Shown: one piece after another, positions 1 to 64,000 of the stretch
How the letters are laid out: every line of letters begins with the position of its first letter
Numbering within the stretch: the stretch's first letter is position 1
NCBI GenBank assembly: GCA_038087875.1
Contig: CM075995.1
Location: 10,232,001-10,296,000 of the forward strand
Length of the DNA: 64,000 nucleotides
Direction of reading: 5' to 3'
Origin: Malacoraja senta
Lineage: Eukaryota
Made by a program: the position numbers and the translations under genes
The notes under the pieces: model-generated
The model's database searches: none
Told to the model about the DNA's origin: nothing
The model's input: only the letters and a program-made list of their open reading frames with translations

Positions 1-960
1 CCAAACACGGCACGGGGACACATCAAACACGGCACGGGGACACGCCAAAGATGGCACGGGGACAAGTCAAACACAGCACGGGAACACGTCAAACACGGCA
101 TGGGGACACGCCAAACATGGCACGGGGACACGCCAAACATGGCATGGGGACATGCCAAACACGGCACGGGGACACGTCAAACACGATACACGGCACGGGG
201 ACACGTCAAACACGGCACGGGGACACGCCAAACACGGCACGGGGACACGCCAAACATGGCACGGGGACACGCCAAACATGGCACGGGGACACGTCAAACA
301 CGGCACGGGGACACGCCAAACACGGCACGGGGACACGTCAAACACGATACACGGCATGGGGACACGTCCAACACGGCATGGGGACATGTCAAACACATAC
401 ACGGCACGGGGACATGTCAAACACAGCACGGGGTCACATCAAACACGATACACGGCACGGGGACATGCCAAACACGGCACGGGGACACGTCAAACACGGC
501 ACGGGGACACGTCAAACACGATACACGGCACGGGGACCTGTCAAACGCGGCACGGGGACACGCCAAACACGGCACGGGGACACGCCATACACGGCACGGG
601 GACACGTCAAACACGGCACGGGGACACGCCAAACATGGCACGGGGACACGTCAAACACGATACACGGCACAGGGACACGTCAAACACGGCACGGGTACTC
701 GTCAAACACGATACACGGCACGGGGACACTCCAAACACGGCACGGGGACACGTCAAACACGATACACGGCACGGGGACATGCCAAACACGATACACGGCA
801 CGGGGACACTCCAAACACGGCACGGGGACACGTCAAACACGATACACGGCATGGGGACACGCCAAACACGGCACGGGGACACGTCAAACACGGCACGGGG
901 ACACACCAAACACGGCACGGGGACACGCCAAACACGGCACAGGACACGCTAAACACTGCA
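1..960. repeat. Tandem satellite, ~22-bp unit ACACGGCACGGGGACACG(C/T)CAA with 29-bp variants (+CACGATA); runs off window start
   Basis: Unit repeated directly in sequence; all overlapping ORFs are periodic (HGTGTRQTR). Confidence 0.95.
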
Positions 961-1059
961 CAAGGGCACAACACGCTAGTCTGATACACAGGGACGGTGA
1001 TCTCTGGATCACTTCTATGCTAATGAGTATGGGGACACATGCTAGGTCTTGCTTCAGGG

Positions 1060-1625
1060 GTAGATATAATCATAGTCATAGAGTGATACAGTGTGGAAGC
1101 AGGCCCATCGGCCCAGCTACACTAGTCCCACCTGCCTGTGCTTGGTCCATATCCCTCCAAACCTGTCCTATCCATGCACCTGTCCAACTGTTTCTTAAAC
1201 GATAGGATAGTCCCAGCCTCAACTACCTCCTCTTGCAGCTTGTTCCATACTCCCACCACCATTTGTGTGAAAAGTTACCCCTCAGATTCCTATTAAATCT
1301 TTTCCCCTTCACCTTGAACCTATGTCCTCTGGTCCTCGATTCCCCTATTCTGGGCAAAAGACTGTGCATCTACCCGATCTATACCCCTCATGATTTTGTA
1401 TACCTCTATAAGATCTCCCCTCATCCACCTGCACTCCAAGGAACAGAGACCCAACCTACTCAACCTCTCCCTATAGTTCACACCCTCTAGCCTGGCAATA
1501 TCCTCGTAAATCTTTTCTGAATCCTTTCAAGCTTGACGATATCTTTCCTATAATATGGTGCCCAGAACTGAACACAATACTGTAAATGCGGTCTCACCAA
1601 CATCTTATACAACTGCAACATGACC
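1060..1625 (-). mobile_element. Degenerate CR1-type LINE 3' fragment
   Basis: Reverse complement resembles CR1 ORF2 C-terminus and 3' UTR seen in other copies in the window; boundaries approximate. Confidence 0.7.
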
Positions 1626-2109
1626 TTGCAGGGGAAAGGGCTTTACAGTTCTAGAGTGTGGAGTTATGAATAGAGTTCATTGGGACCATTTCTGGGTCAA
1701 TGACAGGCTTGACCTGAATGAGAACAGGGCCAATGATGGGTCTTGCTGGAAGATAGATAGATACAGAATGCTGGAGTAACTGGTCTTGCTGGGAGGTTTG
1801 CTTGTGCCCTTGGGGGGGGGGGGGGTTAATAATCTCTGCAGGGCAAGGGGAACTAGCTTAGTTTGGGAAGGGAGGTGGTGTGTCGGAGATACTTGAACCT
1901 TTACGGCCACATGTAAGATGCCAGATGCCAGTTCAGTTTTTTGTCACGTGTACCAAGGTATAGTGAAAACCTTCTTGTTGCGTGCTATCCAATCCGCATA
2001 AAGACTATGCATGACTACATTAAAGTCATCCACAGTGTACAGATACAGGATGAAGGGAATAACGTTTACTTGCAAGATAAAGTACGGTAAAGTCCGATTA
2101 AGGACAGTC

Positions 2110-2730
2110 TGAGGGGCTATCGTGAAGCAGGCATAAAGTATGCTTGCCTTCATTGGTCGGGGCATTGAGTATAAGAGTTGGGAAGTGGTGATGCTGCTCT
2201 GTAGGACTCTGGTTAGCCTGTATTTGGAGTAGTGTGGACAGTTCTGGTCGCCCAATGACAGGTTTTGATGAGAGTGCAGTTTACCAGAATGCTGCGTTGA
2301 TTAGTGGGTATTCGCGAGAATAAGAAGTTGGACAGAGTGTTTTCTCTGGAACGCTGGAGGCTGAGGGAAGTCCTGATAAATATGTTAAATTATTTGATAT
2401 GGTAGACAGAGAGAACCTTTTGCCCAGGGTAGAAATGTCAAAGACATAGCTTTGAGATGAGAGGGGGGAAAGTTTAAAGGAGATATGCAGGGCAAGTATA
2501 TTTACACCGAGATTGGTAGATGCTTGGAATACGCTGCTGTGGGTGGTGGTGGAGACAGATATGATTGTGACGTTTAAGAGGCTTTTAGATGGACATGGAT
2601 ATGCAGGGAATGGATGTAGATTGTGTGCAGGCAGAGGAGATCCGATTACATTGGCATCATATACGGCACAGACATTGTGGACTGAAGGGCCTGTTCCTGT
2701 GCTGTACTGTTCATTGTTCTACTTTCTATG
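2110..2730 (+). mobile_element. Degenerate CR1-type LINE 3' fragment
   Basis: VVDAWN..L...VVE..TFKR.LD remnant and GGACTGAAGGGCCTGTT 3' end. Confidence 0.7.
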
Positions 2731-3829
2731 ATAAGCCTGGTAGTTACAGGCCAACGAGACACACATCGGTGATAGGGAAGTTATTGGAAAAACACTCAGG
2801 CACAGGATTAATTTGCAGTTGAAAAGGCCTGATAGATGAGCGATAGTCAGCATGGATTTGTCAGTGGGAGATTCCATCTTAGCACCATTGAAAATGGAAA
2901 TAAATATCTTGTTGAGAGCAGTGGGGTAAATGTGGTTTACATAGAACATAGAAACAGAATAATACAGCACGGCTACAGGCCCTTCAGTCACAGCCTACCA
3001 CCACTCTACCCACCATCTATAGGAGGCGCTGCCTCAAAAACATCAGCGACCACCAAAGACCAACATGACCCTGGCTACCATCAGAAGGTACAGCAGCCTG
3101 AAAACTGTGACCTCCAGGTTCAAGAACAGCTTCTTCCCAGCAACCATCAGGCTGTTGAACACTGCACAACACTAACCACATCTATGATCCACTTTGGACA
3201 TTTTATGGTTGCACCAAGGACCTCAGTTTTGCACTATTATGGTGTGTAGGAAGGAACTGCAGATGATGGTTTAGAGACACAAAGTACTGGAGTAACTCAG
3301 TCGGTCAGGCAGCACCACTGAAGAACCCTTCTTCAAGCTAAATGAATGAATGATTTGAGTCTCAGCCCACAACGTCATCCATCCTTATTCTTCAGAAATG
3401 CTGCTTGACCTGCTGAGTTACTCCAGCACGTTGTTTATTGTACAATTATCTGTGTCATTGCATCGATGGGCCTGTAGAGCTGCAGTGTGTGGAGTTCATT
3501 GTTCCTCTGCCTCATATGACTGTCTTCACCCCATCCCACTGTAGCGCCACTTCACGTGCACGGTTATCATGTCCCACCCCACAGAGACGGGCTTTCGATC
3601 AGTTTCCTGCAGTGGGTGCACAGACTAGTCGAAACGCTGGCCAATGTAAACAGAGAGTAGGGAGGGCAGCCCCACCTTCCTTGATGTATCTGCCGTGCTC
3701 ATCCCCCTCCTTCTTCAGGTTGTGTGGAACTGTGTGTGTGTGCGGCCCCGACAGTGGGCTCATTGTTGCTGGGTGCCTGGCCCTGGGTGGCACTCCCTGT
3801 ACTGTATCATGTGTCAGCTGCTGCTCTCT

Positions 3830-4190
3830 CTCCAGCCCGGCCCAGTCCAGCCCAGCCACACACTACCCCCCTCTCTCCCCAGCCCAGCTCAGCTACAGTG
3901 CTCTCTCCCCGGCCCTGCCCGACCCAACCCGGCCCAGCCACACACTACCTCCCTGCTCTCTCCCCAGCCCAGCCATCCACATACTACCCCCCCCCCCTCT
4001 CTCCCTGGCCTGGCCTGCCCAGCCCAGCCCAGCCCTGCCCTGCTCAACCCAGCTCAGCCCAGCCGCCCACTACCCCCCCCTCTCTCCCCAGCCTAGCCCA
4101 GCCCAACCTAACCCAGCCCAGCCCAGCCACACACTAACCCCCACCCCACCCCACCCCACCCTACCCCACCCTCTCCCTAGCTCAGCTCAG
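3830..4190. repeat. C-rich low-complexity (CCCAG)n-based repeat
   Basis: Repeated CCCAGCCCAG / CTACCCCCCCTCTCTCCCCAG units. Confidence 0.85.
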
Positions 4191-5119
4191 AGGAGACTGA
4201 GGGGAGGATAGGACCTCGCTGTCCCACCAGGTGTGGGGAGACGGTGGGGGGAGGGGACACATGTCTGTGAAAGTTGCACAGCAGGTTGCTGAAACTGTTA
4301 ATAAGCAACAGCCTCCTGGGCTTTATAAACAAAGGGAATGTGCCAAACAACAAGCAGACCCTGCCTCTGGAAGGGAGGGGCAGCCTTGGGAGGGGGGAGG
4401 AGAGTTACAGACACCCCGTCCTGAGGAAGAGAGGCTGCAGGGGTCGGTGTGGACAGAGCAGGGCCGGATTTAGATGAAGAGAGGCCCTAAGCTGTTTCTC
4501 TTGTGAGGCCCCTCCCAATCCCCCACCCACCAGATTGACACCGATTTGCAGCCGAGCGTGGCCAATAAGATAAGGGGCTGGAAAGCTGCGCTTTTTATTT
4601 ATTTATTTATTTATTGCCAGTGCTGGTGACCAGTTATTGGCTTAAAACACTATTATTCTGAAATGGAGGGCAAGGAAAATTACTGAAGGGTTATTTAGAG
4701 ACAGCATATGTGACAGCATATGTAAGAAAGCCCTATGACAGTGTCAAAAATATTATACACCTTGCAGGGCTCTCGCTTAATTTTTTTTCTCTGTTACAGC
4801 CGGGCAACCTTGGCAAATGTTTTTAAGTTGCCAAATGACAGTTTAGGTGGTCATTTAAGACGGCTTGCATGACGCATGCTCGGACGAAGTGCATAGATAC
4901 CAGTTGGAATTATGCTCAATTAAGCATTCACATATTATTTCTGCTACAAATAAAGTCACAAACTAAACATATTCACCAATCAAGACATGATATATACCAC
5001 AATGACATGCAGCAAAATTATAATGCAGTATCTCAACTTTTTATACACATTGCAATGACTGCAATTTCTATTATTTATTTCCACTTCCAAAAAAAATGTG
5101 GTTGGATTATGCAGCGTAT

Positions 5120-6244
5120 GATCAACATCGGTGAGACCAAGTGCAGGCATGGCAATCGCTTCGCACAACACCTTCACTCAGTTCGCAATAACCAACCTGA
5201 TCTCTCGGTGGCTCAACACTTCAACTCCCCTTCCCATTCCGAATCCAACCTTTCTGCCCTGGGCCACCTCCATGGCCAGAGTGAGGCCCACCGCATATTG
5301 GAGGAGCAGCACCTCATATTTGCTTGCGTAGTTTACACCCCAGCGGTATGAACATTGGCTTCTCTAATTTCAGGTAGTCCTTGCTTTCTCCCTCCTTCCC
5401 CTCCCATTTCCAGCTCTCCCACAGCTTACTGTCTCCACCTCTTCCTTTCTTTTTTGTGTCCCCCCCCCCCCGACATCAATCTGAAGAAGGGTCTCGACCC
5501 AAAACGTCATCTATTCCTTCGCTCCATAGATGCTTCCTTACCCGCCGATTTTCTCCAGCTTTTTTGTCTACCAATGGGATCCCACCATTGGCCACATCTT
5601 CCTATCTCCTCCCCTTCCCACCCAAACCACCCCCTCTCCTGCACTTTCCCTTGCAACCACAGGAAATGCTACACTTGTCGCTTTACCTCCCCCCTTGACT
5701 CCATTCAAGGGCCCAAGCTGTCTTACCAGGTGCGGCTGAGGTTCACCTGCACTTCCTCCAACCTCATCTATTGCATCCACTGCTCTAGATGTCAGCTGCT
5801 CGACATCGGTGAGGCCAAGCGTAGGCTTGGCGATCGCTTCGCCCAACACCTCCACTCGGTTCGCAATAACCAACCTGATCTCCTGGTGGCTCAGCACTTC
5901 AACACCCCCTCCCATTCCGAATCCAACCTTTCTGTCCTGGGCCTCTTCCATGGCCAGAGTGAGGCCCACCGTAAATTGGAGGAGCAGCACCTTATATTTT
6001 GCTTGGACAGTTTACACCCCAGCGGTATGAACATTGACTTCTTCAATTTCAGGTAATCCCTACTTTCTCCTCCTCTTCCCAGCTCTCCATCAGCCCACTG
6101 TCTCCACCTCTTCCTTTCTTCTTCCTGTCCTCCCCCACCCTCACATCAGTCTGAAGAAGGGTCTCGACCCCGAAACGTCGCCTATTTCCTTCGCTCTATA
6201 GATGCTGCCTCACCCGCTGAGTTTCTCCAGCATTTTTATCTACC
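5120..6244 (+). mobile_element. Penelope-like retroelement remnants (GIY-YIG endonuclease C-terminus), two tandem partial copies
   Basis: NLIYCIHCSRC...DIGEAKRRLGDRFAQH...VAQHFN...KLEEQHLIF...GMN motif; segment repeated at ~5120-5570 and ~5800-6244. Confidence 0.8.
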
Positions 6245-6470
6245 CATTCACACAAGTTCTGTTATCCCACTTTCCTCACCCACTCCCTCCACATTAAGGG
6301 CAATTTTACAGTGACAAGTTAACCTACAGAGCCAATGCGTCTTTGGGATGTGGGAGGAAACCCACACGCTTGCAGGGAGAATGTGCAAATTCAACTCAGA
6401 CAGTGCCCGAGGACAGGATCGAACACAGATCTCTGGTGTGTGAGGCAGCAAGCCTACCAGCTGTGCCACT
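6245..6470 (-). mobile_element. tRNA-derived V-SINE-like element
   Basis: Reverse strand begins AGTGGCACAGCTGGTAGG... with B-box-like GTTCGATCC. Confidence 0.6.
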
Positions 6471-6574
6471 ATATATTTTTTTACAACACACAAAAAATTA
6501 TATCTCCAAGTTACGCTATGTCCCCCTTTACAGCTACTGTATGGTTTAATTAAGTTCAAGATTATGGGGCAGTA

Positions 6575-6730
6575 CATTGGCCATAAAGTTGCTGTCTAAA
6601 AGTGCCAGAGACCCGGAATTGATCCTGAATATGGGTGCTGTCTGTATAGAGTTTTCTGCTTTTCCCTTTCATCGCATGGGTTTTCTCCGAGTGCTCTTGT
6701 TTCCTTCCACATGGCAAAGGTGTGCAGGAA
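6575..6730 (+). mobile_element. V-SINE-like fragment
   Basis: GTTGCTG...GCCAGAGACCCGG..TTGATCCTGA...GGGTTTTCTCCG, similar to the 18325 copy. Confidence 0.55.
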
Positions 6731-6953
6731 CCTATTTCAGACCCAACACAAAACGTAATATTTTCCTTTTGTCCAGAGATTCTGTCTGACCTGTTGAGTT
6801 ACTCCAGCTTCTTGTGTCTATCTTCAGTTTAAACCAGCATCTGCAGTTCCTTCCTACACACACGATACTATACGATAGAACTTTATTAATCCCAGGAGGG
6901 AAATTGTGTGTGTGGGTATATATATTACACACACACACACGCACACACACATA

Positions 6954-7369
6954 TCTATCTATATTTAAAACTCTGTGTGTGTGTGTGTTTCTGCCTGTGT
7001 GTGTTTCTGCCTGTCTTGTGGGTGCCAGCCTTCCTTTGATTCGTTGCTACGCCAACACCACATGCAGAAACAACGATATTTTTTCCATTTCGGTAGAGAT
7101 TTCACTTTTCATTCCAAGTATCCATTCCTGATTAAATTTCGTCGTGTTTATCTAGATATTTTTAATAAAATCCTTCTCCCCCCCCCCCCCCCCCCCACTC
7201 ACTCATTTTGTCTCCTCCTGCTGGCCAGCCACCTAACGGCTGCTGCCGCCCGGCTCTGCTCCAAAAACGATGCCATTTCTTTTCTTTAGCTGAAGCACTT
7301 TCGGAAACCAGACCCCGGGGTCTGAAGCACGTTCGGGGTCCAGACCCAACGGGTCTGCTCTTGGTCTAG
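6954..7369 (+). mobile_element. Non-autonomous Helitron-like element
   Basis: A|TCTATCTATATTTAAAA 5' end followed by microsatellite; 3' hairpin CAGACCC-AAC-GGGTCTG (7341-7357), then CTAG|T (7366-7370); inserted between A and T. Confidence 0.7.
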
Positions 7370-7371
7370 TC

Positions 7372-7396
7372 TTGTATATGTATATGTATATATATG

Positions 7397-7462
<66 letters not shown>

Positions 7463-7545
7463 TGGGGGTGTGGGGGTGTGGGGGTGTGGGGGTGTGGGGG
7501 TGTGGGGGTGTGGGGGTGTGGGGATGTGGGGGTGTGGGGGTGTGG

Positions 7546-7584
<39 letters not shown>

Positions 7585-7603
7585 TGTGTGTGTGTCTGTG
7601 TGT

Positions 7604-7641
<38 letters not shown>

Positions 7642-7690
7642 GCGTGTGCGTGTGCGTGTGCGTGTGCGCGCGTGTGCGTGCGTGTGCGTA
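7372..7690. repeat. Compound microsatellite (TA)n/(TG)n/(TGTGGGGG)n/(TGCGTG)n
   Basis: Directly visible. Confidence 0.95.
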
Positions 7691-7772
7691 ATATATATAC
7701 CCACACACACACAATTTCCCTCCTGCGATTAATAAAGTTCTATCATATAGTATCGTGTGTGTAGGAAGGAAC

Positions 7773-8119
7773 TTTCCGAAAGTGCTTCAGCTAAAGAAAA
7801 AAAATGGCGTCGTTTTTGGAGTAGAGACGGGCGGCAGCAGCCGTTATCGTGGCTGGCCAGCAGGAGGAGACAAAATGAGTGAGTGGGGGGGGGTGTGAAG
7901 GATTTTATTAAAAATGTCTACATAAACACAACGAAATTTAATCAGGAGTGGATACTTGGAATGAAAAGTGAAATCTCTACCGAAATGGAAAAAATCTCGT
8001 CGTTTATGCGTGTGGTGTTGGCGTAGCAATGAATCAAAGGAAGGCTGGCACCCACAAGACAGGCAGAAACACACACAGGCAGAAACACACACACACACAG
8101 AGTTTTAAATATAGATAGA
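7773..8119 (-). mobile_element. Second, inverted, 3'-truncated copy of the Helitron-like element
   Basis: Reverse complement of ~6954-7305; near-identical translations 6975..7289(+) and 7844..8098(-). Confidence 0.7.
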
Positions 8120-8734
8120 TATTTATATAGTTATATATTCATATATAAATATACCGTTTTGTTTTCTCGTTCATAACATTGTTTACAGAGTACTATGTTT
8201 ACATATTCTGTTATGCTGCTGCAAGTAAGGATTTCATTGTTCTAACTGGGACGTGAGAGAATAAAACACTCTTGACTCTTGACTTACTCCGCTAATGTGT
8301 GGGATAGAACTAGTGTACGGGTGATCGATGGTCGGACTCGGTGGGCCGAAGGGCCCGTTTCCATGCTGTATCTTTAAATTAAACTAAAAACACTAAAACC
8401 AGTCTAAAGAAGGATGTCTACCCGAAACGTCACCCAATTTCTTCTATCCAGAGTTGCTGGCTGCTCCATGGTGTTCCCCCACACAATTAAAGCATGGAAT
8501 AATCTTCACCCTACCATAGTTACCCAACCAGACGCAACTAAATTTAAGGTACCTCTTTTTTCCCCAAGAACCCTTTTTTGCTTAAGTCAACAGTCAAGAG
8601 AGTTTTATTGTCATGTGTCCCAGATAGGACAATGAAATTCATGCTTGCTGCAGCACAACAGAACATGTAAACATAATACAGAATAGGAGATAAAAGTTCA
8701 GTGTGTTTATATACCATAGACCATATATAGTGGT

Positions 8735-11700
8735 GGGACCAGTACAAACAGGACGGTCTGCACCTGGGCTGGAATGGAACCAATGTCCTTGGGGGAGTGT
8801 TTGCTAGTGCTGTCGGGGAGGATTTAAACTAATGTGGCAGCGGGATGGGTGCAAGAGCAGAGAGGCATGCGGGTGTAAAATGAGGGTAGAAGCAATAGGT
8901 AGCAAGGTGAAAAGTAAAAGTGGCAGGCAGACAAAACCAGGGCAAAAATCAAAAAGGGCCACTTTTCAACATAATTGTATAAGGGGTAAGAGTGTTGTAA
9001 AGACAAGCCTGAAGGCTTTGTATCTTAATGCAAGGAGCATTCGTAATAAGGTGGATGAGTTGAATGTGCAGATAGTTATTAATGAATATGATATAGTTGG
9101 GATCACGGAGACATGGCTCCAGGGTGACCAAGGCTGGGAGCTGAACATTCAGGGATATTCAATATTCAGGAGGGATAGACAGAAAGGAAAAGGAGGCGTG
9201 GTAGCGTTGCTGGTTAGAGAGGAGATTAACGCAATAGAAAGGAAGGACATTAGCTTGGAGGATGTGGAATCGATATGGGTAGAGCTGCGAAACACTAAGG
9301 GGCAGAAAACGCTAGTGGGAGTGGTGTACCGGCCACCTAACAGTAGTAGTGGAGTTGGGGATGGCATCAAACAGGAAATTAGAAACGCGTGCAACAAAGG
9401 TAAAACCATTATAATGGGTGACTTCAATCTACATATAGATTGGGTGAATCAAATTGGCAGGGGTGCTGAGGAAGAGGATTTCTTGGAATGTATGCGGGAT
9501 AGGTTTCTAAACCAACATGTAGAAGAACCAACGAGAGAGCAGGCTATTCTAGACTGGGTATTGAGTAATGAGGAAGGGTTAGTTAGCAGTCTTGTTGTGC
9601 GTGGCCCCTTGGGCAAGAGTGACCATAATATGGTTGAGTTCTTCATTAGGATGGAGAGTGACATTGTTAATTCAGAAACAAAGGTCCTGAACGTAAAGAA
9701 AGGTGACTTTGAGGGTATGAGACGTGAATTGGCCAAGATAGACTGGCCAATGATTCTTAAAGGGTTGACGGTGGATATGCAATGGAAGGCATTTAAAAAC
9801 TGCATGGATGAACTACAACAAGTGTTCATCCCAGTTTGGCAAAAGAATAAATCAGGGAAGGTAGTGCATCCAAAGAACTTGGATAGGCTGGGTGAGTGGG
9901 CAAATGTTTGGCAGATGCAGTATAATGTGGATAAATGTGAGGTTATCCACTTTGGTGGCAAAAACGGGAAGGCAGACTATTATCTAAATGGTGGCCGATT
10001 AGGAAATGGGGAGATGCAGCGAGACCTGGGTGTCATGGTACACCAGTCATTGAAAGTAGGCATGCAGGTGCAGCAGGCAGTGAAGAAAGCGAATGGTATG
10101 TTGGCCTTCATAGCAAGAGGATTTGAGTATAGGAGCAGGGAGGTTCTACTGCAGTTGTACAGGGTCTTGGTGAGACCACACCTGGAGTATTGCATACAGT
10201 TTTGGTCTCCAAATCTGAGGAAGGATATTATAGCCATAGAGGGAGTGCAGAGAAGGTTCACCAGACTGATTCCTGGGATGTCAGGACTTTCATATGAAGA
10301 AAGACTGGATAGATTTGGCTTATACTCGCTCGAATTTAGGAGATTGAGAGGGGATCTTATAGAAACGTACAAAATTCTTATGGGGTTGGACAGGCTAGAT
10401 GCAGGAAGATTGTTCCCGATGTTGGGGAAGTCCAGGACAAGGGGTCACAGCTTAAGGATAAGGGGGAAATCCTTTAAGACCGAGATGAGGAAAAACGTTT
10501 TCACACAGAGAGTGGTGAATCTCTGGAACTCTCTGCCACAGAGGGTAGTTGAGGCCAGTTCATTGGCTATATTTAAGAGGGAGTTAGATGTGGCCCTTGT
10601 GGCTAAAGGGATCAGGGGGTATGGAGAGAAGGCAGGTACGGGATACTGAGTTGGATGATCAGCCATGATCATATTGAATGACGGTGCAGGCTCGAAGGGC
10701 CGAATGGCCTACTCCTGCACCTATTTTCTATGTATCTATGTATCCATGGATAACAAGGGAAATCAGGGATAGTATCAAAAAAAAGAGGAAGCCTACAAAT
10801 TAGCCAGAACACCAGCCTACCAGAGGACTGGGAGAAATTTGGAGTCCAGCAGAGGAGGACAAAAGGCTTAATTAGGAAAGGGAAAATAGATTATGAAAGA
10901 AAACTGGCAGGGAACATAAAAACTGACTGCAAAGGTTTTATAGATATGTCATGAGGAAAAGATTAGTTAAAACAAATGTAGGTCCCTTGCAGTCAGAAAC
11001 AGGCGAATTGATCATGGGGAACAAGGACATGGCAGACCAATTGAATAATTACTTTGGTTCTGTCTTCACTGAGGAAGACATAAATAATCTGCCGGAAATA
11101 GCAAGGGACCGGGGGTTAAATGAGATGGAGGAACTGAGTGAAATCCAGGTTAGCCAGGAAGTGGTGTTAGGTAAATTGAATGGATTAAAGGCCGATAAAT
11201 CCCCACGGCCGGATAAGTTGCTTAAGTACTTAAGGAAGTAGCCGCAGAAATAGTGGATGCATTAGTGATCATTTTTCAAAACTCTTTAGATCCTGGAGTA
11301 GATCCTGAGGACTGGAGGGTAGCTAATGTAACCCCACTTTTTAAAAAGGGAGGGAGAGAGAAAACGGGGAATTACAGACCAGTTAGTCTAACATCGGTGG
11401 TGGGGAAAATTGTGGAGTCAGTTATTAAAGATGGGATAGCAGCACATTTGGAAAGTGGTGAGTTCATTGGACAAAGACAGCATGGATTTATGAAAGGTAA
11501 ACCATGTCTGACGAATCTTATAGAATTTTTCAAGGATGTAACTAGTAGAGTGGATAAAGGAGAACCAGTGGATGTGTTATATCTGGACTTTCAGAAGGCT
11601 TTCGACAAGGTCCCACATAAGACATTAGCATACAAACTTAAAGCACACGGTATTGGGGGTTCAGTATTGATGTGGATAGAGAACTGGCTGGCAAACAGGA

Positions 11701-12780
11701 AGCAAAGAGTAGGAGTAAACGGGTCCTTTTCACAATGGCAGGCAGTGACTAGTGGGGTACCGCAAGGCTCAGTGCTGTGACCCCAGCTATTTACAATATA
11801 TATTAATGAACTGGATGAGGGAATTGAATGCAACATCTCCAAGTTTGCGGATGACACGAAGCTGGGGGGCAGTGTTAGCTGTGAGGAGGATGCTAGGAGG
11901 ATGCAAGGTGACTTGGATAGGGTGGGTGAGTGGGCAAAGGCATGGCAGATGCAGTATAATGTGGATAAATGTGAGGTTATCCACTTTGGTGGCAAAAACA
12001 GGAAAGTAGACTATTATCTGAATGGTGGCCGATTAGGAAAAGGGGAGATGCAACGAGACCTGGGTGTCATGGTACACCAGTCATTGAAAGTAGGAATGCA
12101 GGTGCAGCAGGCAGTGAAGAAAGCAAATGGTATGTTAGCATTCATAGCAAAAGGATTTGAGTATAAGAGTAGGGAGGTTCTACTGCAGTTGTACAGGGTC
12201 TTGATGAGACCACACCTGGAGTATTGTGTACAGTTTTGGTCTCCTAATCTGAGGAAAGACATTCTTGCCATAGAGGGAGTACAGAGAAGGTTCACCAGCC
12301 TGATTCCTGGGATGGCAGGACTTTCATATGAGGAAAGACTGGATAGACTCGGCTTGTACACGTTGGAATTCAGAAGACTGAGGGGGGATCTTATGGAAAC
12401 TTACAAAATTCTTAAGGGGTTAGACAGGCTAGATGCAGGAAGATTATTCCCGATGTTGGGGAAGTCCAGAACTAGAGGTCACAGTTTAAGAATAAGAGGG
12501 AAGACTTTTTGGACCGAGATGAGGAAATCATTTTTTACACAGAGAGTGGTGAATCTGTGGATTTCTCTGCCACAGAAGGTAGTTGAGGCCAGTTCATTGG
12601 CTATATTTAAGAGTGAGTTAGATGTGGCCCTTGTGGCTAAAGGGATCACGGGGTATGGAGAGAAGGCAGGGATGGGATACTGAGTTGGATGATCAGCCAT
12701 GATCATATCAAATGGCTGTGCAGGCTCGAAGGGCCGAATGGCCTACTCCTGCACCTATTTTCTATGTTTCTATGTTTTTA
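8735..12780 (+). mobile_element. CR1 LINE (end of ORF1, APE endonuclease + RT ORF2 with stops/frameshifts), interrupted by a nested CR1
   Basis: [54 protein letters not shown]; 3' (TTCTATGT)n tail. Confidence 0.92.
9873..10741 (+). mobile_element. 5'-truncated CR1 inserted inside CR1 ORF2
   Basis: Host breaks at VHP and resumes as WITREIRD after the insert's tail; TSD ATCCA at 9868-9872 and 10742-10746. Confidence 0.88.
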
Positions 12781-13419
12781 TATACACAATAAACAAACAT
12801 GTTATTGTTCAGCCCTCCACCACCTCCAGTTTAAATTCCATTTAGAATATTTATGGAGGACCAGGAAACCAGAAGCAATAGTTACTCCAGGGAGTTACTC
12901 CAGATCCAGGATCAGGGAGTGATTCTGCGTTGGTTTTCAGCGGTCGTGGCGAGTCGGCGACCGGACAGCAATGGCGGCCAGATCTCCCACAATTCAAAGC
13001 AAGGGAGAAAGTGCCCTGCGCCGACCAGTTGCCGTGGCAGTGCGCATGCGCAGGGCGGCCAATGATGTGCTGGCCGTGGTTGTGCGCATGTGAAGGAGGA
13101 GGATGTGCTGGCCGTAACAGTGTGCATGTGCAAGGCGGCCTGCCGTGCCTGCGGATGAGGAGCGAGCAGAGAGCGGAGACCCAGACTTGGATACGGATGG
13201 CGGGCGGAGACGGAGAGTGGCAGAGAGAGAGAGAGATAGAGAGGGGGGCCCGCCCAGAGTTGAACGGCAGGTGTCCTGCCTTGGCCGGAGGCCGCCTAGA
13301 TTTCGAGGCCTTAGGCTTCAGCCTATGAAGCCAAGTGGTAAATCCGACTCTGCGAGGCCCCCCTAGATCTCGAGGCCCTAAGCTTAAGCTTGTCAAGCTT
13401 ATACGTAAATCCGGCCCTG

Positions 13420-15935
13420 GGGACAGGGGAGGTGGGGACAGAGGGAGGTGGGGACAGAGGGAGGTGGGGACAGAGGGAGGTGGGGACAGAGGGAGGTGGG
13501 GACAGAGGGAGGTGGGGACAGAGGGAACAGGGGGCAGAGGGAACAGGGGGCAGAGGGAACAGGGGGCAGAGGGAACAGGGGGCAGAGGGAACAGGGGACA
13601 GAGGGAACAGGGGACAGAGGGAACAGGGGACAGAGGGAACAGAGGGAACTGGGGACAGAGGGAACAGGGGACCGAGGGAACAGGGGGACCGAGGGAACAG
13701 GGGGACCGAGGGAACAGGGGGACCGAGGGAACAGGGGGACAGAGGGAACAGGGGGACAGAGGGAACAGGGGGACAGAGGGAACAGGGGGACAGAGGGAAC
13801 AGGGGGACAGAGGGAACAGGGGGACAGAGGGAACAGGGGGACAGAGGGAACAGGGGGACAGAGGGAACGGGGGGGACAGAGGGAACGGGGGGGACAGAGG
13901 GAACGGGGGGGACAGAGGGAACGGGGGGGACAGAGGGAACGGGGGGGACAGAGGGAACGGGTGGGACAGAGGGAACGGGGGGGACAGAGGGAACGGGGGG
14001 GACAGAGGGAACGGGGGGGACAGAGGGAACGGGGGGGACAGAGGGAACGGGGGGGACAGAGGGAACGGGGGGGACAGAGGGAACGGGGGGGACAGAGGGA
14101 ACGGGGGGGACAGAGGGAACGGGGGGGACAGAGGGAACGGGGGGGACAGAGGGAACGGGGGGGACAGAGGGAACGGGGGGGGACAGAGGGAACGGGGGGG
14201 ACAGAGGGAACGGGGGGGACAGAGGGAACGGGGGGGACAGAGGGAACGGGGGGGACAGAGGGAACGGGGGGGACAGAGGGAACGGGGGGGACAGAGGGAA
14301 CGGGGGGGACAGAGGGAACGGGGGGGACAGAGGGAACGGGGGGGCAGAGGGAACGGGGGGGCAGAGGGAACGGGGGGCAGAGGGAACGGGGGGAGCAGAG
14401 GGAGGGGGAGCAGAGGGAGGGGGAGCAGAGGGAGGGGGAGCAGAGGGAGGGGGGGCAGAGGGAGGGGGGGCAGAGGGAGGGGGGGCAGAGGGAGGGGGGG
14501 CAGAGGGAGGGGGGGCAGAGGGAGGGGGGCAGAGGGAGGGGGGCAGAGGGAGGGGGGGCAGAGGGAGGGGGGGCAGAGGGAGGGGGGGCAGAGGGAGGGG
14601 GGGCAGAGGGAGGGGGGGCAGAGGGAGGGGGGGCAGAGGGAGGGGGGGCAGAGGGAGGGGGGGCAGAGGGAGGGGGGACAGAGGGAGGGGGGACAGAGGG
14701 AGGGGGGACAGAGGGAGGGGGGACAGAGGGAGTGGGGACAGAGGGGGTGGGGACAGAGGGGGTGGGGACAGGGGCAGTGGCAGGGGTCGGTGGGGCCGTG
14801 GGGACAGGGGCAGTGGGGACAGGGGCATTGGGGACAGGGGCAGTGGGGACAGGGGCAGTGGGGACAGGGGCAGTGGGGACAGGGGCAGTGGCAGGGGTCG
14901 GTGGGGCAGTGGGGACAGAGGGAGTGGGGACAGAGGGAGTGGGGACAGAGGGAGTGGGGACAGAGGGAGTGGGGACAGAGGGAGTGGGGACAGAGGGAGT
15001 GGGGACAGAGGGAGTGGGGACAGAGGGAGTGGGGACAGAGGGAGTGGGGACAGAGGGAGTGGGGACAGAGGGAGTGGGGACAGAGGGAGTGGGGACAGAG
15101 GGGGTGGGGACAGAGGGGGTGGGGACAGAGGGGGTGGGGACAGAGGGGGTGGGGACAGAGGGGGTGGGGACAGAGGGGGTGGGGACAGAGGGGGTGGGGA
15201 CAGAGGGGGTGGGGACAGGGGCGGTGGGGACAGGGGCGGTGGGGACAGGGGCAGTGGCAGGGGTCGGTGGGGCGGTGGGGACAGGGGCGGTGGGGACCGG
15301 GGCGGTGGGGACCGGGGCGGTGGGGACCGGGGCGGTGGGGACCGGGGCGGTGGGGACCGGGGCGGTGGGGACCGGGGCGGTGGGGACCGGGGCGGTGGGG
15401 ACCGGGGCGGTGGGGACAGGGGCGGTGGGGACAGGGGCGGTGGGGACCGGGGCGGTGGGGACCGGGGCGGTGGGGACCGGGGCGGTGGGGACCGGGGCGG
15501 TGGGGACCGGGGCGGTGGGGACCGGGGCGGTGGGGACCGGGGCGGTGGGGACCGGGGCGGTGGGGACCGGGGCGGTGGGGACCGGGGCGGTGGGGACCGG
15601 GGCGGTGGGGACCGGGGCGGTGGGGACAGGGGCGGTGGGGACAGGGGCGGTGGGGACAGGGGCGGTGGGGACAGGGTCGGTGGGGACAGGGGCGGTGGGG
15701 ACAGGGGCGGTGGGGACAGGGGCGGTGGGGACAGGGGCGGTGGGGACAGGGGCGGTGGGGACAGGGGCGGTGGGGACAGGGGCGGTGGGGACAGGGGCGG
15801 TGGGGACAGGGGCGGTGGGGACAGGGGCGGTGGGGACAGGGGCGGTGGGGACAGGGGCGGTGGGGACAGGGGCAGTGGCAGGGGTCGGTGGGGACAGGGA
15901 AGTGGGGCAGTGGGGACAGGGTAGTGGGGACAGGG
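13420..15935. repeat. G-rich minisatellite with progressively changing 15-18-bp units
   Basis: GGGGACAGAGGGAGGT -> GGGGGACAGAGGGAACA -> GGGGGGGACAGAGGGAAC -> GGGGGGGCAGAGGGA -> GGGGACAGAGGGAGT -> GGGGAC(A/C)GGGGCGGT. Confidence 0.95.
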
Positions 15936-16339
15936 GAGTGTTCTGAGCATCCTTACACATGCCACAGGAAGGACGGTGGGCAGAGACACAGCACACTGGT
16001 GCCCAGAAGCCACTGGCATAGAAACGGCAAGCTTGTAGACAGCGGAGTGAAACTACTAACAAAGGGCTGGCATTGACTCAATAGGCTGAAAGGCCTGTTC
16101 TCAGTCACATAGTGAGGACATGTGCCCTCAGCCGAACTCATCCACGTCGACCAAGTTGCTCCATCTAAACCCACCAACTAGTTATCACCGAGCCCACAGA
16201 CAACAATGGACATTGTGGGCTCCACCTTTCCTTGAACATCATTTTTTCATAAGCCTTTAATTCATTTGTTCTATATCTTTCCATATCACCATCTATATCT
16301 CTCATTTCCCTTTCCCCCCCATCTCTGTCTGACGTAGGG

Positions 16340-16539
16340 NNNNNNNNNNNNNNNNNNNNNNNNNNNNNNNNNNNNNNNNNNNNNNNNNNNNNNNNNNNNN
16401 NNNNNNNNNNNNNNNNNNNNNNNNNNNNNNNNNNNNNNNNNNNNNNNNNNNNNNNNNNNNNNNNNNNNNNNNNNNNNNNNNNNNNNNNNNNNNNNNNNNN
16501 NNNNNNNNNNNNNNNNNNNNNNNNNNNNNNNNNNNNNNN
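16340..16539. other. Assembly gap (200 N)
   Basis: Run of N; round length suggests a placeholder of unknown true size. Confidence 0.99.
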
Positions 16540-17530
16540 CACAAAGTTGACCGCATTGAATCCTGAGGGGCCCCACTCGCTCTCTGGTTGCCCTTTTCCC
16601 CATTACCTATTTATAAAATATCTTTGGATTTTCCAGAATGCTCTCTGCCTGAGATATCTCCTGGCCCCTTGTTGCCCTTCTAGTTTCCTGGTTCCCGAAA
16701 GTCCTCCAGGGATGCACTTGATCCCAGTTGCCTCTACCTGTCTCATTCGGCCTTTCGTTTTCTTAACTAATGCCCCAATATCTCCCGTTAGCCAAGCTTT
16801 CTCACGTTTGCCTCTTTTCCACTCAAACAATCTGCTCCAATTAACTTAAGCGCGACGTTTTCTCATAGCCTTACCCCAATTCAGCTTTTTAACGCGTGGG
16901 TCCTCTCTGTCATCCATAACTATTTTAAACATAATCAAACATTGGTAACTCGTCCTAAAAGGCTCCCCCACAAACACTTCATTAACTTACTCCTCCCAAT
17001 TTCACAAGATTAGATCAAATGTTGCCTTCTCACGTATTGCTGGAGAATCTCTTCTAAACACCCTTGAGAAATTGCACTCCATCTGAACTTTACACACTAT
17101 AGTTTTCCCAGTCTATATTGGGAAAATTAAAACTACTATAACAACCTTATTTGACCTGCAGCTGTCTGCAATCTCCTGGCATAATTGTTCTTCTAATTCC
17201 GGTTGATTATTCTAGGGTTCATAGTACACCAACAAGGTGATCCTCCCTTTCTTGTTCCTCAGCTCCACCCATATGTACGACCCGTCCGTAATGTAACCTC
17301 TAATGCCGTGACATCCTCTTTCACCAATAACACATGCCCCCCTATTTCACCATCACCCTGTCTCTCCTGAAGCACCTGTATCACGGCACATTGAGGTACC
17401 AGTCCTGCCCGTCTCTTAAACAGTGTTCGCTAATGGCTGCAACCATTTAGTCGCACATTCCTATCCATTCCCTAAGCTCATCTGCTTTACTCGTCAGGCC
17501 CCTTGCATAAAAATACGTACAGTTTAAACC
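16540..17530 (-). mobile_element. Highly degenerate CR1 ORF2 5' fragment
   Basis: Remnants such as KAWLT.DI..LVKK and RERVGPL..Q.G.LC. Confidence 0.6.
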
Positions 17531-18057
17531 AACCTCCCCTCCTTCCTCTCCGTATTCTGTACTCACAGTGGAACTTTGTGGGCTCCATCTTTCATTGGTC
17601 ATCGGTGCTGGCGCTGATTTGTTCTGACTCTTCTCACATGAAGAGTTTTCCTCCCCCCGCCTTTCAGTCTGAAGAAGGGATTCGACCGAAATGTCACATA
17701 TTCCTTTTCTCCAGAGATGGTGCTGGGTCCGCCGAGTTACTTCAACGTTTTATCTCTATCTTCGGTCTAACCCAACATCCTTCCTACACGACCCGTCTTT
17801 CCCTATCTGGTCTGGGTATCTACGCCACCCTCCCACAACAAAGTGCGGGCTTCTGTTCCACTCCGACGTAGCCCCAGAGCTATCAAAATCACATCATACG
17901 ATGCCAGCATGTCACCGAGTCCTCGATGGCGACCAAGAACACTACAGCGGGCCAGGATCCAGATATGCAATTAACTGCTCTGTGGTGGCCCCTGCTCCAA
18001 ATGATTGCAGATTTACACACGCTGACTGCCAGCCTGAGACTGTTTATTCTGTTTCAG

Positions 18058-18227
18058 TTGTGGAATCGTCAGCTCTATTTCGAAAACCGGAACAGTTACG
18101 GTTCGCTGTGATACTTTTGCGGGTAGATATGTGAACATCGTCATTCCAGGAAAAAATAAAAAACTAACTCTCTGCGAGGTGGAGGTGTTTGGCTGGAGCC
18201 CCCCAGAGCCCCTCTGTACAACTGAAG
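18058..18227 (+). CDS. FTLD exon B0 (C-terminal half; partner A exon not found)
   Basis: ttcag|T...G|gtaggc; [56 protein letters not shown]. Confidence 0.88.
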
Positions 18228-21200
18228 GTAGGCTAATATACCTGCAGTGGTCCTCGCTGTACAGACCCTTACATACTGTGACTCAGACCGCATAGAAGCT
18301 TTCACCCCCAATAGAATGATCGAATGGGCGGAGCGGTAGAGTTGCTGCCTGACAACGCCAGAGACCCGGATTCGACCCTGACTACGGGTGGTGTCTATAC
18401 GGAGTTTGTACGTTCTCTCCGTGACCCGGCTGCTCAGGTTTCCTCCCACACTCCATAGATTTGTGGGTTAATTGACCGTTTAAAAAAAAGTAAATTGTCC
18501 CTAGTGTTCGGGTAGTGCACGTAAACTAAGGAAGTGATCGCTGGCCGGTGAGGATTCGATGGACTGAAGGGCCTATTTCTTCTGTCTCTGTCTCTCTACA
18601 GTCCTACACCATTGAAATCAGGCCCTTCTGCGCAACTCATCCATGCCGATCGAGATGTCCCGGACTAAGCATGGTCCATTTTCCCGCGTTTGAACCATAT
18701 CCCTCTCAACCTCGCCTATCCATGTAATGCGCCACTGTAAAGTTGTGGTCGGTGCAGTGCAGAAATGTTAACATAAACGCGTGCGCAGTAAGATCCTTAA
18801 AGTAAGATGCCGAGAGCCGCGTGGATGTCACGTGGGAGGCTCAGATAAGAGGCCTGATGACGCGAGGCTCGCGGGGCAGAAATTAACGCAATTCGCCGAA
18901 TGTACTGAAAGGCTCAAAGATTGTCCGAACCCCAGTTCACTCTCGGGCAGAACAAAGTGTGTTTGTGGGCGAGGGGTTGGGGGTAGTGATTTAGTGGAGG
19001 ATGACGGAGTAGACAATAGACAATAGACAATAGGTGCAGGAGTAGGCCATTCGGCCCTTTGAGCCAGCACCGCCATTCAATGTGATCATGGCTGATCATC
19101 CCCAATCAGTACCCCGTTCCTGCCTTCTCCCATAAGGATGGAGAAAGTGGGGGGGGGGGGGGGTAGTCATATAGTAGAGGATGGCGAAACAAGAGTGAGG
19201 TGTGATATAATGGAGGATGACTGAACAAGGGCGGGGGGATGGATATACTGTAGGATTTCCCAACGCGTGGAACGGTTCCTTAAATTCTGGAATCCAGTCA
19301 ATCTTTACATTAGATTCACGCATTTCCACTTATTCTGGGGGCTTACTGTCTTGATCCTGTATTTGTTAAATGCTTTGTTGAAGTCTACATGGATAACCCA
19401 AATGATCACCCTTGAAAACATCCATACTTAGCCAGACACGAACTTCCGTTTCCACTATCTCGCTCTCTGTGATTCGACCACTTCTGCTCACAGCAGGCGG
19501 TTAGTGGCGTCACTCTCTGTACTCCCCACGAATACATGTGCACACAGCCGATATAGTCAGGACTGCGTCGTAACCAGCAATTGTGCAGAGCAACGAGACA
19601 CAAAGAAGAAGCCAGGACCATTCCCAGCACTGCTCGCAGCCCCAGCCCGGTGCCCAGTTCCACCGGCAGGCCCGGATAAGGAAATACTTTTCTCATTTAT
19701 TTCTTTGTTTGCTGCCGAGTGAATAACTTTCCTCCGCAATAGTAAACCAGGCTCTGGGAGGAATGGCGACACAGTCCAGCACGGCCCAGGAAAACATTGC
19801 TGAGCTAGCCATTGACGGCGATAACAATGAGGACGCGAGGATGGGTTCCTGTACGGAAACCAAAAAGTCACTAAACCCCTGGTGGAGGGTCGATTTAAAG
19901 GAAACGTTCGTCGTGTCGTCAATCAGAATCGCCAACAGAGGAGACTGTTGCTCGGAACAGCTTCAAGGGGCCGAGATCCGCATCGGGAATTCATTGGAAA
20001 ACAACGGGAATTCTAACAAACTGTAAGTTTTCACCTATTAACGCTGGAACTCCAAGGCGGTTTCGAGCGAGAAAGTAAATAAATACAGTAGACGTTGTAA
20101 ATCTATAATATGAACCAAATACTGAGCAGGTCAGGCTATTTTTTTAGAGAAGTGCACGCATGGGAAAAGGGAAGACGTTAATCGTGTTAAAATGAACTAT
20201 TGCATGTACAGGGAGGATAGATGTAGGGGGGGGGGGTCCGCCTGCTGGGGTAAAGTCCAAGTGACCCCGGGAATAAAGTGTAAACAAGGTTACCTGGTCA
20301 ACATGTGAATTGCTCACCTTGACAATGTCCCCTCTTTCAGGTGTGGGGTCGTACAAATAGCTTCAAAAACAGCGACCTTTACCTTCAATTGCAACGGCTT
20401 CATCGGTCGATATGTGATCATCTTCATCCCGGGTCCTGATAAAATTCTGGCCCTGTGCGAGGTTGAGGTGTTTGGCTTCTACATGCCCATTGGAGTGGTA
20501 ACGGCTGGAGGTGGGATAGCGTCCGCGCGCGCATGCGCTGCGCGCACCGTGGCGTCTTTACTCGGTGAAAAGTTACCCAATACAGATTCAGAACATTCTG
20601 TACGACCAAACCAATTAAGACACCGATATAGTCTTGCAATGCTGCAACAAACTCTCCACACCAAACGTCAAATTTGACGTGGCGCTTCGTGTGTGGTCCT
20701 GACGTGCTTATGTTGCCAGGAATCAAGGATCTTGGTTCTGGGGAGAGGTTGGACAGGCTCGGACGTTATTTCTTTCAACGCAGGAGACTGGACGATAGAG
20801 GCGTATAAAACCATGGTGATAGGGTGAATTCACAGAGTCTTTTCCCAAGGGTAGGGGAACTAGGGGGCATAGGTTTAAGGTGAAAATGGAAAGATGTAAC
20901 AGTAATATAAGGGGCGACGTTTTCACACAGAGCGTGGTGGATGTACGGAACGAGCTGTCAAATCTAATGGTTGAGGCAGGAGAATAGCACAGTTTGAAAG
21001 ACATTTGGAAAGGTACACGAATAGGAAAGGTTTAGAGGAATGTCGGCCAAATGGGATGAAAGTGGACTAGTTGGTTCAAGATCCTGCTACGGTGCGGTAT
21101 GAACGGGTATGATTGTAATGTAGAGGTAACGGCCAGAACCCGCGGTCCGATCGTCGAGAAGGAAGAGGCCAGGTGCAACCAGATACAACACATGTCTCCG

Positions 21201-23092
21201 CCATAAACTGACGACAGAGGCGGGCGCGAGGGCAGGAGCATGGGTTGGGCAAAGATGGAGAATCCGCTCCTCAGCCCAGCACTAGCGCGTCCATAATATG
21301 ACCCCAGTGATACTTACCTACTGCTGCCCATTCAACATACTGGACAACGAAAAGAAGGCAGAAGGCAGACTACCATTGCATTTACTCATTTTGATTTTTC
21401 TACCCAACAGAAAACGTGGCGCTCGGAGCATCAGCTATCCAGTCCAGCACGGCAGAAAAGGCAGGCGCTGGGCGAGCCAATGACGGGAACAGCAACAGCC
21501 ACTGGACTCATAGCTCCTGCACACTCACCAACAGAACCCATGACCCTTGGTGGAGAGTAGATTTAAATGAAATCTACGCAATATCGATGGTATCTATCAC
21601 GAACAGAAAAGACTGCTGCTCAGATCGGCTCATCGGTGCCGAGATCCGCATTGGAAACTCGCTTGAGGACAACGGCAATTCCAACAGAGTGTAATTATTA
21701 AGCAGCAGATGGTGCCTTATTTTTTTAAATTAATATCATATAAGAAGCCTTGGAATTTTCTTCAATCTAACCTGCCAATTACATTCCATGGCCCTTCCTG
21801 GCCCCTGTAATTCAATGCTTGGAATATTTCCTACTGTCCCTGAAAGGTCATGTCTGCGTTCATCTTCTTAAACTTTAGATACGCCTTTTCGTTTTGAGCA
21901 AATTTACAACTCAATCTAAGGTTTCATTATCTTGCCCTCCACGACCATACTCTTTTCTGGAATATTTCGGTCCGGAACGCTGATAGGCTGGTCGTTAAAT
22001 AGCCCCCACATGTCACAAGTAGACTAACCGAATATCAACTGCTCCCACTTTGCTCTCTCTGGTTCCCGCCTAACAATGTTGTAATTAGCCCTCCCAATTC
22101 GGTACTTTTACCCAATATCCAGGTTGACACATTCATAAATTTCTCAATAGTTAAGAAGTCATGATCACAGTTACCAAAGGCTCTCTTACTAAAACACCAG
22201 TCACCAGACGTTACCGAATACGTGGTGAGACCACCTTCCAAAGCCCCAATCAATGATGATCTCATCTCAGCGTCATTCCGAGTGCATCCAATCTTACCTC
22301 CAGGCAGTCACTAGCTGTAGCTGGGCATAATTCCCTCAACTATTGTCACCGGGGTCGTGGGAAGTTTTCTTGAACTTCCACAACCCGTGGAATAGCATAT
22401 CACTATTAGCATAATACGCCGACTAAGCCAAATCCTTACCCACGTCGAAGCCTCATAAACCATAGCGTCAGAACGCACCTACCAAGCCCTGCACATGGAA
22501 GTCGCTCGGCCACTGTCGCAGCCACTTCCAATGGTCACTCCTCTGGAGCCCAGTGTCTCAGAAAGGTTTTCTCCATCTTCCGCGTTCTATGAGTATCAGT
22601 CGAAACCGAAACGTCACCCATTCCTTCTCTCCAGAGATGCTGCCTGTCCCGCTGAGTTACTCCAGCTTTTTGTGTCTATCTCCGTTTGAATGAGTCTGCT
22701 GTCGAGCTCATTAGCCCCCAACACCTTCTCCACTATAAAAGCAGACTCAAATAGCTGCACGCGAGAGCGGTCGCGCCTATAGTTAATGCGAACTACTCTC
22801 TCCCTAGTTACGATTTTGAGACCACATCCCAAATCTTTCTGTACACCGCCAAACCTCAGGTCTCTTTGTTACTCTCCAGATTTCATTCCGAAGGTCCATT
22901 TATCATATTTTGTACACTTCAATAGCAGACTTCTGTTTGTAGTTCTAGAATTCCTCGAGTGGTTTACTGCACCTTTATAGGGAGAACGCGGATTAACCAT
23001 ATAACCATATAACCATTACAGCACGGAAACAGGCGATCTCGGCCCTTCAAGTCCGTGCCGAACACTTTTTTTTTAAATTTTATTTTTAAAAA

Positions 23093-23141
<49 letters not shown>

Positions 23142-26100
23142 TTTTTTTTACTTCCCCCTAGTCCCATCTACCTGCACTCAGACCATAACCCTCCATTCCA
23201 CTCCCGTCCATATACCCATCCAATCTATTTTTAAAGGATAACATCGAACCTGCGTCCACCACTTGCACTGGAAGCTCATTCCACACAGTTACCACTCTCT
23301 GAGTAAAGAATTTCCCCCTAATGTTACCCCTAAACTTCTGTCCCTTAATTCTCAAGTCATGTTCCCTTGTTTGAATCTTCCCTACTCTCAATGGGAAAAG
23401 CTTATCCACGTCAACTCTGTCTAACCCGGTCATCAAGAGGGAGCAGCTGATTGGGAGTCAGATCCCAGCTGATTGTACTGAATTGTAGCAGTTTGTTTTG
23501 TATTGTAGCAGTTTGTTTTGTATTCTAGCAGTTTGTTTTGTATTCTATCCAGGGTAAGGGGAGTATGAGGGCCAGGGCAGTTTACTGTTCTGGATGTCAG
23601 ATGTGGGAAGTCATGGAGTCTGATAGCCCTCCAGACGTCCACATCTGCGCCAGGTGTATCGAGATGGGGCTCCTAATGGACCGTATTAGGAACCTGGAGC
23701 AGCAGCTCGATAACCTCCGTCTGGTCAGGGAGAGCGAGGAAGTCATTGAGAGGAGTTACAGGGATGTGGTCACTCCAACACCACAGGAGGCAGGCAAGTG
23801 GATCACGGTTGGGAGAGGCAAGGGGCACAGGCAGGGACTAGAGAGTACCCCGGTGGCTGTACACCTTGACAATAAGTACTCCTGTTTGAGCACTGTTGGG
23901 GTGGACAGCCTACCTGGGGGTAGCGACAGCGGCCGGGCCTCCGGTATAGAGACCGGTCCTGTTGCTCAGAAGGGTAAGGAAAAGAAGAGGAGGGCAATAC
24001 TAATAGGGGACTCTATAGTTAGGGGGTCAGACAGGCGATTCTGTGGACGCAGTCGGGAGACCCGGATGGTAGTTTGCCTCCCTGGTGCCAGGGTCTGTGA
24101 TGTGTCTCAACGTGTCCAAGATATCCTGAAAGGGCAGGGTGAGGAGCCCGAGGTCGTGATACATATAGGTACCAATGACATAGGTAAAAAAAGAGAAGAG
24201 GTCCTGAAAGGAGAATTTAGGGAGTTAGCAGGGGAGTTAAAGAGAAGGACAGCAAAGGTAACAATCTCGGGATTACTGTCTGTGCCACGCGACAGTGAGA
24301 GTAGGAATGGAGCGAGATGGAGGATAAATGCGTGGCTGAAGGAGTGGTGCAGAAGGCAGGGATTTAAATTTCTGGATCATTGGAACCTCTTTTGTGGAAG
24401 GTTCGGCCTGTACAAAAAGGATGGGTTGCACTTGAACCTGAGGGGGACCGATATCCTGGCGGGGAGATCTGCAAAGGCTACTGGGGAGACTTTAAACTAG
24501 AATGGTTGGGGGGAGGGACTCAAATAGAGAATGCTATTAGACAGTGTGTGAGGCAGGAGGCAGAGAAGGAAAGCACTCAGACCCAACATGTAGGGGGGGA
24601 AGAAGAAAACATTAATAAACAGAGAATAAGAGGTGGTGGGGTTCTTAAATGGGTGAGCAGAGAAACAGAGGGGTGTAAAATGCGGGCGGAAGCAATAGGT
24701 AGCAAGGGGAAAAGTAAAAGTGGCAGGCAGACAAATCCAGGGCAAAAATTAAAAAGAGCCACTTTTCAACATAATTGTATAAGGGGTAAGAGCGTTGTAA
24801 AAACAAGCCTGAAGGCTTTGTGTCTCAAATGCAAGGAGCATTCGTAATAAGGTGGATGAGTTGAACGTGCAGATAGCAATTAATGATTATGATGTAGTTG
24901 GGATCACGGAGACATGGCTCCAGGGTGACCAAGGCTGGGAGCTGAACATCCAGGGATATTCAATATTCAGGAGGGATAGAGAGAAAGGAAAAGGAGGTGG
25001 GGTAGCGTTGCTGGTTAGAGAGGAGATTAACGTAGTGGAAAGGAAGGACATTAGCTTGGAGGATGTGGAATCGGTATGGGTAGAGCTGCGAAACACTAAG
25101 GGGCAGAAAACGCTGGTGGGTGTTGTGTACAGGCCACCTAGCAGTAGTAGTGAAGTTGGGGATGGCATCAAACAGGAAATTAGAAATGCGTGCAACAAAG
25201 GCAAAACAGTTATAATGGGTGACTTCAATCTACATATAGATTGGGTGAATCAAACTGGCAGGGGTGCTGAGGAAGAGGATTTCTTGGAATGTATGAGGGA
25301 TAGTTATCTAAACCAACATGCAGAGGAACCAACGAGAGAGCAGGCCATTCTAGACTGGGTATTGAGTAATGAGGAAGGGTTAGTTAGCAGTCTTGTTGTG
25401 CGTGCCCCCTTGGGCAAGAGTGACCATAATATGGTTGAGTTCTTCATTAGGATGGAGAGTGACATTGTTAATTCAGAAACAACGGTTCTGAACTTAAAGA
25501 AAGGTAACTTTGAGGGTATGAGACGTGAATTGGCCAAGATTGACTGGCAATTAGTTCTAAAAGGGTTGACGGTGGATATGCAATGGAAGGCATTTAAAGA
25601 CTGCATGGATGAACTACAAAAATTGTTCATCCCAGTTTGGCAAAAGAATAAATCAGGGAAGGTAGTGCATCCGTGGATAACAAGGGAAATCAGGGATAGT
25701 ATCAAAGCAAAAGATGATGCGTACAAATTAGCCAGAAAAAGCAGCATACCAGAGGACTGGGAGAAATTCAGAGACCAGCAGAGGAGGACAAAGGGCTTAA
25801 TTAGGAAATGGAAAATAGATTATGAAAGGAAACTGGCAGGGAACATAAAAACTGACTGCAAACGTTTTTATAGATATGTGAAGAGAAAGAGATTAGTTAA
25901 AACAAATGTAGGTCCCTTGCAGTCGGAAACAGGTGAATTGATCATGGGGAACAAGGATATGGCGGACCAATTGAATAACTACATTGGTTCCGTCTTCACT
26001 AGGGAAGACATAAATAATCTGCCGGAAACAGCAGGGGGCCGCGGGTCAAAGGAGATGGAGGAACTGAGTGAAATCCAGGTTAGTCGGGAAGTGGTGTTGG

Positions 26101-29100
26101 GTAAATTGAATGGATTAAAGGCCGATAAATCACCAGGGCCAGATAGGCTGCATGCCAGAGTACTTAAGGAAGTAGCTCCAGAAATAGTGGATGCATTAGT
26201 AATAATTTTTCAAAACTCTTTAGATTCTGGAGTAGTTCCTGAGGATTGGAGGGTAGCAAACGTAACCCCACTTTTTAAGAAGGGAGGGAGAGAGAAAACG
26301 GGGAATTACAGACCAGTTAGTCTAACATCGGTAGTGGGGAAACTGCTAGAGTCACTTATTAAAGATGGGATAGCAGCACATTTGGAAAGTGGTGAAATCA
26401 TTGGACAAAGTCAGCATGGATTTACGAAAGGTAAATCGTGTCTGACGAATCTTATAGAATTTTTCGAGGATGTAACTAGTAGAGTGGATAGGGGAGAACC
26501 AGTGGATGCGTTGTATCTGGACTTTCAGAAGGCTTTCGACAAGGTACCACATAAGAGATTAGGATACAAACATAAATCACACGGTGTTGGGGGTTCAGTA
26601 TTGATGTGGATAGAGAACTGGCTGGCAAACAGGAAGCAAAGAGTAGGAGTAAACGGGTCCTTTTCACAATGGCAGGCAGTGACTAGTGGGGTACTGCAAG
26701 GCTCAGTGCTGGGACCCCAGCTATTTACAATTTATATTAATGAACTGGACGAGGGAATTGAAAGCAACATCTCCAAGTTTGCGGATGACACTAAGCTGGG
26801 GGGCAGTGTTAGCTGTGAGGAGGATGCTAGGAGACTGCAAGGTGACGGATAGGCTGGGTGAGTGGGCAAATGTTTGGCAGATGCAGTATAATGTGGATAA
26901 ATGTGAGTTTATCCACTTTGGTGGCAAAAACGGGAAGGCAGACTATTATCTAAATGGTGGCCGATTAGGAAATGGGAGATGCAGCGAGACCTGGGTGTCA
27001 TGGTACACCAGTCATTGAAAGTAGGCATGCAGGTGCAGCAGGCAGTGAAGAAAGCGAATGGTATGTTGGCCTTCATAGCAAGAGGATTTGAGTATAGGAG
27101 CAGGGAGGTTCTACTGCAGTTGTACAGGGTCTTGGTGAGACCACACCTGGAGTATTGCGTACAGTTGTGGTCTCCAAATCTGAGGAAGGACATTATAGCC
27201 ATAGAGGGAGTGCAGAGAAGGTTCACCAGACTGATTCCTGGGATGTCAGGACTTTCATATGAAGAAAGACTGGATAGACTTGGCTTATACTCGCTAGAAT
27301 TTAGGCGATTGAGAGGGGATCTTATAGAAACGTACAAAATTCTCATGGGGTTGGACAGGCTAGATGCAGGAAGATTGTTCCCGATGTTGGGGAAGTCCAG
27401 GACAAGGGGTCACAGCTTAAGGATAAGGGGGAAATCCTTTAAGACCGAGATGAGGAAAAACCTTTTCACACAGAGAGTGGTGAATCTCTGGAACTCTCTG
27501 CCACAGAGGGTAGTTGAGGCCAGTTCATTGGCTATATTTAAGAGGGAGTTAGATGTGGCCCTTGTGGCTAAAGGGATCAGGGGGTATGGAGAGAAGGCAG
27601 GTACGGGATACTGAGTTGGATGATCAACCATGATCATATTGAATGGCGGTGCAGGCTCGAAGGGCCGAATGGCCAACTCCTGCACCTATTTTCTATGTAT
27701 CTATGTATCTATCATTTTAAAGACCTCTATCAAGTCCCCCCTTAACATTCTGCGCTCCAAAGAATAATGACCTAACTTGTTCAACCTTTCTCGGTAACTT
27801 AGTTGCTGAAACCCAGGCAACATTCTAGTAAATCTCCGCTGTACTCTCTCTATTTTGTTCACATCCTTCCTATAATTAGGCGACCAAAATTGTTCTCCAT
27901 ACTCCAGAATTGGCCTCACCAATGCCTTGTACAATTTTAACATTACATCCCAACTTCTATATTCAATGCTCTGATTTCTAAAGGCCAGCACACCAAAAGC
28001 TTTCTTTAGCACCCTATCTACATGAGTTTCCACCTTCAGGGAACTATGCACAGTTATTCCAAGATCCCTCTGTTCAACTGCATTCCTCAATTCGCTACCA
28101 TTTACCATGTACGTCCTATTTTGATTTGTCCTGCCGAGATGTAGCACCTCACATTTATCAGCATTAAACTCCAACTGCCATCTTTCAGCCCACTCTTCCA
28201 AATGGCCTAAATCTCTCTGTAGACTTTGAAAATCTACTTCATTATCCACAACACCACCTATCTTAGTATCATCTGCATACTTACTAATCCAATTTTCCAC
28301 ACCATCATCCAGATCATTGATGTACATGACAGACAACAGTGGATCCAACCCAGACCCCTGAGGCACCCCACTAGTCACCAGCCTCCAACCTCACAAACAG
28401 CCATCCACCATTACTCTCTGGCATCTCCCATTCAGCCACTGTTGAATCCATCTTGCTACTCCGCCATTTATACCCAACAATTGAATCTTATTAACCAACC
28501 TTCCATGAGGAACCTTGTCAAAGGCCTTACTGAAGTGCATATAGACAACATCCATTGCTTTACCCTCATCAATTTCCCTAGTAACCTCTTCGAAAAATTC
28601 AAGAAGATTAGTCAAACATGACCTTCCAGGCACAAATCCATGTTGACTGTTCCTAATCAGACCCTGCTTATCCAGATGCTTATATATATATTATCTCTAA
28701 GTATCCTTTCCATTAATTTGCCCACCACTGACGTCAAACTAACATGTCTATAATTGCTAGGTTTACTCTTAGAACCCTTTTTAAACAACGGAACAACATG
28801 CGCAGTACGCCAATCCTCCGGCACTATTCCCGTTTCTAATGACATTTGAAATATTTCTGCCATAGCCCCTGCTATTTCTACACTAACTTCCCTCAATGCC
28901 CTAGGGAATATCCTGTCAGGACCTGGAGACTTATGCGTTTTCATATTTTTCAAAAGTGCCCGCACCTCCTCTTCTTTGAATCTCATAGTTTCCATTGCTA
29001 CTCTGCTTGTTTCCCTTACCTCACATAATTCCATATCCTTCTCGTTGGTGAATACCGAAGAAAATAAATTGTTCAATATCTCCCCCGATTGAAGCCGGGT

Positions 29101-32100
29101 GTCACCGCGCTGGGTCCCAAGCACTTGTAAACGTTGCGAGCGATTCCACAGCACAGGATGATGACGATCTGTGACTAGCAGCTTCCCAACCCACACATTC
29201 CTGGAAACAAATGCTTTTTAGAAGATTGTAGTATCTCAGCCGCTTTCTACTCATCGTGCAACTTCCATTCATTACAGCTGTGGAATCGTCAAATCAGTTT
29301 CTGCATTGACACAAGTCTTCAGCTGTGGCGGTTTCACTGGTCGATATGCAAACGTCATCATCCCAGGACCTGCTAAAACCCTGACCCTGTGCGAGATTCA
29401 GGTCTTTGGCTCAAAACTCCCGTCAATGCCAGATGCAGGTAGGTTCGAATCTGCGCCAGGGTTGTGGTCGTCCACGCCCTCACCCATGCAGTCAGCGGTG
29501 CAAACTAGCCACACACAACAAATAAATTACATACGGATTCAAACAGATTTGAAGAGTGTTAAATGTGGTACTGCAGAGAACGGCGGTCCATACTTCCACA
29601 CAATATGATTAAGTGAACCAAAAACGGGACGACGCGTTATGCGGTAGTGCGGTGGGTGGATACAGTCACTGATTGTGAGTCCGCCAACCTCTGTAACCTA
29701 GCATCTAAAATCACACCAAAACAACCGACAGAATGCACCGTCGCACACCGCCGGTGGTATAATTGCGAGAGTACAGTGAGATGCGCAGGAAGAAATACAT
29801 TTGAAAATAACACGGCCATAACACCTACCAGTGTCCACTCGGGACCAAAGTGGAGATGTTGATGTTGCTCGAAGTTCCGGCACACATTCAGTTGCCCTGA
29901 AGTTCATCCCTCTTCAGGACCTTGGTAAAAATCGTCCCGCAGCCCGGAATTCTCTCCTTCATCACACAGAGGGGTCGGCGAAAAATTAACTGCTCCTCCA
30001 CCTATCCGCATCACTACCATGTACGTTAAGTGGACGTGATGCACGACTGCAGTGCCCTGTGCTCATGTTAATTGGCAGATTCAAATATGCAACATGGAAA
30101 GAGGCCCTTCAGCCACCGAGTTCACGCCGATCACAGATCACCCACTCACACTAGTTCAAAGTTATCTCACTTTCTCATCAATTCCCTACGCACTAGCTTC
30201 AAGGTACAGAGGCCAATTAATCTACAGACCCGCACGTCTGTGAAAAATGAGAGGAAATCGGAGCAAACCCGCGCCCTAATGTCCAGCGCTCTGCGACAGC
30301 AGCTTTACCACCATCCCTTCCTATTTCCTTACCATCATGCGGTACATTAGAAGAGCGAAAACAACGATCGCATGGACGATATAAATGATGGTATAAGATT
30401 ATAATGTGGTATGAGAGGTTACCCACATGACCGCATGGCATGAGATTTATTAATTGGGCCTCAGTGAACACTGCCCGATCCATCAATGGTACTTACCTTC
30501 CCGCCATCGAAGAGATTTATAAGAGTCGCTGCCTCAAAAAGACAGGCAGCATCATTAGAGACCCACACCACCCTGGTCACGCTTTCAATTCACGTCTTCT
30601 GTCGGGAAGAAGGTAAAGTATGAAGACCTGAAAGCCGTAACGTCCAGGTTCAGAAGTCTTCCCAACAACCTCCAGGCTGTTAAACACTACAACTTTCAAA
30701 CAAGCTCGGAACATACTTGGGGGAAGGGGGGGGGGGGGTGGGGACATTGCTTTTTGGCTTTGCATTATTATTGTTTTTTTTGTTTTGTTTTATACTGAGT
30801 ACTATATCTACTAAACTTTCTTGTTGTTTATTATCGTATTTACAGAGTACTATGTTTGCATATGTGTTGCATTTGTGCAAGTAAAAATTATATTATTCCG
30901 TTTCGGGACATATGACAATAAACCACGTTTGACGCTTCACAATAGGAAACGCGGCCCCCAGAGCAGAGGTCATCCAGTCGAGCACCTTCGAGTCGGCAGG
31001 TGCTGAGCGAGCCATTGACGGCAACAAAAACAGCAACTTCATGCGTGATTCCTGCACACACACTAATAAATCCGCACACCCCTGGTGGAGAGCCGATCTA
31101 AAGCAACCCTACAACGTGTCAGTTGTAAGAATCACAAACAGAAGAGACTGCTGCTCGGAATTGCTTACGGGAGCCCAGATCCGAATCGGGGACTCGCTGG
31201 AGAATGATGGCAATGCTAACAGACTGTAAGTATTCAGAGGCAAACTCCGACTATTCAGCAGTTGCGTCGCGCTCCGGAAGTTCCACTATCGGTGTTGTAT
31301 TGAAGACCAGTTCCAATGCAGTTTTACTGCAGAGCAGGTTTCGCATGTCTAATCCACAGATGAGGGAGAATCTTCGACCACTTATTCAGCGGTAGGATCT
31401 CCAACCTTGCCTCTAAGGCAGGGGGGAGTAAATCTGAAGCAGATGAACGCATCTATAGTTCCACCATAAAGTCAAGTTGAGTACCATGGATCTCAGAACG
31501 TCATAGTACAAGAACAGGCCCTTCGACCCACAATATCCCTGCCGAATATGACGCCACGTTAAACTAATTTCCTCCGGCTGCACGTGATCCATATCCCTCC
31601 ATTCCCCGCATGTCCATGATACTATCTAAAACGCCCCCTAATGGTCCCAATCGTATCTACGTTCGGTAGAAAGGTCACCGGCATAATTAAGGACGATTCT
31701 CAGGCAGGTCACTCCCACCTCTGCCCTCTTCCTACAGGAAAGGGGCACAGAAATGTGAAACCGTATACATCCAGATTCAGGGACCGTTTCTTCCCAGCTG
31801 TTTTCAGGCAACCGAACCATTGTCTCACCAACAAGGGAGTGATGCGGACCTATCATCTACGTCTGAAGAAGGGTCTCGTCCAGAAACGCCACCCATACCT
31901 TCACTCCAGAGATGCTGCCTTTCCCGCTGAGTTACTCCAGCTTTTTGTGTCTACCTTCGGTTTAAACCAGCATCTGCAGTTCCTTCCTACACTACCACCT
32001 ACCTACCTACCTACCTACGTCGGATTTAATCGGACTTACTGGAAATGTATCTTGCACTAAAAGTTATTCCCGTTATTCTGAATCTGTACATCGTGGACGG

Positions 32101-35100
32101 TTTGATTGTAATTACGTATAGTTTTTTCGCTGACTCCGTAGCATGCAACTGAAATGCTTTTCAGTGCACCTCGGAACACGTGCAAATAAACTAAACGAAC
32201 CAATGGATCACAACTGGCAGCGCGTTCCAGACACACTTGCTGCACACACCTCCTTTAAAGGTCCCTCCTCTCACCTTAAAGCTCTTCCCTCAAGGCGATA
32301 ATATTTCCACCATGGAAAGGATATATTCTGATTGCCTACCCAGTAGATGTCTCACATCACTTTCTAAACTTTAAACATGGTTCCCCTCAACCCCCGTAGT
32401 GGCAGAGAAAACAATGAAAGCTTGAAATAATTAGCATGAGAACATATGCTCGCGCTTATAAATGTTCAAGGTAACTGCTGCTTTGTTGAGCAAAGGAACA
32501 CATTGCCATCCTCAGTCTACCTGTGGATTTGGGGTCTGTCCCGTTTTTACTGCCTCCTCAAAACATAGTTATTTAGGGCTGTTGCCGGAAGAAGCCCTGT
32601 GACGCACGTACGTGCCATGAAACTTTGCCAGTCGTTCACCAGCACAGGCTCGCGATGAGCTCACAGGTTCACGGCGGGCGCTAGTCCGATCGATCGCAGT
32701 AACTGTCTCTCACACGGATATCCTCATCTCTTACAGTTGTGGAATGATTCATTCGGCTTCCGGGACGACATTTACCTTTAATTGTGGTGGACTTGTCGGT
32801 CGATATGTAAACATCATCATCCCAGGCCGTGGTAAAATATTGGCCCTGTGCGAGGTTGAGATCTTTGGTTCAGAACTCCCGTCCATACTTCGAAAAGGTA
32901 GGCTGAACACTCCCGCTGACGCACTGGTTGTACACTGCCCCACAGCTTAGTTGAGGGAGTTTCCCGCTGATAAGGCCTGAGGATAACTACCCTCCTGAAG
33001 CTCAATACCGTATTTCTCAACACCCTGCACTCCACATTATTAGGTTAATTACCAGTCTTGGACCCTCACATTGTGCATACATGATCCTTTGCATGAAATC
33101 CCCGGGGCGCTCGGTGCACACGGCCTCATCAATTCAGGCTGGATACCTCATGCTGATAGAAAACAGCCACGCACCAAGGAATTACACACCTATTTTAACC
33201 ACCTTGATGGTTGTCTCCCCGCTATCAGACTATTGAAAACTCCTCCTTTGCGTTGTAGTGCAATCCCAATATTTTAACCTGCCACAGTGCGGTTCGTGGA
33301 CACATTTTCTAAAGCCGTAAAGCTATAACTCTACAACACCACGTCCTGCAATCTACTGTTTTATTTTCACTTTAATTGTTGCTCTTGTGTGCGGATTCAT
33401 TGCACAGGTGTACAGTATGATTTGACTGTATAGTACAAACAAAAGTTTCTACTGAATCTCGCTTAACCTGACCATACTAAAGCAATACGAATACTGATGC
33501 AAACCTTGATAGAGCGCCCACATTCCTTGCGGTTCAATGAGGTGTTTCCCACCCAACAGAAAACGTAGCGTCCGGAGCACCGACGATCCAATCCAGCACG
33601 GATGAAGGGGCAGGTGCTGAGCGAGCCAATGACGGGAACAGCGACAGCAACTTCTGGCATGATTCATGCGCGCGCACCTGGAAATCCTACAACCCTTGGT
33701 GGAGAGTCGATCTAAAGGAAAGCTACAACGTGTCAGATGTAAGAATCACCAATAGAGCAGACTGCTGCTCGGACCAGCTCCAAGGAGCCGAGATCCGCAT
33801 CGGGGACTCGCTGGAGAACGATGGCAATTACAACAGACTGTAAGTATTCATAAGCGAACGCCGACTCTATTCACCTGCTGTGCCTTGTTCTGGAATTCTA
33901 CTGTTACTGTTGTTAACGTCAGTGGGAAAAAGAGAGCTGCTTCAGGTCGAAACCAACCTCACTGCAGAGAACGCTAAAACTGTGCACCACAGATGAGAGG
34001 GAACATGAAACAGAGCCGTAGATCAATTATCCAGTGGCATGAGATGCTGACGTACCTCCATAGCGGTGGGGTCAAATACTGAGATGGATACATTTGTAAT
34101 TTAAGTGAATTCATGTAATGTAATATTGAACAATCGGATTACAATGACAATGTTCAGGTAACCAATGCCTATGGGTGAGGGAGCAATCAGTGCAGACCCA
34201 GATAATACTACCAATGTATTTGGACTCTCCCGTTTCTTGCTATATGTTAAGGACATGAGCAAGTGGTGAGGATGTCGGAAGTAGCCGTGAGTGCAAACCT
34301 ACTCTCCCACGTGCACAACCCACCCAACATCCCGTGAACGTGTCACCAATTCAAGGTTTCAAGGTCAAGTCAGTTTATTGACACATGTACCAATTAAGGT
34401 AAAGTGAAATTTGAGTTTCCGTACAGCCATACTAAGTGAAAAGCAACAAGCCACACAACCACATAAACGTTAATATAAAATCCACCACAGTGGATTCCAC
34501 ATTCCTCACTGTGATGGAAGGCAATAAAGTTCAATATTATTCCTTTTTGTTCTCCCGCGGTCGGGGCAGCCAAACCATCCGCATTCGGGGCGATCAAAGC
34601 CCCCCCCCCGCAGCCGACGATCGAAGCCCCCGTCGGGGTAATCGAAACTCCCGCGTCTGGGCGGTTGAAACTCTCTCCGCGGCATGGAGCTCCCGAGTCG
34701 TCCTCTTCTTACCAGAGACCGCGGGCTTCACGATGTTAAAGTTCACAGGCCCCGCGGTTGGAGCTTCGATCCCCGGCAAAGGGATCGCAAGCTCCGCTAT
34801 TTTTAAGTCCGCAGTCTCCAGCGGCTTGGAGCGCCCGTCCGTCTCCAGGAAAGGCCGCCAACTCCAGGATGTTGGGCCGCAGTGCAGACGGAGATTCGAT
34901 ACGGAAAAAAAATCGATCTCCGTCATAGAAACATGGAAACATAGAAAATAGGTGCAGGAGGAGGCCATTCGGCCCTCCGAGCCACAACCGTCATTCATTG
35001 TGATCATGGCTGATCGTCCACAATCAATAACCCGTGCCTGCCTTCTCCCCATATACCTTGATTCCACTAGCCCCCTAGAGCTCTATCTAACTCTTTCTTG

Positions 35101-38100
35101 AATCCATCCAGTGATTTGGCCTCCACTGCCCTCTGTGGCAGAGAATTCCACAAATTCACAACTCTCTGGGTGAAAACGTTATTTCTCACTGCAGTCTTAA
35201 ATGGCTTCCCCTTTATTCTAAGACTGTGGCCCCTGGTTCTGGACTCGCCCAACATTGGGAACATTGGGAAGATTTTTCCTGCATCTAGCTTGTCCAGTCT
35301 TTTTTATAATTGTATATGTTTCTATAAGATCCCGCCTCATCCTTCTAAACTCCAGTGAATACAAGCCTAGTCTTTTCAATCTTTCCTCATATGTCAGTCA
35401 CGCCACCCCAGGGATCAATCTCGTGAACCTACGCTGCACTGCCTCAATCACAAGGCGGTGCTGGCTCGAAGGGCCGAATGGCCTACTCCTGCACCTATTC
35501 TCTATTGTCTATTGACCTTCCTCAAATTAGGAAATTATTGTCCTTCCTCAAAATTGTACACAATACTCCAGATGTGGTCTTACCAGAACCCTATACAACT
35601 GCAAAATAACGTCTCTACTCCTATACTCTACCCTCCCTTGTAAAACTGATCACCACCATGAAACCTACAACCTGCCCCCTCGACACTGTCCCCTCTGCCC
35701 TCCTAAAGGACGTCATTCCAACAGCTGGTCCCAGCATCCTCGCCATCTTCAACAGCTCTCAGGCCACTGGCACTGTACCTACCTGCTTCAAGCATGCGGT
35801 GGTCCAACCACTCCTGAAAAAACCTAACCTCGACCCCACCTTGCCAAGCAACTACAGACCCATTTCTAGACTGCCTTTCCTCTCAAAATCCCTTGAAAAG
35901 GTAATTTTGTCAAATTATACCTTACCTTCACCAAAACACTATCTTGGAAACTTTCCAATCAGGTTTCAGGGCTCACCATAGCACAGATTTTGCCTTGTTG
36001 AAGGTACACAATGACCTACTGCTCACCGTTGACTCCGACGACTGTGCAATTCTGCTCCTTCTTGACCTCAGCGCAGCATTTGATACTGTCGACCACACCA
36101 TCCTAATTGACCGTCTCCGGTATGGGGTTGGTATTGATGGCACTGCCCTGAGCTGGTTCATCTCCTACCTCAAAGGTAGGAGTTTCTCGACTAACATACG
36201 CAACTCTTTCTCCTCCCCAGCTAATCTCTGCTGTAGGGTTCCAGAAGGTTCCATCCTTGGCCCCATTCTCTTCTCCCTGTATATGCTACCCTTAGGCCAA
36301 GTCATTGAAAGGCACGGCATTTCCTTCCATTGCTACGCAGACGATACACAACTCTATCTCCCCCTGAAGCCCAAAAAACAATCAAATCTGTTTAACCTTA
36401 CCCACTGCCTCGAGGATATAAAGTGTTGGATGGCCCAGAACTTCCTCCAACTAAACGAGAGTAAGTCTGAGGTCATCCTTCTCGGCCCCTCGGACTCAAT
36501 CAAAATGTTAGCAGGCAGCGTTGGAAGCCTTACCCCACTACTCAAACCTCACGTCAAAAACCTTGGCGTGATAATTGAATCAGCACTGAAATTTGACAAA
36601 CAAGTCAAAGCCGTGGTAAAAGCTAGCTTCTTTCAGCTTCGGACAATAGCTAAAATAAAACAATTCCTCCAGTTTGATGACCTCGAAAAGATCATCCACA
36701 CATTCATCTCCTCCCGCCTAGATTACTGCAACTCCCTTTACACTGCGACTGGTCCAAAACGCCGCAGCGAGACTTCTGACGGGCACCCGAAAAAGGGACC
36801 ACATCACCCCGATCCTGGCCTCTCTCTACCGGCTCCCTGTGCGGTTCCGTATAAACTTCAAGATCCTCCTCCATGTCTACAAAGCCCTCAATGGGCTTGC
36901 CCCCACCTACATAAAAAGTCTTCTCACCCACCACTCCACATCCAGGCCCCTCAGATCGGCCGACTTTGGGTTGCTGAATATCCCACGGTCTAGGCAATCC
37001 CTAGACTGCGGAACAGCATCTCCTTTCCCATCAGAACTTAAGTCAAGACTAAAGACTTATCTATACACCAAGCCTTTTCTGACGTCCTCTGAGTGAGGGC
37101 TATATGTATATATGTATGTAGTTTGTTTTGTTTGTGCTATTCTTATAACAAATGTAAAGCACTTTAGCCAACGAGAGTTGATTTTTAAATGTGCTATATA
37201 AATAAATGTGACTTGACTTGACTTGACTATACTGAAATCCTCTTGTTATGAAGGCCAACATTCCATTATCTTTCTTAACTGCCTGCTGTACTTGCACGCC
37301 AACGTTCAGTGACCGGTGTACATGGGCACCCAGGTCTCGCTGTACATCTCCCTTACCTAACCTAACCCCATTGAGATAATATTCTGCCCCTTGTTTTTGC
37401 CACCAAAGTGGATATCCTCACATTTATGTATATTATACTGCATCAGCCACGCATCTGCCCATTCACGGAACCTGTCCAGGTCACCCTGCAACCGCCTCAC
37501 ATCCTCTTCACAGTTCACACTGCCACCCAGCTTTGTGTTATCCGCAAACTTGCTAGTGTTGCTCCTAATTCCCTCTTCCAATCATTAATATACATGGTAA
37601 ACAGTTGCGGCCCCAATACCGAGCCTTGCGGCACTCCACTCGCCACGGCCTGCCATTCTGAAAAGGATCCGTTCATTCCTACACTTTTCTACCTGCCTGC
37701 CAACCAATTTTCTATCCACGTCAACACCCTAACCCCAATACCATGTGCTCGAGGTAAGAGATTGAAAAAAACATTCCCCCAGCCCTCCACCCCCCCCCAC
37801 CCCGACATAAAACAAACCAATGAACACTATAACATGCTTATTAACACATACTAAAAATAACAAAAAAGAATAAAGGGCAGACAGACGGTTGGCGAGCATA
37901 GCACAAGACCCTGAAAGGTATAGAAGTGTGATAACGCACACCTCCATGTTCAGCGACAGTTTATTCCCAGCTGTTATCAGGTAACTGAACCATCCTGCCA
38001 ACAACTCAAGAGCAGTCTTGAACCACCCTCCGGAGACCCCTGGCCTGTCTTTGATCGGACTTTACTGGCTTTATCTTATTTTATACTTTATTCACGATAT

Positions 38101-41100
38101 TCCCTTTATCATGTATCTTCACAGAGTTAATGGCCCGATTGTAATTATGTCTTGTCTTTCCGCTGACCTTGCTCCACTTGCATTAAACTATACTCAGGCC
38201 GACGATAACGTTTGACACGTTGCCACTTCAGCAGTGATCAGGATACTGGCGTCTCACTTTTAAATCCTCATCTCTTTCAGCTGTGCAACAGTTGATTCAG
38301 CATCTGAGACGTTTACCTTCAACTGTGGTGGATTTGTTGGTCGATATGTAAACATCATCATACCAGGAGAGGCTAAAATCTTGACTTTGTGCGAGGTTGA
38401 GATCTTTGGAATAAAAGTACCACCCTCACCTGGAACAGGTAGGCTGAACTTCCCGCTGAAGCTCTGGTTTTCACAGCCTCACAGCTTGGTTGAGGATGTC
38501 TCCCGCTGATAATGTCTGAGAAAAACTACCTTCTTGATGCACCGCCGGCTTCCTCAACACCATGCAACGTTCCATTTTTGGTTAATCGCCAGCGTTGGAC
38601 CCTCGCATTGTCCAAACACGATCCTGCCAATCAATGAGATCCCTATGACATTCGATTCACACGCCCGCATCCATTCAGTCCGGAGACCTTATGCTGATAA
38701 AAAACAGCCACGCACCAACAAATTACACACCTATTGAAAGACGCTTGAAGAGCTTCACCCCGATCTCAGACTACTGAACGCCCCACCCCTGCCCCTTGAT
38801 TGGAGGCAAAGCCGATCTCCTAACCTGCCTTAGAGCGGTTCTTGTACTTATTTTCTAGGGCCGCAAAGCTACAACACTGTAACACCATATCTTGCAATCT
38901 AGAGTTTTTACATTTTTTTAATTTCACCTATTGTTTTGTCTGCGGCGTAATTGTACTGATGTACAGTATGATTTGATAACAAACAACGGTTTCCATTAAA
39001 CTCGCTGCACTTGACCTTACTAGAACAACACGAATATCAATGAAATACACTGCTGATCCGAACCTTGGCAGAAAGCGTCCGTCTCTCCCTTGAGGCTCAG
39101 TGAGTTGTTTCCCACCCAACAGAAAACGTGGCGTCCGGTGCACGACCGACCCAGTCCAGCACGGATGAAGAGGCAGTTGCTGAGCGAGCCAATGACGGGA
39201 ATAGCGACAGCGACTTCAGGCATGATTCATGCGCGCGCACCAGGAAATCCAAGAACCCTTGGTGGAGAGTCGATCTAATAGAGAGATACAACGTGACAGA
39301 TGTAAGAATCACCAACAGAGCAGACTGCTGCGCTGACCTGCTCCAAGGAGCCGAGATCCGCGTCGGGGAAACACTGGAAAAAGATAGCAATTCCAACAGA
39401 CTGTAAGTATTCAGAAGCAAACGCCGACTCTATTCTGCTGCAGTGCCTTGCTCTGCAAATTCGATTACTACTCATGCAGTGTTAACATAAGTGGAAAACA
39501 GAGAAAAGCTGCAGGTTAAGACTGTTCTCATTGCAGAATAAAATAAACTTATGCACCGCCGATCTAGATGCGAGAGAACATGGTACAGAACCGGAGACCA
39601 CTTATCGAGTGGCATGAGCTGCTGACGTGTCTCTATAGCGGTGGGGACAATAAAAGGAGATGAATAATTCTGTAATTTAAGTTAACGCATGTTATTTAAA
39701 GCTGAACAATCGGATTGCAGTGGGAATGTTCAGGTAACCAAGAGCACTGGTCATGACCGTGACAAGGCTACCTTTGTATCCGCACCCTGTCCTGTTCTTA
39801 GCTAACTGTTAGGGACAGAAGCAAGTGGGGAGGAAGCCACAAGAAGCTGATGAAGCCCCCTACATCACGTGAACTTGTCATCAGTTCACCAGCACAGGCA
39901 TACGTTAACGTTTTCCAAGCAGCCTCGTCCGCAGTTATCGACATAGTGGAGTCACACCATTAAATATCCATTTCTTTCAGCTGTGGAACCGTTGATTCAG
40001 TTTCTAGGACGACATTGATCTTCAATTGTGGTGGAATTGTGGGCCGATATGTGAGCATTGTCATACCAGGCCAGGCTAAAATATTGACCCTATGCGAGGT
40101 TGAGATCTTTGGATCTGAAGTCGCATCCTTACCTGGAACAGGTAGGCTGAACTTCCCGCTGATACTCTGGGTGTACACAGCCTCCCAGCTTAGTTCAGGG
40201 TGTCTCCCACCGATAAAGTCAGAGGATGACTACCACCCTGAAGCCCACCGCCGTCATTGGCAACACCCTGAATTTTAACGTTCTTAGTTTACTTGCTAGT
40301 CTTGGATCCTCGCGTAACGAAACATGATCCCGTCTATGAATGAAATCCTCGAGTGACTCACTGCGCACGCCCTCACCCATTCATTCCGGAGACCTTATGC
40401 GGATAAAAAATAGCCACGTATCACCGAACTACACATAATTCGAAACACCCTTGAAAAGCATATCCTCGTTAACAGACTACGGAATGGTCCTACCTCGAGT
40501 TGTAGTGCAATGCCGAACTTTTAACCTTCCCCAGTGCGGTTCTTGGACTTATTTTCTGCAGCAGCAAAGCAATAACACTGGAACACCATAGCATGCAATC
40601 TATGTATTGCTTTCCCACTACTTTGCCTGTTGCTCTTGTGTGCGGCTTCAATGCATTTATATACTGTATGACTTGACTGTATAGTACAAACAAGTGTTTC
40701 TACTGAATGTCGCTTGACTTGACCACACTATAGCAATACGAATATCAATTAAATACACTGCAGATCCAAACCTTGATAGAAGGCGTAAATCCGTCAGTAT
40801 TAAATTTCTCCGTTAAGGCTCAGTGAGTTGTTTCCCACCCAACAGAAAATGTGGCGTCCGGTGCACTACCGACCCAGTCCAGCACGGATGAAGAGGCAGT
40901 TGCTGAGCGAGCCAATGACGGGAATAGCGACAGCGACTTCAGACATGGTTCATGCGCGCGCACCAGGAAATCGAAGAACCCTTGGTGGAGAGTCGATCTA
41001 AAGGAAAGCTACAACGTGTCAGATGTAAGAATCACCAACAGAGCAGACTGCTGTTCGGCCCAGCTCCAAGGAGCCGAGATCCACATCGGGGACTCGCTGG

Positions 41101-44100
41101 AGAACGATGGCAATTCCAACAGACTGTAAGTGTTCAGAAGCAAACTCTATGCAGCTGCCGTGAATTGTTCTGCAACACTTTTACTGTTTCAGTGATAACA
41201 CGAGAGGGAAATAGAGAGAAGCTGCAGGTTAAGACTGACCTCACTGAGGAGAAACCTAAAGCTCTGCATCCATGATCCAGATGCGAGGGAAATTGAGACA
41301 AGAGCCGTAGACTACTTATCCAGCGGCACGTGCTGCTGAAATACCCCTATAGCGATGGATCCAATAAAAGGAGATGCATTTATATGTAGTTTCAGTTAAT
41401 GAATGTTCTGTAACGTTGAACAATTGGATTGCAGTGGCAATGTTCAGATAAATAATGCCTATGGGGGAGGTAATCGTGCCGACCCGCACAGGTCTACCAA
41501 TGTATCCAGATACTCTCCTCATCCCAGCTACCTCTTCGGGACAAGAGCAAGTGGGCAGGACACTGAAAGTAGCCGCGGGAGCCTCCTACATCCCATGAAC
41601 CTGTCAGCAGTTCACCAGCACAGGCAGACGATAAAGATTGACACGCTCCCCCATCCGCAGTGACCGAGATAGAGGAGTCTCACCTTAAAATCCTCATCTT
41701 TTTCAGCTGTGCAATCGTTGATTCAATTTCTTGGACGACATTTACCTTCAACTGCCGTGGATTTGTCGGTCGTTATGTGAACATCATCATCCCAGGGCAG
41801 GAAAAAATCTTGACCCTGTGCGAAGTTGAGATCTTAGGTTTAAAACTCCCGCACTTACATGGTGCAGGGAGGCTGAACTTCCTCCTGAGGCTCTGGTTGT
41901 ACACTTCCCCACAGCTAAGTTGACGGGGTCCCACGCTGATAACGTCTGGCGATAACTACCTTCTTGAGGCACAGTACCGTCTTTCGCAATGCTCTGCTAT
42001 TTGCTAATCTTAGGTTAATTGCCAGCCTTGGACCCTCGAATTGTCCAAACATAATCACGTCTATGAATGAAATCCCCAAGACAATCGGTGCACACGTCCT
42101 GATCCATTCAGTCTGCAGAACGTATGCAGATAGAAACCAGCCACGCACCAATAGACAATAGGTGCAGGAGTAGGCCGTTCGGCCCTTCGCGCCAGCACCG
42201 CCATTCAATCAGTATCCCTCTCCTGCTTTTTCCCCATATCCCCTGACTCCGCTATCTTTAGGAAACCTATCTCGCTCTCTCTTGAAAATATCCAGAGAAC
42301 TGGCCTCCACCGCCCTCTGACGCAGAGAATTCCACAGACTCACAACTCTCTGAGAAAAAAAGTTTTTCCTCGTCTCCGTTCTAAATGACCTACCTCTTAT
42401 TCTTAAACTGTGGCCCCTGGTTCTGGACTACCCCAACATGGGGAAAATGTTTCCTGCCTCTAGCGTGTCCAACCCCTTAATAATCTTATATGTTTCAAGA
42501 AGTTCCCGTCTCATCCTTCTAAAGTGCAGAGTATACAAGCCCAGCCGCTCAATTCTCTCAAAATATGATAGCCCCGCACATCCCGGGAATTAACCTTGTA
42601 AACCTACACTGCACTCCCTCAATAGCAAGAATGCCCTTCCTCAAATTAGGGGACCAAACCTGCACACAATACTCCAGGTGTGGTCTCACTATGCCCCTCG
42701 ACAACCGCAGAAGGACCTCATTGCTCCTATACGCAAATCATCTTGTTATGAAGGCCAACATGCCATTCGCTTTCTTCACTGCATGCTGTACCTGCATGCT
42801 TACTTTCATTGACTGATTAACAAGGACCCCGCAGATTCCGTTGTACCTGCCATTTTCCCAACTTGACATCATTTAGATATTAATCTGCCTTCCTGCTACT
42901 AAAGTGGATAACCTCACATGTATCCACATTAAACCGCATCTGCCATGCATCTGCCCACTCACCCAACCGGTCCAAGTCACCCTGCATTATTATAGCATCC
43001 TCCTCACAGTTCACACTGCTACCCAGCTTTGTGTCATCTGCAAATTTGGTAATGTTACTTTGAATCCCTTCATCTAAATCATTGATGTATATTGTAAATA
43101 GCTGCGGTCCCAGCACCGAGCCTTGCGGTGCCCCACTAGTCTGCCATTCTGAAACGGACCCGTTAATCCCTACTCTTTGTTTCCTGTCTGCCAACCAATT
43201 TTCTATCCATGTCAGCACTCTACCCTCAATACCATGTGCCCTAATTTTGCCCACTGATCTCCTATGTGGGACCTTATCAAATGCTTTCTGAAAGTCCAGG
43301 TACACTACATCCACTGGCTCTCCCTTGTACATTTCCTCGTTACATCCTCAAACAATTCCAGAAGATTAGTCAGGCATGATTTCCCCTTCGTAAATCTATG
43401 CGGACTCGGACCGATTCTGTTCGTCCTATCCAAATGTGCCGCTATTTCATCTTTTATAATTGACTCCAGCATCTTCCGCACCACCGATGTCAGGCTAACT
43501 GGTCTATAGTTCCTTGTTTTGTCTCTCCCGCCTTTCTTAAAAAGTGGGATAACATTAGCTACCCTCCAATCCACAGGAACTGATCCGAAATCTATAGAAC
43601 ATTGGAAAATTATCACCAATGCATCCACGATTTCTGGAGCCACTTCCTTAAGTACCCTGGGATGCGGACCATCAGGCGCTGGGGATTTATCAGCATTCAG
43701 TCCCATCAGTCTACCCAACACCTGCCTAATGTGGATTTCCTTCAGTTCCTCCGTCACCCCAGATCTTCTGGCCACTACTATATCAGGAAGATTGTTTATG
43801 TCCTCCTTGGTGATGACGGATCCAAAGTACCAGTTCAACTCATCTGCCATTTCCTTGTTCCCCGTAATAAATTCACCTTTATCAGTCTTCATGGGTCCAA
43901 CTTTGTTCTTAACTATTGTTTTCCTCTTCACATACCTATATAAGCTTTTACTATCCTCCTTTATATTATTGGCTAGCTTCCCTTCGTACTTCATCTTTTT
44001 TCCTCTTGCTTCCCGCTCATCTTTGCGACGTTGCACGTCTTCTCTTTTATTTTTATACTGTCCCTGACGTCCCTTGTCAGCCACGGTCGCCCCTTACTCC

Positions 44101-47100
44101 CCTTGGAATCTTTGTTCGTCTTTGGAATGAACTGAACCTGCACCTTCTGTATTATTCCCTGAAATATCTGCCATTGTTGTTCCACTGTCATCCAGTCAAC
44201 ATTGGCCAGCTCCTCCCTCATGACTCCATAGTCCCCTTTATTCAACTGTAAAACTGACACCTCCGATTTACCCTTCCCCGTCTCCAATTGTAGATTAAAC
44301 TTGACCATATTTTGGTCACTACCTCCTAATGGCCCCTTAACCTCAACTTCCTTTATCAAATCCGTTTCGTTACATTACACTAAATCCAGAATTGCCTGCT
44401 TCCTGTTAGGCTCCGAAACAAGCGGCTCTAAGAATCCATCACGGAGGCACTCCACAAACTCCCTTACTTGGGGTCCAGTACCAACCTGATTTTCCCAGAC
44501 TACCTGCATGATGAAATCTCCCGTAACAACCATAGCTTTACCGGTACTACATGCCAATTTTATCTCCCGATTCAACTTGCACCCTATATCCAGGATACTG
44601 TTTGGGGGCCTATAGATAAGTCCCATTAGGGTATTTTTACTCTTACAATTCCTTAGTTCTATCAATACTGACTCCACATCTCCTGTTTCAATGTCACCCC
44701 TTGCAAGGGACTGGATTTCATTCTTCACCAACAGAGCTACCCAACTCCCTCTGCCCACATGTCTGTCTTTTCGATAGGATGTATAACCTTGAATATTCAG
44801 TTTCCTGCTCTGGCCCTCTTGCAACCATGTAATTTCCACAACAGCATACTTGCCAATTTCTAACTGAGCCTCAAGCTCGGCGACTTTAATTCTTATACTT
44901 CACGCACTTTGACCTCGGTATTCACCTCCCCTCTGGCACCGGTCACAATTGGCCCTGACCTTACTCTCTTATCCCTTCTCGAACTTTCCTTCCCATTAAT
45001 TCGAGAGTCCTTTTTAACTTTTCCATACTCACTTCCCCTTCAACTCCAGCTTTATCCTCCCAATTTGTCAATCACCCCCCCCCCACTATTTAGTTTAAAC
45101 CCACACGTGTAGCCCTAGCATACCTGCCTCCCAGAACGTCGGTCCCCCTCCAGTTAAGGTGTAACCCTTTTGTACAGGTCACCCCTACCCCAGAAAAGAT
45201 CCCAGTGGTCTATAAATCTAAATCCTTGCTCCCTGCACCAGCCTCTCAGCCACTCATTCAGATCCCCTATATCCCTGTTCCTGTCCTCACTAGCTCGAGG
45301 TACTGGAAGCAACCCAGAGATAACCACCTTAGAAGTCCTACTTTTCAGTCTTCATCCAACTCCCTGAACGCACGTTGCAGAACCTCCTTCCTCTTCTTCC
45401 CGATGTCGTTTGTGCCCACGTGCACAACTATTGCCGGCTGCTCACCTTCCCTCTCGAGGATGTTCCGAATTCGGTTCGTGACATCTTGAACCCTGGCACC
45501 AGGGAGGCAACAGACCATCCTCGCGTCTCGCCTGCCCCCACAGAATCTCCAGCCAGCACCTCGGATAATGAAATCACCGATCACGATGGCTCTGGCCGAC
45601 GTTGTTTTCGCTGGTCGAGTCCCATCTCTAGGATTGGAGCCACCGACCTGTCCGTCGCTCGGACTGGAAGCGTCGTCTCCCCCGACAGCTCCCAAGAGGG
45701 CGCACCTGTTTTCATTAGGCACAGACACCTGGGTCTTCTGCACTACACGATGTCCACCCTTTCACTCAGTCACACACCTTGTTCTTCCCGTATCCTCGGC
45801 GTGACAACCTCACTGTAGGTCCTGTCCAGGAAACTCTCGTTTTCCCGGATGGCCCTGAGGTCATCAAGCTTCTTCTCCAGTGCCCCAACACTGTTCTTTA
45901 GGAGCTGAACCTAGACTCATTTGCCACAGTTGTAGCAGCCAGAGGCACCATCCGTGTCCCTGGGCTCCCACATCCTGCAAGCATCACACTGTCTCATCTT
46001 ACCCGTCATGTGTTCAGCTAGTCCCGCCCTCTCCAACGTAGTTTCCTCTCCTCCGCCTCCTCGCCGAAGAATCTCGAGCCAAAGACTCACACTTTACTCG
46101 CTTCTCTCACAAGGCCGCCCCCTCACTGCCGCTCCCCTAGAGCAGCCTTGCTTTTATTGGCTGATAAATTGCCTAATTTGCCAATTTACAAATTAAATTC
46201 CTCAGTTTTAAACTGTTTTCCCCTCTGGCTCACCTCCGACTCACTTTTCCCACGCGTTTTAGCCAATAAGTTCTTCTCACTGCTTCTCTTTGATTACTGT
46301 TTCTCCGAGATCCACGTAAGCACTGGGCTAACCCTGGCTTTTTGGCGCAGTTTTTAAACTATTTTTCCCCTCTGACTCACCTCTGACTCACCTTTCCCAC
46401 GAGTGTCAGCAAATAAGCTCTTCTCCTTGTTTCTCTTTGATTGCTGCTTTCCCAGATCCACGTAAGCACTGGGCGCCTAATGAAACACTTTTGAATAACG
46501 AATCCCCGCCATCAGACTACAGAACGGTTAATCCTTGAGTAGGAGAGCAATCCCGATTTTTAACCCTGCCTCAGCGCGGGTCTTGGACGATTACCATAAA
46601 GCTATAATACCGTAACACCATAATCACGTAATCTTTTGTTTTTTTACTGCCTCGCCTGATGTACAGTATGATTTATTGGATAATACGAACAAATGTTTTC
46701 ACTGCATCTCGCTTCACTTGAACATACTACAGCAATACGAATATCAATTAAATACAATGCTAATCCAAACTTGGAAAGAATGCCTACATCCGTCGTCATT
46801 AAATCTCTCCCTTGCGGCCCATTGAGTTGTTTCCCACCCAACAGAAAACGTGGCGTTCGGAGCACCCCCGACCCAGTCCAGCACGGATGAAGGGGCAGTT
46901 GCTGAGATAGCCAATGACGGTAACAGCGACAGCGACTTCAGGCATGGTTCATGCGCGCGCACCAGGAAATCCAAGAACCCTTGGTGGAGAGCCGATCTAA
47001 AGGAAATGTACAAAGTTTCATATGTCAAAATCACCAATAGAGCTGACTGCTGCTCGGACCAGCTCCAAGGAGCCGATATCCGCATCGGGGACTCGCTGGA

Positions 47101-50100
47101 AAATAATGGCAATTCCAACAGAAGTATTTAGAGGCAAACGCCGACTCTATTCAGCTGTGGTGTCTTGTTCTGCAAGTTCCACTGTTATTGTTGCAGTGAT
47201 ACAATGTATGAGAAACTGAGAACAGCTGCAGGTTAAGACGGATCTCACTGTAGAAAGAAATAAACCTGATCACCGCCGATCCAGATGCGAGAGAAAATGA
47301 TACATAGGTACATAGATACACAGAAAATAGGTGCAGGAGTAGGCCATTCGGCCCTTCCAGCCTGCACCGTCATTCAATGTGATCATGGCTGATCATCCAA
47401 CTCAGTATCCCGTACCTGCCTTCTCTCCATACCCCCTGATCCCCTTAGCCACAAGGGCCACATCTAACTCCCTCTTAAATATAGCAAATATAGATACAGA
47501 GCCATAGACCACTTACCCAGTGGCATGAGCTGCCGACGTACCTCTATAGCGGTTGGTTCAATTAAAGGATAAGAATATATCTGTAATTTAATTGAATACA
47601 TGTTATGTCACATTAAAGCATCGGATTGCAGGGGCGATGTTCAGGTAACCAATGCCAATGGGTGAGGGTTCAAGGCGTCACTATCCATGTACTTGGACCC
47701 CCTCCTGTTCCTAGCTATTTGTTAGGGACAGGGGCAAATGGGGAGGATGTCGGCGGCATCATCGAGAGCAACCTCCCACCTCCCTTCCCAACCCAACATC
47801 CCTTGAACGTGTCACCAGTTGACGAGCACGCACAGTGAAAACGAACACCTCCAGATTCAGTCTTCCCTGCCTTTATCAGGTAACGGAATCGTCCTACCAA
47901 CAACTAGAAAGCAACCCTGAGCTACTAATTACCTCACTGGAAACCATAGGACTACCTTTGATCGGACTTTACTGGCTCTCTTACACTTACTTACTTACAA
48001 ATGTTATTCACGATATTCCCGTCATCATGGACACTGTGGGTGGCCCGATTGTAATAATGTATTGTCTTTCCGCTGACCGGTTAGCACGCAACAAAAAGCG
48101 TTTCACTGTACCGTGGTACACGTGACATAAACCAGACTCAGGCTCACGATGACGTTTGACACGTTGCCTCGTCCGCCGTCATCGAGCTAGTGGAGTGTCA
48201 CAAGTTCATATTCGTCTCTTTCAGCTGTGCAACAGTGGAATCGGCTTCTAGGACGTTGTCCATCAACTGTAGTGGATTTGTCGGTCGATATGTGAACATC
48301 ATCAATCCAGGCCTGGAGAAAACCTTGACCCTGTGCGAGGTTGAGATCTTTGGTTCAAAGCTTCCGTCTTTACCTGGAACAGGTAGGCTGAATTGCCCGC
48401 TAAGGCTCTGGTTCCACACAGCATCGCATTTCACTTCAGCCAGTTTCCCGCTGATAAAGTCTGAGGTAAATGACCTTCCTGAAGCACAATGCCGTCTTTC
48501 TCAATGCCCTGAACTTTACCAGTCTTAGTTTACTCGCCGATCTTGGACTCTTGCATTGTAGAAACATGATCCAGTCTGTGAATGAAATCCATGAGACAGG
48601 GTGCACATGCTCGTATCCATTCATTCCGGAGACTTTATGCTGATAAAGAACTACCACGCACTAACTAATTACACGCCGATTGTAACAGGCTTGAATATTA
48701 TCTCACTGCTGTCAGATTACTGAACGGTCCTCCCTTGAGTTCTAGTCCAATACCGACCTGCCTTAGTGCTGTTCTTAGACATATTTTCTATAGCCATAAA
48801 GCTGTAACACATTAACACCATTTTGTTCCATCTATTGTTTTCTCTACTTCACCTGTTGCTCGTGTGCGGCATCATTGCAAAAATGTACAGTATGACTTGA
48901 TTGTATAGTATAACTAATGATTTTCAGCATCTTGCTTTATCTAAACAATACGAATATCAACGAAATACACTGCTGATCCAAACCTTTTTAGAAGGCATAC
49001 ATCGATAAGATCATCAGTTCATACGTGAGAGGAGCAGAATTAGGCCAACCAAGTCTACTCCTCCAATCAATCATGGCTCATCTATTTCCCCATCCTAACC
49101 CCATTCTCCTGTCTTCTCCAGGGACACAAGACGATACATAGAAACATAGAAACATAGAAAATAGGTGCAGCAGTAGGCCATTAGGCCCTTCGAGCCTACA
49201 CCGCCATTCAATATGATCATGGCTGATAATCCAACTCAGTATACTGTACCTGCCTTCTCTCAATACCCCCTGACCCCTCTAGCCACAAGGGTTACATCTA
49301 ACTCCCTCTTAAATATAGCCAACGAACTGGCCTCAACTACTTTCTGTGGCAGAGATTTCCACAGATTCACCACTCTCTGTGTGAATTTTTTTTTCTCATC
49401 ACGGTCCTAAAAGACTTCCCCCTTATCCTTAAACTGTGACCCCTTGTTCTGGACTTCCCCAACATTGGGAACAATCTTCCTGCATCTAGCCTGGCCATCC
49501 CCTTAAGAATTTTGTAAGTTTCTATAAGATCCCCCCTCAATCTTCTAAATTCTAGCGAGTACAAGCCGAGTCTATCCAGTCTTTCTTCATATGAAAGGCC
49601 TGACATCCCAGGAATCAGTCTGGTGAACCTTCTCTGTACTCCCTCTATGGCAAGAATGTCTTTCCTCAGATTAGGAGACCAAAACTGTACGCAATACTCC
49701 AGGTGTGGTCTCATCCAAGCCCTGGACAACTGCAGTAGAAGCTCCCTGCTACAATACTCAGATCATTTTGCTATGAATGCTCACATATACAGACAATAGT
49801 CTACTTACCTGTTCTTGCCACCAAAGTGGATAACCTCACATTTATCCACATTATACTGCATCTGCCATGCATTTGCCCACTCACCCAACCTATCCAAGTC
49901 ACCTTGCAGCCTCCTATCATCCTCCTCACAGCTAACACTGCCCCCCAGCTTCGTGTCATCCGCAAACTTGGAGATGTTGCACTCAATTCCCTCGTCTAAA
50001 TCATTAATACATATTGTAAATAGCTGGGGTCCCAACACTGAGCCTTGCGGTACCCCACTAGTCACTGCCTGCCATTCTGAAAAGGACCCGTTTACTCCTA

Positions 50101-53100
50101 CTCTTTGCTTCCTGTCTGCCAGCCAGTTCTCTATCCACATCAATACTGAACCCCCAATGCCGTGTACTTTATGTTTGTATACTAATCTCTTATGTGGGAC
50201 CTTGTCGAAAGACTTATGCAAGTCCAGATACAACACATCCACTGGTTTTCCCTTATCCACTCTACTACTTACATCCTCGAAAAATTCTATAAGATTCGTT
50301 AGACATGATTTACCTTTCATAAATCCATGCTCACTTTGTCCAATGATTTCACCACTTTCTAAATGTGCTGCTATCCCATCTTTAATAACTGACCCTAGCA
50401 TTTCCCCCACTACCGATGCTAGTCTAACTGGTCCGTATTTCCCTCACTTTTCTCTCTCCCTCACTTTTTCAAAAGTGGGCTTACATTAGCTACACTCCAA
50501 TCCTCAGGAGCTACTCCAGAATGTAAAGAGTTTTGAAAAATTATCACTAATGCATTCACTATTTCTGGGGCTACTTCCTTAAGCATTCTGGGATGCAGGC
50601 TATCTGGTCCTGGGGATTTATCGGCCTTTAATCCATTCAATTTACCTAAAACAACTTCGCGACTAACCTGGATTTCACTCAGTTCCTTCATCTCATTTGA
50701 CCCCCGGTCCCCAGCTATTTCCGGCAGATTATTTATGTCATCCTCATTGAAGACAGAACCAACGTAGTTATTCAATTGGTCTGCTATGTCCTTGTTCCCC
50801 ATGATCATGACTCACCTGTTTCTGACAGCAAGGGACCTGTCGGAAAGAAGCGGATGAATATTCTGCAGCATGACTTTACAGAGCTCGGAAAAAATGCTGA
50901 AAAGCAGGACCTCCAGGGTTGTTATCTCCGGTTTGCTTCCAGTTCCTCGTGCTGGCGAGGGCAGGAACAGGGAGATACGGCACCTGAATGTGTGGCTGAG
51001 GAACTGGTGCACGGGGCAGGGATTTAGATTCTTAGATCACTGGGATCTGTTTTGGAGTAAAAGGGAACTGTACAAACGGGACGGATTGCATCTTAACAGG
51101 TTGGGGACCAGCATTCTGGCAGGCAGGTTTGCCACTGCTACACGGGTGGTATTAAACTGAATAAGGGGGGTGGGGTGTCGAATGGGATAGTTGAGGATGG
51201 AGTTAAATGGAAAGGGTTTCTTAAATGTGTGAGCGTAGAGACAGAGGGGTGTAAAATGAGGGTAGAATCAATAGGTAGCAAGGTGAAAAGTACAAGTGGC
51301 AGGCAGACAAATCCAGGGCAAAAATCAAAAAGGGCCAGTTTTCAACATAATTGTATAAGGGGTAAGAGTGTTGTAAAAACAAGCCTAAAGGCTTTGTGTC
51401 TCAATGCAAGGAGCATTCGTAATAAGGTGGATGAGTTGAATTTGCAGATAGCTATTAATGACTATGATATAGTTGGGATCTCGGAGACATGGCTCCAGGG
51501 TAACCAAGGCAGGGAGCTGAACATCCAGGGATATTCAATATTCAGGAGGGATAGACAGAAAGGGAAAGGAGGTGGGGTAGCGTTGATGGTTAGAGAGCAG
51601 ATTAACGCAATAGAAAGGAAGGACATTAGCTTGGAGGATGTGGAATCGATATGGGTAGAGCTGCGAAACACTAAGGGGCAGAAAACGCTAGTAGGAGTTG
51701 TGTACAGGCCACCTAACAGTAGTAGTGGAGTTGGGGATGGCATCAAACAGGAAATTAGAAATGCGTGCAACAAAGGTAAAACAGTTATAATGGGTGACTT
51801 CAATCTACATATAGATTGGGTGAATCAAATTGGCAAGGGTGCTGAGGAAGAGGATTTCTTGGAATGTATGCGGGATAGTTTTCTAAATCAACATGTAGAG
51901 GAACCAACGAGAGAGCAAGCTATTCTAGATTAGGTATTGAGTAATGAGGGAGGGTTAGTTAGCAGTCTTGTTGTCCGTGGCCCCTTGGGCAAGAGTGGCC
52001 ATAATATGGTTGAGTTCTTCATTAGGATGGAGAGTGACATTGTTAATTCAGAAACAAGGGTCCTGAACTTAAAGAAAGGTAACTTTGAGGGTATGAGAAG
52101 TGAATTGGCCAAGATAGTCTGGCAATTGATTCTTAATGGATTGACGGTAGATATGCAATGGAAGGCATTTAAAGACTGCATGGATGAACTACAACAATTG
52201 TTCATCCCAGTTTGGTAAAAAATAGATCAGGGAAGGTAGTGCATCCACGGATAACAAGGGAAATCAGGGATAGTATCAAAACAAAAGATGAAGCGTACAA
52301 ATTAGCCAGAAAAAGCAGCCTACCAGAGGACTGGGAGAAATTGAGAGTCCAGCAGAGGAGAACAAAGGGCTTAATTAGGAAAGGGAAAATAGATTATGAA
52401 AGAAAACTGACAGGAAAAATAAAAACTGACTGCAAAAGCTTTTATAGATATGTGAAGAGAAAAAGGTTAGTTAAAACAAATGTAGGTCCCTTGCAGTCAT
52501 AAACAGGCGAATTGATCATGGGGAACAAGGACATGGCAGACCAATTGAATAACTACTTTGGTTCTGTCTTCTCTAAGGAAGACATAAATAATCTGCCAGA
52601 AATAGCAGGGGACCGGGGGTCAAATGAGATGGAGGAACTGAGTGAAATCCAGGTTAGCCGGGAAGTGGTGTTAGGTAAATTGAATGGATTAAAGGCCGAT
52701 AAACCCCAGGGCCAGACAGGCTGCATCCTAGAGTACTTAACGAAGTAGCCCCAGAAATAGTGGATGCATTAGTGATAATTTTTCAAAACTCTTAGATTCT
52801 GGAGTAGTTTCTGAGGATTGGAGGGTAGCTAATGTAACCCCACTTTTTCAAAAGGGAGGGAGAGAGAAAACGGGGAATTACAGACCAGTTAGTCTAACGT
52901 CGGTAGTGGGGAAACTGCTAGAATCAGTTATTAAAGATGGGATAGCAGCACATTTGGAAAGTGGTGAAATCATTGGACAAAGTCAGCATGGATTTATGAA
53001 AGGTAAATCATGTCTGACGAATCTGATAGAATTTTTCTAGGATGTAACTAGTAGAGTGGATAAGGGAGAACCAGTGGATGTTATATCTGGACTTTCAGAA

Positions 53101-56100
53101 AACTTTCGACAAGGTCCCACATAAGAGATTAGTATACAAACTTAAAGCACAAGGTATTGGGGGTTCAGTATTGATGTGGATAGAGAACTGGCTGGCAGAC
53201 AGGAAGAAAAGAGTAGGAGTAAACGGGTCCTTTACACAATGGCAGGCAGTGACTAGTGGGGTACCGCAAGGCTCAGTGCTGGGACCCCAGCTATTTACGA
53301 TATATATTAATGATCTGGACGAGGGAATTGAATGCAACATCTCCAGGTTTGCGGATGACACGAAGCTGGGGGCCAGGGTTAGCTGTGAGGAGGATGCTCG
53401 GAGGCTGCAAGGTGACTTGGGTAGGCTGGGTGAGTGGGCAAATGCATGGCAGAGGCAGTATAATGTGGATAAATGTGAGGTTATCCACTTTGGTGGCAAA
53501 AACAGGAAAGTAGACTATTATCTGAATGGTGGCCGATTAGGAAAAGGGGAGATGCAACGAGATCTGGGTGTCATGGTACACCAGTCATTAAAAGTAGGCA
53601 TGCAGGTGCAGCAGGCAGTGAAGAAGGCAAATGGTATGTTAGCATTCATAGCAAAAGGATTTGAGTATAGGAGCAGGGAGGTTCTACTGCAGGTGTACAG
53701 GGTCGTGGCGAGACCACACCTGGAGTATTGCGTACAGTTTTGGTCTCCTAATCTGAGGAAAGACATTCTTGCCATAGAGGGAGTACAGAGAAGGTTCACC
53801 AGACTGATTCCTGAGATGTCAGGACTTTCATACGAAGAAAGACTGGATAGACTCGGTTTATACTCGCTAGAATTTAGAAGATTGAGGGGGGATCTTATAT
53901 AAACGTACAAAATTCTTAAGGGGTTGGACAGGCTAGATGCAGGAAGATTGTTCCCGATGTTGGGGAATTCCAGAACAAGGGGGTCACAGTCGAAGGCTAA
54001 GGGGGAAATCTTTTAGGACCGAGATGAGGAAAACATCTTTCACACAGAGAGTGGTGAATCTCTGGAATTCTCTGACACAGAAGGTAGTTGAGGCCAGTTC
54101 ATTGGCTATATTTAAGAGAGAGTTAGATGTGGCCCTTGTGGCTAAAGGCATCAGGGGGTATGGAGAGAAAGCAGGTACAGGATACTGAGTTGGATAATCA
54201 GCCATGATCATATTGAATGGCGGTGCAGGCTCGGCCGAATGGCCTACTCCTGCACCTATTTTCTATGTTTCTATGTTTCTATGACCTACATTTGTTTTAA
54301 CTAATCTTTTTCTCTTCACATGTTTATAAAAGCTTTTGCAGTCAGTTTTTATGTTCCCTGCCAGTTTTCTTTCATAATCTGTTTTCCCTTTCCTAATTAA
54401 GCCCTTTCTCCTCCTCAGCAGGACTGCATTTCTCCCAGTCCTCTGGTAGGCTGCTTTTTCTGGCAAATTTGTATGCTTCATCTTTTGTTTTGATACTATC
54501 CCTGATTTCCCATGTTATCCACGGATGCACTACCTTCCCTGATTTATTCTTTTGCTAAACTGGGATTACCAATTGTTGTAGTTCATCCATGCGGTCTTTA
54601 AATGCCTTCCATTGCATATCCACCGTCAACCCTTTAAGAATCAATTGCCAGTCTATCTTGGCCAATTCACGTCTCATACCCTCAAAGTTACCTTTCTTTA
54701 AGTTCAAAACCCTTGTTTCTGAATTAACTATGTCACTCTCCATCCTAATGAAGAACTCAACCATATTATAGTCACGCTTGCCCAAGGGTCCACGCACAAC
54801 AAGAGTTCTAACTAACTCTTCCTCATTACTCAATATCCAATCTAGAATAGCCTGCTCTCTCGTTGGTTCCTCTACATGTTGGTTTAGAAAACTATCCCGC
54901 CTACATTCCAAGAAATCCTCTATCTCAGCACCCCTGCCAATTTGATTCACCCAATCTATATGTAGATTGAAGTCACCCATTATAACTGTTTTCCTTTGTT
55001 GCACGCATTTCTAATTTCCTGTTTGATGCCACCCCCAACTCCATTACTACTGTTAAGTGGCCTGTACACAACTCCCACTAGTGTTTTCTGCCCCTTAGTG
55101 TTCCGCAGCTCTACCCATATCGATTCCACATCCTCCAAGCTAATATCTTTCCTTTCTTTTGCGTTAATCTCTTCTCTGACCAGCAACGCTACCCTACCTC
55201 CTTTTTCTTTCTGTCTATCCCTCCTGAATATTGAATATCCCTGGATGTTCAGCTCCCAGCCTTGATCAACCTGGAGCCATGGCTCCGTAATCCCAACTAT
55301 ATCATATTCATTAATAACTATCTGCACATTCAACTCATCCACCTTATTACGAATGCTCCTTGTATTGAGACACAAAGCCTTCAGGCTTGTTTTTACAACA
55401 ATTATGTTGAATAGTCGCCCTTTTTGGTTTTTGCCCTAGATTTGTCTGCTTGCCACTTTTACTTTTCAGCTTGCTACCTATTGCTTCTACCCTCATTTTA
55501 CACCCCTCTGTCTCTCTGCTCATGCTCCCATCCCCCTGCCACATTAGGTTAAATCCTCCCCTACAGCACTAGCAAACACTCCCCCAAGGACATTGGTTCC
55601 ACTCCAGCCCACGCGCAGAACGTCCTGTTTGTCCTGGTCCCACCTCCTCCAGAACTGGTTCCAATGCCCTCGAAATTTGAATCCCTCCGCCTTGCCCCAT
55701 TTTTCAATTCACGTATTCTTCTGAAATATCCTCCTGTTTCTACTGTGACCAGCACGTGGCACTGGTAGTAATCCAGAGATTATTACCTTTGAGGTCCTGC
55801 TTTTAAGTTTATCTACTAGCTTCCTAAATTCACCTTGTAGGACCTCATCCCGTTTTTTACCTATATCGTTGGTGCCAATGTGCACCACGACAGCTGGCTG
55901 TTCACCCTCCCCCACCATAATGTTCTGCAGCCGCTCAGTGACATCCCTGACCCTTGCACCAGGGAGGCAACATACCATCATGGAGTCTCGTTTGCGCCCG
56001 CCGAAACGCCTATCCATTCCCCTTACAATTGAATCCCCTATTACTATAGCCCTTCCACTCTTTTTCCTCCCCTCCTGTGCCGCAGAGCCACTCACGGTGC

Positions 56101-59100
56101 CATGAACTTGGCTGCTGCTGCCTTCCCCTGATGAGCCATCTCCCCCAACAGTATCGAAAATTGTATATCTGTTTAGGAAGGAGCTGACCGCAAGGGGCTC
56201 CTGCTTGCTAGTGGCCACCCGTTCCCTTTCAGTCCGCTTAACTTTTACCTGCGGTGTAGCCAACTCACTGTACGTGCTATTCACGACTTTCGCAGCATCG
56301 TGGATGCTCCAGTATGAACCCAACCGCAGCTCCAACCGTTCAATGCGGTCTGCCAGGAGCTGCAGCTGGACACACGTCCTGCACACGTTGTCACCAGGGA
56401 CACCGACAATATCCCTGATCTCCCACATGTTGCAGGATGAGCAATCCACGGGGCCGATCTCAACTGACATGGCTTACCCCCAAATTAAATCAACTCACTC
56501 CCACTATAAAAATCTTAATCCTTTAAACTGTACCTTTACTAAAAAGCACTATACCCTTAACTCACTGTACCCTTAACTCATTGAACCCTTAACTCACTGT
56601 ACCCTTAACTCACTGAACCCTTAACTCACTGAACCCTTAAATCACTGTACCCTTAACTCACTGAACCCTTAACTCACCGAACCCTTAACTCACTGAACCC
56701 TTAACTCACTGAACCCTTAACTCACTGTACCCTTAACTCACTGTACCCTTAACTCACTGAACCCTTAACTCACTGAACCCTTAACTCACTGTACCCTTAA
56801 CTCACTGTACCCTTAACCAGAAAGCAGAAATACAAACCTGGGGTTACTCCCAATAAGCTGCTTCCTCTAGTCCGCTTCCACCAATCAGCGGCTTCCTCCA
56901 GACCACTTCTTTTGAAGAGTGATGGAACGTGGCAGAGTGGACAACGCTGCACCAGCCACTCCAATCGCTACTGGGCCTCTGCGGAACAAAGCCCCGCGCT
57001 CCGTTTTTAAACTCACCGCCTGGACGCTGCACCAGCCGCTCCAACCGCTCCTGTACTGTTACTCTCACGATACGATAGCACTTTACGATACGATATCACT
57101 TTATAAACGATACCACACCACCCAACAAAATCGTTGACTACACCTTTGTATTCAGCTTCCCTCCCTTCACTGATGCAACACCTAATTACAGAGCCAACTG
57201 AAATCTTCTGCAGGTGGCAGGAGTCCGAGTTGTAGCTGAAATCCGAGGTGTACATGGTGAACAGGAAGGGAGAGAGGAACCTCCCCTCTGGGGGCCCTGT
57301 GTTGCTCACAACCATTTCCGAGACACAGTTCTGTAGCCGGACATACGGTGGTCGACCAGTCAGGTAGTTGGTATTCCCGGACACCAATGGAGCATCCAGC
57401 TGCATCTTCGTCAGTTTGCTTCGTAGGCGGATGGTGTTAAAAACACCGGAGAAGTAAAGAAACACGACTTTCACTGCTTCCCAGCTTATCCTGGTGAGCA
57501 TAGGAACGATGGAGGAGGAGGAGGATGGCTTCCTCAATCCCCACCTTTGTTAGGTAAACGTACTGCAGGGGATCCAGGTAGGGTTTAACCAGGGATCGCA
57601 GGTGAGTAAGCACCAGCCTTTCCAGATGCTTCGTGATGTGTGAGTTCAGCGCCAACGGTCTGTAGTCATTGGAATAGCTGGGACGCGCCATCGTTGCTAC
57701 AGGAACGAGACATTACGTCTTCCACATCACAGGAACCATCTCCCGGCTCAGGATCACGTTGAATCTATGCTATAGTACTCCGCACAACTGCCTGATACAT
57801 GCCTGGAGTATGCTAGGGACCCATAGTTTTGCATGTTCATCACTTGCTCAACCTTGATGGTCAGGAGCGACAAAAAAAGTGGATCAGAGGGTTGAGGGGG
57901 AGTGTTTGTCAGGGACCAGGTGGGCAGAGGCCCCTCCATGAAATCTGTTAAAGCGCAGGTTTAGCTCGATTTAGCTGATGGCTTTTACTCCCTAGGCCAC
58001 TGGTCATCCTGTAGCCTGGAATGCTTTTCATTCCGTACGGTGAATTCTCTTCAGCCGTACTAATCAAGAATCTATCTATCTATGTCTTAAAAATATATCC
58101 ATTGATTTGGCCTCAACGGCCTTATGGGGCAATCAATTCCACAGATTCAACACCCTCTTACTGAACAAATTACTCCTCATCTCCTTCCAAAAGGAATGTT
58201 CTTTAATTCTGCGGCTATGACCACTGATCCCAGCTCCTTCCACAAATGAAAGAACCCTGCCCGCATCCAGTCTATCCAGGTCCCCTTTCATTTTTCTAAA
58301 TTCCAGCGAATAGAGACCTGTGCCATCATACGTTCATCATAGATTAACCCACTCATTTCTGGGATCATTCTCGTAAACCTCCTCAGGACCCTCTATCATT
58401 AGTGTCCCTCTGGAACACATCCTTCATTAGAAATGGGGCCTGAAATTGCTCTCAATACTCCAACTGCGGTCCGAATCAGCGCCTGATAGAGCCACAGCAT
58501 TACGTCCTCATTTTGTATTGTAGTCCTCTTGAAATAAATGCTTGCATTGCCTTTGCCTTTCTTAGTCCCGATTGGACATGGCAATAAACATTCCACTTTC
58601 GATTTTTTGGATTCTCCCCATTTAGAAAATAGTCTACGCCTTTATTCCTGCCACCAAAATGCATGACTCCACATTTTGCTGCATTGTATATCATCTGCCA
58701 CTTCTCTACCCACTCTCCTCACCTGACCAAGTCCTTCTGCGGACTTTCTACTTTTTCTATACTACCCACCCCTCCACTTTTTTCGTATTATCTGCAAACT
58801 GGCTGCAAAGCCTTCAATCCCCTCATCCCATCATCACCATAAACGTGAAGAATATCGGCGCCAGCAACGAACCCCCTGTGGAACTCCCCCAGTCACCGGC
58901 AGTCAACCCTTTATTGCCATTCTTTGCCTTCTGCCATTCAGCCAAACTGCTATCTATGCTAGTATCCCCCCTTTTGTACCATCGGCTCTCATCTTCCTTA
59001 GCAGCCTCACGTGCGGCTGTTTATCAAAGGCTTTCTAAAAACCTAGGTAAACAACATACACTGACTCTCCTTTGTCCTGCTATTTACATCCTCAAAGAAT

Positions 59101-62100
59101 TCGAGCAGATTCGTCAGGCAAGATCTCCCCTTCACAAAACCATGCTAACATCGGATATTTTATCATGAACTAAGTACTCCGTAATCTCATCCTTTGTAAT
59201 GGAATGTAGTCTTACCAACCACTGGAGTCAGACGAACCGGTCTATAGTTCCCACTATTCTGCTCTGCTCCCTTCCTGCCCAGCGAGGTAATATTTGTAAT
59301 TGTCTACTCGTCTGGAACAACTCCTGATAACAATGATTCTTCAAATATCACTACAAATGCCTCCACAATCTCTAACGCCACTTTTTTCAGAACCCTCGCG
59401 TGCGGCCCATCCGGTCCTGGTGACTTATCCACCGTCTGACCCAAGGACATACTCCTTAGTACTAGACACATCACTAACTTCCACCCCTAACCATCTTGGA
59501 TTGTAGGCACGTTACTGGTGTCTTCCATTGTGACGATTGCAGTTGTACAGGGTCTTGGTGAGACCACACCTGGAATATTGCGTACAGTTTTGGTCTCTTA
59601 ATCTGAGGAAAGACATTCTTGCCATAGAGGGAGTAGAGAGAAGGTTCACCACACTGATTCCTGGGATGGCAGGACTTTCATATGAAGAAAGACTGGATAG
59701 ACTCGGCTTGTACACGCTAGAATTTGGAAGATTGAGGGGGGATCTTATAGAAACTTACAAAATTCTTAAGGGGTTGGACAGGCTAGACGCAGGAAGATTA
59801 TTCCCGATGTTGGGGAAGTTCAGAACTAGGGGGGTCACAGTTTAAGGATAAGAGGGAAGTCTTTTAGGACCGAGATGAGAAAATCATTTTTTACACAGAG
59901 AGTGGTGAATCTGTGGAATTCTCTGCCACAGAAGGTCGTTGAGGCCAATTCATTGGCTATATTGAAGAGGGAGCTAGATGTGGCCCTTGTGGCTAAACGG
60001 GTCAGGGGGTATGGGGAGAAGGCAGGGATGGGATACTGAGTTGGATGATCAGCCATGATCATATCGAATGGTGGTGCAGGCTCGAAGGGCCGAATGGCCT
60101 ACTCCTGCACCTATTTTCTATGTTTCTATGTTTCTATGATTGCTGCAAAACTGTATTCAATTCTTCTGCCATTTCTTTATTCCCCATTATCACTTCTCCT
60201 ATATCATTTTCTTGCAGTTCAACTTCCATTCTTGCTTCTTTCTCATTCTATATATATGAAGAAACTCTAAATATCCCATGCCTCTCGCTTCCCCATAATC
60301 TTTGCAATATTGCATGTCTTCTCTTTTAGTTTTATGCTGTCCTTGACTTCCCCTGTCAGCCACGGTCACCCCAGTCTCCCACTAGAATCTTTCTTCCACT
60401 TTGGAATGAAAATATCCTGCATCTTCCGAATTATTCCCAGAAGTTCACGCCATTGCAATTACACCGTCATTCATGCGAGGGTCCCTTTCCATTCAACCTC
60501 CTCATAACTCGGTAATCCCATTTGTTCAGCTCTCATACCGACACATCGGATTTCAATAGACACTAGACAATAGACAATCCAGATAATTGGTCTCCACTGC
60601 CCTCTGGGGCAGAGAATTCCACAAATTCACAACTCTGTGTGAAAATGTTTTTCCTCATCTCCGTTCTAAATGGCCTGCCTCTTATTCTTAAACTGTGGCC
60701 CCTGGTTCTGGAAAAAAAAACATGCCTCTAGCGTGTCTTATATGTTTCAATAATATATCCTCTCATCCTCCTAAATTCCAGAGTATACAAGACCAGCCGC
60801 TCCATTTCATCCTCTTCCTCTCAAATTGCAGGTTAAATCTTTATCATATTGTGGTCGGCAACTTTTTGAGGTTCCTTTACCTTAAGCTCCAATATCAAAT
60901 CCCAGTTCATTACAGAACACTAAATCCAGAATTGAATTTCCCTGTTAGGCTTCACTGCAAATTGTTCTTAGAAAGCATATTGGAGGTACACTCTGACCCC
61001 CCCTCTGTTGGGCTCCAGTACCAACCTGATTTTACCCGGTCAATCTGCATCAGTCGGCATTAAATCTCTCCCTGGTGACTCAGTGACATTTTCCCACCCA
61101 ACAGAAAACGTGGCGTTCGGAGCACTGCCGACCCAGTCCAGCACGTATCAAGGGGCAACTGCTGAGCGAGCCAATGACGGTAACACCGACAGCAACTTCA
61201 GGCATGGTTCTTGCACGCAAACCAATAAATCCAAAAACCCTTGGTGGAGAGTCGATCTACTACACAGCTACAACGTGTCAGGCGTAAGAATCACCAACAG
61301 AGCAGACTGCTGCTCGGATCGGCTTCACGGAGCCGAGATCCGCATCGGGGACTCAGTGTCTAACGATGGAAATCGCAACAGGCTGTGAGTATTCAGAAGC
61401 AAGCGCCGACTCTTTTCAGCTGCGGTGTCTTATTCTGCAAGTTCCACTGTTATCACTGCAATGATAACACGAGTGGGAATCAGAGAAATGCCGTAGATTA
61501 AGACTGGTCTCACTGAAGACAAAATTAAATCTGTGCACCGCTGATCCCGATGCAAGAGAAAATGATACAGAGCCGTAGTCCACTTATTCAGTGGCTTGGG
61601 CTGCTGACGTACCTCTAGTGGCGTTGCGTTCAATAAAACGAAATGAATGTACCTGTAATTTAAGATAAATCAAGTTATGTAAGATTGAGCAACCAGTGAC
61701 TATGGGTGAGGGATCAAGCACTCCCTCCACAGACAGGGCTACCTATGTATCTGGATCGTTTCCTGTCCCCGGCTACCTGTTCGGGACAGGAGCAAGTGGG
61801 GAGGAAACTGGGAATAACAGCGGGAGCCGCCTACATCCGATGAACCGGTCACCAGTTCACCAGCGCAGGCCTTCGTTAGCGTTTGACAAGCTGTCCCATC
61901 CGCAGTTATCGACATAGTGGAGTCTCACCTTTAAATCCTTATTCCATTCAGATGTGGAACCGTGGATTCAGTTTCTTTGATGAACTTCAATTGTGGTGGA
62001 ATTGTCGGTCGATATGTGACCATTATCATCCCAGGGAATAATAAAATATTGACCCTGTGCGAGGTTGATATCATCGGTTCTGAACTCCCGTCGTTACTTG

Positions 62101-63844
62101 GAACAGGTAGGCTGAGCTTGCCGCTGAGCACTGCTTCGATACAACATCTCATCTTAGTTGAGCGTCTTCAGCTGATAAAGTTTGTCGATAATTATCTTCC
62201 TGAAGCCCAGAACCATATTTCCCACCGCTCTACTCTTTGCCATTCTTAGATTAATCGCCAGTCTTGGGTCCTCGCATTGTGCAAACATAATCCAGTCTCT
62301 GAATTAAATCCCCGAGACACTAGGTGCATACACAGCTACAACGTGTCAGGCGTAAGAATCACCAACATAACATCATTCATCCGGAGACGTTGTGCTGATC
62401 AGCAGCAGGCACGTCCCAACCAATTATACGACTATTGAGACACGCTTGAATAGTACCTCCCTACTCTCAGACTATTGAACGGTTCTCCCTTGAGTTGTAG
62501 TTCAATCCCGATCTTTTAGCTTGCCTCATTGCGGTTCTTGGGATTATTTGAAAAAACGTAAACCGTAACACTATAACATGATATTGTCACATAATGCATT
62601 ATGTTATTACTTTTTCTACTTCACACGTGGCTCCTGTGTGCGGCTTCGTTGCACTGTTGTACAGTACGATTAGATTGGATGGTACAAGCAAGGGTGTTTA
62701 CTGCATCTGGCTTCACTTGACCATACTAAAGCAATACGAATATCAATGAAATTCACTACTGCTCCATTGCTTGATACAAGGCCTCCATCCGTCGGAATTA
62801 AATGTCTCCTTTGCGGCTCATTGAGGTGCTTCTCATCCAACAGGAAACGTGGCGTCCGGAGGACGGCCGACCCAGTCCAGCACGTATGCAGGGGCAGGTG
62901 CTCATCGAGCCAATGACGGTAACAGCGACATCCACTTCAGGAATGGATCATGCTCGCGCACCAGGAAATCCACAAACCCTTGGTGGAGAATCGATCTATT
63001 AGAGATCTACAATGTGTCAGATGTAAAAATCACAAACAGAGCAGACTGCTGTTCAGACCGGCTTCAAGGAGCCCAGATCCATATCGGGAACTCACTGGAG
63101 AATGATGGCAATTCCAACCGACTGTAAGTATTCAGAAGCAAACGCCGACTCTATTCAGCTGCGGGATCGTGTTCTGCAAGTTCCACTGGCACTGTTGCAA
63201 TGGTAACATGAGTGGGAAACAGAGAAAAGCTGCAGGTTAAGACTTATCTCACTGCAGAAATAGCTAAAAACGATCACGGTTGTTCCAGATGCGAGAGAAA
63301 GTGATACAGAGCCGCAGACCAAGTCTGTAGCGGTGGGTTCAATAAAAGGAGACGAATATACATGTAATTTAAGTTAATTCAATAAAAATAATATTGAACA
63401 ATCGGAATGCATGTGCAATTTTCAGGTAACCAACGCCCATGTGTGAGGGAACATGGAGTTCCTTCCGAGACAAGGTGACCATTGTATCCGGACCCTTTCC
63501 TGTTCCTAGTTAATTGTTTGGGAGGTAACGGCAAGGATGCCCGGGATAGACGCGGGGGCTCAGCACATGCCATGAAAGTGTCACCACTTCACCCGCACAG
63601 GCCTTCGATAACGTTTGACACGAGATCCCGACCGCAGTGATCGAGATATTTCAGGCTCACCTTTAAATCTTCATCTATTTCAGCTGTGTAACTGTTGCTG
63701 CGGTTAATTTGACGACGTTTCTCTTTAAATGTGATGGATTTGTCGGTCGATATGTGAACATCATCATCCCCGGCCACAACAAAATCTTGACCCTGTGTGA
63801 GGTTGAGATCTTTGGTACAGAAGTCCCGTACTTCATTGGAAAAG
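18058..63844 (+). CDS. Multi-exon gene encoding a tandem F-type lectin (fucolectin/FTLD) polyprotein with >=10 domains; 5' and 3' ends not seen
   Basis: 19 exons alternating B/A with AG acceptors, GT donors (two exceptions) and compatible phases; motifs QSST, A(I/N)DG(N/D), SC, PWWR(V/A)DL, NRxDCC, GA(E/Q/D)I, GRY, LCE(V/I); about 4.1 kb coding in window. Confidence 0.9.
18325..18600 (+). mobile_element. V-SINE-like element with CR1-like 3' end
   Basis: GGTAGAGTTGCTGCC...GATTCGACCCTGAC...GGAGTTTGTACGTTCTC; ends GGACTGAAGGGCCT. Confidence 0.65.
19743..20022 (+). CDS. FTLD exon A1
   Basis: caatag|TA...CT|gtaagt, 280 nt; [13 protein letters not shown]...LAIDGD...SCTET...PWWRVDL...[10 protein letters not shown]...GNSNKL. 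Confidence 0.9.
20341..20510 (+). CDS. FTLD exon B1
   Basis: tttcag|G...G|gtggga, 170 nt; [45 protein letters not shown]; donor choice less certain. Confidence 0.85.
20725..21070 (+). mobile_element. Degenerate CR1 3' fragment
   Basis: TRGHRFKV...[12 protein letters not shown] remnant. Confidence 0.6.
21411..21690 (+). CDS. FTLD exon A2
   Basis: caacag|AA...GT|gtaatt, 280 nt; [13 protein letters not shown]...ANDGN...SCTLT...[10 protein letters not shown]. Confidence 0.9.
23096..23149. repeat. (TTA)n/poly-T microsatellite
   Basis: Directly visible. Confidence 0.9.
23436..27710 (+). mobile_element. Near full-length CR1 LINE: ORF1 (CxxC..CxxC finger + SGNH esterase-like) and ORF2 (APE+RT, frameshifted)
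   Basis: ORF1 23538..24500 [31 protein letters not shown]2 24852..27614; TSD ATCA at 23432-23435 and 27711-27714. Confidence 0.95.
29278..29438 (+). CDS. FTLD exon B2
   Basis: ttacag|C...G|gtaggt, 161 nt; [44 protein letters not shown]. Confidence 0.9.
30946..31225 (+). CDS. FTLD exon A3
   Basis: caatag|GA...CT|gtaagt, 280 nt; AIDGN...SCTHT...[10 protein letters not shown]. Confidence 0.9.
32737..32897 (+). CDS. FTLD exon B3
   Basis: ttacag|T...G|gtaggc, 161 nt; [30 protein letters not shown]...LCEVEIFG. Confidence 0.9.
33560..33839 (+). CDS. FTLD exon A4 (absent from ORF track)
   Basis: caacag|AA...CT|gtaagt, 280 nt; [13 protein letters not shown]...ANDGN...SCART...[10 protein letters not shown]. 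Confidence 0.9.
34924..37750 (-). mobile_element. Fragmented CR1 3' half, interrupted by an L2-type insertion
   Basis: (CATAGAAA)n tail at ~34924; ORFs 35067..35264 and 37357..37581 (FADNTKLGG). Confidence 0.8.
35628..37226 (+). mobile_element. 5'-truncated L2-clade LINE (RT domain)
   Basis: [46 protein letters not shown] then (GACTT)n tail; TSD CTATACT at 35621-35627 and 37227-37233. Confidence 0.85.
38281..38438 (+). CDS. FTLD exon B4 (absent from ORF track)
   Basis: tttcag|C...G|gtaggc, 158 nt; [43 protein letters not shown]. Confidence 0.9.
39123..39402 (+). CDS. FTLD exon A5
   Basis: caacag|AA...CT|gtaagt, 280 nt; SCART...[10 protein letters not shown]. Confidence 0.9.
39981..40141 (+). 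CDS. FTLD exon B5
   Basis: tttcag|C...G|gtaggc, 161 nt; [30 protein letters not shown]. Confidence 0.9.
40846..41125 (+). CDS. FTLD exon A6
   Basis: caacag|AA...CT|gtaagt, 280 nt; SCART...[10 protein letters not shown]. Confidence 0.9.
41707..41867 (+). pseudogene. FTLD exon B6 with mutated donor (GG instead of GT): putative pseudo-exon or terminal exon
   Basis: Open frame CAIVDS...[12 protein letters not shown]|ggaggctgaac versus G|gtaggctgaac in paralogues; read-through stops at 41921-41923. Confidence 0.7.
42150..46475 (-). mobile_element. Full-length but decayed CR1 LINE
   Basis: CAATAGACAATAGG tail; ORF2 pieces 42880..44839; ORF1 esterase 45345..45743 ([15 protein letters not shown]); 5' UTR direct repeat. 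Confidence 0.9.
46845..47122 (+). pseudogene. FTLD exon A7 with a 5-bp deletion removing the donor: putative pseudo-exon
   Basis: AACAGA-AGTATTT versus AACAGACT|GTAAGTATTC in paralogues; read-through stops at 47129-47131. Confidence 0.7.
47305..47492 (-). mobile_element. Short 5'-truncated CR1 3'-end insertion
   Basis: TSD GATACA at 47299-47304 and 47493-47498; empty site AATGATACAGAGCC present in a paralogous intron at ~61561. Confidence 0.85.
48225..48382 (+). CDS. FTLD exon B7
   Basis: tttcag|C...G|gtaggc, 158 nt; [29 protein letters not shown]...LCEVEIFG. Confidence 0.88.
50839..54282 (+). mobile_element. 5'-truncated CR1 (partial ORF1 + disabled ORF2) nested in CR1
   Basis: TSD GACCT at 50834-50838 and 54283-54287; host resumes KTNVG|PL. 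Confidence 0.9.
56553..56817. repeat. 17-bp tandem repeat CCCTTAACTCACTG(T/A)AC, ~15 copies, in CR1 5' UTR
   Basis: Directly visible upstream of ORF1 on the minus strand. Confidence 0.92.
57065..58030 (-). mobile_element. Degenerate Rex1/Babar-like LINE RT fragment
   Basis: [47 protein letters not shown] motifs. Confidence 0.65.
58030..61045 (-). mobile_element. Old degenerate CR1 fragments
   Basis: [15 protein letters not shown] remnant and other ORF2-like pieces; boundaries approximate. Confidence 0.65.
59541..60137 (+). mobile_element. 5'-truncated CR1 3' end nested in older CR1
   Basis: [14 protein letters not shown]...; (TTCTATGT)n tail; GATTGC on both flanks. Confidence 0.85.
61105..61384 (+). 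CDS. FTLD exon A8
   Basis: caacag|AA...CT|gtgagt, 280 nt; SCTQT...[10 protein letters not shown]. Confidence 0.9.
61952..62106 (+). CDS. FTLD exon B8
   Basis: attcag|A...G|gtaggc, 155 nt; [42 protein letters not shown]. Confidence 0.88.
62844..63123 (+). CDS. FTLD exon A9
   Basis: caacag|GA...CT|gtaagt, 280 nt; SCSRT...[10 protein letters not shown]. Confidence 0.9.
63684..63844 (+). CDS. FTLD exon B9 (gene continues beyond window)
   Basis: tttcag|C...G|gtaggc, 161 nt; [44 protein letters not shown]. Confidence 0.9.
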
Positions 63845-64000
63845 GTAGGCGGAACTTTCCGCTGAGGCTCTGGTTGTGCACAGCCCCCTAGCATAGTTGG
63901 GAAGATTCTCCCACTGATAAGGTATGCGAAATAAAGATCTTCATGAGGCCGTGTACCGTCATTCTGCCCTTCTCCACTTTTGGACTCTCGCATTGTCCAA

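Follow-up and report, generated by a model that had tools for sequence, protein, structure and literature searches.

The array in and beyond the window

The window is a stretch of 64,000 nucleotides of Malacoraja senta DNA. Its forward strand carries an array of F-type lectin domains, each encoded by two exons that we call A (phase 1 to 2) and B (phase 2 to 1). As the first-pass annotation claimed, 10 B and 9 A exons alternate strictly between 18058 and 63844, with zero in-frame stops within the exons. Together these exons come to 4,131 nt, or about 1,377 aa, in line with its estimate of about 1380 aa. The features are listed below.

16340..16539, no strand: assembly gap (N run), directly before B1; a leader and at least one A exon presumably lost
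18058..18227, +: B exon (B1), domain 1, its A exon missing; extra Cys in linker
19743..20022, +: A exon (A1), domain 2
20341..20510, +: B exon, domain 2
21411..21690, +: A exon, domain 3
29278..29438, +: B exon, domain 3
30946..31225, +: A exon, domain 4; His kept, last Arg absent
32737..32897, +: B exon, domain 4
33560..33839, +: A exon, domain 5
38281..38438, +: B exon, domain 5
39123..39402, +: A exon, domain 6
39981..40141, +: B exon, domain 6
40846..41125, +: A exon, domain 7
41707..41867, +: B exon, donor dead (GG); likely skipped
46845..47119, +: A exon, donor deleted; likely skipped with 41707
48225..48382, +: B exon, completes domain 7 if the dead pair is left out
61105..61384, +: A exon, domain 8
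61952..62106, +: B exon, domain 8
62330..62404, +: decayed A-exon fragment, intronic, uncounted
62844..63123, +: A exon, domain 9
63684..63844, +: B exon, domain 9
63845..64000, +: start of an intron that crosses the window edge, with more of the array beyond

The array had been described as open at both ends. This is true of the 5' end, where the N gap precedes B1, but the 3' end is closed by a B exon with a stop. Extension of the region downstream takes the array up to domain 55. Past the window it continues for about 223 kb, with domains 10-55 at extended coordinates 64,517-287,442 (adding 10,232,000 to an extended coordinate gives the G000:C19 position). The whole array spans 270 kb and consists of 55 A and 56 B exons in alternation. 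Its 3' limit is extended coordinate 287,442 (C19:10,519,442). The terminal B exon, 287,267-287,442, carries the stop and an AATAAA follows at 287,589. The frame stops after domain 55, and the pentraxin parts of P0042 and P0021 had no match in the fetched stretches. Nine of the downstream B exons encode linkers rich in Pro, Thr and Gly.

All 111 acceptors have AG, and 108 of the 110 internal donors have GT. The phases are compatible as first claimed for the other exons of the window, but not for the pair 41707/46845, which has lost both donors. B exon 41707-41867 has GG where the GT donor is expected, and a 5-nt deletion removes the donor of A exon 46845. DNA-run contigs match the assembly sequence at both dead donors (X2 records 13 and 15; X1 record 8). 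Cryptic donors were considered and rejected: for 41707 there is a weak GT in frame, 6 nt upstream, and 46845 has no GT of the needed phase within the 120 nt examined around the exon end. Reading through 41707 reaches a stop at 41921, which would end the protein after domain 7. Skipping the pair leaves the reading frame intact, and we suppose that splicing does skip it. Since the Amblyraja model P0046 includes the pair, its loss in M. senta is recent.

With the pair skipped, the spliced model is 8,741 aa long with a sole stop at the very end. It holds 54 complete F-type lectin domains and one half-domain, and the 109 exons used have zero stops and zero frameshifts. The part encoded in the window is about 1,231 aa, or 8 complete domains and one half. 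The idea of a long single polyprotein is thus supported, with at least 55 domains in one frame, on the proviso that the dead pair is skipped. The count is a lower bound because the 5' end of the array falls in an assembly gap. It leaves out the dead pair, 2 frameshifted B copies, 7 B copies truncated at the 5' end and 7 A fragments. A single frame also requires skipping the intronic fragments and the two frameshifted B copies (221441 and 239359), whose acceptors are intact.

Comparison with known F-type lectins

RefSeq fragments from Amblyraja, Rhinoraja and Leucoraja follow the same order as the array, mostly at 79-96% identity. Many of their domains pair with individual array domains in a quick tree (92 columns; Latimeria, Umbra and Pristiophorus contribute only two domains apiece) that was used for orthologue pairing only. 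The orthologous pieces include Amblyraja LOC116984049/036/017 and LOC116983989, annotated as small separate proteins, and Rhinoraja LOC144607515/509 and Leucoraja LOC129706200/218, also annotated separately. The skate fragments range from 235 to 1,478 aa and none covers the whole array.

By sequence, the best solved relatives of a window A exon are FBP32 (3cqo) and the eel lectin 1k12. Striped bass MsaFBP32/MsFTL1 and eel agglutinin AAA thus share fold and sequence family with the array. The MsFTL1 gene has two exons per domain with flanking phase-1 introns, according to a family review (PMC12221842), and the array matches this module. However, MsaFBP32 has 2 domains and AAA has 1, against at least 55 here, and both keep the His/Arg/Arg triad that is found in 0/54 array domains. 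The Xenopus laevis pentraxin fusion protein also has tandem F-type domains in one chain. It has 5 of them plus a pentraxin, whereas the array has about eleven times more, and two pentraxin queries found no pentraxin exon in the fetched stretches.

Passages in two family reviews put the vertebrate maximum at five tandem domains, the count of this Xenopus protein. Ten domains were first thought unusually many, but database gene models already reach 10-16. Predicted arrays have 13-14 domains in X. tropicalis (LOC100491211), 13 in Umbra pygmaea, 11 in Pristiophorus japonicus (with a signal peptide), 10 in Esox and 16 complete domains in the snail Gigantopelta aegis. A Nucella model has 37 matches, all of them A-halves. 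In a named-protein search covering proteins up to 2,000 aa and a representatives search with one protein per 50% cluster, no other long gene model exceeds 16 complete domains, whereas the skate array has at least 55. The array is about fourfold above the largest vertebrate gene models found (13-14). A literature search by title and abstract, covering few subscription papers, found no description of it.

Binding pocket and fold

The F5_F8_type_C Pfam cut-offs were passed by 5/5 A exons tested, while neither of the 2 B exons scanned on their own matched. The fold was read from an AlphaFold model of the skate orthologue P0104 (pLDDT 91), which stands in for the window's own spliced domain. In Foldseek it is an F-type jellyroll whose best matches are 3cqo (E 5.9e-21) and 1k12 (rmsd 1.4). 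A trimer prediction with three copies of P0104 residues 1-140, in which no alignment was used, scored 0.00 and speaks neither for nor against a homotrimer.

The array was initially called a fucolectin, but its residues do not support that name in the fucose-binding sense. The diagnostic motif H...RxDx4(R/K) occurs in 0/54 complete domains. The His is kept in 2, the first Arg in 53 and the last Arg in 7; the His has become Arg in 44 and the last Arg has become Gln in 39. Domain 20 is an example of the R/R/Q type and domain 9 of the R/R/R type. These positions come from alignment to 3cqo/1k12, where the His-Arg spacing is 26; the spacing given in the review is 24 (PMC12221842). The loss is common to the skate fragments: the triad is found in 0/35 scored domains of ten skate models, as against 10/10 in Pristiophorus and 213/338 among other matches. 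Because the sawshark domains are canonical and lie apart in the tree, the Pristiophorus array is likely an independent expansion. The calcium motif h2DGx reads AxDGx in 51/54 domains (strict AIDG 6, ANDG 42, AKDG 3), and all 54 have 6-7 Cys. The domain core is under purifying selection, though only moderately so at a dN/dS of 0.4-0.5: the median is 0.41 over 1,247 of the 1,275 A-exon pairs.

From these residues we predict that standard fucose binding has been lost or changed. The pocket appears to have been retuned rather than abandoned, and it would stay basic, since it retains the first Arg, the Asp and the adjacent Cys pair and has Arg in place of the His. We argue that the array protein could cross-link another glycan in mucus or jelly via many weak sites, a role to which we give even chances.

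One can imagine instead a single giant gene whose domains are past sugar binding. The protein would then be a structural rod or spacer, such as a gel, egg jelly or matrix scaffold, with any ligand bound only by the lost N-terminal domains. The absence of the triad from every complete domain fits this, as do the Pro/Thr-rich linkers and the N-glycosylation sites, of which most domains have 1-5. When the triad changes, binding may be lost in part or in full, as section 8 of the same review allows (PMC12221842). However, Arg65, Asp67, Cys68-Cys69, PWWR and Cys36 are invariant in 51/51 full-length A exons, and the His position has not drifted freely but is Arg in 43/51. Recent descent from a few copies could explain this too. 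We consider a rod unlikely and prefer the cross-linker.

One gene or several

The array is, in our judgement, quite probably one gene. Pairwise gaps within 44 B exons are multiples of three in 125/125 cases, but in the 160 nt behind the B donors this is true of only 443/1,645. Since gaps are frame-conserved inside the B exons and not behind their donors, the B exons are internal. The B-to-A introns are under 1 kb in 26/55 cases, with a minimum of 461 nt.

The fetched assembly lacks both the start codon and the leader, and no A exons occur in the 118 kb upstream of B1. The leader was probably lost in the assembly gap. Three paralogous loci (C4015, C4391 and a second C19 cluster) have a recognisable family leader exon upstream. 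A search for this exon in the 464-kb region that holds the array gave nothing significant (best E 0.91), and tblastn of leaders from other species gave noise only among the matches listed. The genome has no close second copy of B1, and a skate model containing its orthologue was absent among the 42 matches of a B1 protein search. The unplaced contigs C4015, C4537 and C4391 were rejected as the missing end; in the fetched stretches they share no sequence overlap with the edges of the gap, and they hold separate short genes or pseudogenes. Hydrophobic ATG candidates at extended -16589 and -31078 were also rejected, as they lie beyond two gaps and are unlike the family leader.

The locus might instead yield several shorter transcripts, through internal promoters, alternative splicing or early polyadenylation, or be a cluster of short genes. 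Public annotation does split it, and the RefSeq models in three skates carry 2-9 domains each, but these fragments lack signal peptides and often start or stop mid-domain. Upstream of four of the 55 A exons (two duplicated pairs) lie an ATG, a run of hydrophobic residues and a weak donor of phase 1. A conserved internal leader is nevertheless rejected, since before most of the other A exons the homologous part of the intron is missing or is broken by a frameshift or a stop. An AATAAA lies within 500 nt after 15/56 B exons, yet it is commoner after A donors (38/55), and the lack of frame conservation behind the B donors also speaks against ends there. The dead pair close to the 5' end favours short transcripts. 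All told we find them improbable, and a single gene remains our preference. The tail could be a separate gene, because domains 52-53 fall, with weak grouping, beside the first domain of a Narcine protein, the one next to its leader.

Copy number

The closest duplicated blocks diverge by about 1.5% or more, introns included. Some are 98-98.5% identical and could include haplotype duplicates, and some A exons are identical to one another, forming sets of 3 and of 2. An 80-nt A-exon contig of DNA run X1 has a depth of 49.9, against 2.2-4.5 in neighbouring contigs, which fits the assembly, where its words occur 15 times on average. The comparison is rough, as depth is not itself a copy number. A decaying pseudogene, or a copy number inflated by assembly error, is suggested by the gap at the start, the dead exons and these near-identical blocks and exons, but it is very improbable and for the bulk of the array largely refuted by the 109 intact exons, a dN/dS below 1 in every divergence class, the roughly agreeing depth and the orthologues in three skates.

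A proposed giant skate lectin

We argue that the array encodes a probably secreted, beads-on-a-string glycoprotein of about 1 MDa, which would be some 200 nm long or more. Secretion is suggested by the leaders of the paralogues and by the visible part, which has no transmembrane stretch (the maximum 19-residue hydropathy in the spliced model is 1.8). The array would have grown by unequal crossing-over of its symmetric module. DMBT1, FCGBP and apolipoprotein(a) are giant tandem-domain secreted proteins in which duplication of symmetric exons has given long, multivalent chains. Their domains are unrelated to F-type domains, so the likeness is one of analogy. Taken whole, a single giant secreted lectin with a non-standard fucose site that cross-links another glycan seems to us slightly favoured.

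A bolder version is doubtful, though worth stating. A megadalton skate F-type polymer on the 200-nm scale, with more than 50 pockets retuned (His-to-Arg, Arg-to-Gln) to a new, possibly anionic glycan, might be a main cross-linker of a gel, and it would be by far the longest family member that the searches turned up. Skin mucus, egg jelly and electrosensory jelly are candidates. Such a polymer would have been hidden because annotation pipelines chop the locus into small genes.

A member with 55 domains would enlarge the family's range about fourfold and, among vertebrate secreted proteins, would count as very large. That public annotation breaks a conserved skate gene into many uncharacterised pieces matters for the proteomics of skate mucus and jelly. 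The R/R/Q pocket is a natural repeated variant, and a single 146-residue domain can be assayed as a test of how F-type specificity is retuned.

Exons in the window

Six-frame translation and a repeat search of the window reveal two repeated exon types on the forward strand. A exons are 280 nt and run from phase 1 to phase 2, and B exons in the window are 155-170 nt and run from phase 2 to phase 1. One of each makes an F-type lectin domain (FTLD). The first-pass annotation described ten B and nine A exons alternating strictly between 18058 and 63844 and free of internal stops, and both points are borne out once the splice sites are fixed. The compatible phases it reported hold elsewhere in the window, but fail at B exon 41707-41867, which has a GG donor, and at A exon 46845-47119, where a 5-nt deletion has taken out the donor. 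These dead donors are not assembly errors, since DNA contigs agree with the assembly at both sites (two runs from one study, one of which may be the assembled animal). The dead exons adjoin, so the join from 41125 to 48225 stays in frame. Pfam F5_F8_type_C matches all five A exons tested, but neither of two B exons tested alone. The nearest solved sequences are FBP32 (E 2.8e-44) and eel lectin.

Extent of the array

Across the genome 72 matches to the A exon were found, the majority directly downstream of the window. We mapped the window together with the 100 kb before it and the 300 kb after it. The first-pass annotation had proposed looking downstream for more domains, and they are there: the array has 55 A and 56 B exons and reaches extended coordinate 287,442 (window numbering run past its ends). 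Not counted, being non-functional, are two B copies with frameshifts, seven truncated fragments of B and seven of A. Internal donors are GT in 108 of 110 cases and acceptors AG in all 111. Skipping the dead pair leaves a predicted spliced frame of 26,228 nt and 8,741 aa (about 950 kDa) with a single, terminal stop, or 54 complete domains and the B half of a first domain. Nine B exons reach 386-434 nt through Pro/Thr/Gly-rich linkers and keep their phase-1 donors. The final B exon ends in the stop, with AATAAA about 147 nt further on. The pentraxin or transmembrane end that had been suggested did not appear: there is no pentraxin match in the stretches examined around the array and no transmembrane-like stretch within the 8,741-aa model.

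The 5' end of the array is absent from the assembly, with an N gap 1.5 kb ahead of the first exon. No A exons were found upstream of the first B exon in the stretch mapped. The piece preceding the gap carries long minisatellites (window 13418-15907 and 1-961; periods 15, 18 and 22) and there is another gap at extended -11514. This piece may be misplaced. At extended 213,428-218,981 (regions L015-L016) an intronic 932-nt tandem repeat contains a 5'-truncated B exon five times over. Other features in and around the array are:

window 9000-12800, 24800-27700, 51400-54300 and 59500-60100: interspersed repeat, several copies 90-95% identical, probably LINE-type
L032:2392-2856, opposite strand: exon of an ankyrin-repeat gene (Pfam Ank), about 105 kb upstream of the array

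Other intronic repeats contributed three ORF pieces, none of which has a Pfam match.

One gene or many

The main rival to a single gene is a set of shorter transcripts. The sequence suggests that B exons behave as internal, spliced exons. Within 44 B exons every one of the 125 pairwise gaps is divisible by three, compared with 443 of 1,645 in the sequence directly after the donors. Of the 55 B-to-A introns 26 are under 1 kb, the shortest being 461 nt. A leader scan of these introns gave seven candidates. They all seem to derive from a single intron stretch, which ahead of most A exons is missing or carries a frameshift or stop. Only four A exons are directly preceded by an open copy with a weak donor. 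The positive control did find leader exons, ahead of paralogous loci on contigs C4015 and C854. Matches to the C4015 leader lie upstream both of the C4391 gene and of a second cluster on C19 (contig CM075995.1), but none in the 464-kb array region is significant.

The gene models of three other skates, Amblyraja radiata, Rhinoraja longicauda and Leucoraja erinacea, follow the array in the same order. They are without signal peptides and many begin or end mid-domain, so we read them as fragments of one same long gene. The pair 41707/46845, dead in Malacoraja senta, is still part of the Amblyraja model.

The copies also look authentic. Identity between long duplicated blocks, introns counted, does not exceed 98.5%, and in a rough estimate the read depth over a shared A-exon stretch fits its number of copies in the assembly. 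Selection is seen in a median dN/dS of 0.41 (1,247 of 1,275 pairs), with 0.37-0.54 across divergence classes.

Ten domains had been considered unusually long. Reviews of the family give two to four FTLDs for teleosts and five plus a pentraxin for Xenopus (PMC12221842; PMC5712786). Database models already surpass these counts, so ten is unexceptional. Across 328 proteins the top counts are Gigantopelta 16, Xenopus tropicalis 13-14, Umbra 13, a Branchiostoma model 13 and Pristiophorus 11; a Nucella model has 37 matches, A-halves only. It is the 55 domains, about four times the vertebrate maximum found, that stand out. We found no published description of the array in the literature searched, which had limited coverage.

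Binding site, fold and function

The fucose motif is described as His, then Arg-x-Asp-x4-(Arg/Lys) (PMC12221842; PMC5712786). We assigned the His/Arg/Arg triad by alignment to solved lectins, and it is complete in none of the 54 array domains. Arg replaces His in 44 domains, 53 retain the first Arg, and the final position holds Gln in 39 and Arg in 7. Among database models, taking only domains with PWW and DCC, the triad is present in 0 of 35 domains from ten skate models, 10 of 10 in the sawshark model and 213 of 338 in other hits. The first Arg, the Asp, the adjacent Cys pair and the core residues are invariant in all 51 full-length A exons. The AlphaFold model of the Leucoraja orthologue (pLDDT 91) matches FBP32 (3cqo) and eel lectin (1k12). 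The F-type fold is therefore retained without the classical fucose site. Fold and gene structure make the array a member of the F-type domain family, but the fucose motif is lacking, so the earlier "fucolectin" label is dropped: the array should not be classed among fucolectins proper.

We argue that the function is most likely multivalent, low-affinity binding of a glycan other than plain fucose, predicted to cross-link mucus or jelly. The main rival on function is a sugar-blind scaffold, with the lost triad speaking for it and the invariant pocket Arg, Asp and Cys pair against it. MsaFBP32, with two domains, measures about 81 A (PMC5712786), so 55 domains would reach about 200 nm or more. 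The protein would be secreted, by analogy with its paralogues and with leader-bearing Narcine and Pristiophorus proteins. An FTP-domain protein was detected in catshark skin mucus (PMC10707392), with no tie between it and the skate array. Extra, apparently unpaired Cys residues occur in domains 18, 44, 48 and 55, as well as in the exon 18058-18227 linker, and could form inter-chain disulphides.

Expansion would have proceeded by unequal crossing-over of a phase-1/phase-1 module. Such a module would keep the frame at any copy number, and whole pairs could drop out, as with 41707/46845.

Other FTLD loci

A second FTLD gene lies at G000:C19:10,692,943-10,759,980 (regions L053-L059 and L070), with six domains and a family-type leader-like exon. 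It runs across an N gap, has one A exon in two pieces, and is similar in style to a Narcine multi-domain protein. Further short FTLD genes are on C4015, C4537, C4391, C854 and C19:9,589,622-9,590,986. The C854 gene looks like an intact single-domain gene with leader and full triad. Several of these short genes are interrupted by stops or a frameshift:

C4015 57358-57624: broken gene part
C4015 60615-60917: broken gene part
C4391: broken B exon

C4537 duplicates part of C4015 at 99%.

Follow-up and report, generated by a model that had tools for sequence, protein, structure and literature searches.

Two adjacent exons without splice donors in a 111-exon F-type lectin array of the skate Malacoraja senta and their predicted joint skipping

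Analysis of a 64,000-nucleotide stretch of Malacoraja senta contig CM075995.1 (positions 10,232,001 to 10,296,000, hereafter the window) showed part of a long array of exons encoding F-type lectin domains, in which A exons carry the N-terminal and B exons the C-terminal half of a domain. The whole array spanned 269 kb with zero N and contained 111 exons, 55 A and 56 B in strict alternation, with no in-frame stop in any of them (0/111). It ended at about 10,519,440 on G000:C19 with a stop in B55, the only exon of the array with a stop in place of its donor, and an AATAAA was present at 10,519,589. The set of 111 exons leaves out 11 tblastn fragments. Remnants of dead A or B exons were found in 10 other introns, where the intact exons still alternate. 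Near-identical repeat units were present at A13-A17 and A34-A36, and several introns exceeded 5 kb, with B7-A8 reaching 12.7 kb. No credible A0 or leader exon was found within 98 kb upstream, and an assembly gap (16340-16539) lies 1.5 kb ahead of B0. The features of the window that concern this report are as follows.

18058..64000, forward strand: window part of the 111-exon array, B0 to B9
40846..41125, forward strand: exon A6, 93 codons for the N-terminal part of an F-type lectin domain, starting in phase 1 and ending in phase 2, GT donor intact
41126-48224, forward strand: predicted skip intron from A6 to B7, 7,099 nt
41707..41867, forward strand: exon B6, C-terminal half-domain, open frame, AG acceptor intact, donor lost
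41868..41869, forward strand: GG replacing the GT donor of B6, where paralogues have GT
41921..41923, forward strand: TGA reached by B6 read-through into the intron, 958 aa from B0
42151..46473, reverse strand: putative CR1-type LINE, near full-length but broken, 4,323 bp, at a single insertion point in the B6-A7 intron
46845..47122, forward strand: exon A7, open frame, acceptor intact, donor gone by a 5-nt deletion after 47122
47129..47131, forward strand: TAG reached by A7 read-through
48225..48382, forward strand: exon B7, acceptor in phase 2, to which A6 is predicted to be spliced

As an earlier note on this DNA had claimed, B6 and A7 were the only exons with a defective donor among the 19 of the window (B0, A1-A9, B1-B9) and they are adjacent, the other 17 having GT. 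The less usual GTGGGA was seen at B1, whose exon length agrees with the Amblyraja model P0006. Comparison with paralogues confirmed GG instead of GT at B6. At A7 the same comparison upheld the absence of 5 nt between 47122 and 47123, while the lost letters, read in the note as beginning with CT, may have begun with TT, since Phe stands at the A7 junction in the orthologues of Amblyraja and Leucoraja. Over the whole array, 2 of the 110 internal donors lacked GT and the other 96 downstream of the lesions were all intact; the chance of adjacency was 10.5% for the 19 exons of the window and 1.8% (p 0.018) for the 110 donors of the array. A6 and A7 were 86% identical. An acceptor without a donor was also found in two of the 11 tblastn fragments, duplicates after A42 and A46, and in two fused remnants after B44 and B48, so lone dead exons do exist in the array.

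The concern that the lesions were consensus errors was addressed with sequencing runs. Contig 18 of the public run X2 crossed the B6 donor (41332-42151, depth 29.4) and contig 21 crossed the A7 deletion (47047-47335, depth 27.4), both matching the assembly letter for letter (0 differences, 0 gaps). A consensus slip is excluded at both donors because these contigs carry both lesions unchanged; X2 is possibly the assembly's own source and not a second individual, and its contigs drop alleles. Run X1 gave one contig over the B6 donor (depth 2.2), in which 1 letter differs, at a place not given, and 28 are gaps. Run X11 gave no coverage of the exons, and X3 yielded short pieces.

The arithmetic of reading frames in the note held throughout: joining A6 to A7 or B6 to B7 shifts the frame, and A6 joins B7 in frame. 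Single skips reached a stop within 30 codons, while skipping B6 and A7 together gave one frame of 8,740 aa whose sole stop was that in B55. The unbroken frame and the 96 further donors without a lesion both lend support to the double skip. We therefore consider it probable that B6 and A7 are skipped together and A6 is spliced to B7, giving a protein with one domain fewer than its counterparts in related skates. The resulting A6-B7 hybrid domain is predicted to be complete, as all six cysteines are retained, with Cys 36, 68 and 69 in A6 and three in B7 (B6 also has three). These would form three disulfides including a vicinal pair, by analogy with the eel lectin AAA.

A possible route to this arrangement can be proposed. 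Exons without a donor would not be defined across long introns and would drop out. After the first lesion, A6 could have been spliced either to A7, with a frameshift and nonsense-mediated decay, or to B7, in frame, giving a message that survives. Some product would thus have persisted at the one-lesion stage, and the second lesion would only have removed the wasteful path. B6 and A7 may be the youngest case of such pruning, the remnants in the ten other introns being older stages.

Comparison with gene models of related skates points to a loss in this lineage. Orthologous arrays with the same exon order and 75-96% identity per exon were found in Amblyraja radiata, Leucoraja erinacea and Rhinoraja longicauda, where they are annotated as many short leaderless genes, unlike the single frame predicted here. 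Two models, P0007 of Amblyraja and P0057 of Leucoraja, joined B6, A7 and B7, which would make the loss lineage-specific, and the positional orthologues of B6 in these two models were 91-92% identical. The Amblyraja models retained the order A1-A4, B4-B7, A8-A9 and B9-B12. From B3 to B7 the Rhinoraja model contained only one A exon, and the number of domains may thus be variable in this interval.

Coding decay of the two exons was not borne out. Mean dN/dS was 0.43 for A7 and 0.44 for B6, against 0.34-0.64 for other A and 0.26-0.64 for other B exons, and stayed below 0.65 in all exons tested (18/18 A and 17/17 B). Private changes showed no excess in either exon (p 0.66 each), so that no independent sign of B6 and A7 having left the protein was seen. 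No relaxed selection on B6 or A7 was detected by dN/dS, a test that would have little power for recent lesions. By sequence, B6 and A7 look recently silenced and not decayed. The missing sequon of A7 is real but is no evidence of decay, as KVS also stands in the exon preceding B7 in Amblyraja P0007 and Rhinoraja P0010; among P0007, P0010 and P0057, NVS was found at this place only in Leucoraja P0057. Sequon loss was accordingly rejected as a sign of decay, being common to related skates.

The insertion between the two lesions had been described as a full-length CR1. It was near full-length, covering residues 13-323 of the 323 of ORF1 and nearly all of ORF2 when set against another copy in the window, and was split into five open fragments of at least 90 aa. 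RVT_1 was found in the insertion, and the GDSL, endonuclease and RT families in a sister copy, over whose whole length the insertion extends. Both flanks aligned end to end with paralogous introns, a short 3' repeat tail was present at 42151, and no target-site duplication of at least 6 nt was found at the ends. An esterase-like ORF1, an endonuclease/RT ORF2 and a 3' repeat tail are consistent with a CR1-type LINE, a clade name which we take from such general features and not from a repeat library. CR1-like DNA of at least 1 kb occurred in 21 of the 110 array introns, and B6-A7 was the only one of these 21 flanked by full-length exons without GT. Given this frequency, the intervening element fails as support for a paired loss, and CR1 as the cause of the lesions was also rejected.

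The strongest competing explanation, already raised in the earlier note, is that B6 has become a new last exon, with read-through to 41921-41923 and a poly(A) site inside the antisense CR1, either alone or beside the long form. The read-through stops 18 residues past a complete domain 6, the B6 acceptor is intact, an AATAAA at 43866 is followed by a T-rich stretch, and A7 would be useless in short and long forms alike. Neither AATAAA nor ATTAAA was found within 1 kb after the stop, the first being at 42928, and the hexamer alone means little, as AATAAA occurred no more than 700 nt after 25 of the 55 B exons. The 96 intact downstream donors argue against B6 as the gene's end and would be left unexplained, with a chance of 1 in 97 that one later lesion struck A7. 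A protein ending in B6 is unlikely as the only product and possible as a second isoform, and overall this explanation seems rather improbable.

Somewhat less credit is given to a null or freshly dead allele, in which loss of the B6 donor causes A6 to be spliced to A7 with degradation of the message, the two lesions being adjacent by chance. The lack of decay in B6 and A7 would fit recent lesions, other F-type lectin loci of the genome bear stops, and the lesions may not be homozygous or fixed, since the contigs of X2 drop alleles. Two independent lesions would then have struck adjacent, mutually rescuing exons while the other 109 kept an open reading frame (p 0.018), and we find this account unlikely.

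It is very unlikely that the array consists of several genes which have newly been divided at the B6/A7 lesions, the exons beyond them being under a promoter of their own. Public models do divide the arrays of skates into pieces, of 197-1,478 aa, and several introns exceed 5 kb. A hydrophobic leader was found in 0 of 13 skate models, whose best 11-residue hydropathy was 0.38-1.87, while four shark proteins reached 2.51-2.86; the skate models break at exon edges or at an internal Met, and a stop replaces the donor nowhere except in B55. The array is inferred to be one transcription unit, in which long introns such as B7-A8 could hide starts.

Retention of both exons through cryptic or non-canonical donors has a slimmer chance still. 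In-phase GT sites of B6 would give exon lengths of 62, 131 and 155, its mutant donor retains the remaining U1-pairing bases, and in-phase GT or GC sites of A7 would give lengths of 97, 139 and 163. By a crude count of U1 pairing (not a trained model), the in-phase GT sites near the normal ends of B6 and A7 were weak, and better-scoring ones truncate the half-domain; those of A7 would remove its Arg-x-Asp-Cys-Cys half, and two exons would have to be rescued simultaneously. An assembly or consensus error, conceivable in a repetitive array with near-identical units, can be dismissed almost entirely in view of the identical X2 contigs (depth 27-29) and the absence of N.

Family membership of the array was examined by sequence, at the level of domains. 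A6 and A7 scored above the cut-offs of Pfam PF22633 and PF00754, and the Amblyraja orthologue P0007 matched PDB 3cqo (E 3e-77) and 1k12. According to PMC12221842, each F-type domain is encoded by two exons with phase 1 introns on either side, and the array shows this layout. None of the 55 A exons (one of which was not parsed) had the His52/Arg79/Arg86 fucose triad, and Arg/Arg/Gln stood at these positions in 36 of 55; the same pattern found 29 in P0094 and 10/11 in P0002. At the cation motif position (h-h-Asp-Gly-x), ANDG was present in 43/55, AIDG in 6/55, AKDG in 3/55 and none in 3/55. By the absence of the triad, the predicted array protein is F-type by descent and not a canonical fucolectin.

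The array resembles the striped bass lectin MsaFBP32/MsFTL1 (3cqo) and eel AAA (1k12) in domain sequence and in the exon pair with phase 1 flanks, and differs from them in having about 55 domains and no His/Arg/Arg. Fish and amphibian F-type lectins have one to five domains according to reviews. The report on oyster bindin (PMC5712786) describes a central intron that splits the F-type domains, a retroelement in the gene, variable repeats, and hybrid domains formed by recombination, with one to five repeats made by alternative splicing; unlike these, the skate hybrid would be fixed by two donor losses, in a far longer array. Homogenised tandem arrays are also seen in predicted giants of Ascaphus (LOC142488078, 29 domains), Scomber (LOC133983374, 20), Notamacropus (P0096, 18) and Pristiophorus (P0002, 11), all about half the skate size or less. 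His/Arg/Arg is kept in 29/29 domains of Ascaphus and 10/11 of Pristiophorus, unlike in the skate array. The 29 domains were the most found in any F-type relative among models up to 5,000 aa, and longer ones may exist. Full-text searches found no literature on a giant skate F-type lectin or on the B6/A7 pair; the survey of Bishnoi et al. may report longer arrays.

After the double skip, the predicted protein would have at least 8,740 aa, about 950 kDa and about 55 domains, and this predicted product, beyond the exon pair, would be the larger finding. The comparisons suggest that a giant gene of the F-type fold is conserved in skates and is fragmented by public annotation into short leaderless pieces. 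Its domain number is roughly ten times that given in two family reviews, and its sugar site is changed. If the skip is true, a repeat protein has been caught shedding a domain through two small splice-site changes and not by deletion, and the case is relevant to the way in which a gene passes through a one-lesion stage that shifts the frame. A broader reading is offered tentatively, with a small chance of being right: skates may produce a chain of lectin folds of about 1 MDa with about 55 F-type domains, longer than any other found in searches of models up to 5,000 aa, whose Arg/Arg/Gln site left fucose for another ligand and whose length is adjusted through the death of splice sites in exon pairs that preserve the frame, the dead donor turning B6 into an alternative last exon so that proteins of about 7 and about 55 domains come from one gene.

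A search for short proteins resembling A7 gave no candidate. Other F-type loci of the genome were seen on C19 near 9.59 and 10.7 Mb and on C4015, C4537, C4391 and C854; they are separate from the array and only 44-62% identical to it.

Analysis of the splice sites in the window showed that B6 is followed by GG at the place where its paralogues carry GT. A7 lacks 5 bases across its donor, and reading on from it leads to a stop at 47129-47131. Every other exon in the window (17 of 19) carries a GT donor. The donor defects were thus as described in the earlier note, which had proposed that B6 and A7 are skipped together and that A6 is joined to B7. The exons concerned, each coding for the N-terminal (A) or C-terminal (B) half of an F-type lectin domain, are as follows:

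40846-41125, forward strand: A6, intact upstream neighbour
41707-41867, forward strand: B6, donor GG
46845-47122, forward strand: A7, donor deleted
48225-48382, forward strand: B7, intact downstream neighbour

Both A6 and A7 scored above the cut-off for the Pfam F5/8-type C families, and the closest proteins (76-85% identity) were predicted fucolectin-like proteins of Rhinoraja, Amblyraja, and Leucoraja, all skates. When the skate's own genome was searched, the window proved to be the front part of a long cluster, in which 55 A and 56 B exons alternate strictly across 269 kb, gap-free within 354 kb of joined sequence. Most A exons measured 280 nt (phase 1 to 2), while 161 nt (phase 2 to 1) was the usual length of a B exon. 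Of 13 tblastn matches initially outside the exon set, 2 short but real A exons were counted in and 11 fragments were excluded. None of the 111 exons contained an in-frame stop, and B55 alone ends in a stop instead of a splice donor; an AATAAA follows at about 150 nt. The predicted protein has 81 sequons and lacks a hydrophobic anchor at its C-terminus. No start of the gene was found. An assembly gap lies 1.5 kb upstream of B0, and this gap (window 16340-16539), which comes shortly after a 2.5-kb minisatellite (13400-15940), may contain both A0 and the leader exon. The main features of the array are:

G000:C19:10,250,058-10,519,440 (window 18058 onward): array, a single reading frame of 8,740 aa or more, about 55 F-type domains
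B13-B17, B40, B41, B45, B51 (loci L002-L005, L015-L018, L020): nine extended B exons, 386-434 nt
G000:C19:10,498,039-10,519,440: last four domains A52-B55, divergent

The extension in the nine B exons is a linker of 75-91 codons, rich in Pro/Thr/Gly with short internal repeats, and is possibly an O-glycosylated spacer. A53 and A55 were shortened (238 and 256 nt), and the cation motif was absent from A52, A53, and A55. Other F-type lectin loci were present in the genome (L031-L036, L038-L039, L042-L047, L049-L051), some with stops, and contigs C4015 and C4537 held near-identical copies of the same F-type lectin exons.

Only 2 of the 110 internal donors lack GT, namely those of B6 and A7; two random lesions would be adjacent by chance in 1.8% of cases among the array's 110 donors versus 10.5% in the window alone. 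With both exons omitted, a single frame of 8,740 aa (~950 kDa) was computed, amounting to 54 complete domains plus one half-domain, while omission of one led to a stop within 30 codons, which upholds the claim that only the double skip stays in frame. Vertebrate exon definition predicts that exons lacking a donor drop out of the message, and B6 and A7 would be expected to behave so. Paired skipping is probably the correct reading of the predicted transcript. The one-lesion stage need not have been null: had the B6 donor been lost first, A6 could still have reached B7 in frame while A6-A7 messages would have been degraded, and later loss of the A7 donor would have removed this wasteful path. 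Judged by sequence, the A6-B7 hybrid should be an ordinary domain, since A6 and A7 are 86% identical, all six cysteines are retained, and in the striped bass gene the split falls close to a variable turn at the barrel bottom (PMC5712786).

Among the alternatives, B6 as last exon, read through to a product of 958 aa, is unlikely: all 97 later donors would be unconstrained, yet the lesion is only at the very next one. A null allele is somewhat less likely still. It is improbable that the array is several genes; a hydrophobic leader was found at the start of 0 of 13 skate models, while four shark proteins have one, and the leaderless models fit fragments of one long gene. Cryptic donors that keep both exons have alternative in-phase sites available, but by a crude score these are weak or truncate the half-domain, making this reading slightly more improbable again. 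Contigs of four public sequencing runs (X1, X2, X3, and X11) were compared with the window at the lesion sites. Those of X2 covered each site with zero differences (depth 29.4 at B6 and 27.4 at A7), which makes an assembly error very improbable; X2 may be the source of the assembly itself, so the consensus slip raised in the earlier note is removed but heterozygosity is not. X1 gave a single low-depth contig across the B6 site, with one mismatch of unassigned place and 28 gap letters, and among the pieces listed for X3 and X11 none crossed either donor.

Exon order was retained in the skate models. Gene predictions, not transcripts, of Amblyraja (P0007) and Leucoraja (P0057) have B6-A7-B7 joined with normal exon lengths, so the lesions appear specific to this lineage, and the Rhinoraja model (P0010) has one A exon only between B3 and B7. 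The relatives' arrays were annotated as many short genes. Loss of the sequon had been cited in support of exon loss. A7 does lack it, but so does the A exon preceding B7 in Amblyraja and Rhinoraja, so this change is older than the donor loss or separate in origin. Decay of silenced exons was not borne out, as A7 and B6 showed no relaxed selection: dN/dS was 0.43 for A7 and 0.44 for B6, values within those spanned by the 18 A and the 17 B exons compared. Private non-synonymous to synonymous changes were 3:3 in A7 versus 72:38 in other A exons (p 0.66) and 4:1 in B6 versus 48:26 in other B exons (p 0.66). Residue differences from the Amblyraja orthologue numbered 14 for A7 and 13-16 for A4-A6.

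The CR1 between B6 and A7, antisense and inserted at a single point of an otherwise normal intron, is near full length as reported, but broken. With at least 1 kb of CR1-like DNA in 21 of the 110 introns, its presence loses its force as an argument for loss of the exon pair, and the analysis does not establish that it caused the lesions. About 146 bp is duplicated in tandem at the 5' end of this CR1 (window 46206-46474).

Dead A or B remnants were found in 10 other introns (about 6 distinct events once duplicates were merged), including:

G000:C19:10,461,766-10,461,974 and 10,479,701-10,479,909: fused A-start and B-end remnant, acceptor intact, donor dead
G000:C19:10,453,365-10,453,575 and 10,471,283-10,471,494: dead B copy with internal deletion, cut by a CR1 end, upstream of an intact B exon

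The fused remnant is a whole domain deleted from inside. The remnants, each of which could be a loss or a partial duplication, point to repeated loss or half-copying of domain units in an array whose intact exons still alternate. The B8-A9 intron also carries an insertion of 39 nt (window 62329-62367) that matches a stretch of A8 (61261-61299) exactly.

The B6/A7 pair alone is a tidy instance of a known principle; the main interest is the surrounding giant lectin-fold gene, which is mis-annotated. Fish and amphibian F-type lectins are described with one to five domains and, as in the skate array, two exons per domain in phase 1 (PMC5712786; PMC12221842). Oyster bindin is described as forming hybrid domains by central-intron recombination and varying repeat number by splicing (PMC5712786), and a proteomics study of shark skin is reported to have detected one F-type lectin fragment in the mucus of catshark (PMC10707392). 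Longer predicted arrays in databases had 29, 20, 18, and 18 domains, among 15 matches of 2,936-5,000 aa, and the best match of the representative library had 37 partial matched stretches across 2,865 aa. The His/Arg/Arg triad was found in 0 of 55 skate domains, with Arg/Arg/Gln in 36. By sequence the array retains the fold, so that its descent is F-type although it is no canonical fucolectin. The triad was also missing from the 18 F-type domains of a marsupial model (P0096, Notamacropus), where 8 of 9 parsed domains read Gln/Arg/Gln or Arg/Arg/Gln.
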